Assembly: GCA_049322295.1 (NCBI GenBank)
Contig: JBMORO010000052.1
Location: forward strand, 1 to 48,418
Direction: 5' to 3'
Source of the DNA: Patescibacteria group bacterium
GTDB lineage: Bacteria; Patescibacteriota; Minisyncoccia; RBG-13-40-8-A
Length of the DNA: 48,418 nucleotides
Part shown: positions 1 to 48,418 of the stretch, one piece after another
Layout of the letters: each line of letters begins with the position of its first letter
Position numbering within the stretch: the first letter of the stretch is position 1
Translations under genes and position numbers: made by a program
Notes under the pieces: generated by a model
The model's input: the letters and a program-made list of their open reading frames with translations, nothing else
The model's database searches: none
Told to the model about the DNA's origin: nothing

Positions 1-647
1 AGAATATCGGCTTGATATGCTTCCTTTCGGGAAACTGGCCGTAAAAATTCCTGTACTATTTTAAATCCACCTAACTGGTCACGTTTCTTATCAATATTAA
101 GGACATCCGATGTCCTAACATTATCGTCAATATTTGGGACATCGGATGTCCCAAAATTAGAATCATAAATATACGAAGCTTCGTGGTTAATACATCCCAC
201 GCTCAACCCAAGAAGATGGTATATTTGTCCCATCCAAACCGTATCACGTCTGGCTAAATAATCATTAACTGTAACCAGATGAACTCCTTTTCCTTCTAAG
301 GCGTTTAAATATAAAGGCAAGGTGGCAGCTAAGGTCTTGCCTTCTCCAGTTTTCATTTCCGCAATCTTTCCCTGATGTAAAACTATCCCACCCATTAACT
401 GAACATCAAAATGACGCTGTTTTAAAGTTCTTTTAGCTGCTTCTCGGACAGCGGCGAATGCTTCGGGTAAAATCTCATCTAAGGATGCTCCTTTTTCCAA
501 CCTATCTTTAAATTCAATGGTTTTATTTTTCAACTCCTCATTAGAAAAACGCTCGAATCTTGGTTCGAGCTTATTTATTTCATCAACCATTGGCTGAATT
601 TTCTTTAAATACCTCTTATTCGGATCACCGAAAATCTTATATAGCAT
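1..647 (-). CDS. secA: Preprotein translocase ATPase SecA, N-terminal fragment (continues beyond the window start)
   Basis: My own translation of the minus strand from the ATG at 647 gives [25 protein letters not shown]...[74 protein letters not shown]...RKEAYQADI. The Walker A motif MKTGEGKT and the [10 protein letters not shown] motif are SecA NBD1 signatures. The gene is absent from the ORF track because it has no stop codon inside the window. Confidence 0.9.
91..152 (-). repeat. 36-nt in-frame tandem duplication inside secA, each copy carrying a 17-nt palindrome
   Basis: The two copies are tcaatattaAGGACATCcGATGTCCT (91-116) and tcaatatttGGGACATCgGATGTCCC (127-152). The period is 36 nt, or 12 codons. 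They encode [12 protein letters not shown] / [12 protein letters not shown] inside a lineage-specific insertion between GLSVG and RKEAY. Confidence 0.8.
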
Positions 648-668
648 ACCTGTAATATTAAAATCTTT

Positions 669-2465
669 TTATAATGAAGTTTTATCCGCTCCTTTGGGAT
701 ACCAGTCAAGTTCTGATTTATTGATAATAAACACTGCTTCGGGTTTACCGTCTTGGGCTAAAAAGTTCTCAGCAGTCATATTTAACCAATGTAAATTTCC
801 AGTATCTTCGCCAGTTACTTCTAATTCATAAACCTTTGGCGAATCAATATAGCGATAATAATTTGAGGTAATAAATGCGTCCCTAACTTGAGGGGTTACG
901 GTTTTTACTGCTTTCCAACCACCTAAATGACCGTACATATTAAAAATAGCTGGATTAAGGAATAATCTTTTATAGCCATATTGGTTAATAATAAATATAT
1001 CAAAATCGCCTTGAGCCCTAATTAAATTTCCTTCTTTTAAACCATAATCTTCTGGTTTAGCCATCTTGCCTGGCTGGGGTTCGGATGGGGGTGGATTCAC
1101 TGGCTCTTGGAAAACAGTCGTGGCCACTGAAAGAATAAAAGGAGTTAATGATTCATTAGTATTAAAACCACTTTTCTTAAATTGGTTAGAAATTACAATT
1201 GTCACTGATTCAACGTCATTTTTAAAATTTGGGATTTTTAAAACTCCTTTTTGACTCGCCAAACTCAACAAATTAATTACTACTGGCTTTTCTTTATATT
1301 CAATAATATAAATGACATTAAAATTACCCCTATCCACCAAGCCCTCAAATTCTATTTCTAAATCCTTGGCAATGGTTCCAGTATCTTGTTTATTAATAAA
1401 ACGATACCAATAAGGGGCCCAATCCTTAATATTTTGAGCAATACTAATAACACTGGTTGAAACAATGCTGTAAGTGATAGGCGAAACATTAATTGCTCCT
1501 TTAAGATAGGGATTTTTATAACCATAGCGGCCATCGCTTAGAGAAGAATCATTTAGATAATTAGCCACTGCCCAATTGTTAAAAACTTGAGAGAAACTGA
1601 AATTAAAACCTTTATCTTTTAAAGCCTGTTCTATGCTATAAATACCAACTTTATTATTTTGTAGCATATAAGAAAATATATTTTCACCAAATTGCTCAAC
1701 CAAATAATGACCCAAAATATTAACTGAGGGATAATCAAAGCGGTCTCCCTGCCATTCGGTTAAGGAATTAAAGGGATTAGCTAAAAAATCATTCACCCTC
1801 CTCTCTAGGTTTGTGCCTGTATAGACACTGTCGTAACCAGCTGCTGTGGGCGCATATTCGCTTCTTGCTTCGTTTAGCCAAACTTCCTCGACTAACCCCT
1901 GAGTCCTTTCTTTCTGATTCCAGGATATCAGATGTTGAAACTCATGAGATATAAAACTATCAATTAAGGCGCTGCTAATTTGAGTGACATTTACATAGAG
2001 CATTTCTTTTTCATTAGAAGTTGGCTCCAATGATTTAGATATTTCGTCCTTGGAATTAAAATAGCCGCCAGCAGTTGATTTAAGTTGAGTAAGTAAAATT
2101 GTTATTCTTTCATCATCATCAATGCCCGGCTTCCATTCCGAACCAAAAACATAACGGACAGCTGGATAGGTTGTATTATCAAAATTTTTAGCTATATTAC
2201 TAAGAAGGTTGAGATAAGAAACCTGTTCAGAGCTAGAAAGAGCATCCCAATATTCATCTTCAATATAGAAATAAACTCTATCAGAAATTTTTCTTAGGGT
2301 GGCTGAAATTTCTGTTCTGTCGTTAAAGTCATAAGAAGGGTCAATAAAGAAATTTGCCTTTTCACCTAATTCAATGGCTAAAGCTGAGGAATATAAAAGA
2401 ATAAAAATCCCGCCTGAAAATAGCAGGGTCAATAAAATCTTTCTTGATTTCGAAAAAGAAACCAT
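669..2465 (-). CDS. Secreted zinc-metallopeptidase-like protein (gluzincin-type HExxH...WLNE) with a conserved 129-aa C-terminal surface domain
   Basis: The N-terminus MVSFSKSRKILLTLLFSGGIFILLYSSALA looks like a signal or anchor. HEFQHLISWNQKERTQGLVEEVWLNEARSEY has HExxH plus a downstream WLNE, as in M1-type gluzincins. The last 129 aa are 97/129 identical (hand count) to the C-terminus of 41532-42812. Confidence 0.75.
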   Translation of the reverse strand: MVSFSKSRKILLTLLFSGGIFILLYSSALAIELGEKANFFIDPSYDFNDRTEISATLRKISDRVYFYIEDEYWDALSSSEQVSYLNLLSNIAKNFDNTTYPAVRYVFGSEWKPGIDDDERITILLTQLKSTAGGYFNSKDEISKSLEPTSNEKEMLYVNVTQISSALIDSFISHEFQHLISWNQKERTQGLVEEVWLNEARSEYAPTAAGYDSVYTGTNLERRVNDFLANPFNSLTEWQGDRFDYPSVNILGHYLVEQFGENIFSYMLQNNKVGIYSIEQALKDKGFNFSFSQVFNNWAVANYLNDSSLSDGRYGYKNPYLKGAINVSPITYSIVSTSVISIAQNIKDWAPYWYRFINKQDTGTIAKDLEIEFEGLVDRGNFNVIYIIEYKEKPVVINLLSLASQKGVLKIPNFKNDVESVTIVISNQFKKSGFNTNESLTPFILSVATTVFQEPVNPPPSEPQPGKMAKPEDYGLKEGNLIRAQGDFDIFIINQYGYKRLFLNPAIFNMYGHLGGWKAVKTVTPQVRDAFITSNYYRYIDSPKVYELEVTGEDTGNLHWLNMTAENFLAQDGKPEAVFIINKSELDWYPKGADKTSL

Positions 2466-2544
2466 ATTATTTAAATTGTATCATAAAAAAAATATAAAGG
2501 TAATAAAAGGGCTGGGAAAGCATGCCCCGTACTGATTTTACCAT

Positions 2545-2588
2545 TATTAAAATAAAAAGAAGAGAAAAATTAAAAATCATTCTCTTCT
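2545..2588 (-). terminator. Terminator-like hairpin plus U-tract (minus strand) inside the 2466-3072 gap
   Basis: On the minus strand the sequence reads AGAAGAGAA-(13 nt)-UUCUCUUCU followed by UUUUAUUUU. The stem is 2580-2588/2558-2566. It is only 9 bp and A/U-rich, so the call is weak. Confidence 0.35.
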
Positions 2589-2996
2589 CTTACGAGGCGC
2601 AAGGTCGAATAGACCTTTCTTAGAGAGCGCCTCGCCGATAAAATACTCAGTAAAATCAGTTCGGGGTTTAACCCTCCCGAAAATTCTAGGCAGAAAGGAA
2701 CCCAGAAAGTTTAACCCCAATACTAGGTGTTGAGTGGGTACTTGTTCTGGGTTCCTTTCTGCCTAAACGGGATTGCTTCGCTAACAATACTAGGTGTTGA
2801 GTGGGTACTTGTTCCCAGCCCTTTTATATCATGACTTCTTAGTCCCGATATATTTTTAGTATAGGGATTTTAAATCGGGATGTCAATTTATCCCCACACC
2901 AAAATTTGGTGTGGGGATAAAAAGAGAAACCTCGGAACTAGCCAGAGGTTTCTCCCCTAGTCTCAGGGTCTGTCTTTCGACAATACCCACTCAACT
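2550..2996 (-). ncRNA. Candidate structured non-coding RNA or long structured leader (family unknown)
   Basis: Three nested helices are perfect or near-perfect: 2503-2518/2812-2827 (16 bp), 2525-2541/2650-2666 (17 bp, 1 mismatch) and 2687-2707/2745-2765 (21 bp). Local hairpins lie at 2558-2588, 2593-2634, 2843-2880, 2890-2918 and 2924-2954. The candidate is bounded by a TTGACA-N17-TAAACT promoter (3003-3031, minus) and a stem plus U-tract (2545-2588). The region is a 607-nt ORF-free gap in otherwise tightly packed DNA. Strand and ends are inferred. Confidence 0.4.
2718..2814. repeat. Perfect 30-nt direct repeat (2 copies) plus a 12-nt inverted partial copy downstream
   Basis: caatactaggtgttgagtgggtacttgttc occurs at 2718-2747 and again at 2785-2814. 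The reverse complement of the core gttgagtgggta occurs at 2984-2995. Confidence 0.9.
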
Positions 2997-3002
2997 AATC
3001 TC

Positions 3003-3031
3003 AGTTTAGCAAATTAAAAAATGGTTGTCAA
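3003..3031 (-). promoter_or_regulatory. Sigma70-type promoter candidate, TTGACA-N17-TAAACT, firing into the ORF-free gap
   Basis: On the minus strand TTGACA lies at 3031-3026, followed by a 17-nt spacer and TAAACT at 3008-3003. The predicted start near 2996 coincides with the inverted GUUGAGUGGGUA copy. No ORF follows for about 530 nt. Confidence 0.5.
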
Positions 3032-3060
3032 GTCTGCACCTTCGGCCAAAGAAGCAGACT
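3031..3060 (-). terminator. Hairpin immediately downstream of the 3073-5319 gene (possible terminator)
   Basis: agtctg/cagact is the outer stem with an inner cttc/gaag stem. On the minus strand a T-run begins only about 10 nt after the stem, so this is not a canonical terminator. Confidence 0.3.
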
Positions 3061-3072
3061 CAAGGTTTTTAC

Positions 3073-5319
3073 CTATTGGGGCAAAGAATTAATAAATTTT
3101 TCAGCTTCATCTTTAAACGATGGGTCAATCTCGGCTGCTTTTAAAGCCATCTCCCTTGCCTTATCATAATTCCCTACCTTGGCATAAGCCGCGGCTAAAG
3201 AAGCATAAAATTGAGGATTTTGGGGTTGCTCTTCAATAGCTAAAAGATAATATCCTATAATTTTTTGGTAATTGCCAACTTTCTCATAAATATTTACTAA
3301 GCGCATTAAATCAGAAATACTATTTTTATAATCATAGCCTATTTCTATGGCTTTCTCCACATTAGTAACGGCCTCTTCATAATGTCCTAGGTAATAGGCG
3401 CTCACTCCCAGAAACCAATAAGAAATCATTACTTTGGGGTTAAGCTCCAGGGCCTTTTTAAAAGTTTGATATGACTCCTGATATTTTTTCTCAGAAAACT
3501 GAGCCTGGCCTAATTCATACCAGATTCGGGGATTTTTTTTATTAAGCTCTAGGGCCTTCCCAATAAAGGATTCTGCCTGGTCGCCAGCTCCTGCCTCTTT
3601 ATCTATTAATAGAATATACATTCTTCCCACATAAAGATAAGGGATGGTATCTTGGGGGTATTTTTCTATATTTTTCTCCACCTCATTAATCGCATAATAA
3701 AGCAAGGCTGGGTCAAAATCTTTGTTTTTTTGACGCTGAGATTCGGTAACTTGAATAGCAAAAGTGGCTAATTTATGTCTAATTTCATAACTACCCTGGG
3801 GAGTTTTGTAATTAAGGGCTTCTCGATATTTATTAAATGCCTGTTGGGCATTACCATCTCGACCAGCTATAATTGCTCGGGTACAAGCAAAATTAGCTCG
3901 AGCTGGTTTGATATTGGTCTGATAGGCGATAATGACAGCTATAGTTAATAATATAATAGTTAAAAAAATTGAAGGCCTCATTTCCTCTTGCTTATTTTTT
4001 TCCGCGTTTATCTGCGTAGCCATCTGCGTGTTTTCGCTTCTACCCAAATAATTAATGTAACCCAGAACCAAAAAGAACATAAAATAATTAGCAAAAGTAT
4101 CAAAAATAAAAAGATTCTGACCAATATAAGCAATTAACATTGCTGATAACACCCCGAAAGTCGCTTGATCTATTTTTTTTTCTTTAAATTTTTTAATAAG
4201 CAAATAGAAAATGATAATAAAAATAGATAAATAACTTAGAAGCCCTATCATTCCTTCTGTAGATAACATTTCCAAAATAATGTTATGGGCTCTGTCCCAG
4301 ATTGTCTCTGCCCCTAAGCCGGTAAAGTGACGTGGATCAAAATATTTCATATGCAAAAACATAAAATTTTCCGGTCCCCAACCAAATATCGGTTTTTCTT
4401 TCCATCCCAAAATAGCGCTTTTCCAAGACCATAATCTGGTCTGGACGGTTGAAGTATCTTTGGAAATATCAGTAATTCTACTTAACCAACCAATGTTTTT
4501 TATCCACCCTTGATTTCTATTTAGCCAGATTCCTATAGCTAGAATTATAAAAATTAATATAGCGATTGATAGATAAATTTTTGCTTTCCGATTTTTTGAA
4601 GCAAAAACAAAAAATAGAGTCAAAAGAAAAACAGAACCGAAAAGAGAAAGAACTGCCCCTCGAACTGCAGTCATCAATATCGCTGGAATACCCAAAATAA
4701 TTACTGCGACAAAAAATCCCTTTTGCCAGATGGCTGTATCGTTTTTTAACAAAAATAAAAGAGCCAAATAAATAATAAATAAAAGATAACCAGCAAAAAG
4801 AGCGGGATTACCAATAGTGCCAATAACTCTCTCGCCATGCTGCCAACCAACAAAAAAATCTCCCAGACGCAAGCGTTGACCATAAGCAAATAAAATTGAA
4901 AGAAAACCAACAAAAACTGATATTTTCAAAATTTTGTTCCAATCTTCCCTAACTCTAATAATGCTGGTCAAGATAAGAAAATAAACCCAAAAATGTAAGA
5001 AACTAAAAATACCACCCATTCGCTCTAGCGAACCCCACCAACTGTTATAAAAATTAACCCCGATAAGCCCAGTTAAAAAATAAAGACCAGTAAAAATAGA
5101 AAAGCTGATTAAAATTAAACTCCATTTTGGTCGATAATCCCTATTAATTAAAATTAAAAGAATATAAAAAACCGCCATTAATTCCACTAAAGTTCTAAAA
5201 ACAATCATCTTTCCAAAGTGAAATGGCGATAAATATTGGGAGAAAATAACCAAAGGCAAAAACAGGGAAATAAAAATTCCCCAACGAAGAATTTTTACAT
5301 AGGTATCTGAGGCATTCAT
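3073..5319 (-). CDS. O-antigen ligase/polymerase-like polytopic membrane protein fused to a C-terminal TPR domain
   Basis: The N-terminal part has many TM helices and a GTIGNPALFAGYLLF segment typical of Wzy_C/O-antigen ligase families. The C-terminal ~270 aa carries repeated TPR-like A..Y..AL.L.P motifs, for example FKKALELNPKVMISYWFLGVSAYYLGHYEEA and YASLAAAYAKVGNYDKAREMALKAAEIDP. The track start at 5367 is a TTG. I prefer the ATG at 5319 (MNASDTYVKILRWG) because a consensus promoter lies at 5332-5361. Confidence 0.75.
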   Translation of the reverse strand: MNASDTYVKILRWGIFISLFLPLVIFSQYLSPFHFGKMIVFRTLVELMAVFYILLILINRDYRPKWSLILISFSIFTGLYFLTGLIGVNFYNSWWGSLERMGGIFSFLHFWVYFLILTSIIRVREDWNKILKISVFVGFLSILFAYGQRLRLGDFFVGWQHGERVIGTIGNPALFAGYLLFIIYLALLFLLKNDTAIWQKGFFVAVIILGIPAILMTAVRGAVLSLFGSVFLLTLFFVFASKNRKAKIYLSIAILIFIILAIGIWLNRNQGWIKNIGWLSRITDISKDTSTVQTRLWSWKSAILGWKEKPIFGWGPENFMFLHMKYFDPRHFTGLGAETIWDRAHNIILEMLSTEGMIGLLSYLSIFIIIFYLLIKKFKEKKIDQATFGVLSAMLIAYIGQNLFIFDTFANYFMFFLVLGYINYLGRSENTQMATQINAEKNKQEEMRPSIFLTIILLTIAVIIAYQTNIKPARANFACTRAIIAGRDGNAQQAFNKYREALNYKTPQGSYEIRHKLATFAIQVTESQRQKNKDFDPALLYYAINEVEKNIEKYPQDTIPYLYVGRMYILLIDKEAGAGDQAESFIGKALELNKKNPRIWYELGQAQFSEKKYQESYQTFKKALELNPKVMISYWFLGVSAYYLGHYEEAVTNVEKAIEIGYDYKNSISDLMRLVNIYEKVGNYQKIIGYYLLAIEEQPQNPQFYASLAAAYAKVGNYDKAREMALKAAEIDPSFKDEAEKFINSLPQ
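4000..4041 (-). repeat. 42-nt in-frame element, copy a (encodes RSENTQMATQINAE)
   Basis: On the minus strand it reads agaagcgaaaacacgcagatggctacgcagataaacgcggaa. It is 32/42 identical to the copy at 46943-46984. It lies between the membrane domain and a further TM helix. Confidence 0.7.
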
Positions 5320-5331
5320 TACTATACTATT

Positions 5332-5361
5332 ATTATAATTTACCTCAAAATCTATTGTCAA
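5332..5361 (-). promoter_or_regulatory. Sigma70-type promoter, TTGACA-N18-TATAAT (consensus boxes), for the O-antigen-ligase-like gene
   Basis: On the minus strand TTGACA lies at 5361-5356, followed by an 18-nt spacer and TATAAT at 5337-5332. The ATG at 5319 lies 12 nt beyond the -10 box. Confidence 0.6.
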
Positions 5362-5383
5362 TTGCAATAAATTGAGATAGAAT
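5355..5383 (+). promoter_or_regulatory. Divergent sigma70-type promoter, TTGTCA-N17-TAGAAT, for the 5407-13029 operon
   Basis: TTGTCA lies at 5355-5360, followed by a 17-nt spacer and TAGAAT at 5378-5383. Its -35 box overlaps the -35 of the minus-strand promoter on the same TTGTCAA sequence. Confidence 0.5.
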
Positions 5384-5406
5384 TAAATTAATCCAAAATT
5401 AGATAT

Positions 5407-6777
5407 ATGAGGACTAAAAAATTTATTCTTTTATTAGGAGATATTTTGATTTTATATGCTTCTCTAATTATTGCCTTGACTATCCGCTATCAGGGCTTTG
5501 ATTTCGATATTCTAAAGACTCACTTTTTCCCTTTTTCTATAATTTATCTTATCTGGCTGATTATCTTTTATATTCACGATCTTTATGAGCTGGATATTGC
5601 TAAGAATAATATTGAATTTTCTTCGGCTCTAATTAGGGCTTTAATTATTGGCGGACTTATCTCAATAGTATTTTTCTATCTTGCTCCTAATTTTGCCTTT
5701 GGGGCAATTACTCCGAAAACCAACCTTTTCTTGAATATATTGGTCTTCGTGGTTTTGTTTTACGGATGGAGATATCTATTCAATTTAGTAGCCGGCTCCA
5801 TGAAAATAAAGGTGAATACCGCAATTATTGGTTATAATCCTCAAGCCATAGAATTAGCCAAAGAAATAATAAAAAATCCCCAGCTCGGCTATAAGTTAAA
5901 GCTAATTATAAAAAATCACGAAAAAATAGACAAAACCGATTTACCCGAGATTAAAATAACCGAAGGGCTAAAAAATCTAAAAGAAGCATTAGAACAAGAA
6001 AAAATTGCCGTAGCTATAGTTGCTCCAGAAATTTACCAATCCCCTGATTTAATCCAAAGTCTTTTCGAATGTATTCGTTATAAAATTGATTTTGTTAATC
6101 TTTCTGAATTTTATGAGAATCTTACCCAGAAGGTTCCTCTGGCTGCTATCAACCAGGTCTGGTTTTTGGAGAACATCTCCCAAAGAAATAGGGTCTTATA
6201 TGAATCTTTCAAAAGAATTTTTGACCTTATCTTTGCCTCTGCTCTTTTAATTGTTTCTCTTCCCTTCTGGTTAATTATCGCTTTAGTGATAAAAAGTGAG
6301 TCGCCTGGGCCAGTGTTTTACAAACAAATTAGAATTGGGCAGGGTGGAAAACCATTTAAAGTTATTAAATTTCGCTCAATGATAAAAGAGGCAGAAAAAG
6401 ACGGACCAAAAATGGCTCAAGAAAATGACCCCAGAGTAACTAAATTCGGAAGATTCTTAAGAAAAACAAGATTAGATGAACTTCCCCAACTTTGGAGTGT
6501 TATCAGGGGACAAATGAGCTTTGTTGGACCAAGAGCTGAAAGACCAGAATTCCATCAAGAATTGAAAGCTAAAATACCATTTTATCAAGAAAGATATCTA
6601 ATCAAGCCAGGGCTTTCTGGTTGGGCACAAATCAAGTACGGCTACACCTCATCACTGGAAGATAATTTTGAGAAAATTCAGCACGACCTTTTCTATGTTA
6701 AAAATCGTTCTTTTATTCTAGATTTAAGTATTATCTTAAAAACAATTAATATTATCCTCCGCGGCGGCGGGCGATAG
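5407..6777 (+). CDS. Polyprenyl-phosphate sugar-phosphate transferase (WbaP/EpsB-type bacterial sugar transferase, initiating enzyme)
   Basis: The protein has N-terminal TM helices and a central Rossmann-like segment. The C-terminal Bac_transf signature is KRIFDLIFASALLIVSLPFWLIIALVIKSESPGPVFYKQIRIGQGGKPFKVIKFRSM...DPRVTKFGRFLRKTRLDELPQLWSVIRGQMSFVGPRAERPEF. Confidence 0.9.
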   Translation: MRTKKFILLLGDILILYASLIIALTIRYQGFDFDILKTHFFPFSIIYLIWLIIFYIHDLYELDIAKNNIEFSSALIRALIIGGLISIVFFYLAPNFAFGAITPKTNLFLNILVFVVLFYGWRYLFNLVAGSMKIKVNTAIIGYNPQAIELAKEIIKNPQLGYKLKLIIKNHEKIDKTDLPEIKITEGLKNLKEALEQEKIAVAIVAPEIYQSPDLIQSLFECIRYKIDFVNLSEFYENLTQKVPLAAINQVWFLENISQRNRVLYESFKRIFDLIFASALLIVSLPFWLIIALVIKSESPGPVFYKQIRIGQGGKPFKVIKFRSMIKEAEKDGPKMAQENDPRVTKFGRFLRKTRLDELPQLWSVIRGQMSFVGPRAERPEFHQELKAKIPFYQERYLIKPGLSGWAQIKYGYTSSLEDNFEKIQHDLFYVKNRSFILDLSIILKTINIILRGGGR

Positions 6778-6789
6778 AAAATAGTTGTA

Positions 6790-6900
6790 TGGAAAATAGA
6801 AATTAGTAATAGAGATTAGAAAATGGAAATCAGGTAAGTTTCTAATTTCTAATCATCAATTTCCATTACCAATTTCCAATTTCTATATAGCCAATTTCCA
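6790..6900 (+). promoter_or_regulatory. Imperfect ~110-nt inverted repeat built from GGAAAT/ATTTCC units, ending 3 nt before the GT2 start codon
   Basis: The pairings are tggaaa (6790-6795)/tttcca (6895-6900), atagaaatt (6796-6804)/aatttctat (6878-6886) and aatggaaat (6822-6830)/atttccatt (6859-6867). CAATTTCC occurs 3 times in the right arm. Confidence 0.4.
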
Positions 6901-6903
6901 AAT

Positions 6904-7761
6904 ATGAATCTATCGATAATAATTCCGGCTTATAATGAAGAGGAATCAATTGAACGGATAATCAAGGAATTAAAACAAGAATTAAATAAGCTTGATTTAG
7001 ATTACGAAATGATAGTGGTTAATGATGCCTCAATTGATAAAACCGGAGAAATTTTAAAAAAAATATCTAATATAAAGATAATTGAACATCCGGAAAATCG
7101 AGGTTATGGAGCAAGTCTTAAGAGTGGATTTAAAAAAAGTCAGGGCGAATTAATTTTAATCATTGATGCTGATGGCACTTACCCAAATGAATCAATCCCA
7201 GAATTAATAAAATATGCTTCTTCCTATGATATGGTAATTGGGGCAAGAACTGGAAAACAAACAAAAATTCCATTAATAAGAAAACCAGCAAAATGGATTC
7301 TTAATAGATTGGCTAACTATCTTTCAGAAAGCAAAATTCCTGATCTCAATTCCGGCTTAAGAATTATGAAAAGACCCCTGATAGAGAAATTTCTCTACAT
7401 TCTACCAAACGGCTTCTCTTTTACAACTACTATAACCTTAGCAAGCCTAACCAATGGTTATAATGTTAAATATTTACCCATCAATTATTTAAAGAGAAGG
7501 GGGAAATCTAAATTTAGACCGATTAGAGATACTTTAAACTTCTTCCAGTTAATAATAAGAACTATCTTATATTTTAATCCGCTTAAAATCTTTGTGCCCT
7601 TAAGTTCAATATTGGTTCTATCAGCTGTGGTGGTCTTTGTTTTCAGTTATTTCTTCGCTGCTAAAATTATGGATGTTACGATAGCAATCTTACTAATTTC
7701 AGCTATCCAACTATTGGCGATTGGCATGATTGCTGACCTTATAACCAAACGGAAAACTTAA
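6904..7761 (+). CDS. GT2 glycosyltransferase, polyprenyl-phosphate sugar synthase-like (DPM1/GtrB/ArnC type) with C-terminal TM helices
   Basis: LSIIIPAYNEEESI, VVNDASIDKT and IIDADGTY form the GT-A DxD region. The C-terminus has two hydrophobic helices (FVPLSSILVLSAVVVFVFSYFF and ILLISAIQLLAIGMIADLI). Confidence 0.85.
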   Translation: MNLSIIIPAYNEEESIERIIKELKQELNKLDLDYEMIVVNDASIDKTGEILKKISNIKIIEHPENRGYGASLKSGFKKSQGELILIIDADGTYPNESIPELIKYASSYDMVIGARTGKQTKIPLIRKPAKWILNRLANYLSESKIPDLNSGLRIMKRPLIEKFLYILPNGFSFTTTITLASLTNGYNVKYLPINYLKRRGKSKFRPIRDTLNFFQLIIRTILYFNPLKIFVPLSSILVLSAVVVFVFSYFFAAKIMDVTIAILLISAIQLLAIGMIADLITKRKT

Positions 7762-7767
7762 TATTTT

Positions 7768-9201
7768 ATGAAAATCCTCCTAATAAATCCGCCTCGATTC
7801 AACGAAATTGTGGCTGATAATCCAAGTTTTATAGAAGAAGAGCGGGGATATAATCCCCCGCTCGGTATTTTGTATATTGCTGCTTATTTAAAAAAATATT
7901 CTAAACATAAAATTAATATCTTGGATGCTCAGGTCGAGGAATTAAACTATGATAATAACTTTAAAAATTCTATCAAATCTATAAACCCGGATATTATTGG
8001 TATCACCGCCATGACCCCTACTATAATAGATGTTTCAAAAACTATTAATCTGATAGGAAAAGTAGAGAAAGATTTAGATAAACAAATTATCACTGTACTC
8101 GGAGGACCCCACCCCACTATTTTCCCCGAAGAAACAATCAACTTAAATGGGGTTGATTATGTAATTACTGGAGAGGGAGAGATTCCTTTTTTAAAATTAA
8201 CCCAAGCCTTAGAAAATAAATTGGATTTAAAAGAAATAAAAGGATTAGTTTATAAAAAAGACGGAAAAATAATTAATAATGGACAAGCAGATTTTATAGA
8301 AGATCTGGATTCCTTGCCTTTTCCTGTCAGAACCTTAACGCCAATTAAAAAATATAATTCAATTTTAGCTGGAGGACGAATAATAACTACCATGATTACC
8401 TCTCGGGGTTGTCCCTACAAATGTGTTTTTTGTGACCGACCCCACTTGGGCAAGAGGTTCAGAGCCCGTTCTCCTAAAAATGTGGTAGATGAAATGGAGG
8501 AATGTAAAAAATTAGGAATTAACGAAATCTTAATTTACGATGATACCTTTACAGTCCAAAGACAAAGAGTTCTAGATATTTGTAAGGAAATTATAAAAAG
8601 AAATCTTAAAATAGTTTGGGATATCAGGGCCCGAGTTAATACAATTGACGAGGAGCTAGTTAAAAAATTAAAAGCAGCTGGCTGTGCTCGTATTCATTTT
8701 GGAGTGGAGGCTGGAACAGAGAAAATTTTAAAAGTTTTAAATAAAGGGATTACTTTAGAACAAGTTAAAAAGGCTTTTTCTTTAGCAAGAAAATATAAAA
8801 TTGAAACTTTGGCATATTTTATGATTGGTTCGCCAACCGAAACAAAAAAGGACATTGAAGAATCGATAAAATTAGCTAAAAAAATAAACCCCAACTTTGT
8901 TCACATCACTATTTTGACCCCTTATCCAGCTACCGAACTTTACTATCTGGCTTTAGAAAAAGGAGTAATAAAAAGCGATTATTGGCGGGAATTTGCCCGT
9001 AATCCAGAAAAAGGAGTAACTACTCAGTATTGGGAAGAAAGTTTTTCTAAACAAGAACTTGTTGCCCTTCTAAAAAAATTTTATAAAAGCTTTTATGGTC
9101 GACCCTCGTATATTTTGAAAAGCTTTTTCAAAATTAAAAACTTTGATGATCTCAAAAAGAAATTTAAGGCGGGTTTAAAGATCTTGGGGATTAAAAGATA
9201 G
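7768..9201 (+). CDS. B12-binding-domain radical SAM enzyme (class B), paralog 1
   Basis: The N-terminal module has MKILLINPP, LGILYIAAYL, GGPHPT and GEGE. The cluster motif is SRGCPYKCVFC. DLDSLPFPVR is also present. Confidence 0.85.
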   Translation: MKILLINPPRFNEIVADNPSFIEEERGYNPPLGILYIAAYLKKYSKHKINILDAQVEELNYDNNFKNSIKSINPDIIGITAMTPTIIDVSKTINLIGKVEKDLDKQIITVLGGPHPTIFPEETINLNGVDYVITGEGEIPFLKLTQALENKLDLKEIKGLVYKKDGKIINNGQADFIEDLDSLPFPVRTLTPIKKYNSILAGGRIITTMITSRGCPYKCVFCDRPHLGKRFRARSPKNVVDEMEECKKLGINEILIYDDTFTVQRQRVLDICKEIIKRNLKIVWDIRARVNTIDEELVKKLKAAGCARIHFGVEAGTEKILKVLNKGITLEQVKKAFSLARKYKIETLAYFMIGSPTETKKDIEESIKLAKKINPNFVHITILTPYPATELYYLALEKGVIKSDYWREFARNPEKGVTTQYWEESFSKQELVALLKKFYKSFYGRPSYILKSFFKIKNFDDLKKKFKAGLKILGIKR

Positions 9202-9204
9202 AAT

Positions 9205-10617
9205 ATGAGAGTTCTATTTATAAATAAATTTTTAGACAAAAATACTATCTATCGGGTGCCCTTGGGGATTTTATATTTGGGAACAATGGCAAAAGACAAA
9301 CACGATATTCGTATCTGCGACCCAAAAAGAGAAAACTTAAAAGACGTTATTAAACATTTTAAGCCGACTATTATTGCTTATTCTTTAAGAACGGGATTCC
9401 ATCAATATTACTTAAATTTAAATAAAAAACTAAAAACAGAATATAATTTTATCTCCATCTGTGGAGGTCCTCATGCCACTTTTTATCCAGAAATGATAAA
9501 ATCTGAGGGAGTAGACATTATTGGTCTTAGCGAGTGTGAAAAACCTTTTTTAGAATTAATTAACAAAATAGAGAAAGAAGAAAATTATTTTGCCACAAAA
9601 AACTTCTGGTTTAAATCTAAAAATGGTGAGATTATAAGAAACCCTCTCGAACCCTTAGAGCAAGATTTAGATTCTATCCCCTTCCCTGACCGTTCTTTTC
9701 TCAATCATCATAAAGAACTGAAATTTTCAAAAATCCATAATTTCATTGCCTCAAGAGGATGCCCTTACAATTGTACCTATTGCTTCAATCGTCGATTAAA
9801 AGTAATGTATCAAGGGCAAAGATATGTTAGAAAGAGAAGCGTTGACAATGTAATTAAAGAAATTGAAGGGGTAGCCAAAGACTATCCTTTAGAAAGAGTC
9901 CATTTCGAAGATGATACATTTAATATTAGTAAAGATTGGCTCAAAGAATTTGCTGAAAAATATCCGAAAATTCCTTTCAAGTGTAACATCAGAGCAGATT
10001 TAGTCGACGAGGAGGTCGTGGCTTTATTAAAAAAGGCGAATTGTATTAGTGTTACCTTTGCTATAGAAGCGGGCAATGACAGAATTAGAAACGAAATTTT
10101 GAAAAGAAATTTATCAAAGGAGCAATTAATTAATTGTGCAAATCTTTTAAAAAAATATAAAATAAGGTTTATCACTGAAAACATATTAGCCAATCCAACT
10201 TCTTCTTTAAAAGATGATGTAGAAACACTGGATTTAAACTTAATTTGTAAACCTGACTACCCCACGGTCTCTTTATTAAACCCTTATCCGGGCACGGAAA
10301 TTTATAATATTGCTATAAAATCAGGTGAATATCAGCCAAGAAATTTTGAGGAAATATCTTCTTTCTTTGATTCTACTCCTCTAAAATTAAAAAATCTCTC
10401 TGAGAGAATAAACTTACAAAGAATTTTCGCAATAATTATTGGCTTCCCCTTTCTAAGAAAATACTTAAACTTTTTAATTAAGTATAAATATTTAAGATTC
10501 ATTTACTCGCCTATCTATCATCTCTGGCGAGCTTATTGTCTGATGTTTAAAATAATGCCCCACAAAATTTCTTTAAGAGAACTTTTCTGGCTTGCCAGAC
10601 GATTTCTCGCCAGTTAA
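9205..10617 (+). CDS. B12-binding-domain radical SAM enzyme (class B), paralog 2
   Basis: LGILYLGT and CGGPHATF lie in the N-terminal module. DLDSIPFPDR is present. The cluster motif is SRGCPYNCTYC. Confidence 0.8.
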   Translation: MRVLFINKFLDKNTIYRVPLGILYLGTMAKDKHDIRICDPKRENLKDVIKHFKPTIIAYSLRTGFHQYYLNLNKKLKTEYNFISICGGPHATFYPEMIKSEGVDIIGLSECEKPFLELINKIEKEENYFATKNFWFKSKNGEIIRNPLEPLEQDLDSIPFPDRSFLNHHKELKFSKIHNFIASRGCPYNCTYCFNRRLKVMYQGQRYVRKRSVDNVIKEIEGVAKDYPLERVHFEDDTFNISKDWLKEFAEKYPKIPFKCNIRADLVDEEVVALLKKANCISVTFAIEAGNDRIRNEILKRNLSKEQLINCANLLKKYKIRFITENILANPTSSLKDDVETLDLNLICKPDYPTVSLLNPYPGTEIYNIAIKSGEYQPRNFEEISSFFDSTPLKLKNLSERINLQRIFAIIIGFPFLRKYLNFLIKYKYLRFIYSPIYHLWRAYCLMFKIMPHKISLRELFWLARRFLAS

Positions 10618-10622
10618 TTTAT

Positions 10623-12041
10623 ATGAAAATTTTATTATTAAATCCACCTTTTACTGATTATGGAGGACTTGAGGGTCACGGCGGCAAAGCCCTACCTTTA
10701 AATTTGGCTTATTTAGCAGGTTATTTAAGAGAAAAAAGACCAGATATAGAAATTAAGGTTTTAGATTGTGAGGCCCTTGGTTTACACTACGAACAAATCA
10801 GGGCAAAGATAAAGGAAATGAAACCAGATTTAGTTGGTATTACTACCCCAACGCCAGCTTTTACCCAAGTTTTAGAGGTCTGCCGAATTATAAAAGATAT
10901 CTCTCCCAAAATCATTATTGTGGTTGGCGGACCCCATCCCACTGCCTTGCCAAGAGAAACTATAGCTGAAAAAAATATTGATATTGTTGTAATTTATGAA
11001 GGAGAAATTACTTTTACCGAATTAATTGAAGCAATAGAGAAAAATAAACCCCTATCTCAAATCAAGGGCATTGTTTTTAAAGATGAAGATGGGAATATCC
11101 ATCAAACCGAACTAAGAGAGCGAATTGAGGATTTAGACAGTTTACCTTTTCCAGCTCGCGATCTCTTTCCCTTAGATCTTTATTTCCCTCCTCCTACTAA
11201 AAGAATAAGCAATAAAAAAGCAGGAAATATGATTACTTCTCGAGGTTGTCCTTATCAATGCACTTTTTGTATGGCCAGTTTTATGTGGCAAAGAAGGGTC
11301 AGATTTAGAAGTATCAAAAATGTAGTTGATGAAATTGAAGAATGTATAAATAAATATGGGATGGGGGAATTCAATTTTCACGATGAACTTTTTACAGTTA
11401 ACAGGGAAAGAACTATAGAGTTCTGTCGGGAGGTTAAGAGGCGAAACCTAGATATTGCTTGGGTTTGTATGGTCAGGGTTGATTTTGTTGATGAAGAAAT
11501 ATTAAAAGAAATGAAAGAAGCGGGTTGCAAAAAATTAATGTTTGGTTTTGAATCCGGTGATCAGGGAATCCTTGACCATATGAAAAAACAGGTTAAAGTC
11601 GAAGACGCTTACCGGGCAACAAAATTAGTTAAAGAGGCGGGCATCAAAACAGCCGGCAATTTTATGATCGGCAACATTGGCGAGACTGAAGAAACTATAA
11701 GAAAAAGTATTAATTTAGCCAAAAAATTAAATACTGATACTATTGCTTTTTTCGTTGCCAGTCCTTACCCTGGTACAGAATTTTATTATGAAGCTAAAAA
11801 ATTAGGTTATTTCCGGCCTGATTTTGAATGGAAAGATTTTACCCTCGTATCTAATAATTTACCACCCCTTAACTTACCTGGTTTGCCGGCTGAAAAAATT
11901 CTATATTGGCAAAAACGAGCTTATCGGGAATACTATATCCGGCCCCAATATATCTGGAGTAAAATCACTGGCATTAGAAGCTTAGTTGATTTAAAAAATT
12001 TATACAATGGAGCAAAATTATTTTTAAGATTAGAGAAATAA
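10623..12041 (+). CDS. B12-binding-domain radical SAM enzyme (class B), paralog 3
   Basis: MKILLLNPP, VGGPHPTA, DLDSLPFPARDL and the cluster motif SRGCPYQCTFC are all present. Confidence 0.85.
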   Translation: MKILLLNPPFTDYGGLEGHGGKALPLNLAYLAGYLREKRPDIEIKVLDCEALGLHYEQIRAKIKEMKPDLVGITTPTPAFTQVLEVCRIIKDISPKIIIVVGGPHPTALPRETIAEKNIDIVVIYEGEITFTELIEAIEKNKPLSQIKGIVFKDEDGNIHQTELRERIEDLDSLPFPARDLFPLDLYFPPPTKRISNKKAGNMITSRGCPYQCTFCMASFMWQRRVRFRSIKNVVDEIEECINKYGMGEFNFHDELFTVNRERTIEFCREVKRRNLDIAWVCMVRVDFVDEEILKEMKEAGCKKLMFGFESGDQGILDHMKKQVKVEDAYRATKLVKEAGIKTAGNFMIGNIGETEETIRKSINLAKKLNTDTIAFFVASPYPGTEFYYEAKKLGYFRPDFEWKDFTLVSNNLPPLNLPGLPAEKILYWQKRAYREYYIRPQYIWSKITGIRSLVDLKNLYNGAKLFLRLEK

Positions 12042-12048
12042 CTAATCC

Positions 12049-13029
12049 ATGAAATCATTTGATAAAAAAATTAAATTTTTTCTCAGGATATTAGGGCCAA
12101 TAATCTTTCTTTACATTCTTTCAAAAATAGACTATCAACTTCTTTTTAAAAAACTCGGCTCATTGAAATGGTCCTGGCTGATTCTGGCATTCGTATTAAT
12201 GATTTTGGAAATTATCGCCAGATCTCTGCGCTGGCAAACTATTTTAAATTCTTTGAAGATATTTATCTCAAAAATTAACTCTTTAACTCTCTATTGGCTA
12301 GGCGCATTCGTTAGTGTGATTACCCCTGGTCGTTTAGGAGAAGTGATTAAAGTTTATTTCCTTAAACACAAAAATTACAGTGTTTTCCGTTCTCTGCTCA
12401 GTATTATTTTAGACAGAATAATTGATATTTTGATTATCTTAATCCTCGGAGCGCTGATTTCTTTCTTTTTTGTTGAAAATGTTGGCTTATACGTAGTGGT
12501 AAGTGGTGTAATTTTAGTATTAGCTATTATTTTTGTTTTTCTGCTGATAGGTGAAGAAACTCGGGTTAATAAAATTTTTACAAGATTGGTACAAAAGTTT
12601 TTTTCAATTGATTTTGGCAAGTACGGCCGTTTTACTTTTGCTAAGCTCTGGCAGGGCATCAAAAATTTAAAAAAGAAGGACGTTGTCTGTTTCCTTCTTT
12701 ATTTAATTATCGGCTGGCTTTTCTATTTCCTTGCCCGTTATATTATTGCCCTATCCCTGAATCTGGATTTATCGTTCCTAGCCGTGAGCATCATTTCTAT
12801 TTTGGCGACTATTGTAACCATCCTGCCGATTTCTATAGCCGGAATAGGAACCAGAGAGGCAGCGATTATTTATTTGTTCGGCTTATTCGGCATAAACAAG
12901 GAACCGGCTTTGCTTTTTTCTCTCTTAATCCTCACTATTGATATGGTTGTGATTTCCCTCGGCTTTATCCCCTATTTAAAAGAATCATCATTAATCAATA
13001 GGGCTAAGACTGAAAAAGTAATGAAATAG
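12049..13029 (+). CDS. UPF0104 / lysyl-phosphatidylglycerol-synthase-TM-type 'flippase-like' membrane protein, paralog 1
   Basis: It has about 8 hydrophobic helices. The family motif is ITPGRLGEVIKVYFLK. It ends 26 nt inside the convergent gene 13004-14392. Confidence 0.75.
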   Translation: MKSFDKKIKFFLRILGPIIFLYILSKIDYQLLFKKLGSLKWSWLILAFVLMILEIIARSLRWQTILNSLKIFISKINSLTLYWLGAFVSVITPGRLGEVIKVYFLKHKNYSVFRSLLSIILDRIIDILIILILGALISFFFVENVGLYVVVSGVILVLAIIFVFLLIGEETRVNKIFTRLVQKFFSIDFGKYGRFTFAKLWQGIKNLKKKDVVCFLLYLIIGWLFYFLARYIIALSLNLDLSFLAVSIISILATIVTILPISIAGIGTREAAIIYLFGLFGINKEPALLFSLLILTIDMVVISLGFIPYLKESSLINRAKTEKVMK

Positions 13030-14392
13030 CTTCCTTGGCTGTTTGCTTTATTTCTTCTATGGTTTTCAGAGCGAGCAACCGTTTTAAAAGATACCTCGGC
13101 CTGAGGTAAAAAGACCTCAGCGCCTTTTTGTGGAGTTGCCAGATTTCTTCGTTTGACAGAAGTTGATTTTTCCAGATCGGCCTGCCTTTGGCCGAATCCA
13201 TCTCTAGATTGTCTTTATCCACCCAACCTTTGGCAATAGCTTCTTTCCGGAAAGGAGCCCCGAACTCAGGCACGCCGATGTTGAAAGAGGCATAATCTAA
13301 ATCAAGGGATTTGGCAAAATTAATTGTGTTTAAAACAGATTCTCTAGTCTCTCCGGGCAAACCGATAATAAAAGTGCCGACAGTTCTAATTTTTAATTTA
13401 CGGCAAAGATTTATCGCTTGCCTTACCTGTTCGAGAGAGATATTTTTTTCAACGCTTTTAAGAATGGAGTTGTTCCCGGATTCGATGCCAAACATAATAG
13501 TGTGGCAGCCTGCTTTTTTCATCAAAGTAAGAATGGCCTCATCCATTACATCAACTCTCGAAAAACAGGTCCAGCTGAAATTAAAATTTTTCCTAATCAG
13601 ATTTTCGCAAAATTCGATTGTTCTTTTCTGGTTGGCTCCAAATGTTTGGTCACGGACAAAAAGTTCATTTACTCCCAAAGATTTTAGTATTTCCAGCTCT
13701 TTCATTACGGAATCGAGAGGCCTCAGTTTAAAGCCAAGGGTATTTATTGCACAGAAAGAACATTTATAGGGACAGCCGAAGTCAGTTAAGATGCTGGCGA
13801 ACTTTCTTTTCCTGGTAAAAGGAAAGCTGTATTTTTCGAGATGAAACAAATCCCATCTGGGAAGGGGCACGTCAAATTCGCCGGAGCCGTGAATTTCATC
13901 ACCGATAATTACCTTGTCTTCGAATTTATAGATAACATTGTTTATTTTTCCGCCCTGGCTGTTTTTGAGATAACGGACAACATCGTCGGTTGAGAAATCA
14001 AGCAAAACAACGTCGATAAAAGGAGTTATGGTAAAAGTTTGTTCTCTCAATTCGCGGTAGATGTCGCCAGTGACAATGAGAATCAAACCGGAAATTTCCT
14101 CCTTTAGGTTTTTCAGGAAGGCGATATCTTTATAGTAAGAAGGGGAGGCCACCAAAGATAAAACTATATCTGGCGATATTTTTTTGATTTTTTCCAGACA
14201 GTCATTTGGCGAAAGCTGGTCGGCAATGGCGTCTATAATATCCAAATCAAAATCCTGTTTTGAAAATCTTCCGCTCAGATAAAGCAAGTCTAAGGGATGA
14301 TAGTAGTAACTAGCTTTTGATGCCTTACTTCGGTAATAATCGCGGAAATAAATTTTGTCTCCCGGTGGATTGAGTAATAATATCTTTTTCAT
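13004..14392 (-). CDS. B12-binding-domain radical SAM enzyme, divergent paralog 4
   Basis: MKKILLLNPP and the cluster motif DFGCPYKCSFC are present. The usual GGPH motif is replaced by IVTGDIY, so cobalamin binding is less certain. Confidence 0.75.
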   Translation of the reverse strand: MKKILLLNPPGDKIYFRDYYRSKASKASYYYHPLDLLYLSGRFSKQDFDLDIIDAIADQLSPNDCLEKIKKISPDIVLSLVASPSYYKDIAFLKNLKEEISGLILIVTGDIYRELREQTFTITPFIDVVLLDFSTDDVVRYLKNSQGGKINNVIYKFEDKVIIGDEIHGSGEFDVPLPRWDLFHLEKYSFPFTRKRKFASILTDFGCPYKCSFCAINTLGFKLRPLDSVMKELEILKSLGVNELFVRDQTFGANQKRTIEFCENLIRKNFNFSWTCFSRVDVMDEAILTLMKKAGCHTIMFGIESGNNSILKSVEKNISLEQVRQAINLCRKLKIRTVGTFIIGLPGETRESVLNTINFAKSLDLDYASFNIGVPEFGAPFRKEAIAKGWVDKDNLEMDSAKGRPIWKNQLLSNEEIWQLHKKALRSFYLRPRYLLKRLLALKTIEEIKQTAKEAISLLFQS

Positions 14393-14406
14393 ATTATTTA
14401 ATTAGT

Positions 14407-14435
14407 ATGATACCTTTTTGCCTTAGAAGTGTCAA
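14407..14435 (-). promoter_or_regulatory. Sigma70-type promoter, TTGACA-N17-TATCAT, for 13004-14392
   Basis: On the minus strand TTGACA lies at 14435-14430, followed by a 17-nt spacer and TATCAT at 14412-14407. The ATG at 14392 is 14 nt downstream of the -10 box. Confidence 0.55.
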
Positions 14436-14452
14436 TAAAAATTCTCTTGAGA

Positions 14453-14481
14453 TTGCCTAAATCACTTAAATATTTTATCAT
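14453..14481 (+). promoter_or_regulatory. Possible promoter, TTGCCT-N17-TATCAT, for 14488-18780 (alternative TTGAGA-N18-TATTTT at 14447-14476)
   Basis: The -10-like TATCAT at 14476-14481 lies only 6 nt before the ATG at 14488. Matches of this kind are easy to find by chance in AT-rich DNA. Confidence 0.3.
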
Positions 14482-14487
14482 AGAATT

Positions 14488-15750
14488 ATGTTTTCAGCAC
14501 CACATCCACGCTATCGAATCTATACCCGACTCAAAAGTTATACCTCCTTTTTAGGCGACTTAATTTTGGGTCGAATTAATAAGGGAAATGATGTTGAAAA
14601 GCTCGAAAAGGCATTAACCAAGAAATTTGAGGTTTCTTATGTGGTTTGTATACCGATGAATCGAGTCGGCATCTATCTGGTATTAAAAAATTTAATTAAG
14701 CCAGGCCAAGAAGTCATTATGTCTCCTTATACCATTGCCGACATAGTCAATATGGTTATTTGTGCTGGCGGAAAACCTGTATTCGCTGACATTGAACAAC
14801 GAACATGTAATATAGATGCTAATAAAATTGAAGAGCTTATTAATACCAACACCGGCGCTGTCTTAATTACTCATTTACATGGCATTGGAGCGCCTACTCA
14901 TGAAATCCTAAAAATTTGTCATAAACACAATTTACCTGTTGTCGAAGATGCGGCTCAGGCATTCGGCGCCCGGGAGCAAGGAAAGCGGCTCGGAACAATC
15001 GGCGATGCTGGAGTTTACAGCTTCGGAATGTATAAAAACATCAACAGCTGGTATGGGGGGGCAGTGGTTTCAGAAAACAAAGCCCTGATTGATAAAATCC
15101 GCTCTGAACTCAGCCAGTATAAATACCAATCCCCGTTGTTTATTTTCAAAAAAATATTAAAGGGGTTAATGAGAGATGCTCTCACTTTTCCGCTGATTTT
15201 TCAGTCCCTAACTTATTGGATATTCCGCTATGGCTTCCTTCACGATATTAAGTGGATTAATCAGCAGGTAGAGATTGAGCTGGATACTGGTTTAAAAACA
15301 AAAATCCCGCCCCCTTATTTTGCACGCTATACCCCCTTTCAGGCGCGCCTGGCCCTTTCGCAAATAAACCGCATTGATGTTGAAGGCAATATGCGCATTG
15401 AAAAAGCAGCAGCTTACCGCAAGGGTCTTCAGAATATCCCTGAACTGGTTCTCCCACCGGATGAAAATGATTCGATTTATATTTATCCTTATTTTCCGAT
15501 TCAGTATAAAAATCGCCGAGGATTGCTCAAATGGCTTATGCTTCATAAAAGAGATGTGGCAGCTCAGCATTTAAAAAACTGCGCTAACCTGCCAAGTTTC
15601 TCTGCTTTCTATCGTGATTGCCCCGTTGCTCGAAAAACGGCAAATGAAGTAATACTCCTCCCTACTTATCCTAGATATCCGATTTCCGATGTTCAAAAAA
15701 CCATTAGGGTTATCCAATCTTATTTCCAAACAAATAGAAAAAACGAATGA
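14488..15750 (+). CDS. DegT/DnrJ/EryC1-type PLP-dependent sugar aminotransferase
   Basis: VVEDAAQAFGA and the PLP-lysine region GDAGVYSFGMYKNINSWYGGAVV are present. The size and layout fit the family. Confidence 0.75.
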   Translation: MFSAPHPRYRIYTRLKSYTSFLGDLILGRINKGNDVEKLEKALTKKFEVSYVVCIPMNRVGIYLVLKNLIKPGQEVIMSPYTIADIVNMVICAGGKPVFADIEQRTCNIDANKIEELINTNTGAVLITHLHGIGAPTHEILKICHKHNLPVVEDAAQAFGAREQGKRLGTIGDAGVYSFGMYKNINSWYGGAVVSENKALIDKIRSELSQYKYQSPLFIFKKILKGLMRDALTFPLIFQSLTYWIFRYGFLHDIKWINQQVEIELDTGLKTKIPPPYFARYTPFQARLALSQINRIDVEGNMRIEKAAAYRKGLQNIPELVLPPDENDSIYIYPYFPIQYKNRRGLLKWLMLHKRDVAAQHLKNCANLPSFSAFYRDCPVARKTANEVILLPTYPRYPISDVQKTIRVIQSYFQTNRKNE

Positions 15751-16670
15751 AATATTCTTTCCTCATCGGGATATTTTTGTTTGCGATAATTCTTTTAAAA
15801 ATCGACCTCGGGGGGATTTTACAAAATATAAAAGAAATCAATCCTCTTTTTTTGATTCTTGCGATGTTAGCTGCTTTCCCGATACTTCTAAACAAAGCTC
15901 TTTGCTGGAACTATATTAAAACCCAACAAGGAATAAAATACAGCTTGAAAGATTCGTTCTTGATGTACTGCGCCGGCCTGTACATCGGAGTCCTTACCCC
16001 GGGCAGGCTGGGCGAAGCAACCAAGGTCCTGTATTTAAAAAATGACGGACATTCTCTGGGTAAGGCATTGGTCGGGGTTGTACTGGACAGGATTACAGAT
16101 TTTGCTTTTTTCCTGTTCGTGCTTCTTATCGGTTCGCTGTTCTTAATTAGTGTTCTTCAAAAGCAGGTCCTGATTCTAATTGCCGGCATTTTGGTTCTGG
16201 TCTGCCTATTTATAGTATTTTTAAAAATCGGCTTAATTAAATGGGGAATAAATAAAGCATTCCGCGCGTTTATTCCCCGTAAATATCAAAAATCCTGGAA
16301 AATAAATTTCCAGGATTTCATCGCAGATTTGAAGATTTACAAGCTCAGGGCTTACGTGATAATGATGGTTATCACCGCTTTATCCTCGGGCTTTTATTAT
16401 TTGCAGATGTATATTTTGGCCAGAGGCATGAATATGGACATTCCATTTTTATATCTAGCCGTTTCGGTCACTATTGCCGGGCTTGTCACGCTTATTCCCG
16501 TGTCGATCTCTGGAATAGGCACCCGAGATGCTGCTTTAATCCTTTTGCTCTCCCCCCTGGGAATCCTCAAGGAGCAGGCGGTTGTTTTTTCGGCTCTGAT
16601 TCTGATAATGGCATTAATAGCAACTTTAATCGGACTAATCTGCTGGCTTATTAAACCCCTAAGGGCGTAG
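15747..16670 (+). CDS. UPF0104 'flippase-like' membrane protein, paralog 2
   Basis: The protein is multi-TM and carries the family motif LTPGRLGEATKVLYLK. Its start overlaps the upstream stop in ATGA. Confidence 0.75.
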   Translation: MKYSFLIGIFLFAIILLKIDLGGILQNIKEINPLFLILAMLAAFPILLNKALCWNYIKTQQGIKYSLKDSFLMYCAGLYIGVLTPGRLGEATKVLYLKNDGHSLGKALVGVVLDRITDFAFFLFVLLIGSLFLISVLQKQVLILIAGILVLVCLFIVFLKIGLIKWGINKAFRAFIPRKYQKSWKINFQDFIADLKIYKLRAYVIMMVITALSSGFYYLQMYILARGMNMDIPFLYLAVSVTIAGLVTLIPVSISGIGTRDAALILLLSPLGILKEQAVVFSALILIMALIATLIGLICWLIKPLRA

Positions 16671-16686
16671 TTTGGGGCTATAAAAT

Positions 16687-17832
16687 ATGAAAAAGCCAAA
16701 CAAATATCTAATTTTTGCTTTAATTTTAGCTATAATAAATTTAATTGCTGTTTTTCTAATTTTTGGTGTCTTAATAGAAAAAGAAAGTAGGGCGCTTATC
16801 CGAGCTGCCCATTGGATGATGGGTAGGTTAGAAGATCCTCTGGTGAGTGTATGGATTTCGATCTTTAGACCGCTGGCGCCCTTGCTATCTTTACCATTTG
16901 AATTTCTGGGAGAAGGAATGGGTTTGTTAATTCAAAGTATCGTATTCTATTTGCTGGCCATCTATTTTATTTTCAAAATAACTGAAATAGTATATAAAGA
17001 CCAATTACAGGCCTTATTCGCTTCTATTTTTTATGCCTTTGCTATACCTGCTCTTAACTATTCTTTAGCTTTCAAGGCAACAAATTTCGGCTCCTGGTTT
17101 TTTTGTATTTTTTCAATCTACTTAACTTTGCTTTATTTTAAAAAACGGCACGAAAAATTATTAATTTTTAATGGGCTAATTTCTGGTCTAGGATTCCTAA
17201 TGAAAGAAAATGGAGGATTGGGTATTTTATTCTTCATAGCAATGGTTTTACTTTCTAAAGAGTTTGGCTTGAAAGAAAAAGTTCTAAAAATAATTAAATT
17301 CAGTGCATTTTTTATAACACCCATTATTTTGTGGGAAATAACTGTCCTTGTCCTTACTCCATTTTCTCATTTAGATGTTTTCTCTCATGTATGGAGAACT
17401 TATATTATAGAAGAAGGACCAATAAAAACCCTTAGTGCCTTGACCCATCTTTTAGCTTTGTTTGCTACTTTCGGACTGCTCGGTTGGTTAGTGGTACTCT
17501 GGGGGGCTTTAAAAGAATGGCAGAATAAAAATAAGGAAAGAATGAAAATATTATTGGCTTTGGTTCCTTTTTCTTCAGTTAGTCTAATTTGGCCTTTTCC
17601 AGATACACGGCATGCCTTTATTGTTGGAACATTGGGCGCTCTTTTAGCAAGCTACGGCCTAATTAATTTAAAAAATATATTCAAAAACAAAAAAATTGGT
17701 CTTCTTTTGATAATAGTTATTCTCTCTCTATATATTGTCTTTAACTATCTATCCTATTACTTCGACGATACCCTACCTTTCATTGATTTCGAAAACATTC
17801 TTAATTTTCTAAAGGTACAGGAATTCTATTAA
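16687..17832 (+). CDS. Polytopic membrane protein, possible GT-C-fold glycosyltransferase
   Basis: It has about 10 hydrophobic helices across 381 aa and no soluble domain. The assignment rests only on topology and neighbourhood. Confidence 0.35.
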   Translation: MKKPNKYLIFALILAIINLIAVFLIFGVLIEKESRALIRAAHWMMGRLEDPLVSVWISIFRPLAPLLSLPFEFLGEGMGLLIQSIVFYLLAIYFIFKITEIVYKDQLQALFASIFYAFAIPALNYSLAFKATNFGSWFFCIFSIYLTLLYFKKRHEKLLIFNGLISGLGFLMKENGGLGILFFIAMVLLSKEFGLKEKVLKIIKFSAFFITPIILWEITVLVLTPFSHLDVFSHVWRTYIIEEGPIKTLSALTHLLALFATFGLLGWLVVLWGALKEWQNKNKERMKILLALVPFSSVSLIWPFPDTRHAFIVGTLGALLASYGLINLKNIFKNKKIGLLLIIVILSLYIVFNYLSYYFDDTLPFIDFENILNFLKVQEFY

Positions 17833-17850
17833 TAATTTAACAAAATAAAA

Positions 17851-18780
17851 ATGATATCAGATTTTATCCAAAAAATTATTTGTTGTCCGAATTGTCAAAA
17901 AGAACTCTCGGTTAATAAAAAATCTCTAAATTGCTTAAATTGTCAAAGACAGTATCCTCTTATAAACAATATTCCTGTCTTTGAAAATATGGATTTTAAA
18001 AAATGTAAACTTCCTAAGAATTTACCAGCTGAAAATCCTCTTCAATATGCCCCCCACTTTTGGTTATGGAAAAAATATCTTCTTAAATACTTAAATCCCC
18101 AAGCCGAAGATGCTATTTTAGATATTGGTTGCGGCTTGGGGCATTGTTTGGATTTCCTAAGCAAATTTTCTAAAAATTTAGTTGGTTTAGATAACGACTT
18201 ACCCTCTATTCTCTATGCTCAAAAAACAACAAGGGCTAATTATGTTCTGGGTGGGGCGGAAAAAATGCCTTTTAAAGACAATTCTTTTAATAAATTAATA
18301 AGTCTTGTTGTTTTAGAACATCTTCAAGATGACCGGTCTGCTATTAAAGAAATGTGGCGAGTGGGAAAAAATAAAGCCGAGGTCCTAATAATGACACCTA
18401 GCTTAGAAGGACCAAGGATATATTCAAAAACAAGGATGTCGCTGCATCAAAATGGAAGCGCAAAACATTTCCGAGACGGTTATTATCTGAAAGATATTAA
18501 AAGGCTTCTAAATGAAGCTGGAATTAAAATTATAGCGGTTCGCTATACAATGTTTCTTTTTGTTGAACTTTTTACGGAGTTGACCAGAGTTTTTTATTCA
18601 AAAAAACAGAAAGTCTATCAACACCAAACTGATTTATTCAAGGTTACCTCTGGCAAACTTTTTTCTCTGTTTAAAATAATCGCCCCAATTTTGGGAAAGT
18701 TAGCTTTGTTAGAGGATTTTCTATTCTCTCACTCTAAAAAAGGGCATACTTTAGTTGTTAAGGGCAAGATAGAAAAATAA
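17851..18780 (+). CDS. Class I SAM-dependent methyltransferase with an N-terminal Trm112-like zinc ribbon
   Basis: CCPNCQKELS...CLNCQRQYPLINNIPVF is a four-Cys ribbon. Motif I is ILDIGCGLGH. MPFKDNSFNKLISLVVLEHL matches type-11 methyltransferases. Confidence 0.8.
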   Translation: MISDFIQKIICCPNCQKELSVNKKSLNCLNCQRQYPLINNIPVFENMDFKKCKLPKNLPAENPLQYAPHFWLWKKYLLKYLNPQAEDAILDIGCGLGHCLDFLSKFSKNLVGLDNDLPSILYAQKTTRANYVLGGAEKMPFKDNSFNKLISLVVLEHLQDDRSAIKEMWRVGKNKAEVLIMTPSLEGPRIYSKTRMSLHQNGSAKHFRDGYYLKDIKRLLNEAGIKIIAVRYTMFLFVELFTELTRVFYSKKQKVYQHQTDLFKVTSGKLFSLFKIIAPILGKLALLEDFLFSHSKKGHTLVVKGKIEK

Positions 18781-18799
18781 TGCCCTAACCATATCCTCT

Positions 18800-20518
18800 T
18801 TATCTTATCAGATTCATAAAAAAGCTTTTGCTCTCTGAAACTTGCTCTAACTCAATTTTTATTGAACTCGAAGCAATATTAATTACCGGTGTCTGTTTTA
18901 TAATTTCTTTAGATAACTGGTCTGGATATCCTAAAATATATCTTACCTTAAAAGCTTCAAAAGCATTTTTTATTTCCCCTTCCTTTAATAATCTTTCCAG
19001 CGTCGGAGCTCGAAAAATTACAAATGATTTATCGGTCAAATAATTTAAGGTATTAATCTGATTTGAAAAATCAGACGGTATAGCAATTACATCCGCGTCG
19101 CTAATTTCAAGTTCTTTAATCTCTCGAGCATAAACCATGCTTCTGGGCACAAAATCTTTATCATATTCTTTGCCCAATACTACATGATTTACTAAAATCA
19201 AATGATAAAGAACCAGAGCAGTTATTAATACCCCGAACAACGTTAAAATTTTCCCTTCTAATTTAAAATGTTCTTTTATAATATAAATTAAATAGAATAA
19301 ACCCAGAGCAGTTAACAATGATAGGAGCCAAATAAAATCCATTAGGTGATTACGACTAGCCAGAATAATAAAAGCAAATACAAGAAAAGAAATAGCCAAC
19401 CAATAAAGAGCTAATTTGTATAAAAATTTATATTTATTTCTTAAATAAACCATCCCCAAAATCAACAACATAGCAATAAAGGGTCCGCCAATGTCCTCTA
19501 AGGAAAAAAATCTAAAAAAATGTTGGGACAGAATATAGATACCAACTCTAAACCGATCGATAATGCCTGGTTTATCAAAACCAAAATTAGTTAAAACCTT
19601 TTTTGTCTCTAAATTTTCTGACCAACCCAAATCTTCTTCCCTAAATTTTTCTAAAAATTCTTCTTTCTCAAAATAGTAAGTATAAGGGTCTGGAAAAACG
19701 TGCAAATAGACCGAAAAAATTGATTCTTCTTTGGCTTGACTATTGGATAAAGATATGTATCTATTCTGACCGCTTATCACTGATGGCAACCAAAAAATTA
19801 TAATCAATATAATAAAGGGAATAAAAACGTACATCAGTTGCTGTTTAAGTTTTCTAACTAACAAAAAGATAAAAAAAGCTAAAGCGAATATAAAACTAAC
19901 CTCTTTAGATAAACCCGACAAAGCTAAAAAGATTCCAGAGATAATAAAAAAAAGATTATTAAATTTATTTTTAGATTGTTCGGTTCTCTTAACTCCTAAA
20001 AAGTAGAAGACAAAAAACAGAGCCCAAAAAATTAAACAAAATTCATAACTTCCTAAATAGCGGGGTAAACCCCAACCAACGGGCGAAAAAATATATATTA
20101 AAGAGAAGACAATCGCTATCTTAAAATTAAATAAATATAAAGTTAAAATTGTAAAAAGAACCAAAATTAAGGCATATAAAATAACTGAAAATAAGATTAA
20201 ATTATTATAATCTGGAAGGCCAATAATTTTAAAAATTTGAGCATAAAAAAACGAACCAAGATATTCGGACATTACCAAGGGATGACCCTCTTTTCTAATT
20301 AAACTCGGGGCAAGAGTTATATTTAAATTATTTTCGTTAGCTAAAACGCCCGTCTTGGCATAATTTTTAGCTAAAATCATTTCTTTGGAAATAGTCTGAG
20401 TTGGATAACCCTTAAAAATAATCGGAGAATACCAAACAATGATAGCGAGAAAAAATATTGCTAAAAGAGAAATTGCAATTAAAATTTTTTTCTTTAGATG
20501 AGAAATAATTTTAACCAT
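18800..20518 (-). CDS. Large polytopic membrane protein with a C-terminal soluble domain, possible GT-C (ArnT/PMT-like) glycosyltransferase
   Basis: At least 12 hydrophobic helices are followed by a ~110-aa hydrophilic tail. The first loop, SKEMILAKNYAKTG, loosely resembles the acidic loop-1 motif of GT-C enzymes. The track start at 20560 is a TTG. I prefer the ATG at 20518 (MVKIISHLKKK). Confidence 0.4.
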   Translation of the reverse strand: MVKIISHLKKKILIAISLLAIFFLAIIVWYSPIIFKGYPTQTISKEMILAKNYAKTGVLANENNLNITLAPSLIRKEGHPLVMSEYLGSFFYAQIFKIIGLPDYNNLILFSVILYALILVLFTILTLYLFNFKIAIVFSLIYIFSPVGWGLPRYLGSYEFCLIFWALFFVFYFLGVKRTEQSKNKFNNLFFIISGIFLALSGLSKEVSFIFALAFFIFLLVRKLKQQLMYVFIPFIILIIIFWLPSVISGQNRYISLSNSQAKEESIFSVYLHVFPDPYTYYFEKEEFLEKFREEDLGWSENLETKKVLTNFGFDKPGIIDRFRVGIYILSQHFFRFFSLEDIGGPFIAMLLILGMVYLRNKYKFLYKLALYWLAISFLVFAFIILASRNHLMDFIWLLSLLTALGLFYLIYIIKEHFKLEGKILTLFGVLITALVLYHLILVNHVVLGKEYDKDFVPRSMVYAREIKELEISDADVIAIPSDFSNQINTLNYLTDKSFVIFRAPTLERLLKEGEIKNAFEAFKVRYILGYPDQLSKEIIKQTPVINIASSSIKIELEQVSESKSFFMNLIR

Positions 20519-21767
20519 GGAGCAAAAATTAAAATCAATAATTTCTAAAATCCTTATCAAATCTCAGAAATTCACTGGGACTGATATTGTCTACATTGCT
20601 ACCCAGGGTTCTTATCTTACTATCGGTAATATTATTAGCTTTGCCGCCTCATTTTTATTGGCAATGGTTTTTGCCCGACTTTTGCCAAAAGAAACCTACG
20701 GAGAATATCGCTATATTCTTTCAATAATGACAATGATTGGAATCTTTGCTTTGCCGGGAATGGACGATGCTCTTCTCCAGGCTGTAGCTAAAAGATTTGA
20801 GGGCTGCTTTAAAAAAGCTTTTAAAGAAAAAATTAGATGGGGGATTTTAGGAAGCTTAACCTGTCTAATTATCGCTGGTTATTTCTTTTTTAAAAATAAT
20901 CTTGATTTAACAGTTTCTTTTGTAATTGCTGGTGTTTTCTTCCCTCTAATGGAGGCGACGGGAATCTATCTTTCTTATCTGGGCGGCAAAAAACTTTTTG
21001 GAATTCAGACTAAATATACGGTTCTAACCCAAATAATATCCGCTTTTGCTATTATTATAACATTAATTTTCACAAAAAACCTTATTGGGCTTGTTTTAAT
21101 ATATTTTTTCTCTAATACTTTCTTAAGAAGTATTTTTCTTTTATATAATTTAAAAAGACTTCCGCCCAACAAAAAAGAAAAAGAAAAATTCATCAATTTT
21201 GGCAAACACTTAAGTTTTTTAAGGATAGTCCATACAATTGCCGCCCAGATAGATCGATTACTGCTTTTTCATTTTTTGGGAGCTGTCCAGGTGGCTATCT
21301 ACAGCTTTGCCACTCTGCCTGTTTCCGAGGCAAATATATTTCTAAAAAATATCCGTCTTTTGGCCTTGCCAAAGCTTGCTACCAGATCTATGGAAGAAAT
21401 TAAAAAAAACCTCCTAAAAAAAGTTGCGAAAGCCACTATTTTAATTGCTCCCCTGGTTCTGCTTTATATTATTATTGCGCCTTATTTTTATAAAATATTT
21501 TTCCCCCAATATACGGAATCAGTTTTCTTTTCACAACTGCTCTTTTTAACAATACTTACTTTTCCAGCTTCCCTTATTGCCCTCTCTTTTCAAGCTCAAA
21601 TGGCAAAGAAAGAGCTTTATCAATTTAGTATAATTTCTCCTCTTATATCTATAATTCTTCTCGTTATTTTAACTCCTATTTATGGAATAATTGGCGCTAT
21701 AATAGCTCAATTAATTGCTCATCTCTTTACCGTATGCTTTTCCATGTTCTTATTTAGAAAAATTTAA
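20517..21767 (+). CDS. Wzx-like polysaccharide flippase (MOP superfamily)
   Basis: The protein is 416 aa with about 12 TM helices. Its N-terminal layout (GSYLTIGNIISFAASFLLAMVFARLLPKETYGEY) is typical of polysaccharide biosynthesis/Wzx proteins. Confidence 0.65.
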   Translation: MEQKLKSIISKILIKSQKFTGTDIVYIATQGSYLTIGNIISFAASFLLAMVFARLLPKETYGEYRYILSIMTMIGIFALPGMDDALLQAVAKRFEGCFKKAFKEKIRWGILGSLTCLIIAGYFFFKNNLDLTVSFVIAGVFFPLMEATGIYLSYLGGKKLFGIQTKYTVLTQIISAFAIIITLIFTKNLIGLVLIYFFSNTFLRSIFLLYNLKRLPPNKKEKEKFINFGKHLSFLRIVHTIAAQIDRLLLFHFLGAVQVAIYSFATLPVSEANIFLKNIRLLALPKLATRSMEEIKKNLLKKVAKATILIAPLVLLYIIIAPYFYKIFFPQYTESVFFSQLLFLTILTFPASLIALSFQAQMAKKELYQFSIISPLISIILLVILTPIYGIIGAIIAQLIAHLFTVCFSMFLFRKI

Positions 21768-23211
21768 TCTTTAAAATAAAATTAATAATATATTTTTCCG
21801 GCAACCAAGGAAAATAATGATTTTTCCATCTCCAATCCACCAATTTACCAAAAATTTTGGCTAACTGAAAGAAAATTCCTTTCCCTTTAGTCCCACCCAT
21901 TTGTAAATAATCAATCAAAAAAGCAACGTTTCTAATAATTCTTTTTTGTTTCTTGCTAATCCAGGGCGTTTTAAAAGTTTCAAAGCTAAAATCAGCCCAT
22001 TGTTCAAGAGATTTTGGGGGGATGAAGCCATGCTTTAAGCTCTCGGTATAAAGCTCGGTGCCTGGAAAGGGAGTGGTAATTCGCCAGGCGGGAATTCTGA
22101 TTTGGGGATTTATTTGCTTCATCTTATAAATCAAATCAGTAGTCTCATATAAATCATCAATTGTTTCGGTGGGAAAACCGGCCATAAAATAATATTTTGA
22201 ATTTATGCCGGCTTTTTTTAATTTTCTAATTGTTTCAAAAACCTGTTCAATGGTAATATCTTTACGCATTAAATCTAAAATCTTTTCAGACCCTGACTCT
22301 ACTCCAAAAGCCAAAGTCTTAAACCCTGCTCGATAAAGAAGTTTTAAATAATTATCATCCATATTATTGGCCACATAGTTAACTCGACAATTTGTAAAAA
22401 TCTCTATATTAAGGCCTTCCTTCAAAATCAATTCGCAGATCTTCCCTACCCTCTTAATATCGACAAAAAACTCATCATCTTCTATATTAAAGGAAGTAAC
22501 CCGATAATCCTCAATTAGCTTCTTCATATCTTCAACAACTCTTTCAGCTGATTTTCCTCGCCACCTTCGTTTATTAAACTCCTTATTATAACAAAAACCG
22601 CAACGATGAGGACACCCCCGACTGGTATAAAGAGCAATATCGCGAGCTGGTTTACCTGTAGCAAAAGATTTCTTTTCAATATAGTTTTCAATATTTATTA
22701 GATGATAAGGAATCTCCGGTAATTTATCCAAATCAATAAAGTCTCTCGGCGGATTAATAAAAATTTTATTATTTTTTTTGTAACCAAGTCCTTTAATGTT
22801 CTCTGAAGAACCTTTGGAGCTGAGAGCTCTCACTAATTCTAAAAAAGTTTCCTCCCCTTCACCAATAACCACAAAATCAATGTATTTATTCTCCATGGTC
22901 TGATGAGGCATTAAGCTTGAATGAACACCTCCCCAAATAACCGGGATGTCACTGTTTTCTTTTACTAGCTTAGACACTTTTATGCCGTTTAAAATTTGCT
23001 TACCTGTAAGGGCCGAGATACCCACGGCCAGCGGTTTCTCCTTAATTTCTTCTAATAAATTCTTTTTCCAATCTTTATCAACTCGCTGGTCAATAATCTT
23101 TACTTGATAGCCATTCTGAACCAATGGCGCAGCCACCGATAAAACACTCATCGGCAATAATCTAACATCAGTAGTTTCGTAAGATGGAAAAAAAAGAATA
23201 ATGTCAGTCAT
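21754..23211 (-). CDS. B12-binding-domain radical SAM enzyme (class B), paralog 5
   Basis: WGGVHSSL and VIGEGEETF lie in the N-terminal module. The cluster motif is SRGCPHRCGFC. Confidence 0.8.
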   Translation of the reverse strand: MTDIILFFPSYETTDVRLLPMSVLSVAAPLVQNGYQVKIIDQRVDKDWKKNLLEEIKEKPLAVGISALTGKQILNGIKVSKLVKENSDIPVIWGGVHSSLMPHQTMENKYIDFVVIGEGEETFLELVRALSSKGSSENIKGLGYKKNNKIFINPPRDFIDLDKLPEIPYHLINIENYIEKKSFATGKPARDIALYTSRGCPHRCGFCYNKEFNKRRWRGKSAERVVEDMKKLIEDYRVTSFNIEDDEFFVDIKRVGKICELILKEGLNIEIFTNCRVNYVANNMDDNYLKLLYRAGFKTLAFGVESGSEKILDLMRKDITIEQVFETIRKLKKAGINSKYYFMAGFPTETIDDLYETTDLIYKMKQINPQIRIPAWRITTPFPGTELYTESLKHGFIPPKSLEQWADFSFETFKTPWISKKQKRIIRNVAFLIDYLQMGGTKGKGIFFQLAKIFGKLVDWRWKNHYFPWLPEKYIINFILKIKFF

Positions 23212-24452
23212 AAATATTTCTTATACCATCTTAATGTTTCATCGACTTGCCTGTTGAGTGAAAATTTTTCTTTAACGCGCTCGTACCCTGCTTCTCCAAA
23301 TCTTCTTGCCTTTCCTGGATTTTTTAATAAATCTATGATTTTTTCAGCCATTAATTTAATATTATTCGGATTGACTATATAACCAGTTTGGGTATTTGTC
23401 CCGCCATAGGCGGGATCTAATACAATCTCTGGCGTACCCCCAAAACAAGTGCCGACCACCGGCCTTTTAGACGCCCCCGCCTCAATATTAAATAAATTGA
23501 AGGGATCTAAATAGATTGAGGGGGTTACACAAACATCGCAAGCAAAAAAAGCGCATTTCATTACTTCGCGATCAAGCCATCCAGTAAATTTAATGTTATT
23601 AGTTATCTCAAGCTCCTGAGCTAATTCAAGTAGTTTTTGGGCATACCAATCTTCTTTACCCGCCACCAATAAAACAGCATCTTTTATTGTCTTTGTTACC
23701 CAAACCATTGCCCTTAAAATAACTTCGCCTCCTTTTGCGTTACTAAGTCGACCACCGAATAAAATTATTTTTTTATTTTGGAGATTGTATCTTTCTTTAA
23801 ATTCTTTAACCTTTCTAGGCTCCATTTTCCAATTATCAATATCAATTCCATTATAAGCTGTCTCTACATTTTTAAGGCCATTAATTTCTAAAAGTTTTTT
23901 AAGGGAATTACTGACGGCGAATACCTTATCCACATATTTCAAATAACACCTGATAATTACATTACGAAAGGGATTATATCTTTTTCTGGCTTCTTTAATC
24001 TGATCCCAAATACTAATTTTATAAAAACAATTTCCATCTCTAGGCATTAGTTTCCCATAATGAATTAACATTACATCATGAGCGGTTAGAAAAATAGCTT
24101 TAGCATATTTTCTGGCTATTTTCAGACAATGATAAGAAAGATAATGATGAATATTATGAGCATGAACTATATCGGGTTTTGTTTCCTTAATAATTTCTTT
24201 AACTTTTGAAACTGTCTGAGGATTATATAAGCTTAACCAGGCCTGCCAACGAGGGTGATAATTAGAATAAATTCTAAAAACTTTCAAGCCGCCTAAATTA
24301 GACTTACCTTCACCTAATTTACTTTGAGCAGTGGTAATAATAAAAATATTATGACCCTTACCTTTCAGTCCTTTTGCCAAATTATAAGCCACAACTCCAG
24401 AACCCCCCTCACTAAAAGGTAGAAACTCTCCAGATAAAAATAAAATATTCAT
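23208..24452 (-). CDS. GT4 glycosyltransferase
   Basis: MNILFLSGEFLPFSEGGSGVVAYNLAKGLKGKGHNIFIIT forms the N-terminal domain. FNIEAGASKRPVVGTCFGGTPEIV forms the C-terminal domain. The track start at 24488 is a GTG, and I prefer the ATG at 24452. Confidence 0.85.
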   Translation of the reverse strand: MNILFLSGEFLPFSEGGSGVVAYNLAKGLKGKGHNIFIITTAQSKLGEGKSNLGGLKVFRIYSNYHPRWQAWLSLYNPQTVSKVKEIIKETKPDIVHAHNIHHYLSYHCLKIARKYAKAIFLTAHDVMLIHYGKLMPRDGNCFYKISIWDQIKEARKRYNPFRNVIIRCYLKYVDKVFAVSNSLKKLLEINGLKNVETAYNGIDIDNWKMEPRKVKEFKERYNLQNKKIILFGGRLSNAKGGEVILRAMVWVTKTIKDAVLLVAGKEDWYAQKLLELAQELEITNNIKFTGWLDREVMKCAFFACDVCVTPSIYLDPFNLFNIEAGASKRPVVGTCFGGTPEIVLDPAYGGTNTQTGYIVNPNNIKLMAEKIIDLLKNPGKARRFGEAGYERVKEKFSLNRQVDETLRWYKKYL

Positions 24453-24463
24453 ATTATCAAAAT

Positions 24464-25108
24464 TTATTTTTGTAAAATCAAGCACCACCCCAGCGTATGT
24501 TTTTGATTTGCTTTACTATCGTCTATTTTATCTAAGTAGTTCATAAGTTTACTATATAATTTGAAAACTGGATTTAATAATCTAGACCATTTCTTTTGAT
24601 AAAGATTTAATCTGTCTACCAGGTAACGCATTTTCTGCTGGGCGATTGTAGTAAAAAATCCGCCTCGCTGTTCGCATTTTATTACCTTAAAACCCTGAAC
24701 CGTAAAAATCTTTTTTAACCCAAAATTAGTATACCTAAAAAAATCTTTTGGTTCCTCATGTAATTCACAAGTTTGGGGAGTGGTAATAAGACAATATCCT
24801 CCCCTTTTCAATACTCGATAAATTTCGCCAGCAGCTTTATAAGGGTCTTCTAAGTGTTCAAAAACCTCTGTACATACCACCGAATCAAAACTTTCATTCT
24901 TAAATGGAATATTCTCGGCTCTCCCCACAATGTCGACATTATTCCCTTTCTCTACGTCCATTTTTATATATTCGGAACAATTAAATAACCCTTCGTACCG
25001 GCTAAAACTACCTGCTCCTACATCTAATACCTTTCCCTTTATATAATGGCTATATTTTTTAACTTGTTCTTCTAATAAAACTCTTACTGGCTGATAAATT
25101 ACTGGCAT
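24464..25108 (-). CDS. Class I SAM-dependent methyltransferase
   Basis: Motif I is VLDVGAGS. IPFKNESFDSVVCTEVFEHLEDP is also present. Confidence 0.8.
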   Translation of the reverse strand: MPVIYQPVRVLLEEQVKKYSHYIKGKVLDVGAGSFSRYEGLFNCSEYIKMDVEKGNNVDIVGRAENIPFKNESFDSVVCTEVFEHLEDPYKAAGEIYRVLKRGGYCLITTPQTCELHEEPKDFFRYTNFGLKKIFTVQGFKVIKCEQRGGFFTTIAQQKMRYLVDRLNLYQKKWSRLLNPVFKLYSKLMNYLDKIDDSKANQKHTLGWCLILQK

Positions 25109-25119
25109 ATTTTATCTCT

Positions 25120-27135
25120 TTAATAAATTATTTTATAAATCCTCACAAATTCATCCCCTTCCTTGGCTTGAAAAATAAGTTCTAAATTGTTATTAGCTAA
25201 GCATTTTTCTTCTAAATCACTCGGCCATCTTTCATTAACGTATAAATAATCGTAATTCAAATTTTTAATCCCATAAGCATCGCACTCTTTTCTAATTTTT
25301 CTAAACAAATCGGGCTCAAGAAAAGAAGGCAAATTTCCAGTTTGATAATTATCCCAATGATAAGCATAAATTGGAGCCATCCTTCCGGTATTTAAGACAA
25401 ACCTATGATTAGGAGCAGCCTCCAAATCATCATCCTCTTTTTTTAGGATAAGAAAATAATCATCGAGGGTGGTATTTTCTCTCACCCAATTATAAACCCT
25501 ACCTTCAAAAGATTTAGCTCGCCCAAATATCTTATCAGAGCCATTCCATGTTCCAGGTGGATAACCAATTGATAAAAACAACAACTGAAAAAGTACTGTC
25601 TGAGCTATTAAAACAATAACGATAAAAATTATAATTTTTTTTAACCATCTTTTTTTAACTAATAAATATAAAGCCATCAAAAATAAACCCACGATTAATC
25701 CGCCGAATAAATTAAATGGATAAAAAATCCGCCGCATATCTCCGGGATGAACAAAATTAATAAAAAACGGGATAAGGAAAAATGTAATTGATAACATCCC
25801 CAGCATCAGACCAGGTTGGAAATATCTTTTTAGTATAAAAACTACAGCAGGAATAAATAAAAATAAGAGCAATCCCAATTCTAATAAAAATTTAGAATCA
25901 TAAATCGCAAGCCAATTAACTCCATATTCACCATAATCAGTATTCAATAACCAGGGAGTTTTGTTAATCTTAAAAACTTTATTAATTTGGCTCGTAAAAT
26001 AGTATTCCGTAGCACTCGGGTTCGGATTTGGCATCAAGAGAGTTTTCAAAACCCCTCCCTGGAAAAAAGCAATTGGTAAGGCAATTAATACAATTAAAAA
26101 AGAAATTATTAAAAATCTTTTAGCAGTAAACCAATCTTTTTTTATAAAACCATAGGCAAAAGGATAAATAAATAAAACAAAACAAAATATCGCAAAATAG
26201 GTCTCAGCGCTAAGGGCGAGTAGAGCCAAGAGAATACTATTAAACAGGGCAATTTTTTTACTATATTCGTGTTTAATCGAATAAAGATATAAATAAACAA
26301 TTACAACCATCAAGGGAAAAGCCAAAACACTCCAAGAGGTTTTTAACATATTCTCCAAAACAGGTATAGAAAATACTGATTCAATAGATTGAAGCACAAA
26401 TTTAAAAGGAGCATAAATATCCTGCTGAAGAATATATTTATTGTATAAAATAGAAACTCCATTTATCCCTTTTAAAAAAACCAAACTACCCCCATAAAGC
26501 ATTATCAATGACGAAACAAATGCTTTAAAATTGTCATTACAAAAATTCTTAACCAAAATAAATCCTAATAAAAATAAAATTCCTATAAGAATTGCAATCA
26601 GGAAATTGTAGGCAAGGTATAAAGGTAATCCAGTAATTTTATAAATACTGGCAGTCAGAAGTTCAAAGGCATAATGATAAACTAAGGGGTGTCCTGGTTC
26701 CCAAATCTCTGTAGGGGGAAAGTTCCCTTCAGCCATAGTTGCAGCCGTTGGCATGCTACCAGCTTGCAATATATCGCCTTTCAATGGCATTCGAAAAAAA
26801 ATCAGACCATTACTAATAACCAACAAAATAGTAAAACCAAATAAAATCTTTCTCCATTTTTTATCAGTCCCCCACTCTAAGGCTTTTGATTTATTAAAAT
26901 AAAATAATATTATGCCAATAATAAAAATTAATAATAAAACCAGATAAAAGGTTATTTTTATAGGAATAAAATATCCCAGTATGTTAATTAAAAATAAATA
27001 TAATCCAATACCAAAAATGCCCGAAAGCCCAATTAAATGTTCAATTCTATTCTCTTTTAAAAGATATCTGGCAATTTGCCAGCCAAAAAAGAATAACATT
27101 GAAAAGTAAATTATAGCCAAGAAAAACGATAACAT
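25120..27135 (-). CDS. Large polytopic membrane protein (671 aa) with a C-terminal soluble domain, possible GT-C glycosyltransferase
   Basis: About 14 or more hydrophobic helices are followed by a ~150-aa hydrophilic C-terminus. I recognised no diagnostic motif. Confidence 0.35.
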   Translation of the reverse strand: MLSFFLAIIYFSMLFFFGWQIARYLLKENRIEHLIGLSGIFGIGLYLFLINILGYFIPIKITFYLVLLLIFIIGIILFYFNKSKALEWGTDKKWRKILFGFTILLVISNGLIFFRMPLKGDILQAGSMPTAATMAEGNFPPTEIWEPGHPLVYHYAFELLTASIYKITGLPLYLAYNFLIAILIGILFLLGFILVKNFCNDNFKAFVSSLIMLYGGSLVFLKGINGVSILYNKYILQQDIYAPFKFVLQSIESVFSIPVLENMLKTSWSVLAFPLMVVIVYLYLYSIKHEYSKKIALFNSILLALLALSAETYFAIFCFVLFIYPFAYGFIKKDWFTAKRFLIISFLIVLIALPIAFFQGGVLKTLLMPNPNPSATEYYFTSQINKVFKINKTPWLLNTDYGEYGVNWLAIYDSKFLLELGLLLFLFIPAVVFILKRYFQPGLMLGMLSITFFLIPFFINFVHPGDMRRIFYPFNLFGGLIVGLFLMALYLLVKKRWLKKIIIFIVIVLIAQTVLFQLLFLSIGYPPGTWNGSDKIFGRAKSFEGRVYNWVRENTTLDDYFLILKKEDDDLEAAPNHRFVLNTGRMAPIYAYHWDNYQTGNLPSFLEPDLFRKIRKECDAYGIKNLNYDYLYVNERWPSDLEEKCLANNNLELIFQAKEGDEFVRIYKIIY

Positions 27136-27142
27136 AATTTAT

Positions 27143-28366
27143 TTAAAAAAGTGGATTACCTTGGACATCTTTGGGTGTCCTGATTCCTAAAATTTTAGAA
27201 ACCATGGGAGCAATATCTACTATGGAAGCAGAATCAATAGATTTATGAGGAACTGTCTTGCCCCAAATTATTAAAGGCACTCTTATCTCTTCTTCACTTA
27301 ATCCTCCGTGGTCTCCAACCCAATTATTAGTAGTAAAGCCATAACCTGGTTTCAAAACAAAAGTGATATCCGACAACCGTTCGTGATTTAAATTTAATTT
27401 AGAAGATTCTTCTTTGGTAAAAACCCTTTCCACCCCTTCTAATTCTTTAAAAAAATCAATTATTCTAGGAATATCATTTAGATTATTTAGCCAAATCTGG
27501 ACATGGCGCGTGACTAGAGTAGCTATTGCCATATTGCTCTTTCCTTTATTATAGACAATTATCCTTACTTCTTTCCCGATAGGATGAGGGAAGATTTTGC
27601 TAATTTTGTATCCGATTTTTTCTAAAGAAATATTTTCCAAAGAAATTCTTTTATCTATCTTTACCTGACCATGGTCTGAAGTTATAATAAGGGCTATTTC
27701 ATCTTTAGACTGCTTAATTAAATCCATAAACATACCTATTTTCTTATCACAAACTTCTATAACCTTTAGATATTGAGAGGAATCTGGTCCATATTCATGA
27801 CCCACTTGATCTGGCTCACCTAAAACTAGATAAAAGAAAATATATCTATCATCTTTAAGAGTCTCGGCAATATTAGAGTTTTTCCCTCTTAGTAAATTTA
27901 AAAATAAATTATTATCTCTAAAATATCTTAAAATTTTAAAAAGATAAGGGCTTTGCATAATAAATTGACTTGAGCTTATGTTATTCACAAATTTTCTTAT
28001 GATTTTATGAAAAAAATTATCTCCTGACTCAAACCATACTGCCCGTGGACCAACGACTAAACTTTTTTTATTATAACTTTCAATAACATTAAACAAGCTC
28101 TCTGTCTGACAATATTTTATTCCATTTATATCTATTAATTTTCTTCTTTTTTTATCCCAATAAAAATGACCAGTGATTCCAGTTTTCTCTGGGTAGGCCC
28201 CTGTTAAAAGAGAAAGGTGAGCCGGTCCGGTAATAGTTGGAAAAACTGACTGACAATCTTTAATATAAAGTCCTTCCTTAATCATTTTATCGATATTTGG
28301 AGTATTGGCTTTTAAAAATGCGTCTTTTCCACAACCATCTAATATAATAATTAATACTTTTTTCAT
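27143..28366 (-). CDS. Alkaline-phosphatase-superfamily enzyme (type I phosphodiesterase / nucleotide pyrophosphatase-like)
   Basis: IIILDGCG supplies a metal ligand. SVFPTITGPAHLSLLTGAYPEKTGI contains the nucleophile Thr motif. GEPDQVGHEYGP and ITSDHGQ are also present. No signal peptide is visible. Confidence 0.7.
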   Translation of the reverse strand: MKKVLIIILDGCGKDAFLKANTPNIDKMIKEGLYIKDCQSVFPTITGPAHLSLLTGAYPEKTGITGHFYWDKKRRKLIDINGIKYCQTESLFNVIESYNKKSLVVGPRAVWFESGDNFFHKIIRKFVNNISSSQFIMQSPYLFKILRYFRDNNLFLNLLRGKNSNIAETLKDDRYIFFYLVLGEPDQVGHEYGPDSSQYLKVIEVCDKKIGMFMDLIKQSKDEIALIITSDHGQVKIDKRISLENISLEKIGYKISKIFPHPIGKEVRIIVYNKGKSNMAIATLVTRHVQIWLNNLNDIPRIIDFFKELEGVERVFTKEESSKLNLNHERLSDITFVLKPGYGFTTNNWVGDHGGLSEEEIRVPLIIWGKTVPHKSIDSASIVDIAPMVSKILGIRTPKDVQGNPLF

Positions 28367-28369
28367 AAT

Positions 28370-29335
28370 TTAAATTTTATCTTTAAACTTGATAGTTAAA
28401 AAACTAAAAACAGCTACAATTAAAGAAAAAAATAAATTAATGATATGAATACCAAAACCAGAGGTAATAGCTATTCCTTTAGAATAACCTAATAAAAGCA
28501 TTCCTATTGCCCAAGAACCCTCGGTAGTGCCAAGACCAATAAAACCGTGAATTGGCAAAACAGAGGTAATTAAACAAAAGGTTGCCACAAAAACGTTCTC
28601 AAAAAAACCAAATTCCAAACCCAGGCTGCGGACCAATATATAATTTAAAAAATACATTGTTAGCCATATAAAAACAGAAAATAAAATCAATGGAAAAAAT
28701 AATTTTGGAGATTTGATAGCCGATAAATTATTAATAATTTTTCCAAGGCCATTATAAAAAGATTTAACAAATTTATAATTAAGTTTCTTTCCAGCTATCT
28801 TTCTGATTTGTCTTAAAATCCAATTGCCAGCAAATAGTAATATTAATGCTATTAAAATGGTAATAACTAAAGCAATAATTCCTAAAATAAGTATTTTTAC
28901 TTTTACTATTCCATCTCTAATTACTAAAAATAATGATAGCAAAAAAAGAATAACAATTACGAGTAAATCGAAAATTCTGGTGGAAATTAAAAGAGAAAAT
29001 CCTTCTTCTAAAGAAATGTTGTGGGTCTTCTTGAATAAATAAGGATAAGATAACTCACCTGCCCTTGCTGGTAATATTTGATTAACCATAATCCCGATAG
29101 AGGTTATCTTAAATAAAGAAAGAAAACCTATTGGTTTTTGTAGTAAAAACCTAAATCTTATCGCCCTAAAAATATTACTTAAAATAAATATTAAAAATGC
29201 AAAAATAAAATAAACAGGTTTTAAATTTTTAATTATCAAATAAACATCATTTAAATTAATTTGGGAGATTAAAATACTCACTAAAATAATAGTAATAATA
29301 AGAGCTATAATATTTCTTTTGGCTGTTTTTCTCAT
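28370..29335 (-). CDS. UPF0104 'flippase-like' membrane protein, paralog 3
   Basis: The protein is multi-TM. LPARAGELSYPYLFKK corresponds to the PGRLGE family motif. Confidence 0.65.
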   Translation of the reverse strand: MRKTAKRNIIALIITIILVSILISQINLNDVYLIIKNLKPVYFIFAFLIFILSNIFRAIRFRFLLQKPIGFLSLFKITSIGIMVNQILPARAGELSYPYLFKKTHNISLEEGFSLLISTRIFDLLVIVILFLLSLFLVIRDGIVKVKILILGIIALVITILIALILLFAGNWILRQIRKIAGKKLNYKFVKSFYNGLGKIINNLSAIKSPKLFFPLILFSVFIWLTMYFLNYILVRSLGLEFGFFENVFVATFCLITSVLPIHGFIGLGTTEGSWAIGMLLLGYSKGIAITSGFGIHIINLFFSLIVAVFSFLTIKFKDKI

Positions 29336-29338
29336 ATT

Positions 29339-30028
29339 CTACATTTTCTTTACTTTATAAAATGATTTAACTAACAGTTGTTGGGGAAATATTTTTTCTA
29401 ACTTATCAAGAACTGCGATTAAAGAAATTGGTAGAAAGCGGTATATTAAAGGAGAAAATAAAAAACAATGTTTGATAGTTATCAGCTTAAAATTAGATTT
29501 TTCTAATATGCTTTTTATATCTTCTCGCGAATGAATAAATACTTTATCTTTATATTTTTTAAAAAAGACACCTAAAATTTGATAGGGACTCCATTTATAA
29601 GTATCGAAGATTAAAACCCCGTCTTTTTTAAGCACCTTAGCCGCTTCCTGAAAAAGGGGGTAAATATTTTTATAATGAAAAATAAAACGCAAACTAACAA
29701 TACAATCAAAAAAACCTTGTTTAAAAGACAGATTAAAAGCATCGGCCCTAACCACATTTTTATAACCTGCGTCTTTTGCCAAATTTAACATTTCCAAAGA
29801 ATAATCTGCTCCAACAATATCTATATTTGGATTTTTTATAAGCAAGTATTTAGCTAAACGACCAGTACCACAAGGTATATCAAGAATCCTTCCTCGTACT
29901 CCTTTTAATAACTCTTCGATAATACTTAACTCCTTAAGATTTACAAACTTCCCGCTTCTTCCCCCAAATCTCCAGTGGTCGTATTTCTCTACTATCTGCT
30001 TTTGAGAATAAATTTGCTTTTTATCCAT
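29339..30028 (-). CDS. Class I SAM-dependent methyltransferase
   Basis: Motif I is ILDIPCGTGRL. FDCIVSLRFIFHY and VLKKDGVLIFD are also present. Confidence 0.8.
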   Translation of the reverse strand: MDKKQIYSQKQIVEKYDHWRFGGRSGKFVNLKELSIIEELLKGVRGRILDIPCGTGRLAKYLLIKNPNIDIVGADYSLEMLNLAKDAGYKNVVRADAFNLSFKQGFFDCIVSLRFIFHYKNIYPLFQEAAKVLKKDGVLIFDTYKWSPYQILGVFFKKYKDKVFIHSREDIKSILEKSNFKLITIKHCFLFSPLIYRFLPISLIAVLDKLEKIFPQQLLVKSFYKVKKM

Positions 30029-31184
30029 TTTTTATTTTTTTATATAATTCCAAATATTTTTTAGTAATATTCTCTTGGCTGAATTTTTGACGAGCAATTT
30101 TCCTTTGATTTATAACCATTTTTTCTCTTAATTCTCGATCAGAAAGTAAATTTATAACTGCTTCGGCTATTTTTTGAGGATTGCCAGAAGGAACAACTAA
30201 AGCAGTATTACCATCTTCAACTATTTCATCTAAGGGTCTAATATTAGTAGTAATCAATGGCACACCTACTGACATTGCTTCTAATAAGGTGCTGGGGAAT
30301 AATTGCGTAGCAAAAGTTACTCGATAAGGTAAAACTAAAATATCTAGAGCAGAAAGAAATTTGGGAGTATTTACTTTACCTAAAATAATTGTTTTTTCCT
30401 CAAGTCTTTCTTTTTTTATTTTCCTTTCAACCTGTCTTTTCCCAGAACTTAACTCGCTCCAAGCCAAAACTAATTTTGCATTGGGAATTTTTTCTAATAT
30501 ATCTTTAAATGCTTTTATTAATAAATCAGCACCTTTATTGTGAGTAAAATGACCAAGATAACCAATTATTTTATTCGATAAACCAAATTTATTTCGGAGC
30601 GCTGTAGTATCGCATCTAATATATTTATTTATGTCTATTGAATTGGGAGTTACACCGATTTTTTCTTCTGGATAACCCAGTAATAAAAGTTGATTTTTTT
30701 GATATTCACTGCTCACAATATATTTACAACAACTAAACTTTGTAAATTTCCCAATCAAAGAATTATTTATAAGAATTCGGCTTAAATAAAAAAGGGGGGA
30801 TTGCTTAAAAAATGGCATAATTATCCGATAGTTCTCTATTAAAGATGATTCAAAAACCACTATAATCGGAGCTCTATTTTTAAAACTTATAATATCGCCA
30901 ACAAAAGCAAATGCAGGAGATGGTAAATAAACTTGAACAATATCCACTTGTTTTGAAATCCGACGAACGTTCTTAATAAAATAAATTAAACACAAAGGTA
31001 ACTTTGCTAAACTCCAACTAAAGGGAGCATAATGGATTTTTTTATAAGACGGCTTAGCTGAAGTTTTGGCAGTCAGCAAAATTACCTCTGCGCCCAGTTT
31101 CTGTAAGCCTTGGGCTAAATTATCTACGGTGCTAGGACCAACTACCCCCAAAGTAGTTCTTAAAATTGCTAAAGCAATTTTCAT
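30021..31184 (-). CDS. GT4 glycosyltransferase
   Basis: The C-terminal domain carries FPSTLLEAMSVGVPLITTNIRPLDEIVEDGNTALVV. Confidence 0.8.
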   Translation of the reverse strand: MKIALAILRTTLGVVGPSTVDNLAQGLQKLGAEVILLTAKTSAKPSYKKIHYAPFSWSLAKLPLCLIYFIKNVRRISKQVDIVQVYLPSPAFAFVGDIISFKNRAPIIVVFESSLIENYRIIMPFFKQSPLFYLSRILINNSLIGKFTKFSCCKYIVSSEYQKNQLLLLGYPEEKIGVTPNSIDINKYIRCDTTALRNKFGLSNKIIGYLGHFTHNKGADLLIKAFKDILEKIPNAKLVLAWSELSSGKRQVERKIKKERLEEKTIILGKVNTPKFLSALDILVLPYRVTFATQLFPSTLLEAMSVGVPLITTNIRPLDEIVEDGNTALVVPSGNPQKIAEAVINLLSDRELREKMVINQRKIARQKFSQENITKKYLELYKKIKNG

Positions 31185-31185
31185 C

Positions 31186-32661
31186 TTAATTTCTTTCTCT
31201 AATAAATGACTTTTTAAATAAATACTTTATAAAAGATATAAGGGCAATAAATAACCTCTTTAAATCAGCCAATGATCTAATATCTTTAAGAATACCGGGT
31301 ATTTTCTTTAAAAGAGGATAGTGGCTGAGTTCTCTCCATTCAAAAAGAATTTCATTAATTTCTTCCCAGCTTAATTTATCAATAAATAAGGGAGCATTTC
31401 CTGCTACTGTAGGAAGCAATATAACTCGAGAGTCATTTTCTGCTGCCCAAGAAAAGTCAGATGGTAAAAAGCCTGTCTCTTTGGCATACTCTTCTAATCT
31501 TGTTCCAGGATATATCTTAAGAATGCCAATAGTAACGTCTCCTTGGGCATAGCTCTTTAATTCTCGCATAAGAGCAATGGTTTGTTGGGCTTCCTCAAAT
31601 GTTTCCGTGGGATGACTTACTATAAAAGTAGGGAAAATCAAAAGACCTAACTCTCCACACCACCTGGCTACTTTCCTTACCTGCTCTAAAGTAATTTTTT
31701 TTCCAATAATTTCATCGATAACTCTCTGTGAACCAGATTCTACCCCAAAACACACCTGATAACAGCCAGCTTCTTTCATTTTTTTTAATAATTCTCTGTC
31801 CACTGTATCTACTCTAACTTCGCAATACCAAGAAATATCTAAATGTCGTTCTAGTATTAAATCGCAAATATCTCTAACTCTTTCGCGGTTCATTGTAAGT
31901 GTATCATCAAAGAACCATATCCCCCTGACCCCGTATTCTTTAATCAACCATTCTATCTCTGCTAAAACATTTTCTGGAGACCTATATCTAAACATTCTCC
32001 CCCACATCTGGGAACTGGCACAGAAATTACAACCAATCGGACATCCTCGGCTACTCATTATGTGGGCAGCCGGAATTTTCCCCTTTCCTGGCACATCTAA
32101 AGTAAGTTTATATTTTTTAGAAAGTAGGTGGCGCGCTGGAAAAGGAATTTTATTTAAATCTTTAATAGGTGCTCGGGAAGGATTATGAATAATCCTATTG
32201 TTCTGCCTAAAAGATATACCTGCAACTCTATTAAAACTTTCGCCTTTCTCGAATGTCTTTATTAACTCTAAAAAGGTCTCTTCTCCTTCCCCTCGCACAA
32301 TCATATCAAGTTCTGGAATATAAGAAAGTGTGTCTTGGGGTGTTAATGAAACATGAACTCCGCCCGCTACTACTAAAGAATTTGGTAAAACTTGCTTGGC
32401 AATCTTAATTGTTTTAAAACCATCAAATCTTGTTTCAGTAGTAAAACTCACTCCAACCACATCTGGTTTTTTGTCAAGAAATGCTTTTTTTAATTGATTC
32501 CAAGAATATTTCTCAATAAAAGCATCGATGATTTCTACTTCAATTCCATTTTGTTCTAAAAATGCTGCCAAATATAAAACACCCAAAGGAGGCATAATAT
32601 TTTCACGAGACCAAGTAGTGGCTAAATAACCTTTCGGGGGAATTATTAACAATACTTTCAT
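31186..32661 (-). CDS. B12-binding-domain radical SAM enzyme (class B), paralog 6
   Basis: LGVLYLAAFL, AGGVHVSL, VRGEGEETF and DLNKIPFPARHL are present. The cluster motif is SRGCPIGCNFC. Confidence 0.85.
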   Translation of the reverse strand: MKVLLIIPPKGYLATTWSRENIMPPLGVLYLAAFLEQNGIEVEIIDAFIEKYSWNQLKKAFLDKKPDVVGVSFTTETRFDGFKTIKIAKQVLPNSLVVAGGVHVSLTPQDTLSYIPELDMIVRGEGEETFLELIKTFEKGESFNRVAGISFRQNNRIIHNPSRAPIKDLNKIPFPARHLLSKKYKLTLDVPGKGKIPAAHIMSSRGCPIGCNFCASSQMWGRMFRYRSPENVLAEIEWLIKEYGVRGIWFFDDTLTMNRERVRDICDLILERHLDISWYCEVRVDTVDRELLKKMKEAGCYQVCFGVESGSQRVIDEIIGKKITLEQVRKVARWCGELGLLIFPTFIVSHPTETFEEAQQTIALMRELKSYAQGDVTIGILKIYPGTRLEEYAKETGFLPSDFSWAAENDSRVILLPTVAGNAPLFIDKLSWEEINEILFEWRELSHYPLLKKIPGILKDIRSLADLKRLFIALISFIKYLFKKSFIRERN

Positions 32662-32692
32662 AAAATTTTTATATTACTGAAATTTAAATAAA

Positions 32693-33463
32693 TTATTTTT
32701 TCCTGGCTTTAAAAATAAAATTAGTAGTACTTTCAAATCTTCCGCAGAGAGGAAGATATTTTTCTATAAAAAAACCTTTGTTTTCTAGATAATTTTTTAT
32801 AAAATCAGGATTGAAATAGTGGCGGACAGGAACAAAATACCAGTCCAAAATCAACTCTTCTAATTTTTCGCCCCTTCTTTTGCTTTCTTCCCTTTTAAAA
32901 ATTTTGGTTACCGGCCACAAAAAAACAGCCATTATCTTTGAAAGTGGCACCCAGCAAAAACGAGGAGCCAAAATACAAATCCGTCTAATTAATTCATGCA
33001 ACCAGGTAAGGTTAGTTTTTTTATACAAAGCAATAAACAAGACACCACGATCAGCTAGGGCCCTGATTAATTCGTCAATCGCTTTAAGTGGGTTGGTGGT
33101 ATGATGAGCGCTCCCCCAAGCCCAAACAATGTCAAAATATTTATCAGGAAATTGTAGATTAAGCATATCATCGACTTTAAATTCAATATTGTTTAGATTA
33201 AATTTCCTGGCTAGACTTTTTGCGGTATTTAAGCTTTCCTCGCTGATATCTATACCAAAAACTTTTTCTGCTCCTTTCTTGGCAAAAATAACAGAAAATA
33301 TACCCGTACCACAACCCGCGTCTAAAATCTTCTTTTTGTTTATCTCTTCATCTTTAAAAAAGATTTCTAAATGTTTTCTATGCTCTTCTTCCTCTGGTAT
33401 ATATTTACCCCAGACCAAATCATAAAATTTACCTACTTTTTGTTGTTTAAATTTTTCTCTCAT
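32693..33463 (-). CDS. Class I SAM-dependent methyltransferase
   Basis: Motif I is ILDAGCGTGIFS. FDIVWAWGSAHHT and LADRGVLFIA are also present. Confidence 0.8.
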   Translation of the reverse strand: MREKFKQQKVGKFYDLVWGKYIPEEEEHRKHLEIFFKDEEINKKKILDAGCGTGIFSVIFAKKGAEKVFGIDISEESLNTAKSLARKFNLNNIEFKVDDMLNLQFPDKYFDIVWAWGSAHHTTNPLKAIDELIRALADRGVLFIALYKKTNLTWLHELIRRICILAPRFCWVPLSKIMAVFLWPVTKIFKREESKRRGEKLEELILDWYFVPVRHYFNPDFIKNYLENKGFFIEKYLPLCGRFESTTNFIFKARKK

Positions 33464-34622
33464 AAATTTTATTTACTTTAATTATATATTCTCTTTCGCT
33501 GTATTTAGAATCAGCTATCTTTCTGGCCTTCTCGCTTATCCTGGCACTTAATTCCGGATTCTCTAAAACACTGATTATACCCCTGGCAAATTCCTTTGGC
33601 TTGGGCTCGGTTAAAATAGCTGTGGTCTGATTTAAAACTTGAGTGTGAGTCAATAAATTAGTGGCCACAATTGGCTTTCTTGATTTAAGATAATCATAAA
33701 TTTTTAAGGGGGTATTGGTCCCTTTGATTCTGGGAGAAACTAAAACATCAGCCAGTGCTAAATAATCAGGTATTTCTTCTATTTCCCGCTGACCAGTGAA
33801 AATAATATTTTCTGCTACTTTTAAAGATTCGGCTAAATCTTTAAATTCTTTAATTTGTTCTTCCCAGCCACCGACAATCACAAATTTAACCAAAGGATTT
33901 TTCTCTAAAACCAAAGGAATACTGTTAACCAGCAAGTCAATGCCCTGATAATATTCCAGAGTGCCAATGTAAACTATGGTCTTATATTCATCGGGGATAT
34001 TCAATTTCTTTCTAACCCTTGATTGATTGGCTTCTGTTACTCTAGAAAAATCTACATCAGAAAGGCAATTTTCAATTAAAACATATTTTTCTGAGGGATG
34101 GGTTTTATTAGCTAATTCTAATAAATAAGGACAAATTACTATAATTTTATCAGCGATTTTGAGGGCTAATTTTTCTAAATATTTAGCTAAACCAACTAAA
34201 ATTTTGTTATTGTAAAGGGTATTTCGATTATGAGAAAGTTGCTCTGGTATGGAAGAATGCATATCATAAATCAAGGGAATTTTAAAAACCTTTTTAAAAA
34301 TAATACCCATGTAAGCCGCTTCTTCGTGGACATGTAAACGACCATATTTTCCCCCTAAAAGTAAGCTGAAGGCCTTCAAAAAGAGTATAAGATCAAGAAA
34401 TATCTTGGTTATAGAAGAGCCAATGGGTATTTTTTTTATAAAAAACGGTGCCCAGATTCTATAGATTTTTACATTTTTTATTTTGACATCACTTCCTAAG
34501 TGATAGGTTAAGATATCTATTTCGTACCCAAGCTCACTAAGAACCCTCGCTCGATATAAAATACTAAAGGGGGTGCCGGTAGAAGAAAAAAATTCTTCGG
34601 GCGCGAGCATTAATATTCTCAT
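33447..34622 (-). CDS. GT4 glycosyltransferase
   Basis: MRILMLAPEEFFSSTGTPFSI is the N-terminus. The C-terminal domain carries NTPLKIYDYLKSRKPIVATNLLTHTQVL. Confidence 0.8.
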   Translation of the reverse strand: MRILMLAPEEFFSSTGTPFSILYRARVLSELGYEIDILTYHLGSDVKIKNVKIYRIWAPFFIKKIPIGSSITKIFLDLILFLKAFSLLLGGKYGRLHVHEEAAYMGIIFKKVFKIPLIYDMHSSIPEQLSHNRNTLYNNKILVGLAKYLEKLALKIADKIIVICPYLLELANKTHPSEKYVLIENCLSDVDFSRVTEANQSRVRKKLNIPDEYKTIVYIGTLEYYQGIDLLVNSIPLVLEKNPLVKFVIVGGWEEQIKEFKDLAESLKVAENIIFTGQREIEEIPDYLALADVLVSPRIKGTNTPLKIYDYLKSRKPIVATNLLTHTQVLNQTTAILTEPKPKEFARGIISVLENPELSARISEKARKIADSKYSEREYIIKVNKIYERKI

Positions 34623-34628
34623 AAATGT

Positions 34629-36521
34629 TCACACTTTGTAATAATTTTTATACCAAATTTGAAATACCATCAAAGCCCAGAGAAGTTTTCTATTATCTCT
34701 CTTGCCATTGAAATGTTCATTTAATAATTTTTCAATATAAATATGATTAAATATATCCTGCCTTTTAATATTGTTTTTCTCTAATAAATCCAGGGTTAAT
34801 TTTTTCAATTCCTTTTTCATCCATTTGGCTAATGGTATACCAAATCCTTTTTTCTTCCGATAAATAACTTCTGCCGGTAACTTATCCTTCATTAATTCTT
34901 TTAGTAAGTATTTTCTTTGCCAATATCTAAATTTATAACTAAAGGGGAGAGAACAAACAAAATCTACTACCCGATAATCTAAAAATGGTGCCCTTACTTC
35001 TAAACTATTATACATACTTGCCCGGTCAACTTTGGTTAGGATATCATCCTGTAAGTATTGTTTGAAATCCAAATATAATAACTTGTTTTCAACTGATTCT
35101 TGAGGAAAGCGATCCCAATGTCTTTTAAGGTCGTTGAATAAGAGACCTTCATCAATTTTATTCTTTGCATCGGGGGTAAATAAATTTTCTCTCTCCGAAG
35201 GCAAAAATGCTCCTAGCCATACTTGATGACGAAAATTAATCGGATAGTCCAGACCTGAAAGCATTTTTTTAAACCTAAAATCAAAACTTAAATTACTGTA
35301 AGAAACCGGTAATAAAGTTGTAAATTTTAATAAAATTTTATTAATATTTTTGCGTAAAAATTCAGGAATAATCTCATAATATTTCACAATTTTATGAGCA
35401 AGGTGAGTGTCATAACCAGCGAAAAGCTCATCACCGCCATCACCTGCTAAAGCAACTGTAACCTCCTCCCGAGTTATCTTTGACAATAAATAGGTAGGAA
35501 TTAAAGATGGGTCAGCTAATGGTTCATCTAAAAGATTATAAATCTCAGGAATCAATCTTAAACTATCTTTGGGTTTTAAAATTTTAACATAATGCTCAGT
35601 GCCCAAAAACTTTGCTACTCGACTTGAATATAAGGACTCATCATAGCTTTTTTCTGTAAAACCAATAAAAAAAGTTCTTATTTTTTTATCTGAATTTTTT
35701 TGAGCGTAGTAGGTAACGGTACTTGAATCAAGTCCTCCGCTTAAAAGAACCCCTAGCGGAACATCAGAAATCAGACGGTATTTAACTGCCTGACTTAGTC
35801 GATTCTCCAATTCTTTTAGACAATTTTCTTTATTTATAAAATTAGAAATAGGATTAAAATTAATATCCCAAAACTGCCTAATTTTATAATTTTTTTCTTT
35901 AGCTGAATAGACCAAATAATTAGCGGGTTCTAATTTAAAAACATTTTTAAATATTGCCCAAGGGGCAGGGATATATTCGTAGGTTAGATATTTGTTCAAA
36001 GAATTAAAATCTAATTCCTTTTTTACAGAGGGATGAGAAATAAGGGCTTTAAGTTCTGAAGCAAATATAAACGTATTATTCTGTAAAGTATAGTAAAGTG
36101 GTTTTTTACCTAAGCGATCGCGAGCTAAAATTATTTTTTTCAAAGAATTGTCCCAGATAGCAATAGCGAACATCCCGTTAAATCTTTTAAAACAATTTTC
36201 TTTATTCTCTTCGTATTGATGAACAATTACTTCAGTATCTGAATCTGTGTAAAATCGGTGTCCTTTCAAAATAAGCTCTTTCCTGAGCTCTTGAAAATTA
36301 TAAATTTCGCCATTAAAAACCACCACCACTGATTTATCTTCATTATAAATTGGCTGCTTGCCCGTAACTAAATCAATAATGCTTAACCGTCTCATTCCTA
36401 AACCAACCCCTTCTTTTAAATAAAAACCCTCATCATCTGGACCGCGATACTTGATTAAATCTGTCATCTTTTTCAAAATTTTTTGATTTCCATCACCAAT
36501 ATAACCCGCTATTCCACACAT
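34629..36521 (-). CDS. Asparagine-synthase-family (AsnB-type, glutamine-hydrolysing) amidotransferase, copy 1
   Basis: The N-terminal nucleophile is MCGIAGY. FNGEIYNF is present. The PP-loop is LLSGGLDSS. Confidence 0.85.
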   Translation of the reverse strand: MCGIAGYIGDGNQKILKKMTDLIKYRGPDDEGFYLKEGVGLGMRRLSIIDLVTGKQPIYNEDKSVVVVFNGEIYNFQELRKELILKGHRFYTDSDTEVIVHQYEENKENCFKRFNGMFAIAIWDNSLKKIILARDRLGKKPLYYTLQNNTFIFASELKALISHPSVKKELDFNSLNKYLTYEYIPAPWAIFKNVFKLEPANYLVYSAKEKNYKIRQFWDINFNPISNFINKENCLKELENRLSQAVKYRLISDVPLGVLLSGGLDSSTVTYYAQKNSDKKIRTFFIGFTEKSYDESLYSSRVAKFLGTEHYVKILKPKDSLRLIPEIYNLLDEPLADPSLIPTYLLSKITREEVTVALAGDGGDELFAGYDTHLAHKIVKYYEIIPEFLRKNINKILLKFTTLLPVSYSNLSFDFRFKKMLSGLDYPINFRHQVWLGAFLPSERENLFTPDAKNKIDEGLLFNDLKRHWDRFPQESVENKLLYLDFKQYLQDDILTKVDRASMYNSLEVRAPFLDYRVVDFVCSLPFSYKFRYWQRKYLLKELMKDKLPAEVIYRKKKGFGIPLAKWMKKELKKLTLDLLEKNNIKRQDIFNHIYIEKLLNEHFNGKRDNRKLLWALMVFQIWYKNYYKV

Positions 36522-36557
36522 GTTCGCTTCGCTTCATCAACTAATAACTAATCTATA

Positions 36558-36583
36558 CGAATTTACGAATATTCGTAAATTCG
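36558..36583. promoter_or_regulatory. Perfect 26-nt palindrome in the only sizeable gap of the 16-gene minus-strand run
   Basis: CGAATTTACGAATATTCGTAAATTCG is its own reverse complement. It overlaps a weak promoter-like TTTACG-N16-TATAGA (minus, 36579-36552) upstream of the AsnB-type gene. Confidence 0.5.
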
Positions 36584-36594
36584 AAAATAATTCG

Positions 36595-37551
36595 TTATTC
36601 GTTGATATTATCAAAATTAATTTTCTCTTTAATTAAATAAATAGGTTTTTTCTGGGACTCGTAATAATTCCTTATCATAATTTCAGCTAAAAGCCCCATT
36701 AAAATAAATTGGAGACCAACCAAAATGAAAAAGGTGGTCAAAAGAGGAAGAGGAGTGTCAACAAGGGATTTGCCCTCAATAAGCTTACGCAAGATTGCCC
36801 AGAGAGCGAATAAAAACCCTAAAAACAATGACCAATAACCAACCTTGCCAAAAAAATGCATTGGCTTAGTGGAGTAATCAGTCAAAAACTTAACCGTCAA
36901 AAGGTCTAAAATAACCCAGAAAGTTCGAGAAATGCCATATTTGGTTTTGCCATATTTTCTCGGTCTGTGATTAACAACTATTTCGGATATTTTTGCTCCG
37001 TACCAGGAAGCATAAGCTGGCATAAACCGATGCATTTCTCCATAAAAACGAACATTTTTTATCACTTCTTTCCGATAAGCTTTCATTGTGCAGCCATAAT
37101 CATGCAATTTAACACCAGTAATAGCGGATATTAACCAATTAGCTATTTTTGAAGGAATTATCCTGGTAAATAACTTATCCCTACGTTTCTTTCGCCAGCC
37201 CGAAACTACATCAAAACCTTCTTCTATTTTCTCTAAAAATTTAGGAATATCAGCAGGATCGTTTTGGAAATCGGCATCCATCGGAATAATAATCTCGCCT
37301 TTTGAAAAATCTATACCAGCTGAAATAGCAGCTGTTTGACCAAAATTTTTCCTAAAATTAATCACCTTAAAAAGAGGGTCATTCGCGGTTATCTCTTTCA
37401 AAATTTGATAACTATTATCTCTGGAACCATCATTAATTGCTATTATCTCGTACTCAATAGATAAATTATCCAGAGTTTTTTTAAGCTCTTGATAAGACTC
37501 TTTTATACTTTTCTCCTCATTATAAATTGGAATTATTATAGATAGTTTCAT
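36595..37551 (-). CDS. GT2 glycosyltransferase, polyprenyl-phosphate sugar synthase-like (ArnC/DPM1/GtrB type) with C-terminal TM helices
   Basis: KLSIIIPIYNEEKSI, AINDGSRDNS and PMDADFQNDP are present. Two C-terminal helices follow (WSLFLGFLFALWAIL and LLTTFFILVGLQFILMGLLAEI). Confidence 0.85.
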   Translation of the reverse strand: MKLSIIIPIYNEEKSIKESYQELKKTLDNLSIEYEIIAINDGSRDNSYQILKEITANDPLFKVINFRKNFGQTAAISAGIDFSKGEIIIPMDADFQNDPADIPKFLEKIEEGFDVVSGWRKKRRDKLFTRIIPSKIANWLISAITGVKLHDYGCTMKAYRKEVIKNVRFYGEMHRFMPAYASWYGAKISEIVVNHRPRKYGKTKYGISRTFWVILDLLTVKFLTDYSTKPMHFFGKVGYWSLFLGFLFALWAILRKLIEGKSLVDTPLPLLTTFFILVGLQFILMGLLAEIMIRNYYESQKKPIYLIKEKINFDNINE

Positions 37552-38459
37552 AGGCCTTGTTTTTTAATAATTAACCAAAAAGAAGAACCACTCCTAGGAA
37601 ATAGATTTGAAAATAATTTATCTAAATACCTCAAAAAGAAATTTTTAGAAGAGTCAATTTTGCCAAGATGATTGTATGTTCTAAGTAATAATAACTTAGA
37701 AGTGGGGAAGTATTCTTTTTTTATTAGAAGGGGGTCGAATCCAGCCTCTTTATTTATTTTGGATGAAACAGTGGGAGACCAGATATCTACCAATGCCTGA
37801 ATTTCTTGGTCGTTTAATTTTTGTCCCGATTTGATTATTCCTTCCTTTACTAGTTGTTCATTGATCTCATCAGTTAAGACAATTTTTTGATTTTGTATAG
37901 ATTTTTTAAATTTACTTAATTTAACAGAAAAATAACTCAGGAGACGAAATATAAAGACCAGTAAGAAATTTTTAAAAAATTTTCTATTTGGTTCATGGGC
38001 TATACAAATTATTCCTTCTGATTTCAATAGTCGATTGGCTTCCTCTAAAAACTTATGATAGCCGGGCAAATGATGCAAAACTGAATTAACTGTTATCAAA
38101 TCAATGGAAGTATTGGCTAAAAATGGCATTTCTTCGCAGTCTGTTTCAACAAATTCAAATTGACAAGAAAATTTTTTTAATTTTTCTTTCGCTATCATTA
38201 ACATCTTAAGAGAAATGTCGGCACAAATAACTTTATCTTGGGGAGTTAAATATTGAGCCAAGATAGCAGGTACAAAACCAGTTCCGCTGCCTACATCTAA
38301 GACGGTTATTGGTCGTGATAAGTGTTCTAAATATCTCTGACAAAAATTTTTCCAATTGTCCCCCTCTCTTAATATCTCTAAATGTTGCTGGTCATAAAAA
38401 TTAGCTTCCTCATTATGAAAAATCTTATTGAATTTTTTAACTATCTCGTTATTTACCAT
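37548..38459 (-). CDS. Class I SAM-dependent methyltransferase
   Basis: Motif I is VLDVGSGTGF. IDLITVNSVLHHL and LKSEGIICIAHEPN are also present. Confidence 0.8.
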   Translation of the reverse strand: MVNNEIVKKFNKIFHNEEANFYDQQHLEILREGDNWKNFCQRYLEHLSRPITVLDVGSGTGFVPAILAQYLTPQDKVICADISLKMLMIAKEKLKKFSCQFEFVETDCEEMPFLANTSIDLITVNSVLHHLPGYHKFLEEANRLLKSEGIICIAHEPNRKFFKNFLLVFIFRLLSYFSVKLSKFKKSIQNQKIVLTDEINEQLVKEGIIKSGQKLNDQEIQALVDIWSPTVSSKINKEAGFDPLLIKKEYFPTSKLLLLRTYNHLGKIDSSKNFFLRYLDKLFSNLFPRSGSSFWLIIKKQGL

Positions 38460-39556
38460 AATACCTGTTTATAAATCTCAAGATACTTCTCAACCACATT
38501 GTCCCACCTCATCTCCTGGGCTCTTTTTTTACCACCTTCACCCAATCTTCTTAACAATGCATCATTATTAAGTAATTTTAAAACTGCCTCAGCTGTTTTT
38601 TGAGTGTCTCTTTGAGGAACAAGTAATCCTGTTACATTATTTATAATAGCATCTTCAGCTCCACAATCATAGGTTCCAATCACTGGCTTTCCGCAAGCTC
38701 CTGCCTCTAAATACACTAGACCAAAACCCTCAAAATCATTATTGTTAATAGTAATTGGAGTTAATAAAAATATATCCGCCCAATAATAAAGCTCAATTAA
38801 ATCTTCGTCTGATATGTTCTGGAAGAATTTAACATTCATTTCTAATTTATATTTTTTAATTAAATCCGAATAAAATTCTGAGGGGTGTCCTCCTACTATC
38901 CAATATTTTATATTTTTGTATTTCTTTTTAACTTCGGCTATTGCGGGTATAGAAATATGATAGCCCTTGCGCAGTTTTAACGCTCCAACGCTTAAAATAA
39001 CTTTCGCATCTGCGTCTTTCTGCGTTTTAATCCGCGTTAATCTGCTTCTATTAAATTTATCATAATTAACTCCGTGATTTATCACTATTGTGTTATCTAA
39101 CTTTACTCTTTTCAAAATCTGTTTTTCAGTAAATCTACTAATACATATTATCCTATCTGCTCTTTTATAAGCCCAACTCATTAGACCTTTTTTTAGGGGA
39201 ATATCAAGAGGCAGGATTGAATAAGTGCCAATTCCATTAATAATCAATTTTTTATTTAAACCAATATTGGCTAAAGCAGCAATTACCCCATAGGGATAGC
39301 CGTCTAAGGCATGAACTATGTCACATTTTTTAATGTATTTCCGAATTTTAAAAGCATTTACAAAAATATTATGAAAATGCCGCATAAGATAGGACTTGCG
39401 GAGGACGGCTCTCTCTAATTTATGTCCACTTTCCTGCTCGGTCAAAACTATTGCTTCGATGCCTTCTTTCTTTGAAATATTTTCTACCACGTCCCTACCA
39501 AATCTTCCTACCCCTGCTTTTATATCCAAATTTTCATTTAAAAAACAAATTTTCAT
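38453..39556 (-). CDS. GT4 glycosyltransferase
   Basis: The C-terminal domain carries FGLVYLEAGACGKPVIGTYDCGAEDAIINNVTGLLV. The inter-domain linker contains the 42-nt element. Confidence 0.8.
   Translation of the reverse strand: MKICFLNENLDIKAGVGRFGRDVVENISKKEGIEAIVLTEQESGHKLERAVLRKSYLMRHFHNIFVNAFKIRKYIKKCDIVHALDGYPYGVIAALANIGLNKKLIINGIGTYSILPLDIPLKKGLMSWAYKRADRIICISRFTEKQILKRVKLDNTIVINHGVNYDKFNRSRLTRIKTQKDADAKVILSVGALKLRKGYHISIPAIAEVKKKYKNIKYWIVGGHPSEFYSDLIKKYKLEMNVKFFQNISDEDLIELYYWADIFLLTPITINNNDFEGFGLVYLEAGACGKPVIGTYDCGAEDAIINNVTGLLVPQRDTQKTAEAVLKLLNNDALLRRLGEGGKKRAQEMRWDNVVEKYLEIYKQVLW
39008..39049 (-). repeat. 42-nt in-frame element, copy b (encodes RSRLTRIKTQKDAD)
   Basis: On the minus strand it reads agaagcagattaacgcggattaaaacgcagaaagacgcagat. 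It is 34/42 identical to the copy at 46943-46984. The two share the 16-mer tctgcgtctttctgcg (39009-39024 and 46944-46959). Confidence 0.75.
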
Positions 39557-41397
39557 TTTTCTATAAACTCTTTATGCCAAATCTGGAAAGTAATCAGGGC
39601 CCAGATTAGGTTTAAATTATATTTTCTTTTTTCGATATGGTCACCGAACATTTTGTTGATGCCATTAAAATTAAAATATTTTTTGGTTTCTGAACAATAA
39701 TTTTCTGATAAAATTTCTTTGGCAAATTTATTTAAATCTGTTCTTAGCCATTGAGACATTGGGGTAAGCCAAACTTTTTTGTATTCTGATTCTAAAATAT
39801 GTTTCGGCAAGTATTCTTTTATTGCCTCTTTCCAAATTGCTTTTCCCTCTTTTTTGCTTTTTATCTTGTATTTACTGGGAATTTTCATTGCCAATTCAAC
39901 TAAATAATGGTCTAAAATTGGCACTCTCTGTTCTAACCCGAAAGCCATCGTCATTTTGTCTGTTCTCATTAAAGATTCATCGGCTAACCAAGTTTTCAAA
40001 TCAGTTAGCATAAACAATTTTTCAAAATCAGCATCCGAAAAGCGCGCCTTCGCCCTTCGGGCTTCGGCAATCCGAATGCGCCCATGCGAATTGAAATAAT
40101 TTTCTTTGAAGAATTGCTTGGTTAATTTGTTCTGATTTATCTCTTTATTTATAATTTTGCCAATCTCTTTTTCTTTCTGGAACATAAATCTAGCATAAAT
40201 TTTCGTTTTTAAGAAAGGAAACAATTTAGTTGCCCAAAATCTGCTCAATAAATAACTATAATAATATCTTTTATATCCACCGAATAGTTCATCTCCTCCG
40301 TCTCCGCCTAAAACTACAGCCACTTCTTCTTTGGCTAATTTTGAAAGCAAAAAAGTCGCAGTTTGGGTTGGTTCGGCAATTGGTTCATCTAGATGATAAA
40401 TAACTTTTTCTAAATTATCTAAAATATTTCTGCTTTTAACTAATAACTCATGATGGTCAGTATTATAAAATTTAGAGGTTTGATGAGCCAAAAGAAAATC
40501 GGCATTGAATTTATTATTCGGATCATCAACATCAAAACCAACCGAAAATGTTTTAATTTTTCCCGCCAAGAATTCTCGAGAAACCCCCAAAACAGAAGTT
40601 GAATCAATGCCCCCGCTCAAAAAAATCCCTACCGGTCGGTCAGATATCAACTGACCCTTTATCGACTTTCTCACTAATTCTTGAATTTTTTCAATAATTT
40701 CCTGTTTTGAGCTTAAATTAGAAAAATCCTCTATATCCCAATATTTTCGGATTTTTATTTTCCAGCCCGAGGCTGGTCCGCCTTTGGCAGATAAATAATG
40801 TCCTTGGGGTAACTTATATATATTTTTAAACATTGTTAACGGTGCTGGCACGTAAAGCAATCTAAAATAGTGATTGAACGCTTCTAAATCTATTTCTTTT
40901 TCAATGTTATGCTCTAAAATTCCCTTAATCTCAGAAGAAAAAATAAATTTGCCATTTTGATTATAATAATATAGGGGCTTAACACCTATTCTATCCCGAG
41001 CCAAAAATAATTCTTTATTTTTAATATCCCAAATAGCAAAAGCAAATATGCCATTTAAAAATTTCAGACAATCTTCTTTATAATCTTCATAAAGATGCAG
41101 AATTACTTCGCTATCTGTATTAGAAATAAATTTATGGGCATTTTTTTCTAAATCCCTGCGCAACTCTTGAAAGTTGTAAATCTCCCCATTAAAAATAACA
41201 CAAAGGGATTTATCCTCATTAAACATCGGCTGTTTTCCTCTTTCTGATAAATCAATTATCGAAAGCCGTTGATGACCCAAAGAAATATCATTATCTAAAA
41301 AAATCCCGCTTTGGTCGGGTCCTCGATGTTTAATTCGATTATTCATTTTCTCAATCAAATTTTCACTCCGAAAATTGAAGCCATTAATACCGCACAT
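39553..41397 (-). CDS. Asparagine-synthase-family (AsnB-type) amidotransferase, copy 2
   Basis: MCGINGF, FNGEIYNF and FLSGGIDST are present. A GC-rich patch at 40031-40088 encodes HGRIRIAEARRAKARFSDA. Confidence 0.85.
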   Translation of the reverse strand: MCGINGFNFRSENLIEKMNNRIKHRGPDQSGIFLDNDISLGHQRLSIIDLSERGKQPMFNEDKSLCVIFNGEIYNFQELRRDLEKNAHKFISNTDSEVILHLYEDYKEDCLKFLNGIFAFAIWDIKNKELFLARDRIGVKPLYYYNQNGKFIFSSEIKGILEHNIEKEIDLEAFNHYFRLLYVPAPLTMFKNIYKLPQGHYLSAKGGPASGWKIKIRKYWDIEDFSNLSSKQEIIEKIQELVRKSIKGQLISDRPVGIFLSGGIDSTSVLGVSREFLAGKIKTFSVGFDVDDPNNKFNADFLLAHQTSKFYNTDHHELLVKSRNILDNLEKVIYHLDEPIAEPTQTATFLLSKLAKEEVAVVLGGDGGDELFGGYKRYYYSYLLSRFWATKLFPFLKTKIYARFMFQKEKEIGKIINKEINQNKLTKQFFKENYFNSHGRIRIAEARRAKARFSDADFEKLFMLTDLKTWLADESLMRTDKMTMAFGLEQRVPILDHYLVELAMKIPSKYKIKSKKEGKAIWKEAIKEYLPKHILESEYKKVWLTPMSQWLRTDLNKFAKEILSENYCSETKKYFNFNGINKMFGDHIEKRKYNLNLIWALITFQIWHKEFIEK

Positions 41398-41443
41398 GGA
41401 TTTATCCTATCATGTTTCGCTAAAAAAATAAACCCCCCACTAG

Positions 41444-41497
41444 AAAAAGCACTAGTCATCTTTGATGACCAAATTAAACTTTAGTTAGTGCTTTTTT
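41444..41497 (-). terminator. Terminator-like structure flanked by an A-run and a T-run, downstream of 41532-42812
   Basis: The outer stem is gcacta (41449-41454)/tagtgc (41486-41491). The inner hairpin is gtcatc-ttt-gatgac (41455-41469). The flanks are aaaaa and tttttt, so a U-tract follows the stem on either strand. Confidence 0.45.
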
Positions 41498-41531
41498 CAG
41501 TACGGGGTAAACTCTTTTTGTTCTTTTGCTC

Positions 41532-42812
41532 TTACAACGAAGTCACATCCGCTCCCTTGGAATACCAATCAAGTTCTTTCTTGTTAATGGTGAAGATAGC
41601 ATTAGCATTTCCTCCCTGACTTAAGTAATTTTCAGCAGTCATATTAATCCAGTGAAGCGTACCAGTATCTTCTCCAGTTACTTTCATCAAATATACTTTA
41701 GGAGAATCAACATAGCGGTAATGATGAGAAGTTACAAAGGCGTCTCGGGTTGTCTTGGTTACTGTTTTGACTGCTTTCCAACCACCCAAATGGCCATACA
41801 TATTAAAAATGGTTGGATTAAGGAATAAGCGTTTGTAGCCAAATTGATTGACGATAAAGACATCCCAATCTCCTTCAGCCCTGATTAAATCTCCTTCTTT
41901 AAGACCATAGTCTTTTGGATCAGCCATTTTCTTGGCTGCTGAATCGCCCAATATCACAAAATAAGTAAAGTGATTGGTAGCGGCTGTGATTTTATTATTG
42001 GCCTTATCAAGTGTGCTAGTTAAAGCCGACCACTTACTTCCATCCCAATAATAAATCTTCAAACTATCTTCATTCAAATCGCTAATCTGGGTATCAGTAT
42101 AAGTAAAGGTCAGGGTTACATCTTTGGAAAAAGTTGCCACCGCCATTCCATTAGCAGTGGCAGTTAGATTATAAGCATAACCACCAGCTATGCTCTTGCC
42201 TGAAGGAAGAGAACGGGTACTAACCACTTCAGCTTTTTCATCAGCGACAATTTTTATTTCGGTTGAAGAGCTAACTGCATTAGCTGGTAAATCAACTATA
42301 ATATTATTCTCTTCATTGGTAGTTAAAGTTGTCTTTCCTCCGCCAGAAGGAGTAGCGGTGACCTGACCAGTAGTAGTTGTTGGCTTAGATGGAGTGGTTG
42401 GTTCTGGAGCGGCTCCGCCTCCGCCACCAGTACTTCCCCAAGAAGGACAGGTTTCTGTAGAGGGTGTTATGGTGATGGTTGTCTGGGTGCCGCTGCCACC
42501 AAGAACTTTTCTAGAATAAGAAGAATTATAATTACAATCAGTTTCAGCTAAACTATTAAACAGATATCTATCAGAAGACCTTATTTCCACGCTTGAATTA
42601 GCTGACAAGGTAAAGGTCATATAACTAGAATAAACACTCATTTCATCAGCCAAGGAACCAGCTATAATTGTAAAACTCATGCCATTATCCAGAACTATGG
42701 TGGTATCAGCATTAAAACTAAGCTCATCAGCTGCAAGGGCAAACCAAGGCAAACCCAACATTCCTGCTGTAAAAATCAAGAGAAACGCTATTGTAAGGAT
42801 TTTTTTGCGCAT
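41532..42812 (-). CDS. Secreted surface protein with a Gly/Thr/Pro-rich linker, an Ig-like middle region and the shared 129-aa C-terminal domain
   Basis: The signal peptide is MRKKILTIAFLLIFTAGMLGLPWFALA. The linker is GSTGGGGGAAPEPTTPSKPTTTTGQVTATPSGGGKTT (about 42318-42437). The C-terminal 129 aa are 97/129 identical to those of 669-2465. Confidence 0.75.
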   Translation of the reverse strand: MRKKILTIAFLLIFTAGMLGLPWFALAADELSFNADTTIVLDNGMSFTIIAGSLADEMSVYSSYMTFTLSANSSVEIRSSDRYLFNSLAETDCNYNSSYSRKVLGGSGTQTTITITPSTETCPSWGSTGGGGGAAPEPTTPSKPTTTTGQVTATPSGGGKTTLTTNEENNIIVDLPANAVSSSTEIKIVADEKAEVVSTRSLPSGKSIAGGYAYNLTATANGMAVATFSKDVTLTFTYTDTQISDLNEDSLKIYYWDGSKWSALTSTLDKANNKITAATNHFTYFVILGDSAAKKMADPKDYGLKEGDLIRAEGDWDVFIVNQFGYKRLFLNPTIFNMYGHLGGWKAVKTVTKTTRDAFVTSHHYRYVDSPKVYLMKVTGEDTGTLHWINMTAENYLSQGGNANAIFTINKKELDWYSKGADVTSL

Positions 42813-42841
42813 AGATTAATTTCCGATTAATTATATTAATT

Positions 42842-43552
42842 CTATAAGTCCGCTGGAGTCCAAACATTTGTTTCATCGCAAATGTTAAGAGTTGTATCTA
42901 ATGTAGCGCCTGTTCTAATGTAAATATCGCCTACACTACAGTTTGTAGTACTACCTTGGGGAGAAGCTGTTCCAGTTAGAATATCTACTCCATTATCCAA
43001 AAGAAGACCATTACTAGATAATGATACCTGACCATCAAAATAAGCAGTACCATCTACTTCTAATTTACCGGTTACCAATAAGTCATCCTCGGCGGCTAAA
43101 CTATGGCTAGTAAGAGCCTCATCCCCAATTCTGAGATACCCTCCAGCATCAACGTTTCCGTAAAGCATGGGAACTCTTAGCGAAGTAGCAACTGAAGCTG
43201 TGCTATCAAAATAAACCGCATCATCCACTTCTAATAGCCCACTAACCAATAAATCATCGGCATCAGCTAAGGAATGACCGGTAGTGTTTGAACCTAGCCT
43301 AGAATAGCTAACTGTGGCTGTGCTCTCGCCTCCACCGAATTGGAAACTGCCCGATGCCCAAAGATCTTCTGAAATAGAGGCAGTACCAAGCACAGAAAAC
43401 TCTGTAGCAGTGCCTGAACCGTTCACACTTAAGACCCCTCCCACACTAACATTATTACCAACTGTAGTGGTTGCTTTAACCACCACAAAAACCACTAAGA
43501 CGCAGATAATAATACTGAATAATACTGCAAAAAATTCTTTTGCTTTTTTCAT
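42842..43552 (-). CDS. Membrane-anchored fibre-like repeat protein
   Basis: The N-terminal anchor is FFAVLFSIIICVLVVFVVV. There is an internal ~50-aa duplication (GHSLADADDLLVSGLLEVDDAVYFDSTASV / SHSLAAEDDLLVTGKLEVDGTAYFDGQVSL). The C-terminal motif is GDIYIRTG...LNICDETNVW. Confidence 0.6.
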   Translation of the reverse strand: MKKAKEFFAVLFSIIICVLVVFVVVKATTTVGNNVSVGGVLSVNGSGTATEFSVLGTASISEDLWASGSFQFGGGESTATVSYSRLGSNTTGHSLADADDLLVSGLLEVDDAVYFDSTASVATSLRVPMLYGNVDAGGYLRIGDEALTSHSLAAEDDLLVTGKLEVDGTAYFDGQVSLSSNGLLLDNGVDILTGTASPQGSTTNCSVGDIYIRTGATLDTTLNICDETNVWTPADL

Positions 43553-43690
43553 AATCTATATTTTAACCTAATTAATGATTATTAAATTATTATTTGCTAT
43601 GCATCACTATACATCAGCAAACAATCTCTTATCAGAATATCGACCTTTATTAAATCGACAACTATTTTCATTATAACAGAAAGATAAAAG

Positions 43691-44884
43691 TCAATGAATA
43701 CTTTTGTGGATAAACTCCAAAATCTTTTTTGCTCGTCTACCCCAGGTATATTTCTGAACATCTTTAGATGCTTGTTCAGAAACTCTTTTAGCTAAGTCCG
43801 GCTTATTCAAAAATTCTTCAATCCCCTTAGCTAAAGATGATGGGTCGCCTGGTTTAACTAATATACTATTCCTTTCATTAAGAATTTCTCGAATCGACGG
43901 AAGGTCAGAGGCTACTATTGGCTTCCTGCTTGCCATATACTCAAAAAGTTTTAAAGGGGAACAGTAGTAAGCATAATGTTTTTCCCAGGGAAAAGGAATA
44001 ACTAAAATATCCGAAGCTTTCTCATATCTAGGCACCTCACTAAATGGAACCCTTTTAACAAAAATCAAATCTCTATTTAAAAGGCCAACTCTTTTTGTCT
44101 CTTCTTGATAATCTCTAATTTCTTCTTCTTTACCGCCGACAAACATCATCATCAAATCTCCTCTGCCTTCATCTTTTAAAATTTTTAGAGCTCTGAGCAT
44201 ATCCCCAAGACCTTTCTCTCTTCCCTTTGTATAAAATTGACCAATATAAGAAATTAATATTTTATGCTGGGGCAAATTTAGTTCCTGGCGAAGTTCTTCT
44301 TTTGATTTATTAATTCTATCAAACATCTCTAAATCAACGGCATCAGGCGCAACAAATATTCTATTCTTCTCCTTAATTGATTCTTTCATTAAAATCTCTC
44401 TCATTAATTTAGTGATAACAATAACAAATTTTATTCTTTGATATAAAAATTTCTCATAAAATCTAAATTTGGATGGTAGACTATGAGCCTCGTATATTAA
44501 ATTCTTTTTAAACAAACTTAAAAATAAAAGAGTAAACCTGTCTCGAGAATATATAATATCAGACCTTTTAAAAAATAAATAAATTAATGTTAAAAGAGCA
44601 AAGCTAATATTTTGAACCCAAAAACCAAGATGACCAATATATTTTTTAAAAGGAATTAAATCTAAAGAAAAAACCCTTTTAATCTTAAATTTTTCTCTAA
44701 TTCCGTAATACTCAAAGGGGTTGGCTTTTTCAACAACTCCACCAAAACGAACAGGTATAATAAGCTCAACCTCGCCACCGAGTTTAGTAAAAGCTTCGCA
44801 CATCTTCATCGTCTGATAAGAATTAGCCTTCTCGGCTGGAATCACCGATGTAGTAATATAAATTATTTTCATCCCCTTAGACAT
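43691..44884 (-). CDS. GT4 glycosyltransferase
   Basis: The C-terminal domain carries CSPLKLFEYMASRKPIVASDLPSIREIL. Confidence 0.8.
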   Translation of the reverse strand: MSKGMKIIYITTSVIPAEKANSYQTMKMCEAFTKLGGEVELIIPVRFGGVVEKANPFEYYGIREKFKIKRVFSLDLIPFKKYIGHLGFWVQNISFALLTLIYLFFKRSDIIYSRDRFTLLFLSLFKKNLIYEAHSLPSKFRFYEKFLYQRIKFVIVITKLMREILMKESIKEKNRIFVAPDAVDLEMFDRINKSKEELRQELNLPQHKILISYIGQFYTKGREKGLGDMLRALKILKDEGRGDLMMMFVGGKEEEIRDYQEETKRVGLLNRDLIFVKRVPFSEVPRYEKASDILVIPFPWEKHYAYYCSPLKLFEYMASRKPIVASDLPSIREILNERNSILVKPGDPSSLAKGIEEFLNKPDLAKRVSEQASKDVQKYTWGRRAKKILEFIHKSIH

Positions 44885-44902
44885 TTTTTGTTTTGGGTTG
44901 CC

Positions 44903-44930
44903 CCGTTAGAAATAACGCTATGTCTAACGG
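44903..44930 (-). promoter_or_regulatory. Intercistronic hairpin between radical SAM paralog 7 and the downstream GT4
   Basis: CCGTTAGA-(12 nt)-TCTAACGG forms an 8-bp stem. No U-tract follows on the minus strand. Confidence 0.3.
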
Positions 44931-44933
44931 AGT

Positions 44934-46355
44934 TCATTTTTTTATATACCTTAACCCTGTCTTAATTAATGATTTTAAGTCTCCGATTGATCTAACCTTT
45001 CTAAGTTTCCTAAATCCCTTCTTCAAAATCCCTCCTCTTGTGCCTAATTCTTTTGTCATAATAGCTTTAATTTTTTCTATTTCCTTGCCGGGCCATTCCA
45101 TTAAAAATAGAGAGGGGTCATCGCCAGTAATTTTATATTTCTCTGACTGATAAGGACTATTCCAAGAAAAATCCAAAGGCATAATACCTTGCTTTTTTGC
45201 CATAAGCTCTAATTCTGTGCCAGGATAAATTACCGTAAATCCATAAGCAGGATAAGAATTTCTAATTTCTCGAAGCTCTTTCATTAAATTTATAGTCATT
45301 TTCAGGTCTTCCATTGTTTCTTCGGGCAAATTGACCATAAAATTAGTCACTACCGCCATCCCAACTTTAGAAGAAAGTCGGACAGCTTCTTTTGCTTGTT
45401 CAACGGTTATGTTTTTTTTAATAACTTTTAAAATTTTCGGACTACCCGATTCTATCCCATAACTTATTCTAATACAATTAGCTTTTCTCATTAATTTAAG
45501 AAGGTCTTCATTGACAGTATTAACTCTTGCTCTGGCATACCAAACAATATCGAGTTTTCTTTTTAGAATTTCTTCGCAAACCCCCCTTACATGATCGTGA
45601 ACCAATGTCATCGTATCATCCCAAAAATCAAATCCTTCATATCCATATTCTTTGTGCAAAAATTCAACTTCATCAACAAAATTTTTAGGACTTCTTAATC
45701 TTAAAACTGTCCTGGCATTAGCACAATAAACACAAACATTGGGACAGCCCCGACCACTTAACACGCCAACTGCCCTAATATTAGTACCATCAATAGGTCG
45801 AGTGTACTGTTTCAAATCAAATAGATGCCAAGCTGGCATTGGTAACTCATCAAGATTCATTATCAAATCAGTTAAAGGCTTCTCTATAATTTTGCCACTC
45901 TGTCCTCTGTAAGCCAAACCCGAAACTTTATCAATATCGCCTTTTTCCTCCAAAGTATTCAGAAATTGAACAACTGCTTTTTCACCCTCCCCCCTGATTA
46001 TAAAATCTATTTCCGACACAATCTCTAAGGCATTTTTGGTTGTTAAAGAAAAATGCGGTCCGCCAAATAGGGTAATAATCTTGGGGTTATTTTTCTTTAA
46101 TTCTTTAGCCAGGGCAATAGCTTTGAATCTATTATCAGTAATGGAATGGATTCCTACTACATCTGGATTTTTATTTAAAATTCTCTTAGCTGCCTCAGAA
46201 GGACTAAAACCATAAGTATGAGCATCAAAAATTTCAACTTGATGATGACTAAATTTTTCTATATAAGCGGCAATATAACCAATGCCCAAAAAGGGCAAAC
46301 CTTTTCGCTCAAGGTCTCCTTCCGCCCGAGGACTGGTTGTTAATACAATTTTCAT
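44934..46355 (-). CDS. B12-binding-domain radical SAM enzyme (class B), paralog 7
   Basis: LGIGYIAAYI, FGGPHFSL, IRGEGEKAV and NLDELPMPAWHL are present. The cluster motif is GRGCPNVCVYC. Confidence 0.85.
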   Translation of the reverse strand: MKIVLTTSPRAEGDLERKGLPFLGIGYIAAYIEKFSHHQVEIFDAHTYGFSPSEAAKRILNKNPDVVGIHSITDNRFKAIALAKELKKNNPKIITLFGGPHFSLTTKNALEIVSEIDFIIRGEGEKAVVQFLNTLEEKGDIDKVSGLAYRGQSGKIIEKPLTDLIMNLDELPMPAWHLFDLKQYTRPIDGTNIRAVGVLSGRGCPNVCVYCANARTVLRLRSPKNFVDEVEFLHKEYGYEGFDFWDDTMTLVHDHVRGVCEEILKRKLDIVWYARARVNTVNEDLLKLMRKANCIRISYGIESGSPKILKVIKKNITVEQAKEAVRLSSKVGMAVVTNFMVNLPEETMEDLKMTINLMKELREIRNSYPAYGFTVIYPGTELELMAKKQGIMPLDFSWNSPYQSEKYKITGDDPSLFLMEWPGKEIEKIKAIMTKELGTRGGILKKGFRKLRKVRSIGDLKSLIKTGLRYIKK

Positions 46356-47509
46356 TTAAATAACTTTATAAATTTATTAACAATTTTATCCAAAGAATAT
46401 TCTTTAACTTTCTCTAATTCTTCTTTTCTAAAGCTATTATATAATTCTTTGTCCGAAAGCAATGTTTCTATCTTATGGGCGAACATCTCAATATCGCCCG
46501 GCTTGACTAAAAATCTCTGGGCAGTCTCTGGGGAAATTTCTCGCACTGCCCCCACGTCAGAAGCAATATAGGGAATACCCATGGCCATTGCTTCTAATAA
46601 AACCCGTGGAAAACCCTCTTCCATTGACGGCATAATAAATAAATCAGCTTTGGCGTAATATTCGACAAGGTCTTTATTTGGCACAGCCCCCACAACTATA
46701 ATAAAGTTTTTTAATTTATTTTTCTCAATTTCTTCTAATAATTTTTCTTTATACGGCCCGTCACCGATAACCATTAAATTTAAATTTTTATTAGGTGGGA
46801 TGGCTCCGGGCCTTTTAAATTTTAAATTATTCATAATTGGAACAATCATATCAGCGCCCTTTCTTTTTGATAACCAGTGAACAAACAATAAAACCTTCGG
46901 TTTCGCTGATTTACGCTGATGACTACGCGAATCAACGCTGAATTCTGCGTCTTTCTGCGCTGCTATCTGCGTTCTTCTGCTTCTACTAAATCTGTTTAGA
47001 TTTATCCAATTTGGCATTATTTTTATCTTTTGGGGGCTCAAATTGTAGTGTTCGCTATATCCTTGTTTCATAATTTTACTGCCGGTTACTAAATAATGGG
47101 ATAATTTCAAACTCAATTTATAACCAAGACCAGGCAATGTTCTTTGCTTAAATAACCAATTCATTGCGCAATTCCAGTAATATGATTTTCCTCCAAATAT
47201 CCTAGAAATAATTCCAGCATTAATTGCCCCAATATAACAAATATGGGTGTAAAAAATTCTGTATCCTAAAAATCTGGCTTTTAAAAGTGCAAAAAAACTT
47301 TCTAAAAATCTGAAGGGAATAAATCTAAACTTTTGGATATAAAACTTGTTTGTTAATTCTACATTATTGGTGTCTGATTTCTCTATTATTAAAAATATAT
47401 CTAAATGTTTAGATAATTCTCTTAAAAATTCGTAGTGATGATAAAAATGACCAGCAGTATTTTCGCTATATTCTGGCAGAATATAACAAATTTTTGTACG
47501 CTTCCGCAT
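46352..47509 (-). CDS. GT4 glycosyltransferase
   Basis: The C-terminal domain carries FPRVLLEAMAMGIPYIASDVGAVREI. The track start at 47590 would overlap the upstream gene by 125 nt. The ATG at 47509 (MRKRTKICYILPEY) gives a 44-nt overlap and a typical GT4 N-terminus. The linker carries the 42-nt element plus a 49-nt extension. Confidence 0.75.
   Translation of the reverse strand: MRKRTKICYILPEYSENTAGHFYHHYEFLRELSKHLDIFLIIEKSDTNNVELTNKFYIQKFRFIPFRFLESFFALLKARFLGYRIFYTHICYIGAINAGIISRIFGGKSYYWNCAMNWLFKQRTLPGLGYKLSLKLSHYLVTGSKIMKQGYSEHYNLSPQKIKIMPNWINLNRFSRSRRTQIAAQKDAEFSVDSRSHQRKSAKPKVLLFVHWLSKRKGADMIVPIMNNLKFKRPGAIPPNKNLNLMVIGDGPYKEKLLEEIEKNKLKNFIIVVGAVPNKDLVEYYAKADLFIMPSMEEGFPRVLLEAMAMGIPYIASDVGAVREISPETAQRFLVKPGDIEMFAHKIETLLSDKELYNSFRKEELEKVKEYSLDKIVNKFIKLFK
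46943..46984 (-). repeat. 42-nt in-frame element, copy c (encodes RSRRTQIAAQKDAE), followed by a CGCTGA-rich extension (46894-46942, FSVDSRSHQRKSAKPK)
   Basis: On the minus strand it reads agaagcagaagaacgcagatagcagcgcagaaagacgcagaa. It lies in the same reading frame as copies a and b. Confidence 0.75.
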
Positions 47510-48418
47510 AATTTTTAATTGCTTTTTTTCTCTCAAATTGCTGGACTGTATTATAGCCATTTTCAGCAATTCTTCTACGTAAATTTTCATCTTTTAATAA
47601 ATCTAAAATCTTCTCAGTGATATCATCATTATCCCAATCAATAAATATCCCGTTAGCTTGCCCCGAGCTCCTCGAAGGGTCTTTGATTACGTCTATCATT
47701 GCTCCAACTCTAGTTGTAATTACTGGTAATTTACAAGCCATCGCCTCTAAGCAAACTCTCGGACCTCCCTCATTAAAAGATGGCATTACAAAAATCTTTG
47801 ACTGATTATAGATTCTTGCCACATCTTCTATGCTCGGCAACCAGCCGGCAAATTCTACATTATCCTGTAATCTATTTTTCGCAATATATTTTTCTATTTT
47901 AGGTTTTAATGGTCCGTCGCCAATAATTATAAATTTGAAATTTGGGGTTTGGGATTTAAGTTTTTTTGTTGCTTTAAGCAACAAGTCGATTCCTTTGTTT
48001 TTAACCAATCTCCCAGAAAACACTAAATCGTATTTTTTCTCAAGATTTTGGGGCTTGAATATTTCTAAATCAATATAAAAGGCAGGAATATATTTTATTT
48101 TTTTTTCATCAACCCCTGACTGTTTTAGAAACTCGGGGACTTGGTTTTGATTAATTACCCGGACTGCCCTAGCTTTTTTGGCAAAATATTTTATAAATAA
48201 CCTAGCTAAAATTTTATAAAACCATTCTTTAAAACTTCCTGCCCTCGGATAGCCAGTAATATGCATTACTTCTAAAATATAGGGTATCTCTAAATAAAGA
48301 TTATTCTCAGGAGAGACCCTTCGCAGCCCGAGCGGGCACGGTTCCCGCCTCTGGCGGGAGAGCGAGGGCGAGACGGAGCGCGACGCCTCGTTGGGGCGTC
48401 GACGCGTGTCGAAACGAG
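47466..48418 (-). CDS. GT4 glycosyltransferase, probably 5'-partial (frame stays open to the right edge of the window)
   Basis: The C-terminal domain carries GGPRVCLEAMACKLPVITTRVGAMIDVIKD[PSRSSGQA]NGIFIDW. The track starts at the ATG at 48266 (MHITGYP), which would remove the whole N-terminal Rossmann domain. My translation upstream stays open: ...RREPCPLGLRRVSPENNLYLEIPYILEVMHITGYP. The real start is therefore probably outside the window. Confidence 0.6.
   Translation of the reverse strand, partial: RFDTRRRPNEASRSVSPSLSRQRREPCPLGLRRVSPENNLYLEIPYILEVMHITGYPRAGSFKEWFYKILARLFIKYFAKKARAVRVINQNQVPEFLKQSGVDEKKIKYIPAFYIDLEIFKPQNLEKKYDLVFSGRLVKNKGIDLLLKATKKLKSQTPNFKFIIIGDGPLKPKIEKYIAKNRLQDNVEFAGWLPSIEDVARIYNQSKIFVMPSFNEGGPRVCLEAMACKLPVITTRVGAMIDVIKDPSRSSGQANGIFIDWDNDDITEKILDLLKDENLRRRIAENGYNTVQQFERKKAIKNYAEAYKNLLYSARI
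47655..47678 (-). repeat. 24-nt GC-rich in-frame insertion (PSRSSGQA) splitting the conserved D-x-NG motif of the GT4
   Basis: On the minus strand it reads ccttcgaggagctcggggcaagct. The adjoining agacccttcg (reverse complement of 47673-47682) recurs in direct form at 48314-48323. Confidence 0.6.
48310..48418. repeat. GC-rich, multi-hairpin element at the right edge of the window
   Basis: G+C rises abruptly to roughly 70%. Hairpins are cccgcc-tct-ggcggg (48344-48358) and gacgcc-tcgttgg-ggcgtc (48382-48400), with ctcgtt/aacgag closing a larger stem. The element is in frame with the GT4 gene. The window ends inside it. Confidence 0.6.

Follow-up and report, generated by a model that had tools for sequence, protein, structure and literature searches.

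A small RNA gene and a covarying leader hairpin upstream of a metalloprotease–secA operon in Patescibacteria: a probable trans-acting riboregulator

The window, i.e. the whole 48,418-nt stretch of DNA analysed here (contig JBMORO010000052.1 of a Patescibacteria group bacterium), contains a 607-nt gap (2466–3072) between the stop codon (3075–3073) of an upstream gene for a Wzy_C/TPR protein and a minus-strand gene (669–2465) for a neutral-metalloprotease-like HExxH protein of 598 aa. H174, E175 and H178 of the latter are invariant among its relatives, none of which exceeds 78% protein identity in the databases, and its structure match is the neutral metalloprotease PDB 7bb8_A (E 3.9e-13). The secA gene, whose relatives carry SecA Pfam domains, follows downstream; it begins near 647 and extends beyond the end of the window. 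An initial annotation had assigned these neighbours correctly in substance and had described the gap as free of ORFs; it indeed holds no plausible ones, its sole frames being implausible ones of 47 and 53 codons. The gap has a higher GC content than its flanks, and its folding z-score is −13.4 for the minus strand and −17.6 for the plus strand. It includes six inverted repeats, namely 2503–2518/2812–2827 (16 bp, 100%), 2525–2541/2650–2666 (17 bp, one mismatch), 2687–2707/2745–2765 (21 bp, 100%), 2887–2903/2905–2921 (17 bp), 2924–2933/2945–2954 (10 bp) and 2555–2571/2575–2591 (82%), as well as a perfect 30-nt direct repeat (2718–2747 and 2785–2814); no matches of the 30-mer or the 21-mer are expected in shuffled sequences. 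The repeats, helices, promoter and 12-mer complement listed previously were all recovered position for position. The Rfam 15 covariance models gave no match at the gathering score in the window or in the loci of four relatives, a permissive search (E up to 10) of 2300–3300 returned chance-level matches only, and ARAGORN found nothing. Directly after the Wzy_C/TPR stop codon, the minimum free energy fold of the gap places a minus-strand hairpin (3028–3063), possibly the terminator of that gene, which overlaps the −35 element of the small-RNA promoter described below and has no counterpart in the relatives read.

Comparison of the regions upstream of 41 orthologous loci (33 unique sequences, including the window) revealed two conserved modules, both on the minus strand in the window: a small RNA gene and a leader hairpin. 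The small RNA gene has one match per locus in the 41 orthologous loci (nhmmer and covariance model R1) and the leader hairpin one match per locus in 49 loci (covariance model R2), always on the strand of the protease gene and directly upstream of it; the proposed tie of the element to the peptidase/secA transcript stands. Every locus with the hairpin alone is cut by a contig end, and the one ortholog without the hairpin (L013) lacks the small RNA as well. The two modules are always adjacent and on the same strand, 60–150 nt apart in most loci.

The small RNA gene is preceded by a minus-strand promoter, P1 (3003–3031), with the −35 element TTGACA (3031–3026), a 17-nt spacer and an extended −10 element, TGC-TAAACT (3011–3003); it displays 10 of 12 promoter-consensus matches, with TG present before the −10. 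The initial annotation had proposed this promoter, and TTGACA-N17-TGnTAnnnT is kept in all 33 unique orthologous regions. Transcription from P1 would begin near 2996, where the GUUGAGUGGGUA seed lies, as had likewise been proposed. From this 5′ seed to the end of a U-tract the predicted gene spans about 79 nt (2917–2995, minus strand) and coincides with the R1 match (78.4 bits, E 5.8e-15). Seed A′ (GUUGAGUGGGUA, 2984–2995), the predicted 5′ end, is followed by hairpin H1 (UGUC-GAAA-GACA, 2971–2982; RNAalifold), which in relatives is capped by GNRA or UUCG tetraloops on covarying stems (CG:14 GC:8 at pair 15/27, CG:27 UA:5 at pair 16/26), and then by seed B′ (AGACUAGG, 2956–2963). The RNA would end at an intrinsic terminator (2917–2954) with the stem GAGAAACCUC/GAGGUUUCUC (2954–2945/2933–2924) followed by UUUUUAU. 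The top of this stem and its loop are conserved family-wide, the stem covaries (GC:19 AU:12 at pair 50/78, CG:16 GC:15 at 55/73, AU:24 GC:7 at 52/76), and every lineage has a GC-containing covarying stem of 9–13 bp at this place, then a U-tract. Between the terminator and the next promoter lies an accessory 17-bp hairpin (2887–2921; arms 2887–2903/2905–2921, minus strand), which is likely a second, insulating terminator; hairpins of other sequence occur just before the −35 element of that promoter in several relatives (e.g. L104, L120, L113 and L121). The expectation of a novel RNA in the gap is thereby borne out: a previously undescribed sRNA gene of about 80 nt, without Rfam match, is predicted here, and its product would be a discrete transcript. 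The free-standing ncRNA of about 450 nt suggested initially finds no place in this arrangement, as the sRNA would end at its own covarying terminator after about 80 nt.

The protease–secA leader has a promoter of its own, P2 (2858–2886, minus strand; TTGACA-N17-TATACT, 11 of 12 matches). A scan for TTGAC[ACT]-17/18-TATA[CA]T was positive in 30 of the 33 unique regions, P2 was recognised by eye in two more (L113 and L121), and the last (L105) has TTGCTT. P2 had escaped the initial annotation. With this separate conserved promoter starting the leader, a single transcript across the gap, as envisaged earlier, is not supported. At the 5′ end of the leader, judged by eye only, is a small imperfect hairpin (2827–2850, minus strand), with hairpins seen by eye at the same position in L004, L088, L089, L090 and L101. 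It is followed by the orthologous leader hairpin (2503–2827, minus strand), whose outer 16-bp stem (2827–2812/2518–2503) carries an insertion in the apical loop; in L088 and L004, which have a single hairpin, this stem and the sequences on both its sides find their counterpart by alignment. The family hairpin has a large apical loop on a stem of about 21 bp in which G·U pairs and a bulge occur. Fifteen of 25 stem pairs show compensatory changes across the family, with many U·G pairs on the sense strand only, and covariance-model matches score 71–113 bits in sense versus 20–48 bits in antisense. Within the loop, a short helix, ACCY/RGGU, overlaps the sRNA-binding site A; a double change affects it in both L088 and L089. 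Near the gene, an extended −10-like TGATACAAT (2475–2483, minus strand) lies 9 nt before the ATG (2465), and TGnTAnAAT is found at the same place in L004, L088, L089, L090 and L007, and 13 nt before the ATG in L101; TGATACAAT could act as a promoter close to the gene, from which a protease mRNA with almost no leader would arise.

The leader hairpin has no Shine–Dalgarno sequence or start codon inside and no U-tract after its stem, and it forms no terminator; the protease start codon itself is Shine–Dalgarno-less. Several candidate functions of the hairpin were rejected. AAGGAG in the 5′ arm of the stem was dropped as a sequestered Shine–Dalgarno sequence, lying about 90 nt before the ATG with no start codon after it; moreover, GGAG is lost through covariation in some lineages and in both copies of the window. 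An inner loop hairpin, CAAUAC/GUAUUG, is unsupported, its variable Y following position 1 of the sRNA and not the hairpin partner. A riboswitch would call for a ligand-binding core coupled to a terminator or to sequestration of a ribosome-binding site; here the conserved unpaired loop nucleotides are accounted for by sRNA pairing.

This pairing involves both seeds. A′, the 5′-terminal 10–12 nt of the sRNA, is complementary to site A of the leader loop (UACCCAYUCAAY), and the internal 7–8 nt of B′ to the adjacent site B (CCNNGUAU; CCUAGUAU in the window). The initial annotation had pointed out that the 12-mer 2984–2995 is complementary to both 30-mer copies, and intermolecular covariation indicates that the complementarity is a selected RNA–RNA interaction. 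In helix 1 (A/A′; duplex energy −23.5 kcal/mol), 96% of the alignment cells are paired and 5 of 12 pairs show double changes; in helix 2 (B/B′) double changes affect 5 of 8 pairs, examples being ACUUGG/CCAAGU, ACUAGG/CCUAGU, ACUACG/CGUAGU and ACUAUG/CAUAGU. Taken together, 92.6% of cells are paired in the two helices versus 33–38% with slid partners, and double changes occur in 10 of 20 pairs (36 cells); none of 500 shuffles reaches any of these measures, a statistic that overstates independence because the sequences are phylogenetically related. Cognate sRNA–target pairs beat 10,000 of 10,000 assignment permutations in both helices. Furthermore, positions 1–10 of helix A contain 15 G·U but no A·C oppositions, which argues for pairing at the RNA level. 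Seeds were extracted with an anchor rule, as MAFFT on the concatenated modules misaligned B′ between sub-lineages; this simple rule sets the register of B′ and is off in L001, L100 and L115. RNAcofold on sRNA plus hairpin was uninformative, loop pairing being beyond its representation. In three lineages (L002, L012 and L121) the modules are separated by ORF cassettes of about 0.7–1.2 kb, each with what look by eye like its own promoter and terminator sequences, across which the complementarity is kept (12/12 and 7/8, 11/12 and 8/8, and 12/12 and 7/8, respectively). We infer that the pairing occurs in trans.

Across the family, which represents a clade of Patescibacteria, the two modules with their promoters and terminator co-occur strictly and in synteny, and they covary at the RNA level both internally and with each other. 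On sequence grounds, the sRNA is most likely a dedicated trans-acting riboregulator of the protease–secA mRNA, and we consider it probable that the gap comprises two minus-strand transcription units, the RNA of the first pairing in trans with the leader loop of the second. Unit 1 would be the sRNA of about 80 nt (2995–2917), transcribed from a near-consensus promoter with an extended −10 and closed by an intrinsic terminator of its own, and unit 2 the metalloprotease–secA operon, with a 5′ leader starting from P2 (2886–2858). The two sRNA segments flanking the GNRA-capped hairpin would bind the leader loop, for which the covarying intra-loop helix ACCY/RGGU must open. The pairing scheme derived from covariation implies a bimolecular complex in which four helices, namely the leader stem, A/A′, H1 and B/B′, would meet at a junction; the topological barrier to pairing within a closed loop would be removed because the 5′ end of the sRNA is free. 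Pairing may alter the stability, processing or translation of the protease–secA mRNA, for instance if RNase III cut the complex or if the stretch just before the start codon were remodelled. In the window, the leader would offer one sRNA two binding sites with identical 30-nt loop cores.

The second of these sites belongs to an insertion specific to the window. The outer hairpin holds one 30-mer copy, the first on the minus strand (2785–2814; site A 2807–2796, site B 2794–2787), and next to it the loop is interrupted by about 256–262 nt (2529–2784), with boundaries that are ambiguous when the leader of the window is globally aligned with those of L088 and L004. Among the 33 unique orthologous sequences, the insertion with its second loop core is found in the window only, where the distance from loop core to ATG is 347 nt compared with 63–150 nt in other loci. 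Part of the insertion is a second complete target hairpin (2687–2765, minus strand) with a 21-bp perfect stem and the other 30-mer copy in its loop (2747–2718; site A 2740–2729, site B 2727–2720); R2 matches it at 2676–2774 with 93.6 bits on the minus strand versus 35.8 on the other. The remainder includes a 142-nt palindromic segment (2525–2666, minus strand) bounded by the 17-bp inverted repeat and enclosing a hairpin (2593–2634) and a terminator-like hairpin (2555–2591) followed by a U-tract; the inner hairpin of the segment has a folding energy of −14 kcal/mol. The nested perfect helices and the two sRNA sites of the window leader are thus explained by the insertion of a second target hairpin and of the 142-nt segment.

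The 142-nt segment may be inserted palindromic or mobile DNA, and the initial annotation had named nested palindromic insertion as a serious alternative in view of the perfect helices. Its wider form, in which the window-specific part is entirely nested mobile palindromic DNA of MITE or REP type with no RNA role, concerns the insertion and not the conserved sRNA–leader pair, and we regard it as a tentative possibility. The confinement of the 142-nt segment to the window, its bounding inverted repeats and the perfection of the helices speak for it. Against it, neither the 48-kb window nor 975 kb of related loci yielded an extra copy of the 30-mer or the 21-mer, a 22-mer core has no match in 185,579 species genomes, no homolog of the 142-nt segment was found in the same 975 kb, the rest of the window or viral contigs, no direct duplication is seen flanking its 17-bp inverted repeat, and the 21-bp hairpin with its 30-mer is a bona fide target hairpin of the family. 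The caution that perfect nested helices may be inserted palindromes holds for the nested part; MITE-like dispersal was not found. Two array-like readings of the repeats were also discarded. A CRISPR mini-array (30-nt repeats, a 37-nt spacer and a 12-nt tracrRNA-like anti-repeat) was rejected because only one copy occurs in relatives, cas genes are missing and the supposed ‘spacer’ belongs to a hairpin arm; a TIGR array was rejected on having only two repeat copies, a different unit geometry and no adjacent gene for a Nop-domain protein.

A more elaborate version of the proposed pairing, which we think unlikely, is an obligate two-piece device whose junction is read by a nuclease, the ribosome or a ligand, combined in the window with a two-site decoy and a proximal promoter. 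The four-helix junction would then be pre-organised, with the GNRA loop and the invariant terminator top lending it stability, and the device would set the levels of both protease and SecA. In the window, the duplicated target hairpin together with the terminator-like hairpin would make the distal leader a decoy, the gene being expressed from the proximal promoter as a nearly leaderless mRNA.

Strict adjacency to the target is unusual for trans-acting sRNAs and also fits a cis model, in which transcription from P1 reads through the ‘terminator’ and the seeds and loop of a single long leader form a long-range pseudoknot or switch. The constant adjacency, common strand and short spacing of the modules favour such a leader, and well-supported pairing cannot by itself tell cis from trans. 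However, the covarying terminator stem with its U-tract in every lineage, often followed by a second hairpin, the conservation of the near-consensus P2 between the modules and the cassettes that separate them in three lineages with complementarity intact all speak against it, and we judge the cis leader quite improbable.

The nested domain as a whole (2503–2827, or about 450 nt) could also be viewed as a new structured ncRNA, or as a leader resembling a riboswitch, with helices that function as RNA structure; the initial annotation had indeed treated 2503–2827 as one closed domain. In favour are the high stability of the fold (z −13 to −18), a GC content above that of the flanks, and the standing of both the outer and the inner hairpin as true RNA elements of the family. 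Nevertheless, the nested architecture is found in none of the 32 other unique orthologous regions, each of which has one plain hairpin, and the segment with the 17-bp helix has no homolog and thus no covariation support. Moreover, the window-specific helices are all perfect Watson–Crick without G·U, unlike the family stems, a pattern that points to a recent origin at the DNA level; conservation of the closed domain is not upheld, and we consider this reading very unlikely. Finally, an invertible promoter switch, with A′ and A as DNA inverted repeats for site-specific inversion, would account for a 12-bp inverted repeat flanking P2 but is hardly credible, given that B′/B is interleaved with A′/A and not nested, that every mismatch is of the G·U type for one combination of strands (15 to 0), that no recombinase gene is adjacent and that the orientation is the same at every locus.

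If the two-piece device is true, no dedicated riboregulator would have been defined before it in Patescibacteria (CPR), which make up a large share of bacterial diversity; a literature search found no described riboregulators in this group. A one-to-one sRNA target defined, as here, by intermolecular covariation and not by prediction alone is rarely achievable. The target operon includes secA, the core secretion motor, together with a secreted-type metalloprotease, and the sRNA–leader pair offers a testable handle on the tuning of secretion in minimal epibiotic cells. Furthermore, a 5′-end seed and a second seed around a hairpin, both directed at one closed loop, would be a compact natural answer to a topological problem. 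For genome scanning, the locus carries a lesson: the conspicuous perfect nested helices are its least conserved part, and the functional signal sat in two modest modules beside and beneath them.

Several known systems resemble parts of this arrangement. TIGR arrays, which consist of 5–15 units of alternating 8–12-nt repeats and 9-nt spacers beside the gene for the Nop-domain protein Tas, have two spacers per RNA that address both DNA strands (PMC12045711). The superficial likeness to TIGR and CRISPR mini-arrays lies in the CPR hosts, the short direct repeats and the two guide-like segments around a stem-loop (PMC12045711); here, in contrast, the repeat is present in only two 30-nt copies, which a hairpin duplication accounts for, the neighbouring genes include neither tas nor cas, and both seeds pair with the same RNA strand. 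In OxyS–fhlA, a trans-encoded sRNA contacts one mRNA at two short separate sites, both of which are needed for a stable complex (Argaman and Altuvia 2000, as cited in PMC2946933), and the use of two short separate segments on one mRNA is common to both systems. OxyS makes two loop–loop kisses at distant fhlA sites, in the leader and the coding region, and thereby sequesters the ribosome-binding site; it requires Hfq, acts on many targets and is encoded apart from fhlA. By contrast, a single loop contains both sites here, the pairing covers no ribosome-binding site and the sRNA appears to be dedicated to one adjacent target. RNAII of pMV158, a cis-antisense inhibitor of repB translation, has a single-stranded 5′ tail that is reported to be critical for binding the target mRNA (PMC4485353), and the 5′ end of the sRNA would likewise serve as a target-binding segment. 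A further parallel in architecture is CopA–CopT, the antisense RNA control of repA in plasmid R1 (Kolb et al. 2000, as cited in PMC10798244), in which a small RNA binds the apical loop of an mRNA-leader hairpin, two intermolecular helices and two retained stems form a four-way junction with helices side by side, and the output is post-transcriptional. In the patescibacterial locus the corresponding loop pairing is predicted from sequence and the four-way junction would follow from covariation. Unlike CopA, which is cis-encoded and fully complementary, the sRNA is encoded on the same strand as its target without overlapping it, and its complementarity is limited to 12 + 8 nt that flank its own hairpin and are not located within it, with one segment at a free 5′ end. 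Moreover, whereas CopA–CopT controls plasmid copy number, the putative target of the sRNA is a chromosomal operon of Patescibacteria.

Comparison of the gap at 2466–3072 with related loci gives good support, at the level of sequence, for a new RNA pair in a clade of Patescibacteria: a small RNA and the mRNA leader of a metalloprotease–secA operon, which the small RNA is predicted to control or at least to bind. The gene below the gap, 669–2465(−), has an invariant HExxH motif and, with zero Pfam matches, a profile match to the neutral metalloprotease structure 7bb8_A (E = 3.9e-13); the ORF after it is SecA, and the gene above the gap encodes a Wzy_C/TPR protein. Homologs of the protease are labelled Patescibacteria (e.g. 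Portnoybacteria, Paceibacterota). All repeats, helices and the 12-mer listed in the initial annotation were recovered by a repeat search of positions 2300–3300: inverted repeats of 16 bp (perfect, 2503–2518/2812–2827), 17 bp (one mismatch, 2525–2541/2650–2666) and 21 bp (perfect, 2687–2707/2745–2765), a perfect 30-nt direct repeat (2718–2747 and 2785–2814), hairpins at 2887–2921, 2924–2954 and 2555–2591, and a 12-mer complementary to both 30-mers (2984–2995). Zero long repeat matches are expected by chance, and the gap folds much more stably than shuffled sequences on both strands (z = −13.4 and −17.6), the similarity of the two values hinting at a contribution from perfect DNA palindromes. 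A consensus scan recovered the minus-strand promoter proposed earlier (3031–3003, extended −10) and also a stronger one that had been overlooked, TTGACA-N17-TATACT at 2886–2858 (P2). Rfam and ARAGORN matched no known RNA family, and the small RNA–leader pair is not in Rfam.

Upstream regions of protease orthologs have two modules in common with the window. Module 1, with the putative small-RNA gene (2995–2917 on the minus strand), has TTGACA-N17-TGnTAnnnT, followed after ~7 nt by GUUGAAUGGGUA, a 4–5-bp hairpin with a GNRA or UUCG cap, a short linker ending in AUACUUGG, and a 9–13-bp stem with a U-tract. Module 2, the leader, comprises TTGAC[ACT]-17/18-TATACT and a long hairpin with a loop of ~38 nt, UAG-UACCCAUUCAAY-A-CCAAGUAU-UGGGGUU, and the ATG lies 10–60 nt past this hairpin. 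Both promoters are conserved among relatives. Across the window and 165 loci (975 kb), module 1 is found once per locus in 41 loci (nhmmer and covariance model R1) and module 2 once per locus in 49 (covariance model R2), without exception on the strand of the gene (71–113 bits in sense versus 20–48 bits in antisense); every locus with module 2 alone is cut by a contig end. The sole ortholog without either module, L013 (64% identity, labelled Portnoybacteria), has no secA after the protease gene and, at 1000–1131, just a 122-nt AT-rich spacer containing TGGGATATAAT, with neither small RNA nor leader hairpin. Within the same set, no modules were matched beside paralogs sharing only the protease C-terminal domain. 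This separate domain (~130 residues, 669–1067) has many paralogs in other Patescibacteria, none with the RNA modules, and one in the window at 41532–41930, in a 426-aa ORF (41532–42812(−), 70–83% nucleotide identity); an imperfect 33-nt inverted repeat (76%) directly downstream, at 41422–41518, is probably the terminator of that gene.

In relatives, the small-RNA terminator has a nearly invariant top (CUGGCUUUAUGUCGA); terminator loops are not usually so constant, and this hints at contact with a protein or a tertiary contact. The window differs in the loop (2934–2944, UGGCUAGUUCC). In many lineages a GC-rich hairpin, variable in sequence and often ACCCC...GGGGU, lies directly next to the P2 −35 (window 2887–2921; loci L104, L120, L113, L115, L121 and L012). 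Relatives carry an NAD-dependent epimerase gene or a UDP-glucose dehydrogenase fragment that separates the small RNA from the Wzy_C/TPR gene (L001 2772–3689, L004 2834–3598); it is absent from the window (gap at 3073–2466), marking a rearrangement hotspot.

Seed A′ of the small RNA (nt 1–12, 2984–2995) is complementary to loop site A, and seed B′ (the 8 nt that precede the terminator, 2956–2963) to loop site B. In a gapless alignment (A3) of segments extracted by fixed rules from 32 loci (27 distinct rows), 92.6% of cells are paired versus 33–38% with partners slid 1–3 columns, and changes on both sides occur in 10 of 20 pairs (36 cells in total); none of 500 shuffles reaches any of the pairing measures. 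Permuting the small RNA–loop assignment reached the cognate pairing in 0 of 10,000 trials for each helix. Matched variants include ACUUGG/CCAAGU (most lineages), ACUAGG/CCUAGU (window, L104), ACUACG/CGUAGU (L090, L010), ACUAUG/CAUAGU (L101) and ACGACG/CGUUGU (L088). Nucleotide 1 of the small RNA is A only with loop U, and G with loop C or U; within helix A, its ten internal positions show 15 G·U and 0 A·C, which fits RNA pairing of these two strands and not DNA-level repeats. Judging by these substitution patterns, the pairing is under selection. In L125 (4867–4972 and 5166–5252), which has a distant protease homolog (42% identity), an R1-like small RNA (33 bits) has its seeds re-coded to GCGUGAGUGCA and AUUCUAAAGUC; a hairpin there has a loop that complements both in the canonical A-then-B order only if read on the opposite strand, and the convergent arrangement of small RNA and hairpin has the look of a bidirectional terminator.

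For the nested helices, which had been proposed as a structured RNA domain, the evidence suggests a recent event at the DNA level, such as an insertion or a duplication accompanied by conversion or template switching, rather than a fold conserved as RNA. Relatives L088 and L004 have a single hairpin with which the window's 16-bp outer helix and the sequences flanking it can be aligned (5′ side, GAUAUAAAAGG...; 3′ side, ...CCUUUUAU); the window diverges from relatives after the first 30 loop nucleotides, for ~256–262 nt (2784 to ~2529), and rejoins them at GGGG-CAUGC-UUUCCCAGCCC. This insertion holds a second complete family hairpin with a 21-bp stem (R2, 93.6 bits), in which the 3′ portion of the loop and the 3′ arm are by eye closest to the L101 hairpin, and a 142-nt segment (2525–2666) bounded by the 17-bp repeat, with no homologs in related loci or viral contigs. 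Among the loci compared, two loop cores occur in the window only. The window-specific helices are all perfectly Watson–Crick and the 30-mers match each other throughout, including at positions that do not pair, which argues for a recent DNA-level event; conserved family stems have G·U pairs and a bulge. The initial observation was borne out and its interpretation in part, the nested domain being a private insertion into the leader. The alternative raised there, palindromic DNA insertion, agrees with the origin of the nested part, but dispersed copies of the repeats are lacking: a MITE or dispersed repeat, with no extra copies in the window, related loci or 185,579 species genomes, is possible only for the 142-nt segment.

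The insertion yields a leader with two predicted binding sites for one small RNA. Its terminator-like hairpin (2555–2591 plus U-tract, −14 kcal/mol) could end P2 transcripts before the protease gene. In the sub-lineage to which the window belongs, the protease ATG is preceded by a conserved, extended −10-like TGnTAnAAT, at a distance of 9 nt in the window (2475–2483) and in the same place in L004, L088, L089, L090 and L007, and at 13 nt in L101; the other sub-lineage lacks it, and there the hairpin ends 10–30 nt before an ATG lacking a Shine-Dalgarno. We speculate that this element (2483–2475) is a proximal promoter giving a nearly leaderless protease mRNA.

Read-through could place small RNA and leader in one transcript, to act in cis. 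This is improbable, because cassettes of ~0.7–1.2 kb, which by eye have their own promoter-like and terminator-like sequences, separate the modules in L002, L012 (with L111) and L121 with seed–loop complementarity intact, and the terminator and P2 are conserved; together these sequence features favour a separate, trans-acting small RNA. The cassettes (L002 3150–3830, where such signals are visible by eye; L012 2190–2880; L121 1830–2840; L111 1–600) are independent insertions with ORFs for small membrane-like proteins between the small-RNA terminator and P2, where L011 has a different ORF. Against a riboswitch, small-RNA pairing accounts for the conserved loop nucleotides. An invertible promoter was rejected because of interleaved repeats, G·U asymmetry, constant orientation and no recombinase, and a CRISPR or TIGR array because geometry and neighbouring genes do not fit.

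Each RNA has a conserved structure of its own: RNAalifold finds compensatory changes in hairpin H1 (2971–2982) and in 8 of 21 pairs overall in the small RNA, and in 15 of 25 leader pairs, and many U·G pairs of the leader stem would be C·A on the other strand. A 4-bp intra-loop helix, ACCY/RGGU, overlaps site A, so that small-RNA binding must displace it; in L088 and L089 it has a double change and the small RNA is altered too. The leader hairpin is neither a terminator nor a cover for a ribosome-binding site, and the protease gene has no Shine-Dalgarno sequence. Since the leader stem closes a loop holding sites A and B, 1 nt apart, and A′ and B′ flank H1, the complex would join four helices (stem, A/A′, H1 and B/B′) at one junction, with the A–B joint as the site of the free 5′ end of the small RNA and of its exit to the terminator. 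The pair would belong with base-pairing riboregulators, its bipartite pairing geometry being unusual. The predicted junction is similar to that of CopA–CopT, a four-way junction whose helices lie side by side (references in PMC10798244), and the predicted two-site binding to that of OxyS–fhlA (PMC2946933); it differs in having a regulator that is not antisense-encoded and that would use a free 5′ end.

Follow-up and report, generated by a model that had tools for sequence, protein, structure and literature searches.

Seven B12-Type Radical SAM Proteins Encoded Among Envelope-Glycan Genes of a Parcubacteria-Type Bacterium

The window analyzed here, the whole stretch of 48,418 nt, belongs to an uncultivated bacterium of Parcubacteria type (Patescibacteria) and constitutes a locus for cell-envelope glycans. 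Seven B12-type radical SAM (rSAM) genes lie in it beside genes for sugar transfer and flipping, which points to radical chemistry of an unusual kind, as yet undescribed, acting on envelope sugars. The best explanation, which we regard as somewhat probable, is a radical tailoring of lipid-linked sugar intermediates inside a Wzx/Wzy pathway with three-component side branches. No pathway of such make-up was found in the literature. The observation made in an initial annotation of this DNA was confirmed, and the interpretation proposed there was partly supported.

Composition of the Locus

The seven rSAM ORFs were all found at the positions given by the initial annotation, and no eighth copy was detected in any frame of the window with an HMM built from the seven. 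Its counts of neighboring genes (seven GT4, two GT2, five class I methyltransferases (MT), two AsnB-type amidotransferases, and three UPF0104/LPG_synthase_TM proteins) were all correct by Pfam, and the embedding in an envelope-glycan locus is supported. Several genes in Table 1 were absent from its listing, namely those encoding the phosphoglycosyl transferase (PGT), the Wzx and Wzy_C/TPR proteins, the DegT aminotransferase, the phosphodiesterase-family protein, the PMT_2 protein, and the weak DUF2298 match.

Table 1. Features of the locus. TM: transmembrane.
Feature	Position	Strand	Evidence
Wzy_C (O-antigen polymerase/ligase-like) membrane protein, C-terminal TPR repeats	3073..5367	-	Pfam; 14 TM segments
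Initiating polyprenyl-phosphate PGT (WbaP/WcaJ type)	5407..6777	+	PF02397 5.7e-68
GT2a, polyprenyl-phosphate-sugar synthase type (GtrB/ArnC/AglJ-like)	6904..7761	+	PF00535 1.3e-33
rSAM1, class-B rSAM	7768..9201	+	SRGCPYKCVFC, GGPH, GEGE; PF04055 1.6e-32, PF02310 6.6e-24
rSAM2, divergent class-B rSAM	9205..10617	+	SRGCPYNCTYC, GGPH, SECE for GEGE; PF04055 6e-20
rSAM3, most HpnJ-like class-B rSAM	10623..12041	+	SRGCPYQCTFC, GGPH, GEGE; conserved His19 in beta1-alpha1 loop
LPG_TM1, UPF0104/LPG_synthase_TM flippase-like membrane protein 1	12049..13029	+	PF03706 9.7e-50
rSAM4, AprD4-like rSAM	13004..14392	-	DFGCPYKCSFC; N-terminal Rossmann-like domain without GG, GEGE
DegT/ArnB-type sugar aminotransferase	14488..15750	+	PF01041 3.8e-56
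UPF0104 flippase-like membrane protein 2	15747..16670	+	PF03706 2.6e-41; TIGR00374 102 bits
GT-C-type (PMT_2/ArnT-like) membrane glycosyltransferase	16687..17832	+	PF13231 1.1e-9; ~9 TM segments
Weakly Wzy-like membrane protein, ~13 TM segments	18800..20560	-	Wzy_C weak, E 0.031
Wzx-type flippase	20517..21767	+	PF01943 3.4e-20
rSAM5, class-B rSAM	21754..23211	-	SRGCPHRCGFC, GGVH, GEGE; PF04055 1.3e-28, PF02310 5.3e-19
Block: GT4, MT, DUF2298-like GT-C candidate (16 TM; weak match, 25120-27135), phosphodiesterase-family protein (27143-28366), UPF0104 protein 3, MT, GT4	within 23208..31184	-	Pfam, TM scan
rSAM6, class-B rSAM	31186..32661	-	SRGCPIGCNFC, GGVH, GEGE; PF02310 2.8e-25, PF04055 3.6e-25
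Block: MT, GT4, AsnB1, ArnC-like GT2b, MT, GT4, AsnB2, two N-terminally anchored proteins without family, GT4	within 32693..44884	-	Pfam
rSAM7, class-B rSAM	44934..46355	-	GRGCPNVCVYC, GGPH, GEGE; PF04055 3.4e-25, PF02310 1.7e-17
Two GT4 upstream of rSAM7 (distal one 47466-48266, 266 aa, C-terminal half only)	46352..48266	-	Pfam, ORF inspection

The PGT scored 381 bits against TIGR03025, over the cut-off; the Wzy_C/TPR protein has a 62% orthologue in the syntenic locus L027, and the weakly Wzy-like protein is kept with the rSAM1-3 cassette (orthologues of 37% in L005 and 29% in L027). Both GT2 proteins match the AglJ, ArnC, PgfS, and DPM models (NCBIfam matches of GT2a include a dolichyl-phosphate hexose transferase; GT2b fits the ArnC model over its full length with 217 bits) and carry C-terminal TM helices, two in GT2a; on these sequence grounds, they are assigned to the lipid-phosphate-sugar synthase type. 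The island is probably a Wzx/Wzy backbone pathway combined with two or three polyprenyl-phosphate-sugar side-branch systems, and one linear pathway is unlikely.

Features of the Seven Radical SAM Proteins

The Radical_SAM core (PF04055, E 6e-20 to 1.6e-32) and the B12-binding domain (PF02310) were matched by all seven proteins in Pfam, as previously claimed; six exceeded the PF02310 gathering score of 32.1 bits, rSAM2 narrowly (34.3 bits), and rSAM4 remained under it (24.8 bits). The seven CxxxCxxC strings quoted in the annotation were all exact in the alignment. Pairwise identity is 30-39%, so that the term paralogous is valid only as ancient paralogy and not as the expansion of one enzyme; judged by sequence, the seven are old, distinct subfamilies rather than recent duplicates. 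At least five (rSAM1, 2, 3, 4, and 7) have orthologues of 56-90% identity in other Parcubacteria, Omnitrophota, DPANN archaea, or cyanobacteria. The closest 50%-cluster representatives of rSAM6 share 44-51% identity (out of 64,937 related representatives retrieved at E<=1e-3), and no orthologue of rSAM5 above 36% was found among the loci sampled.

None of the seven reached an NCBIfam equivalog cut-off, every score being far below it, and no curated family of characterized enzymes includes them. HpnJ was the best or second-best model for rSAM1, 2, 3, 4, and 6, with 273 bits across residues 45-470 of rSAM3 (cut-off 577.6); BchE was first for rSAM1 (237 bits, HpnJ 225 bits) and rSAM5 (189 bits). 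Two of the seven, rSAM3 (pLDDT 91.9) and rSAM4 (pLDDT 89), were modeled with AlphaFold, and Foldseek ranked AprD4 first for both (TM 0.75-0.78 and 0.77-0.79, respectively), followed by MgmA, TsrM, OxsB, CysS, and TokK. The HMMs, these predicted structures, and Foldseek support a class-B architecture.

Conservation of Gene Order

GT2a, directly followed by rSAM1-(2)-3 and, directly downstream of rSAM3, by LPG_TM1 (TIGR00374 flippase-like domain, 97.6 bits), forms a first module with the DegT and GT-C genes nearby; the DegT matches to WecE, PseC, and ArnB-type NCBIfam models are all under cut-off. The order rSAM1-(rSAM2)-rSAM3-LPG_TM, with GT2a, DegT, and PGT genes near, is found again, at 48-77% orthologue identity, in Portnoybacteria and on another Parcubacteria contig. 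The rSAM1 orthologues share 67% identity in Portnoybacteria L001 and in L005, and 59% in Omnitrophota L012. LPG_TM1 has a 57-59% orthologue at the equivalent position in L001-L005, as has rSAM2 (64%) in L001-L004, the latter being missing from L005. GT2a orthologues of 45-63% adjoin those of rSAM1, and DegT orthologues of 61-71% lie within the conserved cassette. A minimal trio of GT2a, rSAM1 (48-57%), and LPG_TM was found in L019 and L026. The identity of rSAM3 orthologues is highest in Parcubacteria (70-88%), followed by Omnitrophota (67%), Woesearchaeota (55%), and Acidobacteria (52%); in the last three of these groups, a small GT2, an LPG_synthase_TM, and a PMT_2 gene are all located at most 10 kb away. 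PMT_2 genes accompany the rSAM3 orthologues of L012, L013, and L014, and none is annotated within 10 kb of the cassette in the Parcubacteria loci L001 and L005.

A second module, GT4-rSAM7-GT4-AsnB-MT, is preserved in L097 and L098 together with its overlapping stop and start codons. The rSAM7 gene, which overlaps at its start with the stop of the preceding GT4 gene, has 70-90% orthologues in Portnoybacteria, Nealsonbacteria, Omnitrophota, and Nanoarchaeota. The start of rSAM5 overlaps the upstream GT4 stop by 4 nt, and rSAM6 lies between a GT4 and a methyltransferase gene.

The linkage of rSAM and glycosyltransferase genes is conserved across phyla and reinforced by predicted fusions of GT2 with an rSAM4-type domain (P0213), of a B12-rSAM with a class I methyltransferase (P0510), and of the form rSAM-MT-GT2-MT-GT2-rSAM (P0381), these being metagenome gene predictions of which some are possibly gene-calling artefacts. 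In a metagenome census of loci of at least 15 kb carrying 30-41% relatives, 19 of 26 contained recognizable glycan genes and 12 of 26 at least two rSAM genes. This genome is not alone in such an arrangement; 2-5 such rSAMs per ~20 kb glycan locus are common in metagenomes.

Cofactor and Substrates of the rSAMs

The annotation attributed GG(P/V)H and GEGE motifs to each protein. Five (rSAM1, 3, 5, 6, and 7) do retain them, with the G-x-(S/T) motif; rSAM2 has GGPH and SECE, and rSAM4 has GDIY and LDFS at these sites, within a family consensus (GTGDVYRE / LLDFSTDD) kept across 32 orthologues. The rSAM4 family has lost the cobalamin motifs throughout and resembles, by sequence and model, the cobalamin-free sugar dehydratase AprD4, which scored 148 bits against the family profile; the enzyme is probably a sugar dehydratase or deoxygenase of the AprD4 kind that works without cobalamin. 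For this reason, to speak of seven B12 enzymes and of a heavy cobamide requirement was an overstatement. One could go further and propose that most of the rSAMs use no cobalamin, the Rossmann domain being a structural or substrate-binding relic and cobamide demand low. AprD4 as the top match of both models, the partly conserved motifs of rSAM2, the lack of GG and GEGE in the rSAM4 family, and the unproven cobalamin use of HpnJ itself (PMC9204698) are in line with this idea. We nevertheless find it rather doubtful, given that the GG and GE motifs are cobalamin contacts (PMC9204698), that the five proteins retaining them score 64-89 bits with PF02310, well above the gathering score, and that GGPH, GEGE, and G-x-(S/T) of rSAM3 align with motifs that contact cobalamin in TokK, MgmA, and OxsB.

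Gene linkage fits lipid-linked and nucleotide-sugar substrates alike. If the rSAMs acted on soluble nucleotide-activated sugars before transfer, C-methyl, deoxy, or branched NDP-sugars would feed the glycosyltransferases, and this would agree with a DegT aminotransferase, typically an NDP-sugar enzyme, in the cassette, with the prediction by TM scan that all seven rSAMs are soluble and free of membrane anchors, and with AprD4 acting on a free pseudodisaccharide. Likewise, the 56% rSAM4 orthologue of Lyngbya sp. CCY1209 has genes for a UDP-glucose dehydrogenase, a deacetylase, and an NDP-sugar epimerase/dehydratase as neighbors, and neither a glycosyltransferase nor a flippase gene is in view there. 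However, the tight GT2a, rSAM1-3, flippase-like order and the GT2-rSAM4 and rSAM-MT-GT2 predicted fusions associate the rSAMs physically with transferases at the membrane, and HpnJ and MoeK5, the nearest characterized relatives by profile, act after glycosyl transfer to lipid, making nucleotide sugars an unlikely substrate. It is less likely still that the lipid part (the polyprenyl carrier, or membrane lipids obtained by scavenging) is methylated, cyclized, or cross-linked after the model of HpnP/HpnR, GrsA/B, Gmm, or ladderane enzymes: lipids are the substrates of several B12-type rSAMs (PMC13459092), the ladderane-type model TIGR04072 scored 64-157 bits across the seven, and UPF0104 is the lipid-flippase domain of MprF, but lipid-modifier models score under HpnJ and BchE, the fusions join GT2 and methyltransferase domains, and the genes that consistently accompany the rSAMs encode glycosyltransferases, sugar aminotransferases, AsnB amidotransferases, and Wzx/Wzy proteins rather than lipid-synthesis enzymes. 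Modification of a peptide or protein (a RiPP, or a glycoprotein acceptor such as pilin or S-layer), with merely co-located glycosylation genes, appears highly improbable. Among NCBIfam models, that of the RiPP enzyme ApyD ranks in the top three for five of the seven (98-204 bits), yet all its scores stay far under the cut-off of 750. PMT_2-type GT-C enzymes can glycosylate proteins, but the linkage to glycosyltransferase genes is conserved across phyla. No precursor-peptide-like ORF and no RiPP recognition, leader-peptidase, or transporter genes were found in the window, where genes overlap by 4-25 nt or are separated by 1-138 nt, leaving no room for a precursor-peptide ORF.

Proposed Pathway and Precedents

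We infer that the rSAMs tailor sugars on the cytoplasmic face while these are still lipid-linked. The backbone would be made by a PGT-initiated Wzx/Wzy pathway comprising the PGT, GT4s, AsnB amidotransferases, O-methyltransferases, Wzx, and Wzy-like proteins. In each of the two or three side-branch systems, a GtrB/ArnC-type GT2 would load one sugar on polyprenyl phosphate, followed by a UPF0104 flippase-like protein, whose role in glycan pathways is suggested by analogy with MprF, and by a GT-C transferase working outside the membrane. Most likely, rSAM1-3 would act sequentially on a polyprenyl-phosphate-(amino)sugar provided by GT2a and DegT, after which LPG_TM1 would flip the modified sugar for transfer by the GT-C enzyme, and rSAM5-7 would act between GT4 steps on the growing undecaprenyl-diphosphate oligosaccharide. 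By analogy, possible chemistries include C-methylation (GenK, MoeK5), ring contraction to a cyclitol (HpnJ), and dehydration (AprD4), as well as deoxygenation.

This explanation follows the style of HpnJ and MoeK5, which are precedents for B12-type rSAMs on lipid-linked sugars and co-cluster in a sequence similarity network (PMC9204698). In the hpn system, BHT-GlcNAc is produced by HpnI and deacetylated by HpnK, and HpnJ has been proposed to catalyze the ring contraction (PMC13459092; PMC9204698). MoeK5 works on moenomycin at its earliest, monosaccharide stage (PMC3814723). GT2a did not match the HpnI model in NCBIfam and LPG_TM1 matched HpnL weakly (25 bits, cut-off 196); the analogy with the hpn system is therefore architectural, not orthologous.

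Gene Content and Layout of the Locus

The window is AT-rich (28–39% GC in 2-kb windows) and carries 37 tightly packed protein-coding genes of at least 100 aa. The seven ORFs that the initial annotation had described as paralogous B12-type radical SAM (rSAM) enzymes all match the Pfam family Radical_SAM (PF04055, E 6e-20 to 1.6e-32) and also PF02310, and the seven CxxxCxxC strings quoted for them were found unchanged when the proteins were aligned. The tally of their neighbours (7 GT4, 2 GT2, 5 class I methyltransferases, 2 AsnB, and 3 UPF0104 proteins) was likewise borne out by Pfam. An HMM built from the seven sequences detected no eighth copy in any frame of the window, and tRNA and Rfam scans of the window returned no RNA genes.

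Several genes of the island were absent from that first list, namely an initiating phosphoglycosyl transferase (PGT; 381 bits against the NCBIfam model TIGR03025, over the cut-off), a Wzx protein (Pfam Polysacc_synt, E 3.4e-20), a Wzy_C/TPR protein (Pfam Wzy_C, E 3.4e-16), a DegT aminotransferase, a PMT_2-type GT-C, a DUF2298-like protein with 16 TM segments, and a phosphodiesterase-family protein. The initiating PGT, the Wzx flippase, and a Wzy-type polymerase/ligase make up a Wzx/Wzy-dependent pathway set. A weak Wzy_C hint was obtained for a 586-aa family-less protein with relaxed Pfam E-values (E 0.031), and three proteins of 598, 426, and 236 aa matched no Pfam family even at E ≤ 5. These three may function in processing or serve as acceptors that are secreted or anchored; an orthologue of the 598-aa protein (65% identity) occupies the corresponding position in the metagenome locus L027.

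Coordinates of the features discussed, with identities of orthologues of the rSAM proteins.
Feature	Position	Strand	Remarks
SecA-like partial ORF	1-668	-	Start near 650
598-aa protein	669-2465	-	Single N-terminal hydrophobic segment
Wzy_C/TPR protein	3073-5367	-	
PGT	5407-6777	+	
GT2a	6904-7761	+	
rSAM1	7768-9201	+	67% in two Parcubacteria loci; 59% Omnitrophota
rSAM2	9205-10617	+	64% Portnoybacteria
rSAM3	10623-12041	+	70-88% many Parcubacteria (Tagabacteria, Portnoybacteria, Buchananbacteria); 67% Omnitrophota; 55% Woesearchaeota; 52% Acidobacteria
UPF0104-1	12049-13029	+	
rSAM4	13004-14392	-	60-84% Parcubacteria; 56% cyanobacterium Lyngbya sp. CCY1209; 44-55% Nanoarchaeota and Bacteroidota
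DegT aminotransferase	14488-15750	+	
UPF0104-2	15747-16670	+	
PMT_2-type GT-C	16687-17832	+	
586-aa protein	18800-20560	-	
Wzx	20517-21767	+	
Module B	21754-48266 (26.5 kb)	-	23 co-directional genes
rSAM5	21754-23211	-	No orthologue among the loci sampled
DUF2298-like protein	25120-27135	-	
rSAM6	31186-32661	-	44-51% to nearest representatives of 50%-identity clusters
426-aa protein	41532-42812	-	Single N-terminal hydrophobic segment
236-aa protein	42842-43552	-	Single N-terminal hydrophobic segment
rSAM7	44934-46355	-	70-90% in Portnoybacteria, Nealsonbacteria, Omnitrophota, and Nanoarchaeota
Distal GT4	47466-48266	-	Overlaps GT4 ORF 46352-47590 by 125 nt
GC-rich right end	48310-48418		Last ~110 bases

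Within the plus-strand block, rSAM4 is the sole minus-strand gene, which suggests that it is a separate insertion. It is convergent with UPF0104-1, and the 3' ends of the two genes overlap by 26 nt. At the left end of the contig, a partial ORF whose translation we recognised by eye as SecA-like covers ~220 N-terminal residues and is cut off by the contig edge; as a housekeeping gene, it could serve taxonomic placement. The right end (gagcgggcacggttcccgcctctggcggga...) is strikingly GC-rich compared with the 28–39% found elsewhere and looks non-coding; it contains no tRNA and matches no Rfam family even at E ≤ 1. Either a structured RNA truncated just after its start or a chimeric assembly could account for it. 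The distal GT4 (266 aa) consists of the C-terminal Glycos_transf_1 half alone; either it is a truncated remnant, or the start of the downstream gene may be mis-set.

Fold and Cofactor Motifs of the rSAM Proteins

The three cysteines of the [4Fe-4S] motif CxxxCxxC are invariant in an alignment of the seven proteins. Six of the seven score over the gathering score of PF02310, rSAM2 being marginal (34.3 bits), and rSAM4 falls below it (24.8 bits). AlphaFold models of rSAM3 (pLDDT 91.9) and rSAM4 (pLDDT 89.0), both built on 32-sequence alignments, show a Rossmann-like N-terminal domain followed by a partial TIM barrel. A Foldseek search of the PDB ranked the matches to both models in the same order, with AprD4 first (TM 0.75-0.79), followed by the cobalamin-bound MgmA, TsrM, OxsB, CysS, and TokK. 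Despite its low PF02310 score, rSAM4 keeps the Rossmann-like N-terminal domain in its model and matches class-B folds.

Class-B enzymes such as OxsB, TsrM, and TokK bind cobalamin base-off and His-off, contacting it through the GG and GE motifs and through a beta3 loop of the G-x-S/T type (PMC9204698). In profile alignments, the VVVGGPHPT of the rSAM3 family aligns with VVAGGPHVP of TokK and VVGGP of MgmA, its GEGE with HGEGE of TokK, QGEGE of MgmA, KEGE of OxsB, and GPGE of TsrM, and its G-I-T-x-P with G-L-S-V-N of OxsB. The GG(P/V)H and GEGE layout had been ascribed to all seven proteins. It is present in rSAM3 and is common to rSAM1, 5, 6, and 7; rSAM2 has GGPH with SECE, and rSAM4 has neither motif. 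In the rSAM4 family, G-D (GTGDVYRE) stands in place of GG and DFST in place of GEGE, and both are kept across 32 orthologues. Because the replaced motifs are conserved in this way, rSAM4 represents a stable subfamily and not a gene in decay, and its interpretation as a decaying pseudogene was ruled out.

Residues 15-22 of rSAM3 form a beta1-alpha1 loop that is the equivalent of the 'His loop' of MetH and reads G-x-E-G-H-G-G-K in the family. Across 32 orthologues, the glycines G15, G18, G20, and G21 never vary, and conservation of His19 reaches at least 90%; the loop has a low pLDDT in the model, and the other six paralogues are without the loop His. A His-on class-B enzyme is considered possible but has not been seen (PMC9204698).

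Family Assignment and Age of the Seven Proteins

The rSAM proteins were compared with characterised class-B enzymes by NCBIfam profile scores and PDB profile searches, which served as a proxy for a tree. None of the seven approached an NCBIfam equivalog cut-off. Among the NCBIfam models, HpnJ (TIGR03471, cut-off 577.6 bits) ranked first for rSAM2, 3, and 4 and second for rSAM1 and 6, with a best score of 273 bits (rSAM3) and 101-225 bits for the others. BchE (TIGR02026, cut-off 481 bits) was the top model for rSAM1, 5, 6, and 7 (189-237 bits), the scores of the seven ranging from 80 to 237 bits, with rSAM1 the highest. Scores against AprD4 (NF033070, cut-off 500 bits) were 62-142 bits. Since all of these lie below the cut-offs, the rSAMs of the locus fall outside the HpnJ, BchE, and AprD4 families. 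The hopanoid genes shc, hpnH, hpnG, hpnI, and hpnK were not found within the window, nor were bch genes or a bacteriochlorophyll context. Homologues are named BchE or YgiQ, or 'anaerobic Mg-protoporphyrin cyclase' by JGI; given the BchE scores below the cut-off and the lack of bch genes in the window, we rejected this naming as over-annotation, and its correction applies to a mislabelling that is common in metagenomes.

The seven proteins share 30-39% pairwise identity, compared with 56-90% to orthologues elsewhere, and recent tandem duplication was therefore ruled out. Judged from these identities, they are old, distinct subfamilies. The Parcubacteria orthologues of rSAM4 often share contigs with those of rSAM3. 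Taxonomic placement of the window is based on how the best homologues are named, namely Tagabacteria, Portnoybacteria, and the Parcubacteria group. The family is very large, since rSAM6 as a query found 64,937 related cluster representatives at E ≤ 1e-3, of which 15,644 remained at E ≤ 1e-30.

The rSAM4 orthologue of the named cyanobacterial strain Lyngbya sp. CCY1209 (JAJENU010000588.1, 10001-11419) adjoins genes for a UDP-glucose dehydrogenase, an NDP-sugar epimerase/dehydratase, and a polysaccharide deacetylase, an ArnA/ArnD-like set. If this strain is available in culture, it could offer a tractable route into experiments.

Conserved Modules and Predicted Fusions

The genes of the first module (module A) are arranged in the order PGT, GT2a, rSAM1, rSAM2, rSAM3, UPF0104-1, rSAM4 (convergent), DegT, UPF0104-2, PMT_2, and methyltransferase. 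The core rSAM1-(rSAM2)-rSAM3-UPF0104 was also found in a Portnoybacteria genome and in a second Parcubacteria contig, with GT2a, DegT, and PGT nearby and orthologues at 48-77%. In Omnitrophota, Woesearchaeota, and Acidobacteria, each rSAM3 orthologue has a small GT2 gene, an LPG_synthase_TM gene, and a PMT_2 gene at most 10 kb away, and minimal GT2a-rSAM1-UPF0104 trios occur in two metagenome loci (L019 and L026).

Both GT2a and GT2b have C-terminal TM helices, as is typical of GtrB and ArnC, and match models of polyprenyl-phosphate-sugar synthases (AglJ, ArnC, PgfS, and dolichyl-phosphate hexose transferase) below the equivalog cut-offs, GT2b reaching 217 bits against the NCBIfam model of ArnC. 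The GT-C has a PMT_2 match over the gathering score (1.1e-9) and nine TM segments; the 16-TM DUF2298 candidate, at 27.5 bits, falls just short of the gathering score (27.8). No GtrA, ArnE/F, or EamA-type flippase was detected within the window, and three UPF0104/TIGR00374 'flippase-like' proteins stand in that place. By analogy, module A would follow the logic of a three-component side-branch system of the Gtr/Arn type, because it combines the synthase-type GT2a, an ArnB-like DegT, and a GT-C, and related loci contain polysaccharide deacetylases.

Module B comprises rSAM5, 6, and 7 among GT4s, methyltransferases, the two AsnB, GT2b, UPF0104-3, and the DUF2298-like protein. Its genes overlap by 4-25 nt or are separated by gaps of 1-138 nt; the two distal GT4 ORFs, as called, overlap by 125 nt. 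The order GT4-rSAM7-GT4-AsnB-methyltransferase, with overlapping stop and start codons, is kept in two other Parcubacteria contigs, one of which has five rSAM genes in 19 kb. The frame of the window is also syntenic with L027 at 46-75% identity, from the 598-aa protein, Wzy_C, PGT, and Wzx to a GT4 and the DUF2298-like gene, with fewer rSAM genes in that locus.

Among metagenome gene predictions, which need checking, several fusions were observed. P0213 (774 aa) joins an N-terminal GT2 to an rSAM4-type domain and lies in a glycan island with two AsnB, GT4s, DegT, methyltransferases, and Wzx; P0510 joins a B12-rSAM to a class I methyltransferase, P0381 (1879 aa) reads rSAM-methyltransferase-GT2-methyltransferase-GT2-rSAM, and P0372 carries a GDSL/SGNH domain. 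These predicted fusions agree with adjacency counts for 124 rSAM ORFs in metagenome loci, where 44 had a further rSAM as immediate neighbour, 21 had a methyltransferase, and 16 had a GT2. Some very long predicted proteins (P0381, P0383, P0387, P0412, and P0433; 1,500-2,300 aa), in which as many as seven separate B12-rSAM matches occur, are either true fusions resembling megasynthases or neighbouring genes called as one, as could happen in lineages with reassigned stop codons.

To our knowledge, characterised pathways contain about three class-B enzymes at most (thienamycin and bottromycin, for example). The metagenome sample consists of relatives at 30-41% identity, not orthologues, and so informs on the broad family only; 26 of its loci reach 15 kb or more, and among these 19 have recognisable glycan genes and 12 have at least two rSAM genes, with a maximum of five. 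Seven rSAMs in 40 kb therefore represent the top of a widespread pattern and not a singular oddity. The conserved modules recur in at least five phylum-level groups. In open-access full text, where absence is no proof, we found no account of B12-type rSAMs in CPR/DPANN glycan loci or in O-antigen/polysaccharide pathways.

A Proposed Pathway and Its Alternatives

Working from the observed enzyme class, conserved modules, and predicted fusions, we infer the substrates and the order of the steps. GT2a would load a sugar on polyprenyl phosphate, probably an amino sugar since DegT is present. The polyprenyl-phosphate-sugar would then be modified in sequence by rSAM1-3 at the cytoplasmic face, flipped by a UPF0104 protein, and passed by the GT-C to an external acceptor. 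B12-type rSAMs that act on lipid-linked sugars have precedents in the HpnI/HpnK/HpnJ route to BHT cyclitol ether (PMC13459092, PMC9204698) and in MoeK5 of moenomycin biosynthesis (PMC3814723). In module B, rSAM5-7 may act between GT4 steps on the PGT-primed oligosaccharide, and rSAM4 may be an AprD4-like dehydratase. More broadly, and with somewhat more doubt than confidence, we propose that Parcubacteria, Omnitrophota, and DPANN archaea make envelope glycans or glycolipids with sugars rewritten on a polyprenyl-phosphate carrier by cascades of 3-7 distinct B12-type rSAMs. Such cascades could yield, among other products, residues that are carbocyclic (cyclitol-like), deoxygenated, or C-alkylated more than once.

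Alternatively, the substrates of the rSAMs may be nucleotide-sugars, the lipid tails, or peptides. Another alternative concerns the cofactor, as the rSAMs may use little or no cobalamin. The fold alone is insufficient to establish cobalamin binding or dependence, because AprD4 shares it. The window, which is the entire contig, contains no cobamide uptake or remodelling genes. From the motifs, we conclude that five of the seven rSAMs are good candidates for cobalamin binding, that one is doubtful, and that one is probably cobalamin-independent.

CPR bacteria and DPANN archaea attach to their hosts through surface structures. A large share of this 48-kb surface-glycan locus is given to enzymes that functionalise unactivated C-H bonds, from a family with tens of thousands of 50%-identity clusters without assigned function. 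Sugars rewritten by rSAM cascades on a polyprenyl-phosphate carrier would, if real, be 'radical-tailored' cell-surface sugars of a class both new and widespread. Three-component glycan modification systems would gain a new use, several reaction types would be added to those of radical SAM enzymes, and the symbiont surface would be tied to cobamides supplied from outside. The GT2-rSAM-UPF0104 trio and the GT4-rSAM7-GT4-AsnB-methyltransferase block are small enough for heterologous reconstitution. Success would yield new radical SAM carbohydrate reactions, a function of UPF0104 proteins in glycan pathways, and a concrete cobamide (vitamin) dependency linking ultra-small symbionts to their communities.

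Comparison with Known Systems

The HpnI-HpnK-HpnJ(-HpnL) hopanoid side-chain pathway of Burkholderia and Methylobacterium resembles the island in its logic. A GT loads a hexosamine on a lipid, the B12-type HpnJ then remodels the lipid-linked sugar by ring contraction to a cyclitol ether, and the UPF0104-family HpnL is encoded alongside. The island differs in that every rSAM scores less than half the HpnJ cut-off, GT2a is of the AglJ/ArnC type with no HpnI match, the HpnL match reaches 25 bits, hopanoid genes are lacking, and 3-7 rSAMs are present instead of one. Unlike in the Hpn pathway, the carrier is presumably polyprenyl phosphate.

By its pathway description, moenomycin biosynthesis (MoeK5 with MoeF5/MoeH5) is also similar, with the B12-type MoeK5 C-methylating a lipid-phosphate-linked sugar. 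AsnB-like amidotransferases acting on uronic acid units and several GTs in that pathway give the same family mix as the minus-strand block of the island. The pathway is unlike the island in making a secondary-metabolite antibiotic, in having a single rSAM, and in lacking Wzx/Wzy, GT-C, and UPF0104 genes. MoeK5 acts at the earliest stage, on the first lipid-linked monosaccharide (PMC3814723), and co-clusters with HpnJ and Fom3 in a sequence similarity network (PMC9204698).

AprD4, the radical SAM 1,2-diol dehydratase of apramycin C3'-deoxygenation, acts on a sugar ring, and its PDB structure was crystallised with a sugar substrate. It is the best structural match of rSAM3 and rSAM4 and the best PDB sequence match, the strongest being with the rSAM4-family profile (148 bits). 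Its Rossmann-like N-terminal domain binds no cobalamin, in line with the motif loss in the rSAM4 family. The aligned cluster motif differs, CX3CX3C (GCPYPCRFYC) in AprD4 compared with CX3CX2C in rSAM4, and no AprD3-type partner reductase was found within the window. The aminoglycoside C-methyltransferases GenK/GenD1/Fms7 and BchE are class-B enzymes, as the rSAMs of the island are by architecture, and belong to the main sequence-similarity cluster; GenK and GenD1, set beside the island's rSAMs here by description, C-methylate sugars (PMC9204698), but their substrates are free pseudo-oligosaccharides in antibiotic pathways.

The GtrA/GtrB/GtrC and ArnC/ArnEF/ArnT (with ArnB and ArnD) systems share with the island a GT2 that carries C-terminal TM helices and is of the polyprenyl-phosphate-sugar synthase type, together with a small flippase and a GT-C, and the Arn system also has counterparts in the ArnB-like DegT-type aminotransferase and in the ArnD-like polysaccharide deacetylase of related loci. 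In contrast to both, the flippase candidate of the island is UPF0104/TIGR00374 and not GtrA or ArnE/F, and as many as three radical SAM genes separate the GT2 from the flippase-like gene. We know of no Gtr or Arn system with rSAM genes in that position. By analogy with these systems, the locus would work most like HpnJ/MoeK5-type tailoring grafted onto Gtr/Arn-type and Wzx/Wzy machinery.

Follow-up and report, generated by a model that had tools for sequence, protein, structure and literature searches.

Does a glycosyltransferase, encoded side by side with several radical SAM enzymes and a flippase-like membrane protein, initiate the making and export of a modified lipid-linked sugar, and which chemistry would the radical SAM enzymes contribute? 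The question is raised by five genes at positions 6904-13029 of a 48,418-nucleotide stretch of a Patescibacteria (CPR) genome (contig JBMORO010000052.1; hereafter the window). The initial annotation had likened this block to the hopanoid HpnI-HpnJ-HpnL module, with the radical SAM enzymes acting on a lipid-linked sugar made by the glycosyltransferase. With somewhat better than even confidence, we read the block as the core of a conserved lipid-carried monosaccharide module of the Arn/Gtr/AglD type, in which the tailoring is done by B12-type radical SAM enzymes.

The gene block and its island

The five open reading frames agree exactly in position with the block as first described; all are on the forward strand and are separated by gaps of 6, 3, 5 and 7 nt. 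They encode a GtrB/ArnC/DPMS-type polyprenyl-phosphate sugar synthase (GT2a, 6904..7761; PF00535, 117 bits), a B12-binding radical SAM protein (rSAM1, 7768..9201; PF02310, 84.5 bits, PF04055, 113 bits), a divergent and accessory B12-type radical SAM protein (rSAM2, 9205..10617; PF04055, 72.5 bits, with a B12-binding domain that is marginal at 34.3 bits against the PF02310 cutoff of 32.1), the core B12-binding radical SAM protein of the module (rSAM3, 10623..12041; PF02310, 86.3 bits, plus PF04055) and a flippase-like membrane protein (UPF0104a, 12049..13029; PF03706 LPG_synthase_TM, 170 bits, TIGR00374, 98 bits). As the initial annotation had noted, the block follows an initiating sugar-phosphate transferase, a polyprenyl glycosylphosphotransferase of the Bac_transf family (5407..6777, forward strand; PF02397, 228 bits, TIGR03025, 381 bits with a cutoff of 295), which ends 126 nt before GT2a and is probably the first gene of the transcription unit. 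Divergent consensus promoters are found ahead of it at 5332-5399, and its ortholog (45-50% identity) is linked in Patescibacteria loci.

The unit extends beyond the five genes, which the initial annotation had missed. A fourth B12-type radical SAM gene (rSAM4, 13004..14392, reverse strand; PF04055, 86 bits, PF02310 below cutoff at 24.8 bits) converges on UPF0104a and overlaps its 3' end by 26 nt, and it is followed on the forward strand by genes for a DegT/DnrJ/EryC1-family sugar aminotransferase (14488..15750; PF01041, 191 bits), a second flippase-like protein (UPF0104b, 15747..16670; PF03706, 142.5 bits, TIGR00374, 102 bits) and a PMT_2-family, ArnT/Pmt-like GT-C glycosyltransferase with 8 hydrophobic segments (16687..17832; PF13231, 39 bits with a cutoff of 26). 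Next to these lie a class I SAM methyltransferase (17851..18780, forward strand; PF08241, 59 bits) and, on the reverse strand, a membrane protein with 10 hydrophobic segments and a faint likeness to Wzy_C (18800..20560; E=0.031 only), possibly a polymerase, ligase or acceptor-side enzyme. Homologs of the latter (29-42% identity) occur in five loci of relatives (L008, L010, L012, L014 and L025), and several Patescibacteria loci keep such a gene ahead of rSAM1.

The block sits within a large envelope-glycan island, in which seven B12-type radical SAM genes and three UPF0104 genes are found over 48 kb. Around the block are a phosphoglycosyl transferase, Wzx, Wzy-like proteins and GT-C enzymes, and the island is rich in class I methyltransferases and GT4 enzymes, each often paired with a radical SAM gene.

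Enzyme families and the hopanoid comparison

GT2a carries the C-terminal membrane helices ascribed to it, two hydrophobic segments at residues 221-239 and 258-276. Its best NCBIfam matches are AglJ, PgfS, ArnC and a Dol-P-hexose transferase, and it aligns over its full length, membrane hairpin included, with the structures of GtrB (5ekp), ArnC (9hwj, 9bhc and 8vxh) and DPMS (5mlz), so that it very probably makes a lipid-linked sugar, as had been supposed. The solved members of this class all use polyprenyl or dolichyl phosphate. As far as could be detected, GT2a has only the GT-A fold in common with HpnI, and it gives no hit to the HpnI model (cutoff 310 bits), which points to polyprenyl phosphate, not a hopanoid, as the lipid acceptor.

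The UPF0104 assignment of the last gene is confirmed by the two family models given above and by the motif ITPGRLGE, in which P93 and G97 are invariant. A Foldseek search with an AF2 model (pLDDT 89) finds MprF structures and no others (probability 1.00, TMq of about 0.6; next matches at most 0.12), and the protein as modelled has the fold of the MprF N-terminal flippase domain. Of the two families with which the protein had been compared, the MprF-type fold is thus retained and membership in HpnL is not (25 bits, cutoff 196).

All three radical SAM proteins of the block are class B paralogs, as first described, and keep the CxxxCxxC motif; the pairwise identity of 29-39% suggests that the duplications are old. 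The best NCBIfam model is HpnJ for rSAM2 (101 bits), rSAM3 (273 bits, followed by BchE at 236 and the best methylase model at 166) and rSAM4 (185 bits), while rSAM1 scores 237 bits with BchE and 225 with HpnJ, each below cutoff. For all four proteins the top named model is HpnJ or BchE, above every methylase model, and the same two models again came first when orthologs other than those of rSAM2 were re-scored in other phyla. The rSAM3 orthologs of five phyla score 234-273 bits with HpnJ, their top model, and are collinear with it from end to end. The trees do not resolve these relationships: with deep nodes at 38% bootstrap or less, the paralogs are placed neither with HpnJ nor with the methylases, the two outcomes between which the initial annotation had expected the tree to choose.

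The hopanoid module itself is real, as stated in the initial annotation. The genes hpnI, hpnJ, hpnK and one with an LPG-synthase domain form one operon in Mycetohabitans, and hpnJ, hpnI and HpnL lie together in Paraburkholderia (our reference loci have the orders hpnI-hpnJ-hpnK-HpnL, L034, and hpnJ-hpnI-HpnL, L005). Like these operons, the block unites a GT2, a B12-type radical SAM enzyme and a PF03706 protein, the family to which HpnL belongs, and it shares with HpnI-J-K-L a logic in which a lipid is glycosylated, its head group tailored and the product passed to a flippase-like protein. This likeness of logic stands, but membership in the Hpn subfamilies is ruled out: the true HpnJ, HpnI and HpnL reach 843, 496 and 340 bits on their own models (cutoffs 577.6, 310 and 196), whereas the radical SAM proteins of the window reach at most 273, the GT2 gives no hit and the UPF0104 protein 25. 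The window also differs in carrying several radical SAM paralogs and a polyprenyl-P sugar synthase as its GT2, and in lacking shc, hpnH and hpnK. The GT-C transferase downstream suggests that the sugar is passed on and not kept on the lipid as in hopanoids.

Linkage across bacteria and archaea

To describe the conservation of the block, we counted genes within 10 kb of the rSAM3 ortholog in 20 non-redundant loci from Patescibacteria, Woesearchaeota, Omnitrophota, Elusimicrobia, Acidobacteria and others. These orthologs (49-88% identity) span at least six phyla and two domains. A UPF0104 gene is linked in 17 of the 20 loci (it is absent within 10 kb in L015, L022 and L027), a GtrB-like GT2 in 15 and a PMT_2 gene in 8. 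The exact GT2-rSAM-UPF0104 order, which the initial annotation had expected to see in relatives, is not conserved, but the linkage of the three genes is, across two domains of life. rSAM3 and UPF0104 are immediate neighbors in Patescibacteria, Woesearchaeota, Acidobacteria and locus L038; the GT2 directly adjoins radical SAM genes in Woesearchaeota (L003) and Omnitrophota (L037), and PMT_2 genes adjoin rSAM3 orthologs in Woesearchaeota, Omnitrophota, Acidobacteria, Elusimicrobia and L038. PMT_2 genes near rSAM3 are rare in Patescibacteria, and this, like the three loci without UPF0104, counts against our preferred reading. All of these genes belong to glycan islands, and general clustering may therefore explain part of the linkage.

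The other radical SAM genes are distributed less evenly. Orthologs of rSAM1 (51-71% identity) adjoin rSAM3 in Patescibacteria, Omnitrophota, Woesearchaeota and Bacteriovoracaceae, those of rSAM2 (63-68%) are found only in some Patescibacteria loci, and those of rSAM4 (59-60%) lie beside DegT, UPF0104 and GT2a in two loci (L009 and L014). Since rSAM2 is dispensable and relatives carry from one to five radical SAM genes, the earlier idea of an obligatory cascade of three paralogs on a single sugar is weakened. DegT orthologs (54-71% identity) are co-located with the rSAM1, rSAM3 and GT2a set in Patescibacteria and Bacteriovoracaceae loci. A further GT2-rSAM-rSAM-UPF0104 module, paralogous to the first, is present in locus L008, where an ortholog of UPF0104b (56% identity) closes it. 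In L008 and L014, methyltransferase genes separate rSAM3 from UPF0104, and there are two gene fusions, of LPG_synthase_TM (UPF0104) with a class I methyltransferase in L017 and of a B12-type radical SAM protein with a class I methyltransferase in L028, which tie tailoring enzymes to the flippase-like protein.

A proposed pathway, its alternatives and known systems

In the pathway that we favor, the DegT protein would help to make an amino-sugar nucleotide and probably supplies the amino-sugar donor, as homology and conserved linkage suggest, although the window has no obvious candidate for the enzyme making the keto-sugar that DegT needs, and this counts against the reading. GT2a would move the sugar onto polyprenyl phosphate at the cytoplasmic face, a step to which its strong homology to GtrB, ArnC and DPMS points. 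The sugar, most likely while still lipid-linked, would then be altered by the radical chemistry of rSAM3, usually with rSAM1 and optionally with rSAM2 or rSAM4, the candidate reactions being C-methylation, dehydration or deoxygenation, oxidation and ring contraction, and class I methyltransferases may add further marks. UPF0104 would translocate the finished polyprenyl-P-sugar, a role consistent with its MprF-type fold; the canonical small flippases GtrA and ArnE/F are absent, which counts against this reading. Finally, the PMT_2 GT-C enzyme, predicted to be extracytoplasmic, would transfer the sugar to a surface glycan or protein, as homology and the linkage in other phyla suggest. The flipping of a polyprenyl-P-sugar by a UPF0104 protein is a putative role without precedent, and the functions of GpgF and HpnL are likewise putative.

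The most serious alternative, to which we give a little under an even chance, is that all seven radical SAM proteins are ordinary cobalamin-dependent C-methyltransferases acting on envelope-polysaccharide sugars at the nucleotide-sugar, Und-P-sugar or Und-PP-oligosaccharide stage to give a heavily C- and O-methylated glycan, with UPF0104 and the GT2 present simply as parts of the island. By hydropathy the radical SAM enzymes are soluble, save one hydrophobic segment toward the C-terminus of rSAM2 (407-425), and could thus act on nucleotide sugars or Und-PP-oligosaccharides instead of a lipid-linked monosaccharide. Most characterized B12-type radical SAM enzymes are methyltransferases, including the sugar C-methylases GenK, GenD1, Fms7 and MoeK5 (PMC12931638), and the strong B12-binding domains of rSAM1 and rSAM3 (84-86 bits), the pairing of radical SAM genes with methyltransferases and GT4s in the island and the fusion in L028 agree with this. 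Set against it are the named methylase models, all of which fall below HpnJ and BchE, the trees, in which no paralog joins a methylase with support, and the tight rSAM3-UPF0104 adjacency in four phyla, which exceeds island co-residence. The structure profiles of rSAM3 bear on both sides: the methylase MgmA/QCMT (9ccb) is the second-closest solved structure (110 bits, ahead of TsrM at 67, TokK at 58 and CysS at 47), but the closest is the non-methylating AprD4 (145 bits).

Ring contraction, by which one or more of the radical SAM enzymes would turn a lipid-linked hexosamine into a cyclitol (carbasugar) in the manner proposed for HpnJ or Cds, with export by UPF0104, was the reading of the initial annotation and appears improbable. 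In its favor, HpnJ outranks the other models with rSAM2-4 and with the rSAM3 orthologs of five phyla, but the scores are under half of the HpnJ cutoff (577.6). rSAM3 and true HpnJ are 31% identical from end to end, including the C-terminal domain, which the methylase models do not reach, their alignments ending near residue 400, but rSAM3 is equally close to BchE (31% identity, 236 bits). True hopanoid operons do unite HpnI, HpnJ, HpnK and a PF03706 protein, and the nearest sampled relative of HpnJ, a Lawsonia radical SAM protein (376 bits, 97.5% bootstrap) in a non-hopanoid glycan cluster with a GT2 and DUF2304, indicates that HpnJ-like enzymes exist outside hopanoid loci; no supported clade joins HpnJ with the window paralogs, and the window lacks an HpnK-type deacetylase. 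Moreover, the contraction of lipid-bound glucosamine by HpnJ is itself inferred genetically (PMC13459092), and the transfer of a carbasugar from polyprenyl phosphate by a GT-C enzyme is without precedent.

Slightly less probable still is a remodelling of membrane lipids, with UPF0104 flipping either a glycolipid whose head group the GT2 and radical SAM enzymes had made or modified, on the pattern of GpgSDF, HexSDF and Cds, or a lipid whose chains they had changed, as Grs/Gmm-type enzymes do: the characterized or proposed partners of PF03706 proteins are membrane lipids (MprF with Lys-PG, GpgF with GlcN-PG, YbhN with ClsB), lipid-modifying B12-type radical SAM enzymes are known (GrsA/B, Gmm, HpnP/R), the lipid-biosynthesis model TIGR04072 scores 135-157 bits and the rSAM3 family is common to CPR bacteria and DPANN archaea, cells that scavenge host lipids, but the substrates of the solved GT2a-class enzymes, the glycan-assembly genes around the block and the PMT_2 genes, users of polyprenyl-P-sugars, that accompany rSAM3 in five lineages all argue against it, and 50-60% identity between bacteria with ester lipids and archaea with ether lipids is easier to explain if the enzyme acts on a sugar or polyprenyl than if it acts on lipid tails.

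Among known systems, AprD4, a radical SAM 1,2-diol dehydratase that modifies the aminoglycoside sugar of paromamine, has the solved structure nearest to rSAM3 in both sequence profile and fold (for the fold, E 1e-26 and TMq 0.72). The two are only about 23% identical, the alignment to the rSAM3 profile begins at residue 163 and leaves out the N-terminal domain of AprD4, and AprD4 binds no cobalamin (PMC12931638), in contrast to rSAM3 with its strong PF02310 domain. GenK, MoeK5, HpnR/HpnP and MgmA/QCMT share the class B architecture, and sugar C-methylation fits a methyl-rich glycan island, but their models rank lower and no tree groups them with the paralogs with support. GpgSDF (P. aeruginosa GlcN-PG) and HexSDF (C. 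difficile) similarly combine a glycosyltransferase, a cytoplasmic deacetylase that tailors the head group and a UPF0104 protein, a putative flippase there too, in one operon (PMC12713373), but with a membrane glycerolipid acceptor, a GT4 enzyme and no GT-C.

The module that we favor resembles the Arn, Gtr and CsbB systems in joining a DegT-family aminotransferase, an ArnC/GtrB-like GT2 with a membrane hairpin and a PMT_2 GT-C enzyme in one locus. In the Arn pathway, ArnD tailors the Und-P-linked sugar in the cytoplasm ahead of flipping; in the window B12-type radical SAM enzymes would take the place of this deformylase, and the candidate flippase is of the PF03706/MprF type instead of GtrA or ArnE/F. 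UPF0104 has been predicted to be a flippase in a conserved archaeal neighborhood with an AglD-like GT2 and a PMT/STT3-like GT-C enzyme (arCOG00899, arCOG00897 and arCOG00563; PMC5898192, Makarova et al. 2015), and the same triad occurs in three Woesearchaeota loci (L003, L020 and L021). The triad as described there has no radical SAM component, a term that is missing from the paper, whereas here a conserved B12-type radical SAM family is embedded in the set, which reaches beyond Archaea to CPR bacteria, Omnitrophota, Acidobacteria and Elusimicrobia.

The five-gene block and its island

Five forward-strand genes, encoding a GT2 glycosyltransferase (GT2a, 6904-7761), three radical SAM proteins (rSAM1, 7768-9201; rSAM2, 9205-10617; rSAM3, 10623-12041) and a UPF0104 membrane protein (UPF0104a, 12049-13029), are present as open reading frames with the boundaries given in the initial annotation, and the intergenic gaps of 6, 3, 5 and 7 nt agree with the tight spacing it described. 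The upstream gene (5407-6777) does encode the initiating transferase that had been claimed there, a polyprenyl glycosylphosphotransferase (PGT) scoring 381 bits on TIGR03025, above the cutoff. The block is not self-contained, and its neighbours extend past UPF0104a. A fourth B12-type radical SAM gene (rSAM4, 13004-14392) lies on the reverse strand, convergent to the block, and is followed on the forward strand by a DegT aminotransferase (14488-15750), a second UPF0104 gene (UPF0104b, 15747-16670), a PMT_2-family GT-C glycosyltransferase (16687-17832; PMT_2 39.1 bits, cutoff 26.1) and a class I methyltransferase (17851-18780), and then on the reverse strand by a 10-TM Wzy-like protein (18800-20560).

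The entire 48-kb window is a single envelope-glycan island with a GC content of about 33%. It carries seven B12-type radical SAM genes, three UPF0104 genes, two ArnC/GtrB-like GT2s, at least seven GT4s, at least five class I methyltransferases and two AsnB-like amidotransferases, along with a Wzx-like protein, a Wzy_C-TPR protein, a phosphodiesterase and a 14-TM DUF2298-like protein. Outside the block, rSAM4 is joined by the B12-binding radical SAM genes rSAM5 (21754-23211), rSAM6 (31186-32661) and rSAM7 (44934-46355), all on the reverse strand, and each of these three adjoins GT4 genes, class I methyltransferase genes or both, a pattern suggestive of repeated sub-modules of glycosyltransferase, radical SAM enzyme and methyltransferase. 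Seven cobalamin-type enzymes in one island imply a strong dependence on the cofactor, in a lineage (CPR) that is generally considered incapable of B12 synthesis.

Scans of the window detected no Rfam family (e.g. a cobalamin riboswitch) and no tRNA, and promoter and terminator signals were near background except for divergent promoters at 5332-5399. These sigma-70-like promoters stand back to back between the Wzy_C-TPR gene and the PGT gene, match the consensus at 12/12 positions on the Wzy_C-TPR side (reverse strand) and 10/12 on the PGT side (forward strand), and are likely the control region for the left arm of the island. The terminator scan picked up, on both strands, a GC-rich near-perfect inverted repeat (GAGCGGGGGATTATATCCCCGCTC, 7840-7863) within the 5' part of rSAM1.

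Several other features of the island were observed. The two AsnB-type glutamine amidotransferases (34629-36521 and 39553-41397, reverse strand; PF00733, 333 and 278 bits) may amidate uronic acids of the glycan, and one such gene is likewise found in L038, one of the loci fetched from other genomes for comparison (L-numbers). The third UPF0104 gene (28370-29335) is followed, also on the reverse strand, by a type I phosphodiesterase/alkaline-phosphatase-superfamily gene (27143-28366) and then by the DUF2298-like gene (25120-27135; 27.5 bits, slightly below the cutoff), and together they are possibly an additional flippase and transferase set. A 598-aa protein (669-2465, reverse strand) with one N-terminal hydrophobic segment and an HExxH motif (HEFQH) has no Pfam match; its homologs, at 36-42% identity, adjoin PGT in five Patescibacteria loci (L008, L009, L011, L012 and L025), and it is possibly secreted and metalloprotease-like. 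Two reverse-strand GT4 reading frames (46352-47590 and 47466-48266) overlap by 125 nt, and the upstream one (266 aa) has only the C-terminal Glycos_transf_1 domain; the pair may represent one GT4 that is split or frameshifted, or the overlap may be an artefact of the start codon.

Family assignments of the block proteins

GT2a belongs to PF00535 (117 bits) and has two C-terminal hydrophobic helices (residues 221-239 and 258-276). Residues 2-280, TM hairpin included, align with Synechocystis GtrB (5ekp, 1.3e-21), ArnC (9hwj, 1.6e-21) and Pyrococcus DPMS (5mlz, 1.2e-19), giving the full-length homology and the GT-A domain followed by a C-terminal TM hairpin that characterize this class, and the top NCBIfam matches are AglJ, PgfS, ArnC and a Dol-P-hexose transferase. 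GT2a had no match to the HpnI model (TIGR03472, cutoff 310 bits), on which true HpnI, the hopanoid GT2 (BHT glucosamine glycosyltransferase), scores 496 bits, and BLASTP against true HpnI gave E=1.3. Because the alignments are of the GtrB/ArnC/DPMS type and similarity to HpnI is undetectable, the predicted lipid acceptor is, with near certainty, polyprenyl phosphate rather than a hopanoid. The GT-C that three-component systems encode with their GT2 is represented by the PMT_2 gene, and PMT_2 adjoins rSAM3 orthologs in L003, L020-L023, L036 and L038. No canonical small flippase of the GtrA or ArnE/F type (GtrA, EamA/SMR-type genes) was found in the block, where UPF0104 takes that place; in one locus (L001) an EamA gene follows UPF0104.

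UPF0104a scores 170 bits on PF03706 (LPG_synthase_TM, cutoff 33.4) and 97.6 bits on TIGR00374 (cutoff 43.2), and the PGRLGE motif attributed to it is present as ITPGRLGE. The hopanoid membrane protein HpnL had been assigned to the same UPF0104/LPG-synthase-TM family, which its PF03706 score of 122.5 bits confirms. On TIGR03476 (cutoff 195.65) the true HpnL (L005) scores 340 bits and UPF0104a 25.4, and on TIGR00374 HpnL reaches 37 bits. By these profile scores, the two proteins are members of one Pfam family and of separate subfamilies. An hhalign comparison of the UPF0104a profile (A3) with HpnL gave 13% probability (E 0.002), and the motif positions P-x-x-R-x-G-E and G-L-G-x-x-E do align. Neither the UPF0104a sequence nor a 15-sequence profile matched any PDB chain even at E<=10, and the link to MprF is visible at the fold level only, not by sequence search of the PDB. 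An AF2 model, for which the input alignment consisted of homologous-protein database matches (pLDDT 89, pTM 0.85), had MprF structures as its top six Foldseek matches (7duw, 9goe, 9j8s, 9j8q, 7f47 and 6lvf; probability 1.00, TMq 0.56-0.60), and the remaining matches had a probability of at most 0.12. Since the model matches MprF structures alone, the UPF0104/MprF-flippase-domain assignment holds, and UPF0104a is a candidate flippase with predicted lipid translocation. The family relationship proposed at the outset is thus retained for PF03706/TIGR00374 and the MprF fold but not for the HpnL subfamily.

The three paralogs were correctly described as class B radical SAM proteins, as they combine an N-terminal PF02310 domain and PF04055 with a CxxxCxxC motif and their fold matches class B structures. 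The PF02310 and PF04055 scores are 84.5 and 113 bits for rSAM1, 86.3 and 92.7 bits for rSAM3, and 34.3 and 72.5 bits for rSAM2, in which the B12 domain, strong in rSAM1 and rSAM3, is marginal (cutoff 32.1). CxxxCxxC is kept in all the radical SAM proteins, with C215, C219 and C222 invariant. Pairwise identities of 29-39% mark these proteins as old paralogs and, together with the separate orthologs of each of rSAM1-rSAM4, rule out recent tandem duplication.

On the NCBIfam models for HpnJ (the hopanoid radical SAM enzyme) and BchE, respectively, rSAM1 scores 225 and 237 bits, rSAM2 101 and 80, rSAM3 273 and 236, and rSAM4 185 and 154. The top score of each is far below the equivalog cutoffs (HpnJ TIGR03471, 577.6; BchE, 481), so that all four miss HpnJ membership, yet it exceeds every methylase model, the best of which for rSAM3 is the PhpK family at 166 bits, and for rSAM1, rSAM2 and rSAM4 the best methylase model is lower than both HpnJ and BchE; for GenK, Fom3, HpnR, PhpK and MoeK5 the model scores serve as a proxy in place of full-length sequences. 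True HpnJ scores 843 bits on TIGR03471 and at most 113 bits on any other model. The rSAM3 orthologs of Woesearchaeota, Acidobacteria, Omnitrophota and Elusimicrobia show the same pattern as rSAM3 (HpnJ 234-260 bits), and rSAM3 is 31% identical to HpnJ and collinear with it end to end, C-terminal domain included. Against solved structures, the rSAM3 profile scores 145 bits for AprD4, 110 for MgmA/QCMT, 93 for OxsB, 67 for TsrM, 58 for TokK and 47 for CysS. AprD4 is a non-methylating, cobalamin-free sugar diol dehydratase, and MgmA/QCMT, the QCMT being identified through the same source, is a methylase (PMC12931638). Foldseek on the rSAM3 model ranked these six structures in the order of the profile scores, at TM-scores so nearly equal (~0.7) that it does not discriminate the chemistry of rSAM3.

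Two NJ trees were built. One covers 161 columns of the core region and includes PDB fragments of AprD4, QCMT, OxsB, TsrM and TokK; the other covers 453 full-length columns and omits these fragments. Both recover each ortholog group at 90-100% bootstrap and have a star topology with deeper nodes at 38% or less, and in both HpnJ pairs with a Lawsonia radical SAM protein (95-97.5%) and with no window paralog. In these trees the paralogs do not cluster firmly with known methylases, which would have counted against the initial proposal, and their affinity to HpnJ is not firm either. C-methylation, to which the MgmA/QCMT match is favourable and the order of the NCBIfam scores is not, is a serious but tentative candidate for the radical SAM chemistry. 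Ring contraction would accord with the collinearity of rSAM3 and HpnJ, but the missed HpnJ cutoff and the lack of a supported clade of HpnJ with any window paralog make it quite improbable, and the rest of our estimate is spread over dehydration, oxidation and other reactions.

The closest sampled HpnJ relative (376 bits on TIGR03471) is this Lawsonia protein, encoded at 6837-8300 of a 27-kb plasmid of the pathogen Lawsonia intracellularis (L007) on which no hopanoid genes are annotated. Its gene belongs to a glycan cluster that also contains GT2, a pair of DUF2304 genes, SIS, GHMP kinase, HAD-IIIA and six class I methyltransferase reading frames, two of which are short adjacent fragments (306 and 513 nt).

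True hopanoid operons have the order hpnJ-hpnI-(LPG-synthase-domain gene) in Paraburkholderia graminis (L005) and hpnI-hpnJ-hpnK-(LPG-synthase-domain gene) in Mycetohabitans rhizoxinica (L034). Among the scanned window reading frames, no SHC, HpnH, HpnI or HpnK (YdjC) domain was found, and a hopanoid locus is rejected because Hpn subfamily membership and shc are both absent. The likeness to hpnI-hpnJ-hpnL drawn in the initial annotation captures the design principle, but its family assignment was wrong and its extent incomplete, as the block continues to rSAM4, DegT, UPF0104b and the GT-C gene.

Conservation of the gene neighbourhood

Homologs of rSAM3 with 65-88% identity occur in Parcubacteria/Patescibacteria MAGs, which identifies the window as DNA of a CPR bacterium. 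Members of the family, with identities of 49-88%, are found in CPR bacteria, DPANN archaea, Omnitrophota, Elusimicrobia and Acidobacteria. Our locus scan, with one genome per species, gave 24 loci, and six more Pfam-labelled places, some duplicating those, came from assemblies; removal of duplicates and truncated contigs left 20 loci, whose rSAM3 orthologs have identities of 49-80%. HMMs built in this analysis found, no more than 10 kb from the ortholog, a UPF0104 gene in 17 of the 20 loci, a GtrB-like GT2 in 15 and a PMT_2 GT-C in 8.

The usual layout in Patescibacteria is rSAM1-[rSAM2]-rSAM3-UPF0104a-GT2a-DegT, with PGT on the other strand and rSAM2 frequently absent. Only one other place shares the GT2-first order of the window, namely the second, paralogous module of a Patescibacteria MAG (L008). 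Of the two divergent modules there, at 3664-8370 (reverse strand) and 8430-13903 (forward strand), one reads GT2-rSAM-rSAM-UPF0104 and its counterpart rSAM1-rSAM3-MT-UPF0104a-GT2a. Layouts beyond Patescibacteria are UPF0104-rSAM3-MT-PMT_2 in Acidobacteria (L036), GT2-MT-sulfotransferase-PMT_2-rSAM3-UPF0104 in L038, and GT2-PMT_2-oxidoreductase-rSAM1-rSAM3-rSAM-GT2...UPF0104 in Omnitrophota (L037), and three Woesearchaeota loci (L003, L020 and L021) carry GT2, rSAM3, UPF0104 and PMT_2. The membership of the GT2-rSAM-UPF0104 set is thus kept across two domains of life, but its order, which had also been expected to be conserved, varies. A Halothermothrix MAG (L030, 3382-11311) has five tandem B12-type radical SAM genes, 34-37% identical to the window paralogs, with no UPF0104 or GT2 detected nearby.

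Two fusions were found. A Woesearchaeota locus (L017, 14210-15709) encodes a 499-aa LPG_synthase_TM and class I methyltransferase fusion 2.8 kb from rSAM3, and an unclassified bacterium (L028, 1188-3290) encodes a 700-aa fusion of a B12-type radical SAM protein and a class I methyltransferase. In MprF (synthase and flippase domain) and AglD (GT2 and UPF0104), the fused enzyme acts on the lipid handled by the PF03706 domain, and by this precedent the two fusions hint at a shared lipid-linked substrate for the methyltransferases and, by way of them, for the radical SAM enzymes.

A predicted pathway and its known counterparts

With the assignments to families and folds, the conserved linkage and the domain fusions as observations, the simplest interpretation is a pathway of the Arn/Gtr/AglD kind that handles a monosaccharide on a lipid carrier, an architecture towards which we lean. 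We infer the acceptor, the flipping, and the stage and chemistry of radical SAM action as follows: DegT would contribute an amino-sugar donor, GT2a would put the sugar on polyprenyl phosphate, rSAM3, with rSAM1 and the accessory paralogs, would edit it alongside the class I methyltransferases, UPF0104 would translocate the edited lipid-linked sugar, and the GT-C enzyme would move it to a surface acceptor.

A narrower version, in which rSAM3 and rSAM1 make a non-methylating skeletal change on a polyprenyl-phosphate-linked amino sugar before the PF03706 flip and GT-C surface attachment, is unlikely; the change could be an HpnJ/Cds/OxsB-like ring contraction or an AprD4-like deoxygenation. If true, it would imply a new class of radical sugar editing at the level of the lipid carrier, common to ultra-small CPR bacteria as well as DPANN archaea, Omnitrophota and others, and a first defined role for PF03706 proteins, as polyprenyl-P-sugar flippases.

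The B12-type radical SAM superfamily has >220,000 members, of which few have been characterised (PMC12931638). The partners of rSAM3, namely a GT2 resembling GtrB/ArnC, a flippase-like protein of the MprF type and a GT-C, make a polyprenyl-phosphate-linked sugar its predicted substrate. Two orphan families, this large radical SAM family and UPF0104, thereby gain a specific hypothesis about their substrate. If the Arn/Gtr/AglD-like pathway is confirmed, radical chemistry would join the known tailoring routes for lipid-carried sugars, UPF0104/PplT proteins, at present a widespread orphan family, would have a defined role, and unusual surface glycans would be indicated on organisms that live attached to other cells and whose envelope chemistry is hardly charted.

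Among known systems, ring contraction by HpnJ rests on gene deletion, Cds being the second proposed ring-contracting enzyme for a lipid head group (PMC13459092), and the function of HpnL is not yet established (PMC12324291). GpgSDF of P. aeruginosa and HexSDF of C. difficile combine a glycosyltransferase, a deacetylase and a UPF0104 'flippase' for glycolipids (PMC12713373), and the flippase role of GpgF and HpnL is putative, as it is for UPF0104a. Makarova et al. 2015 predicted UPF0104 proteins (arCOG00899) to be flippases and described a conserved archaeal neighbourhood with AglD-like GT2 and PMT/STT3-like GT-C, in which, unlike the window module, a radical SAM component is unmentioned (PMC5898192). 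We found no description, in the literature searched, of B12-type radical SAM genes alongside UPF0104, GT2 or GT-C, whether in CPR or in other genomes. The parts are of known kinds and their combination is undescribed in the searchable literature; what is new is a deeply conserved B12-type radical SAM family inside the GT2/UPF0104/GT-C triad, across CPR, DPANN and several other phyla.

Follow-up and report, generated by a model that had tools for sequence, protein, structure and literature searches.

Location of the repeats and their host genes

The window analysed was the whole 48,418-nucleotide stretch of contig JBMORO010000052.1 from a Patescibacteria group bacterium. Three of its genes, all read from the minus strand, were found to contain copies of a short repeat (designated copies a, b and c), which are listed here with their hosts.

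3073-5367, minus strand: host of copy a, an O-antigen-ligase-like membrane protein with a Wzy_C domain (residues 222-380) and C-terminal TPR repeats
4000-4042, minus strand: copy a, a solo left arm (nhmmer E 5.8e-9) with no inverted units downstream; sequence TAGAAGCGAA-AAC-ACGCAGA-TGGCT-ACGCAGA-TAA-ACGCGGA; peptide (G)RSENTQMATQINAE, residues 443-456 of the Wzy_C/TPR protein
38453-39556, minus strand: host of copy b, a GT4 glycosyltransferase (Glyco_transf_4, residues 15-166; Glycos_transf_1, residues 175-345)
39008-39050, minus strand: copy b, a solo left arm (nhmmer E 6.6e-12); peptide (N)RSRLTRIKTQKDAD, residues 170-183 of the GT4 host
46352-47590, minus strand: host of copy c, a GT4 glycosyltransferase
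46943-46985, minus strand: left arm of copy c (E 2.5e-8), with four GCAGA units at 46980, 46970, 46958 and 46948; peptide (S)RSRRTQIAAQKDAE
46900-46942, minus strand: right (inverted) arm of copy c, with the units TCAGCG, TTCGCG, TCAGCG and TCAGCG at 10/12/10 spacing; peptide FSVDSRSHQRKSAK

The initial annotation of this DNA had reported a 42-nt element on the minus strand at 4000, 39008 and 46943, and all three copies were confirmed. The identities given for it were upheld on recount (32/42 between the 42-mers of copies a and c, 34/42 between b and c), with 28/42 between a and b, and the exact 16-mer said to be common to copies b and c was found (CGCAGAAAGACGCAGA). The ACGCAGA-like heptamers of which the copies were thought to be built proved to be four (A)CGCRGA units in every copy, separated by 10/12/10-nt spacing, with GCRGA starting at the same offsets (5, 15, 27 and 37) in all three. 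The conserved start TAGAAGC lies at 4042, 39050 and 46985, one base outside the 42-mers as first delimited, and the G+C content of the copies (0.43-0.50, against 0.336 window-wide) agrees with the local enrichment that had been described.

A degenerate 41-mer matched the window twice compared to 0.00 matches expected, while GCRGA-N5-GCRGA matched five times, always within copies a, b or c, compared to 0.13 expected; neither observed count was reached in any of 100 shuffles. When a profile of 121 metagenomic left arms was run against the window with nhmmer, the only matches were copy b, copy a and the left and right arms of copy c.

A CGCTGA-rich extension of 49 nt had been noted beside copy c; it is present, and was re-identified as an inverted right arm. 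Its units (46941-36, 46931-26, 46919-14 and 46909-04) have the 10/12/10 spacing of the left arm, it matches the left-arm profile on the plus strand (46908-46942, E 3.7e-5), and both arms together form an 86-nt imperfect palindrome. The 3' boundary of the right arm carries an uncertainty of approximately 6 nt, AAACCGAAG being common to copy c and locus L012. The 42-nt element is therefore a real repeat but not a whole element, as it corresponds to a single arm at the end of a larger palindromic element.

Reading frame, protein context and orthologs

Copies a, b and c are read in a common frame (RS..TQ..TQ..A(E/D)), as had been claimed, and only two forward frames are without stops in most window copies; a common frame is not, however, a rule of the wider family, in which all six reading frames are in use among copies outside the window. 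The proposed location in inter-domain linkers was found to hold for copy b, the peptide of which is placed exactly between the Glyco_transf_4 and Glycos_transf_1 domains (Pfam), but not for copy a, where it forms a hydrophilic loop downstream of Wzy_C (Pfam), with transmembrane segments on either side. Similarly, of three insertion positions thought to be unrelated, that of copy a is in an unrelated gene, whereas copies b and c occupy homologous positions in two GT4 paralogs (28% protein identity). The database protein for the host of copy c begins at Met28 (approximately 47509) and is 385 amino acids long, with the insert at its residues 175-204. In its AlphaFold model the mean pLDDT was 55 (residues 181-190) and 44 (residues 191-200) inside the insert, and 84 at residues 201-210, just past it.

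Orthologs were compared for each copy. The nearest orthologs of the copy c host (75-77% identity) have unrelated linkers of 12-14 amino acids and no element at this position, and a further ortholog (P0015, 64% identity) carries an arm, a PDDEXK_3 domain and a second arm as an in-frame fusion at this linker, the long-form insert being flanked by NWINLKRF and KVILFVHWLSKRKG. For copies a and b the element was found only in scattered orthologs, the carriers of which are not each other's nearest relatives, and the loops are not much longer than those of the orthologs. As copies a and b hardly lengthen their loops, loop replacement is as likely as pure insertion. Insertion of the element, rather than its retention as ancestral sequence, is supported by these alignments, given its absence from the nearest copy c orthologs and its patchy presence among those of copies a and b.

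Distribution of the family

Further copies were sought in public genomes and metagenomes, and more than 240 loci with the same architecture were identified (at least 119 in the genome scan and at least 120 in the metagenome scan), from Patescibacteria, Omnitrophota, Cyanobacteria, Gemmataceae, Bacteroidota and Verrucomicrobiota. The fourth unit, which was not imposed by the search pattern used for the metagenomic arms, was 88-97% conserved across 121 of these arms. One subfamily has the termini TAGAAGCRGA…TCYGCTTCTA, and complete palindromes with perfect termini were found. The inference that the window contains members of an intragenic repeat family, tolerated by its hosts as linker peptides, would have been refuted by a lack of further copies or by the presence of the same conserved segment in all orthologs; neither was the case, and the inference is supported.

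Host genes with in-frame copies in Patescibacteria encode UvrB, PPDK, Mfd, EF-G (two), class I tRNA synthetases (three) and PGK, and in LepA of two Saccharibacteria a whole nuclease domain is inserted in frame. Elements were also found in the genes for 23S rRNA and RNase P RNA; L044 lies in the helix-45 loop of a Wolfebacteria 23S rRNA gene, and L051 elsewhere in 23S rRNA. Two loci (L087 and L045) were considered as possible transposon-like pairs and rejected, each being a single long palindrome between convergent genes.

No Rfam family was identified at the elements, whether in the window at the gathering threshold, in the surroundings of copy c in E-value mode, or at 23 loci. Viral contigs gave only 6 pattern matches, none of which had the four-unit architecture, and carriage by phage is unsupported. 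A target-site duplication could not be demonstrated from ortholog DNA, complete elements or RNA-gene insertion points; approximately 25 complete elements have no flanking direct repeat, and a duplication of TA would be indistinguishable from the TA present at both termini. Literature searches with sequence strings and by topic found no description of the arms and no link between them and GxxExxY proteins.

Long forms encode a GxxExxY nuclease-family protein

Long forms of 482-544 nt with the same termini (L157, L171, L211, L233 and L238) were found to enclose one ORF of 131-140 amino acids, which was assigned to TIGR04256 GxxExxY (E 7e-29 to 2e-31; 100-109 bits, cutoff 35) and to PF13366 PDDEXK_3 (104-120 bits, cutoff 22), a large and widely transferred family with an annotated function of unknown (PMC3424549). 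Residues E35, D74 and K86 are invariant and E84 is nearly so. An arm-enclosed ORF of this family was also present in L065, L120 and P0015, and the linkage of arms and ORF extends across phyla (Nostoc L120, Omnitrophota L065, Verrucomicrobiota L078). Divergent GxxExxY genes have different arms (L185, L203), i.e. arms and gene co-vary. L238 contains copies of 487 nt and 220 nt with the same arms, while in L136 only the start of the ORF remains; both are regarded as deletion intermediates.

Likeness of the GxxExxY protein to T7 endonuclease I was sub-threshold: the Pfam match (E 8e-4) was below the cutoff, and a sequence search of the PDB returned T7 endonuclease I alone, at E 0.34. A single-sequence AlphaFold model gave a pLDDT of 54. 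The inserts with the nuclease contain no intein domain, PDDEXK_3 being the only Pfam match, and no intron was identified at the elements in Rfam. There was no match to a GxxExxY gene in a search restricted to the window, which did not cover the rest of the genome; it is for this reason that the window copies are regarded as ORF-less derivatives.

Origin of the window copies

It is considered probable that the window repeats derive from a small selfish element, whose complete form carries a GxxExxY nuclease gene, and are remnants without an ORF; there is equally good reason to think that this parent element resembles a 23S rRNA intervening sequence (IVS) and that its remnants are tolerated as loop peptides. 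The complete element would measure approximately 480-540 nt and consist of two inverted arms, each with four (A)CGCRGA units, flanking the 131-140 amino acid GxxExxY PD-(D/E)XK nuclease gene. It would have entered permissive loops of three genes, after which internal deletion between the arms would have removed the nuclease gene to give the 86-nt hairpin form (copy c), and more decay or replacement would have reduced copies a and b to solo left arms. Only insertions that are in frame, free of stops and encode a hydrophilic peptide in a surface loop would survive, and the copies would for that reason be read through as linker peptides.

The architecture, the family, its association with the nuclease gene, its residence in frame and in structural RNAs and its absence from the nearest orthologs were observed. 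It is inferred that the GxxExxY nuclease recognises the units and drives their spread, through homing-like break repair or through excision and insertion at the palindrome, nuclease activity and unit binding both being unproven; the view of the window copies as inert passengers at present is likewise an inference.

An alternative, judged to be improbable, is that the arms are retained for a host or transcript function, be it as an RNase III stem, a pause or stability hairpin in mRNA, or an array bound by a host protein. Conservation across phyla is seen in the core units but not in the spacers, the RNA of copy c folds into a hairpin of -28.3 kcal/mol (z -3.05 compared to shuffles), one strand of the copies in RNase P RNA and of some in 23S rRNA gives the more stable fold via G-U pairs, RNase III acts on the stems of classical IVSs (PMC4990558) and intergenic copies often finish 4-12 nt ahead of a start codon, all of which would suit such a function. 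However, copies a and b form no hairpin because the partner arm is missing, there is no consistent match between the favoured and the transcribed strand (L044 being a counterexample), the nearest orthologs manage without the element, the element in copy b and its orthologs diverges approximately as fast as the flanking coding sequence, and the host genes are functionally unrelated. A similarly low likelihood is attached to spread from one tolerant loop to another through ectopic recombination, gene conversion or template switching with copies already present, in which patches would be replaced without an element-encoded enzyme. The arms of b type have identical boundaries in the non-sister orthologs P0121, P0122 and P0138, for which recombination or gene conversion rather than transposition could be responsible; copies a and b seem to replace their loops instead of lengthening them, the elements in RNase P RNA occupy the places of native peripheral hairpins, and the failure to find a target-site duplication is also in keeping with conversion. 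Against this, the process needs flanking homology, which is missing between GT4, Wzy_C, EF-G, UvrB and rRNA genes; a defined element is indicated by the discrete, perfect termini (TAGAAGC…GCTTCTA) and by the long forms with an ORF, and the same element is present in distant phyla.

It appears very unlikely that the repeats are REP-type GTAG-tagged palindromes mobilised by a RAYT/IS200-like tyrosine transposase. Copies a and c do start with GTAG, and REPs are known within repair and tRNA-synthetase genes elsewhere (PMC3733652), which recalls the UvrB, Mfd and tRNA-synthetase hosts described above; but the arm consists of four direct units rather than a self-complementary stem-loop of 20-40 bp, the first base of the NTAG tag is G in only approximately 4/10 subfamily copies, and what the arms enclose is an ORF for a PD-(D/E)XK nuclease. 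Moreover, Y1 (HUH) and other transposase families are absent from the 25 commonest Pfam families in 136 ORFs located within 700 nt of the elements, so there is no transposase enrichment among these families, Pfam families represented by a single ORF falling mostly outside the 25. There is almost no support for an ancestral linker of the GT4 paralogs, or for an artefact of chance or codon bias: copies b and c are at homologous GT4 positions and their peptides are aligned by BLASTP, but the segment has 81% DNA identity compared to 28% protein identity for the whole genes, copy a is in an unrelated gene, no shuffle reproduced the matches, the nearest orthologs are without the segment, and hundreds of copies exist in unrelated contexts.

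The preferred interpretation remains that of remnants of a nuclease-bearing selfish element. It is proposed more tentatively, as a possibility only, that GxxExxY is the nuclease of an undescribed class of small mobile element with modular four-unit inverted arms, hosted by rRNA, RNase P RNA, intergenic DNA and essential protein genes (LepA, EF-G, UvrB, tRNA synthetases), the last with in-frame read-through, in at least 4 phyla, and decaying to hairpin and solo-arm loop peptides. If true, IVS-type elements would act as 'non-splicing inteins' from which CPR bacteria would gain expansion segments in proteins and RNAs. An origin would thereby be offered for short uncharacterised insertions in CPR rRNA (PMC11270868), for numerous unusual hydrophilic inserts found in housekeeping proteins of CPR bacteria, and for the GxxExxY/PDDEXK_3 family, the function of which is still annotated as unknown (PMC3424549). 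In practical terms, the arms break assemblies and inflate counts of 'hypothetical' ORFs, and marker genes that contain them (EF-G, LepA, tRNA synthetases and 23S rRNA, for example) can yield misleading alignments and trees.

Comparison with known systems

The GTAG/CGTC REPs (PMC3733652) are likewise palindromic repeats of small size that in part lie within repair and tRNA-synthetase genes, and some of the present copies start with GTAG; unlike REP/RAYT systems, the arms described here are not self-palindromic, have no RAYT association, and are associated with a protein of another superfamily. As with MITEs, short derivatives without an ORF have the same terminal inverted repeats as a longer coding element, and deletion intermediates can be seen (L238, L136), whereas the parent has no recognised IS-family transposase, only the 131-140 amino acid nuclease, and target-site duplication is not shown. 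The presence of a selfish nuclease gene inside conserved genes and rRNA, and of the same site with and without the ORF, is shared with homing endonucleases, including those of CPR rRNA insertions (PMC11270868). In contrast to introns and inteins, no ribozyme (Rfam) or intein domain (Pfam) was identified, and the insert is apparently read through rather than spliced.

The IVS of Coxiella burnetii is 428 nt in length and lies in helix 45 of 23S rRNA, its 5' arm containing AGAAGA followed by GACAGAT heptamers, and the ORFs of classical 23S IVSs are not known to mobilise the elements (PMC4990558). Features common to IVSs and the present family are terminal inverted repeats that form a long stem, an ORF-bearing form of approximately 430-540 nt alongside short ORF-less hairpin forms, short direct repeats in the 5' arm, and a patchy, horizontal-type distribution, relatives of the window element being found in the helix-45 loop itself (Wolfebacteria). 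The family differs in that its ORF encodes a PD-(D/E)XK GxxExxY protein rather than the four-helix-bundle S23p/23S_rRNA_IVP, and in that its arms have four units at 10/12/10 spacing. It is also found in RNase P RNA, intergenic DNA and, in frame, protein genes, where excision by RNase III would be no rescue; the window copies themselves are in protein-coding genes and not in 23S helix 25 or 45.

The analogy to Rickettsia palindromic elements (RPEs) drawn in the initial annotation holds, since both are palindromic and occur in frame in ORFs. RPEs measure 100-150 bp, the peptide they encode is conserved, and they have no known autonomous form or enzyme (Ogata 2000/2002 via PMC10969869, PMC3733652). 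In both cases, a small, gene-dense genome contains palindromes in frame in genes that are unrelated and in many cases essential, where they encode short hydrophilic loop peptides; the present elements differ in their bacterial hosts, their sequence, their modular arms, their use of several frames and their ORF-bearing parent. As unit architecture and host phylum differ, and no RPE sequences were compared, an analogy alone is claimed. Unlike for RPEs, a candidate enzyme is known, and the mechanism is therefore directly testable.

Three copies of a modular repeat

The initial annotation had reported three minus-strand copies of a 42-nt repeat read in the same frame, and both the copies and their single shared frame (translations RSENTQMATQINAE, RSRLTRIKTQKDAD and RSRRTQIAAQKDAE) were recovered as claimed, with the conserved start one base further out than given there:

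4000-4042, minus strand: copy a, within a Wzy_C/TPR protein gene (3073-5367, minus)
39008-39050, minus strand: copy b, within a GT4 gene (38453-39556, minus)
46943-46985, minus strand: copy c, within a second GT4 gene (46352-47590, minus)

In ungapped alignment the copies were identical at 28-34 of 42 bases, with an exact 16-mer (CGCAGAAAGACGCAGA) common to b and c. Each contains four GCRGA cores, usually with AC in front of them, at start offsets 5, 15, 27 and 37 (spacing 10, 12 and 10 nt). Pattern searches of the window gave 2 and 5 matches, compared to 0.00 and 0.13 expected from dinucleotide-preserving shuffles, and every match fell within the three copies; clusters of two or more CGC[AGT]GA-type units were likewise confined in the window to these sites. 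The copies are richer in G+C (0.43-0.50) than the window (0.336), the +1 frame contains a stop in every copy and the reverse frames encode hydrophobic, Cys-rich peptides.

Four units in inverted orientation (TCAGCG, TTCGCG, TCAGCG, TCAGCG), again spaced 10/12/10, adjoin copy c directly on its 3' side, so that 46985-46900 constitutes an 86-nt imperfect palindrome; the 42-mer is one half of the element only. The RNA hairpin predicted for this segment had a folding energy of -28.3 kcal/mol (z = -3.05), and folding as DNA gave -14.2 kcal/mol (z = -2.62). No partner arm is present in copies a and b. A profile derived from 121 unrelated arms of metagenomic origin matched the window at b, a and the left and right arms of c, and nowhere else. 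In copy c and external locus L012 the right-arm units read TCAGCG instead of TCYGCG, replacing Leu codons with Gln codons, which may reflect selection for hydrophilic insertions.

Insertion sites and orthologs

Copies b and c each occupy the junction of the two Rossmann-type halves of a GT4 glycosyltransferase (only 28% identity between the two enzymes), directly after a conserved …(K/R)F motif and ahead of a …(V/I)LxVG / LFVHW strand. The copy a site is a hydrophilic loop flanked by membrane segments. In the AlphaFold model of the copy-c GT4 (mean pLDDT 85.9 overall), the insert (residues 175-204) averaged 55 at residues 181-190 and 44 at 191-200, with 84 just after it (201-210).

The longest ORF of the copy-c gene (46352-47590) overlaps an upstream ORF (47466-48266), also on the minus strand, by 125 nt; the database protein begins 27 codons inward at Met28 (about 47509), a start with which the overlap was taken to disappear. 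Cumulative GC skew declines steadily throughout the window (1-48418), and from about 18.8 kb nearly every ORF of 100 aa or more is on the minus strand. The annotated genes at 36.6-47.6 kb (several GT4, a GT2, a methyltransferase and an asparagine-synthase-like gene) resemble a glycan-synthesis cluster; the Wzy_C/TPR gene is located at 3.1-5.4 kb.

Conservation of the segment in all orthologs would have marked it as ancestral linker and refuted insertion; this was not observed, as the nearest copy-c orthologs lack the element and its occurrence is patchy among those of copies a and b. The copy-c linker of 30 aa is matched in the nearest orthologs (75-77% identity) by unrelated linkers of 12-14 aa, and in the DNA the conserved flanks can be recognised on either side of entirely different sequence. 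The linker of ortholog P0003 (L121:1463-2512) has, where the element would be, about 4.5 tandem units of the heptamer AAACTCA, which encode KLKTQNSKLKT; the site therefore takes up other kinds of repeat DNA too. At this position the more distant ortholog P0030 bears a related palindromic element. Separately, six orthologs in alignment A2 (P0005, P0007, P0008, P0012, P0018 and P0079) have in common a different linker peptide, (S/Q)QPKAGPPRAE, which may have been left by a different repeat family.

The copy-b linker is hypervariable across 120 orthologs, the majority of which are without any arm. The same arm with identical boundaries occurs in a few (P0122, P0138), others have the same DNA units in a different frame (AEQRGYQRR…, ADKRRF…), and the carriers are not mutual nearest relatives. 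The copy-a loop is also variable, with solo arms or full palindromes at the same place in scattered orthologs (e.g. P0328, with a palindrome …TQIATQKNADDFCVDPRINQRKSAS, ending TCTGCTTCTA). Since copies a and b scarcely increase loop length, replacement of earlier loop sequence is possible.

Distribution outside the window

Further copies, for which the initial annotation had proposed a search, were found at many genomic and metagenomic loci. A pattern demanding three units, with no requirement for the fourth, matched at least 119 genomic loci; those listed came from Nostocales and other cyanobacteria, many Patescibacteria, Omnitrophota, Gemmataceae, Bacteroidota, Verrucomicrobiota and others, nearly all having the fourth unit and many an inverted arm. 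A subfamily pattern with the window terminus TAGAAGCRGA matched at least 120 further metagenomic loci, and the unforced fourth unit was 88-97% conserved among the matches listed. Complete short forms span 84-145 nt with perfect termini (TAGAAGCRGA…TCYGCTTCTA). No Rfam family matched these elements. The central, longer spacer of the arm often holds a nested small G+C-rich hairpin (L044:671-722, L106:7526-7563, L117:4346-4403, L123:809-864) and appears to act as a hot spot for secondary insertions.

Relatives in cyanobacteria and Bacteroidota are mostly intergenic, e.g. between convergent genes. In Patescibacteria many lie in frame within conserved genes, namely UvrB, pyruvate-phosphate dikinase, Mfd, three class I tRNA synthetases, PGK and LepA, and EF-G carries them in the same loop in two MAGs. 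All six reading frames are used across loci, so the shared frame of the window copies is not a rule. RNA genes are also occupied: a Wolfebacteria 23S rRNA gene (L044:1-2482) has three copies, one in the helix 45 loop, the classical intervening sequence (IVS) site; the 3' part of a second 23S gene (L051:1-1322) has four arm arrays (three solo arms and one full palindrome), with one more palindrome between it and the 5S gene; and a Saccharibacteria RNase P RNA (L070:6755-7393) measures 639 nt, compared to 367 model positions, because of three internal copies.

In a Sungiibacteria ribosomal-protein operon (L088:1111-3209), two near-identical arm copies with about 30 nt of upstream sequence in common directly precede start codons, the N-termini resembling by eye ribosomal proteins L22 (rplV) and L29 (rpmC). 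In the metagenome set, many of the intergenic copies stop 4-12 nt short of an ATG.

An ORF-bearing long form

In five metagenomic loci the same arms enclose a single ORF of 131-140 aa, giving long forms of 482-544 nt. The product belongs to TIGR04256 ('GxxExxY protein') and Pfam PDDEXK_3, with conserved PD…ExK residues; similarity to T7 endonuclease I was sub-threshold. The NCBI description of TIGR04256 may mention rRNA intervening sequences. In a local profile search the fetched loci yielded 26 ORFs of this kind, the window none. For PDDEXK_3 (PF13366), the literature gives an unknown function and multiple horizontal transfers (PMC3424549).

Two loci represent deletion intermediates: L238 has 487-nt and 220-nt copies with the same arms side by side, and L136 retains only the start of the ORF. 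In P0015, an ortholog of the copy-c GT4, the whole long form is fused in frame within the linker that copy c occupies, and in LepA of two Saccharibacteria it lies inside the GTPase domain. One of these LepA loci also gave a group II intron domain match (L036:7847-7925; RF01998, 36 bits).

The arm-ORF link also holds in Nostoc (L120, arms TTAAACGCAGAGG…/…CCTTTGCGTTAA), Omnitrophota (L065) and Verrucomicrobiota (L078). More divergent GxxExxY genes have arms of other repeated units (TGCTGAT, CCGCGAA, ACAAAT/ATACGT), which suggests that nuclease-plus-modular-arm elements form a wider superfamily:

L185:183-596, divergent gene, other arms
L185:3440-3898, divergent gene, other arms
L203:3488-3934, divergent gene, other arms
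L087:2300-2900, divergent gene, other arms

Mechanism and comparison with known systems

What is demonstrated is a discrete element whose arms are inverted and modular, in ORF-bearing, hairpin and solo-arm forms. Its occupation of permissive positions in proteins and RNAs is demonstrated too, as is its absence from the nearest orthologs. By inference, including that of nuclease activity itself, the nuclease would recognise the arm units and promote copying or movement; the ORF may be lost through deletion between arms, and selection would keep in-frame, stop-free, hydrophilic insertions. No transposase was present among the most frequent families of neighbouring ORFs, and no target-site duplication was established. 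The window copies are probably inert remnants.

The reading of the repeat as an in-frame intragenic family is supported and extended by an external family with an ORF-bearing parent. This family, which appears undescribed as such, would connect a widespread nuclease of unknown function with gene and RNA insertions in CPR bacteria, in a way that is open to testing. Identity with REP/RAYT elements was rejected, as an arm consists of direct units without self-complementarity and no Y1 transposase family is among the 25 most frequent families of 136 neighbouring ORFs. Introns and inteins were rejected as well, Rfam giving no intron at the elements and Pfam only PDDEXK_3 in the inserts. Rickettsia palindromic elements, the analogy originally proposed, also reside in frame in protein genes, and no enzyme is known for them (PMC10969869, PMC3733652). 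Many uncharacterised insertions that are short and lack an ORF, some of them located at known IVS sites, were recorded without further analysis in a survey of rRNA insertions in CPR bacteria from 2024 (PMC11270868). The closest known kind is the 23S rRNA IVS, of which the Coxiella example, a selfish element 428 nt long, sits in helix 45 and has an ORF and a stem of terminal inverted repeats, its 5' part carrying AGAAGA and then GACAGAT heptamer repeats (PMC4990558). The family described here departs from it in encoded protein and arm architecture and, foremost, in sitting in frame in protein genes.
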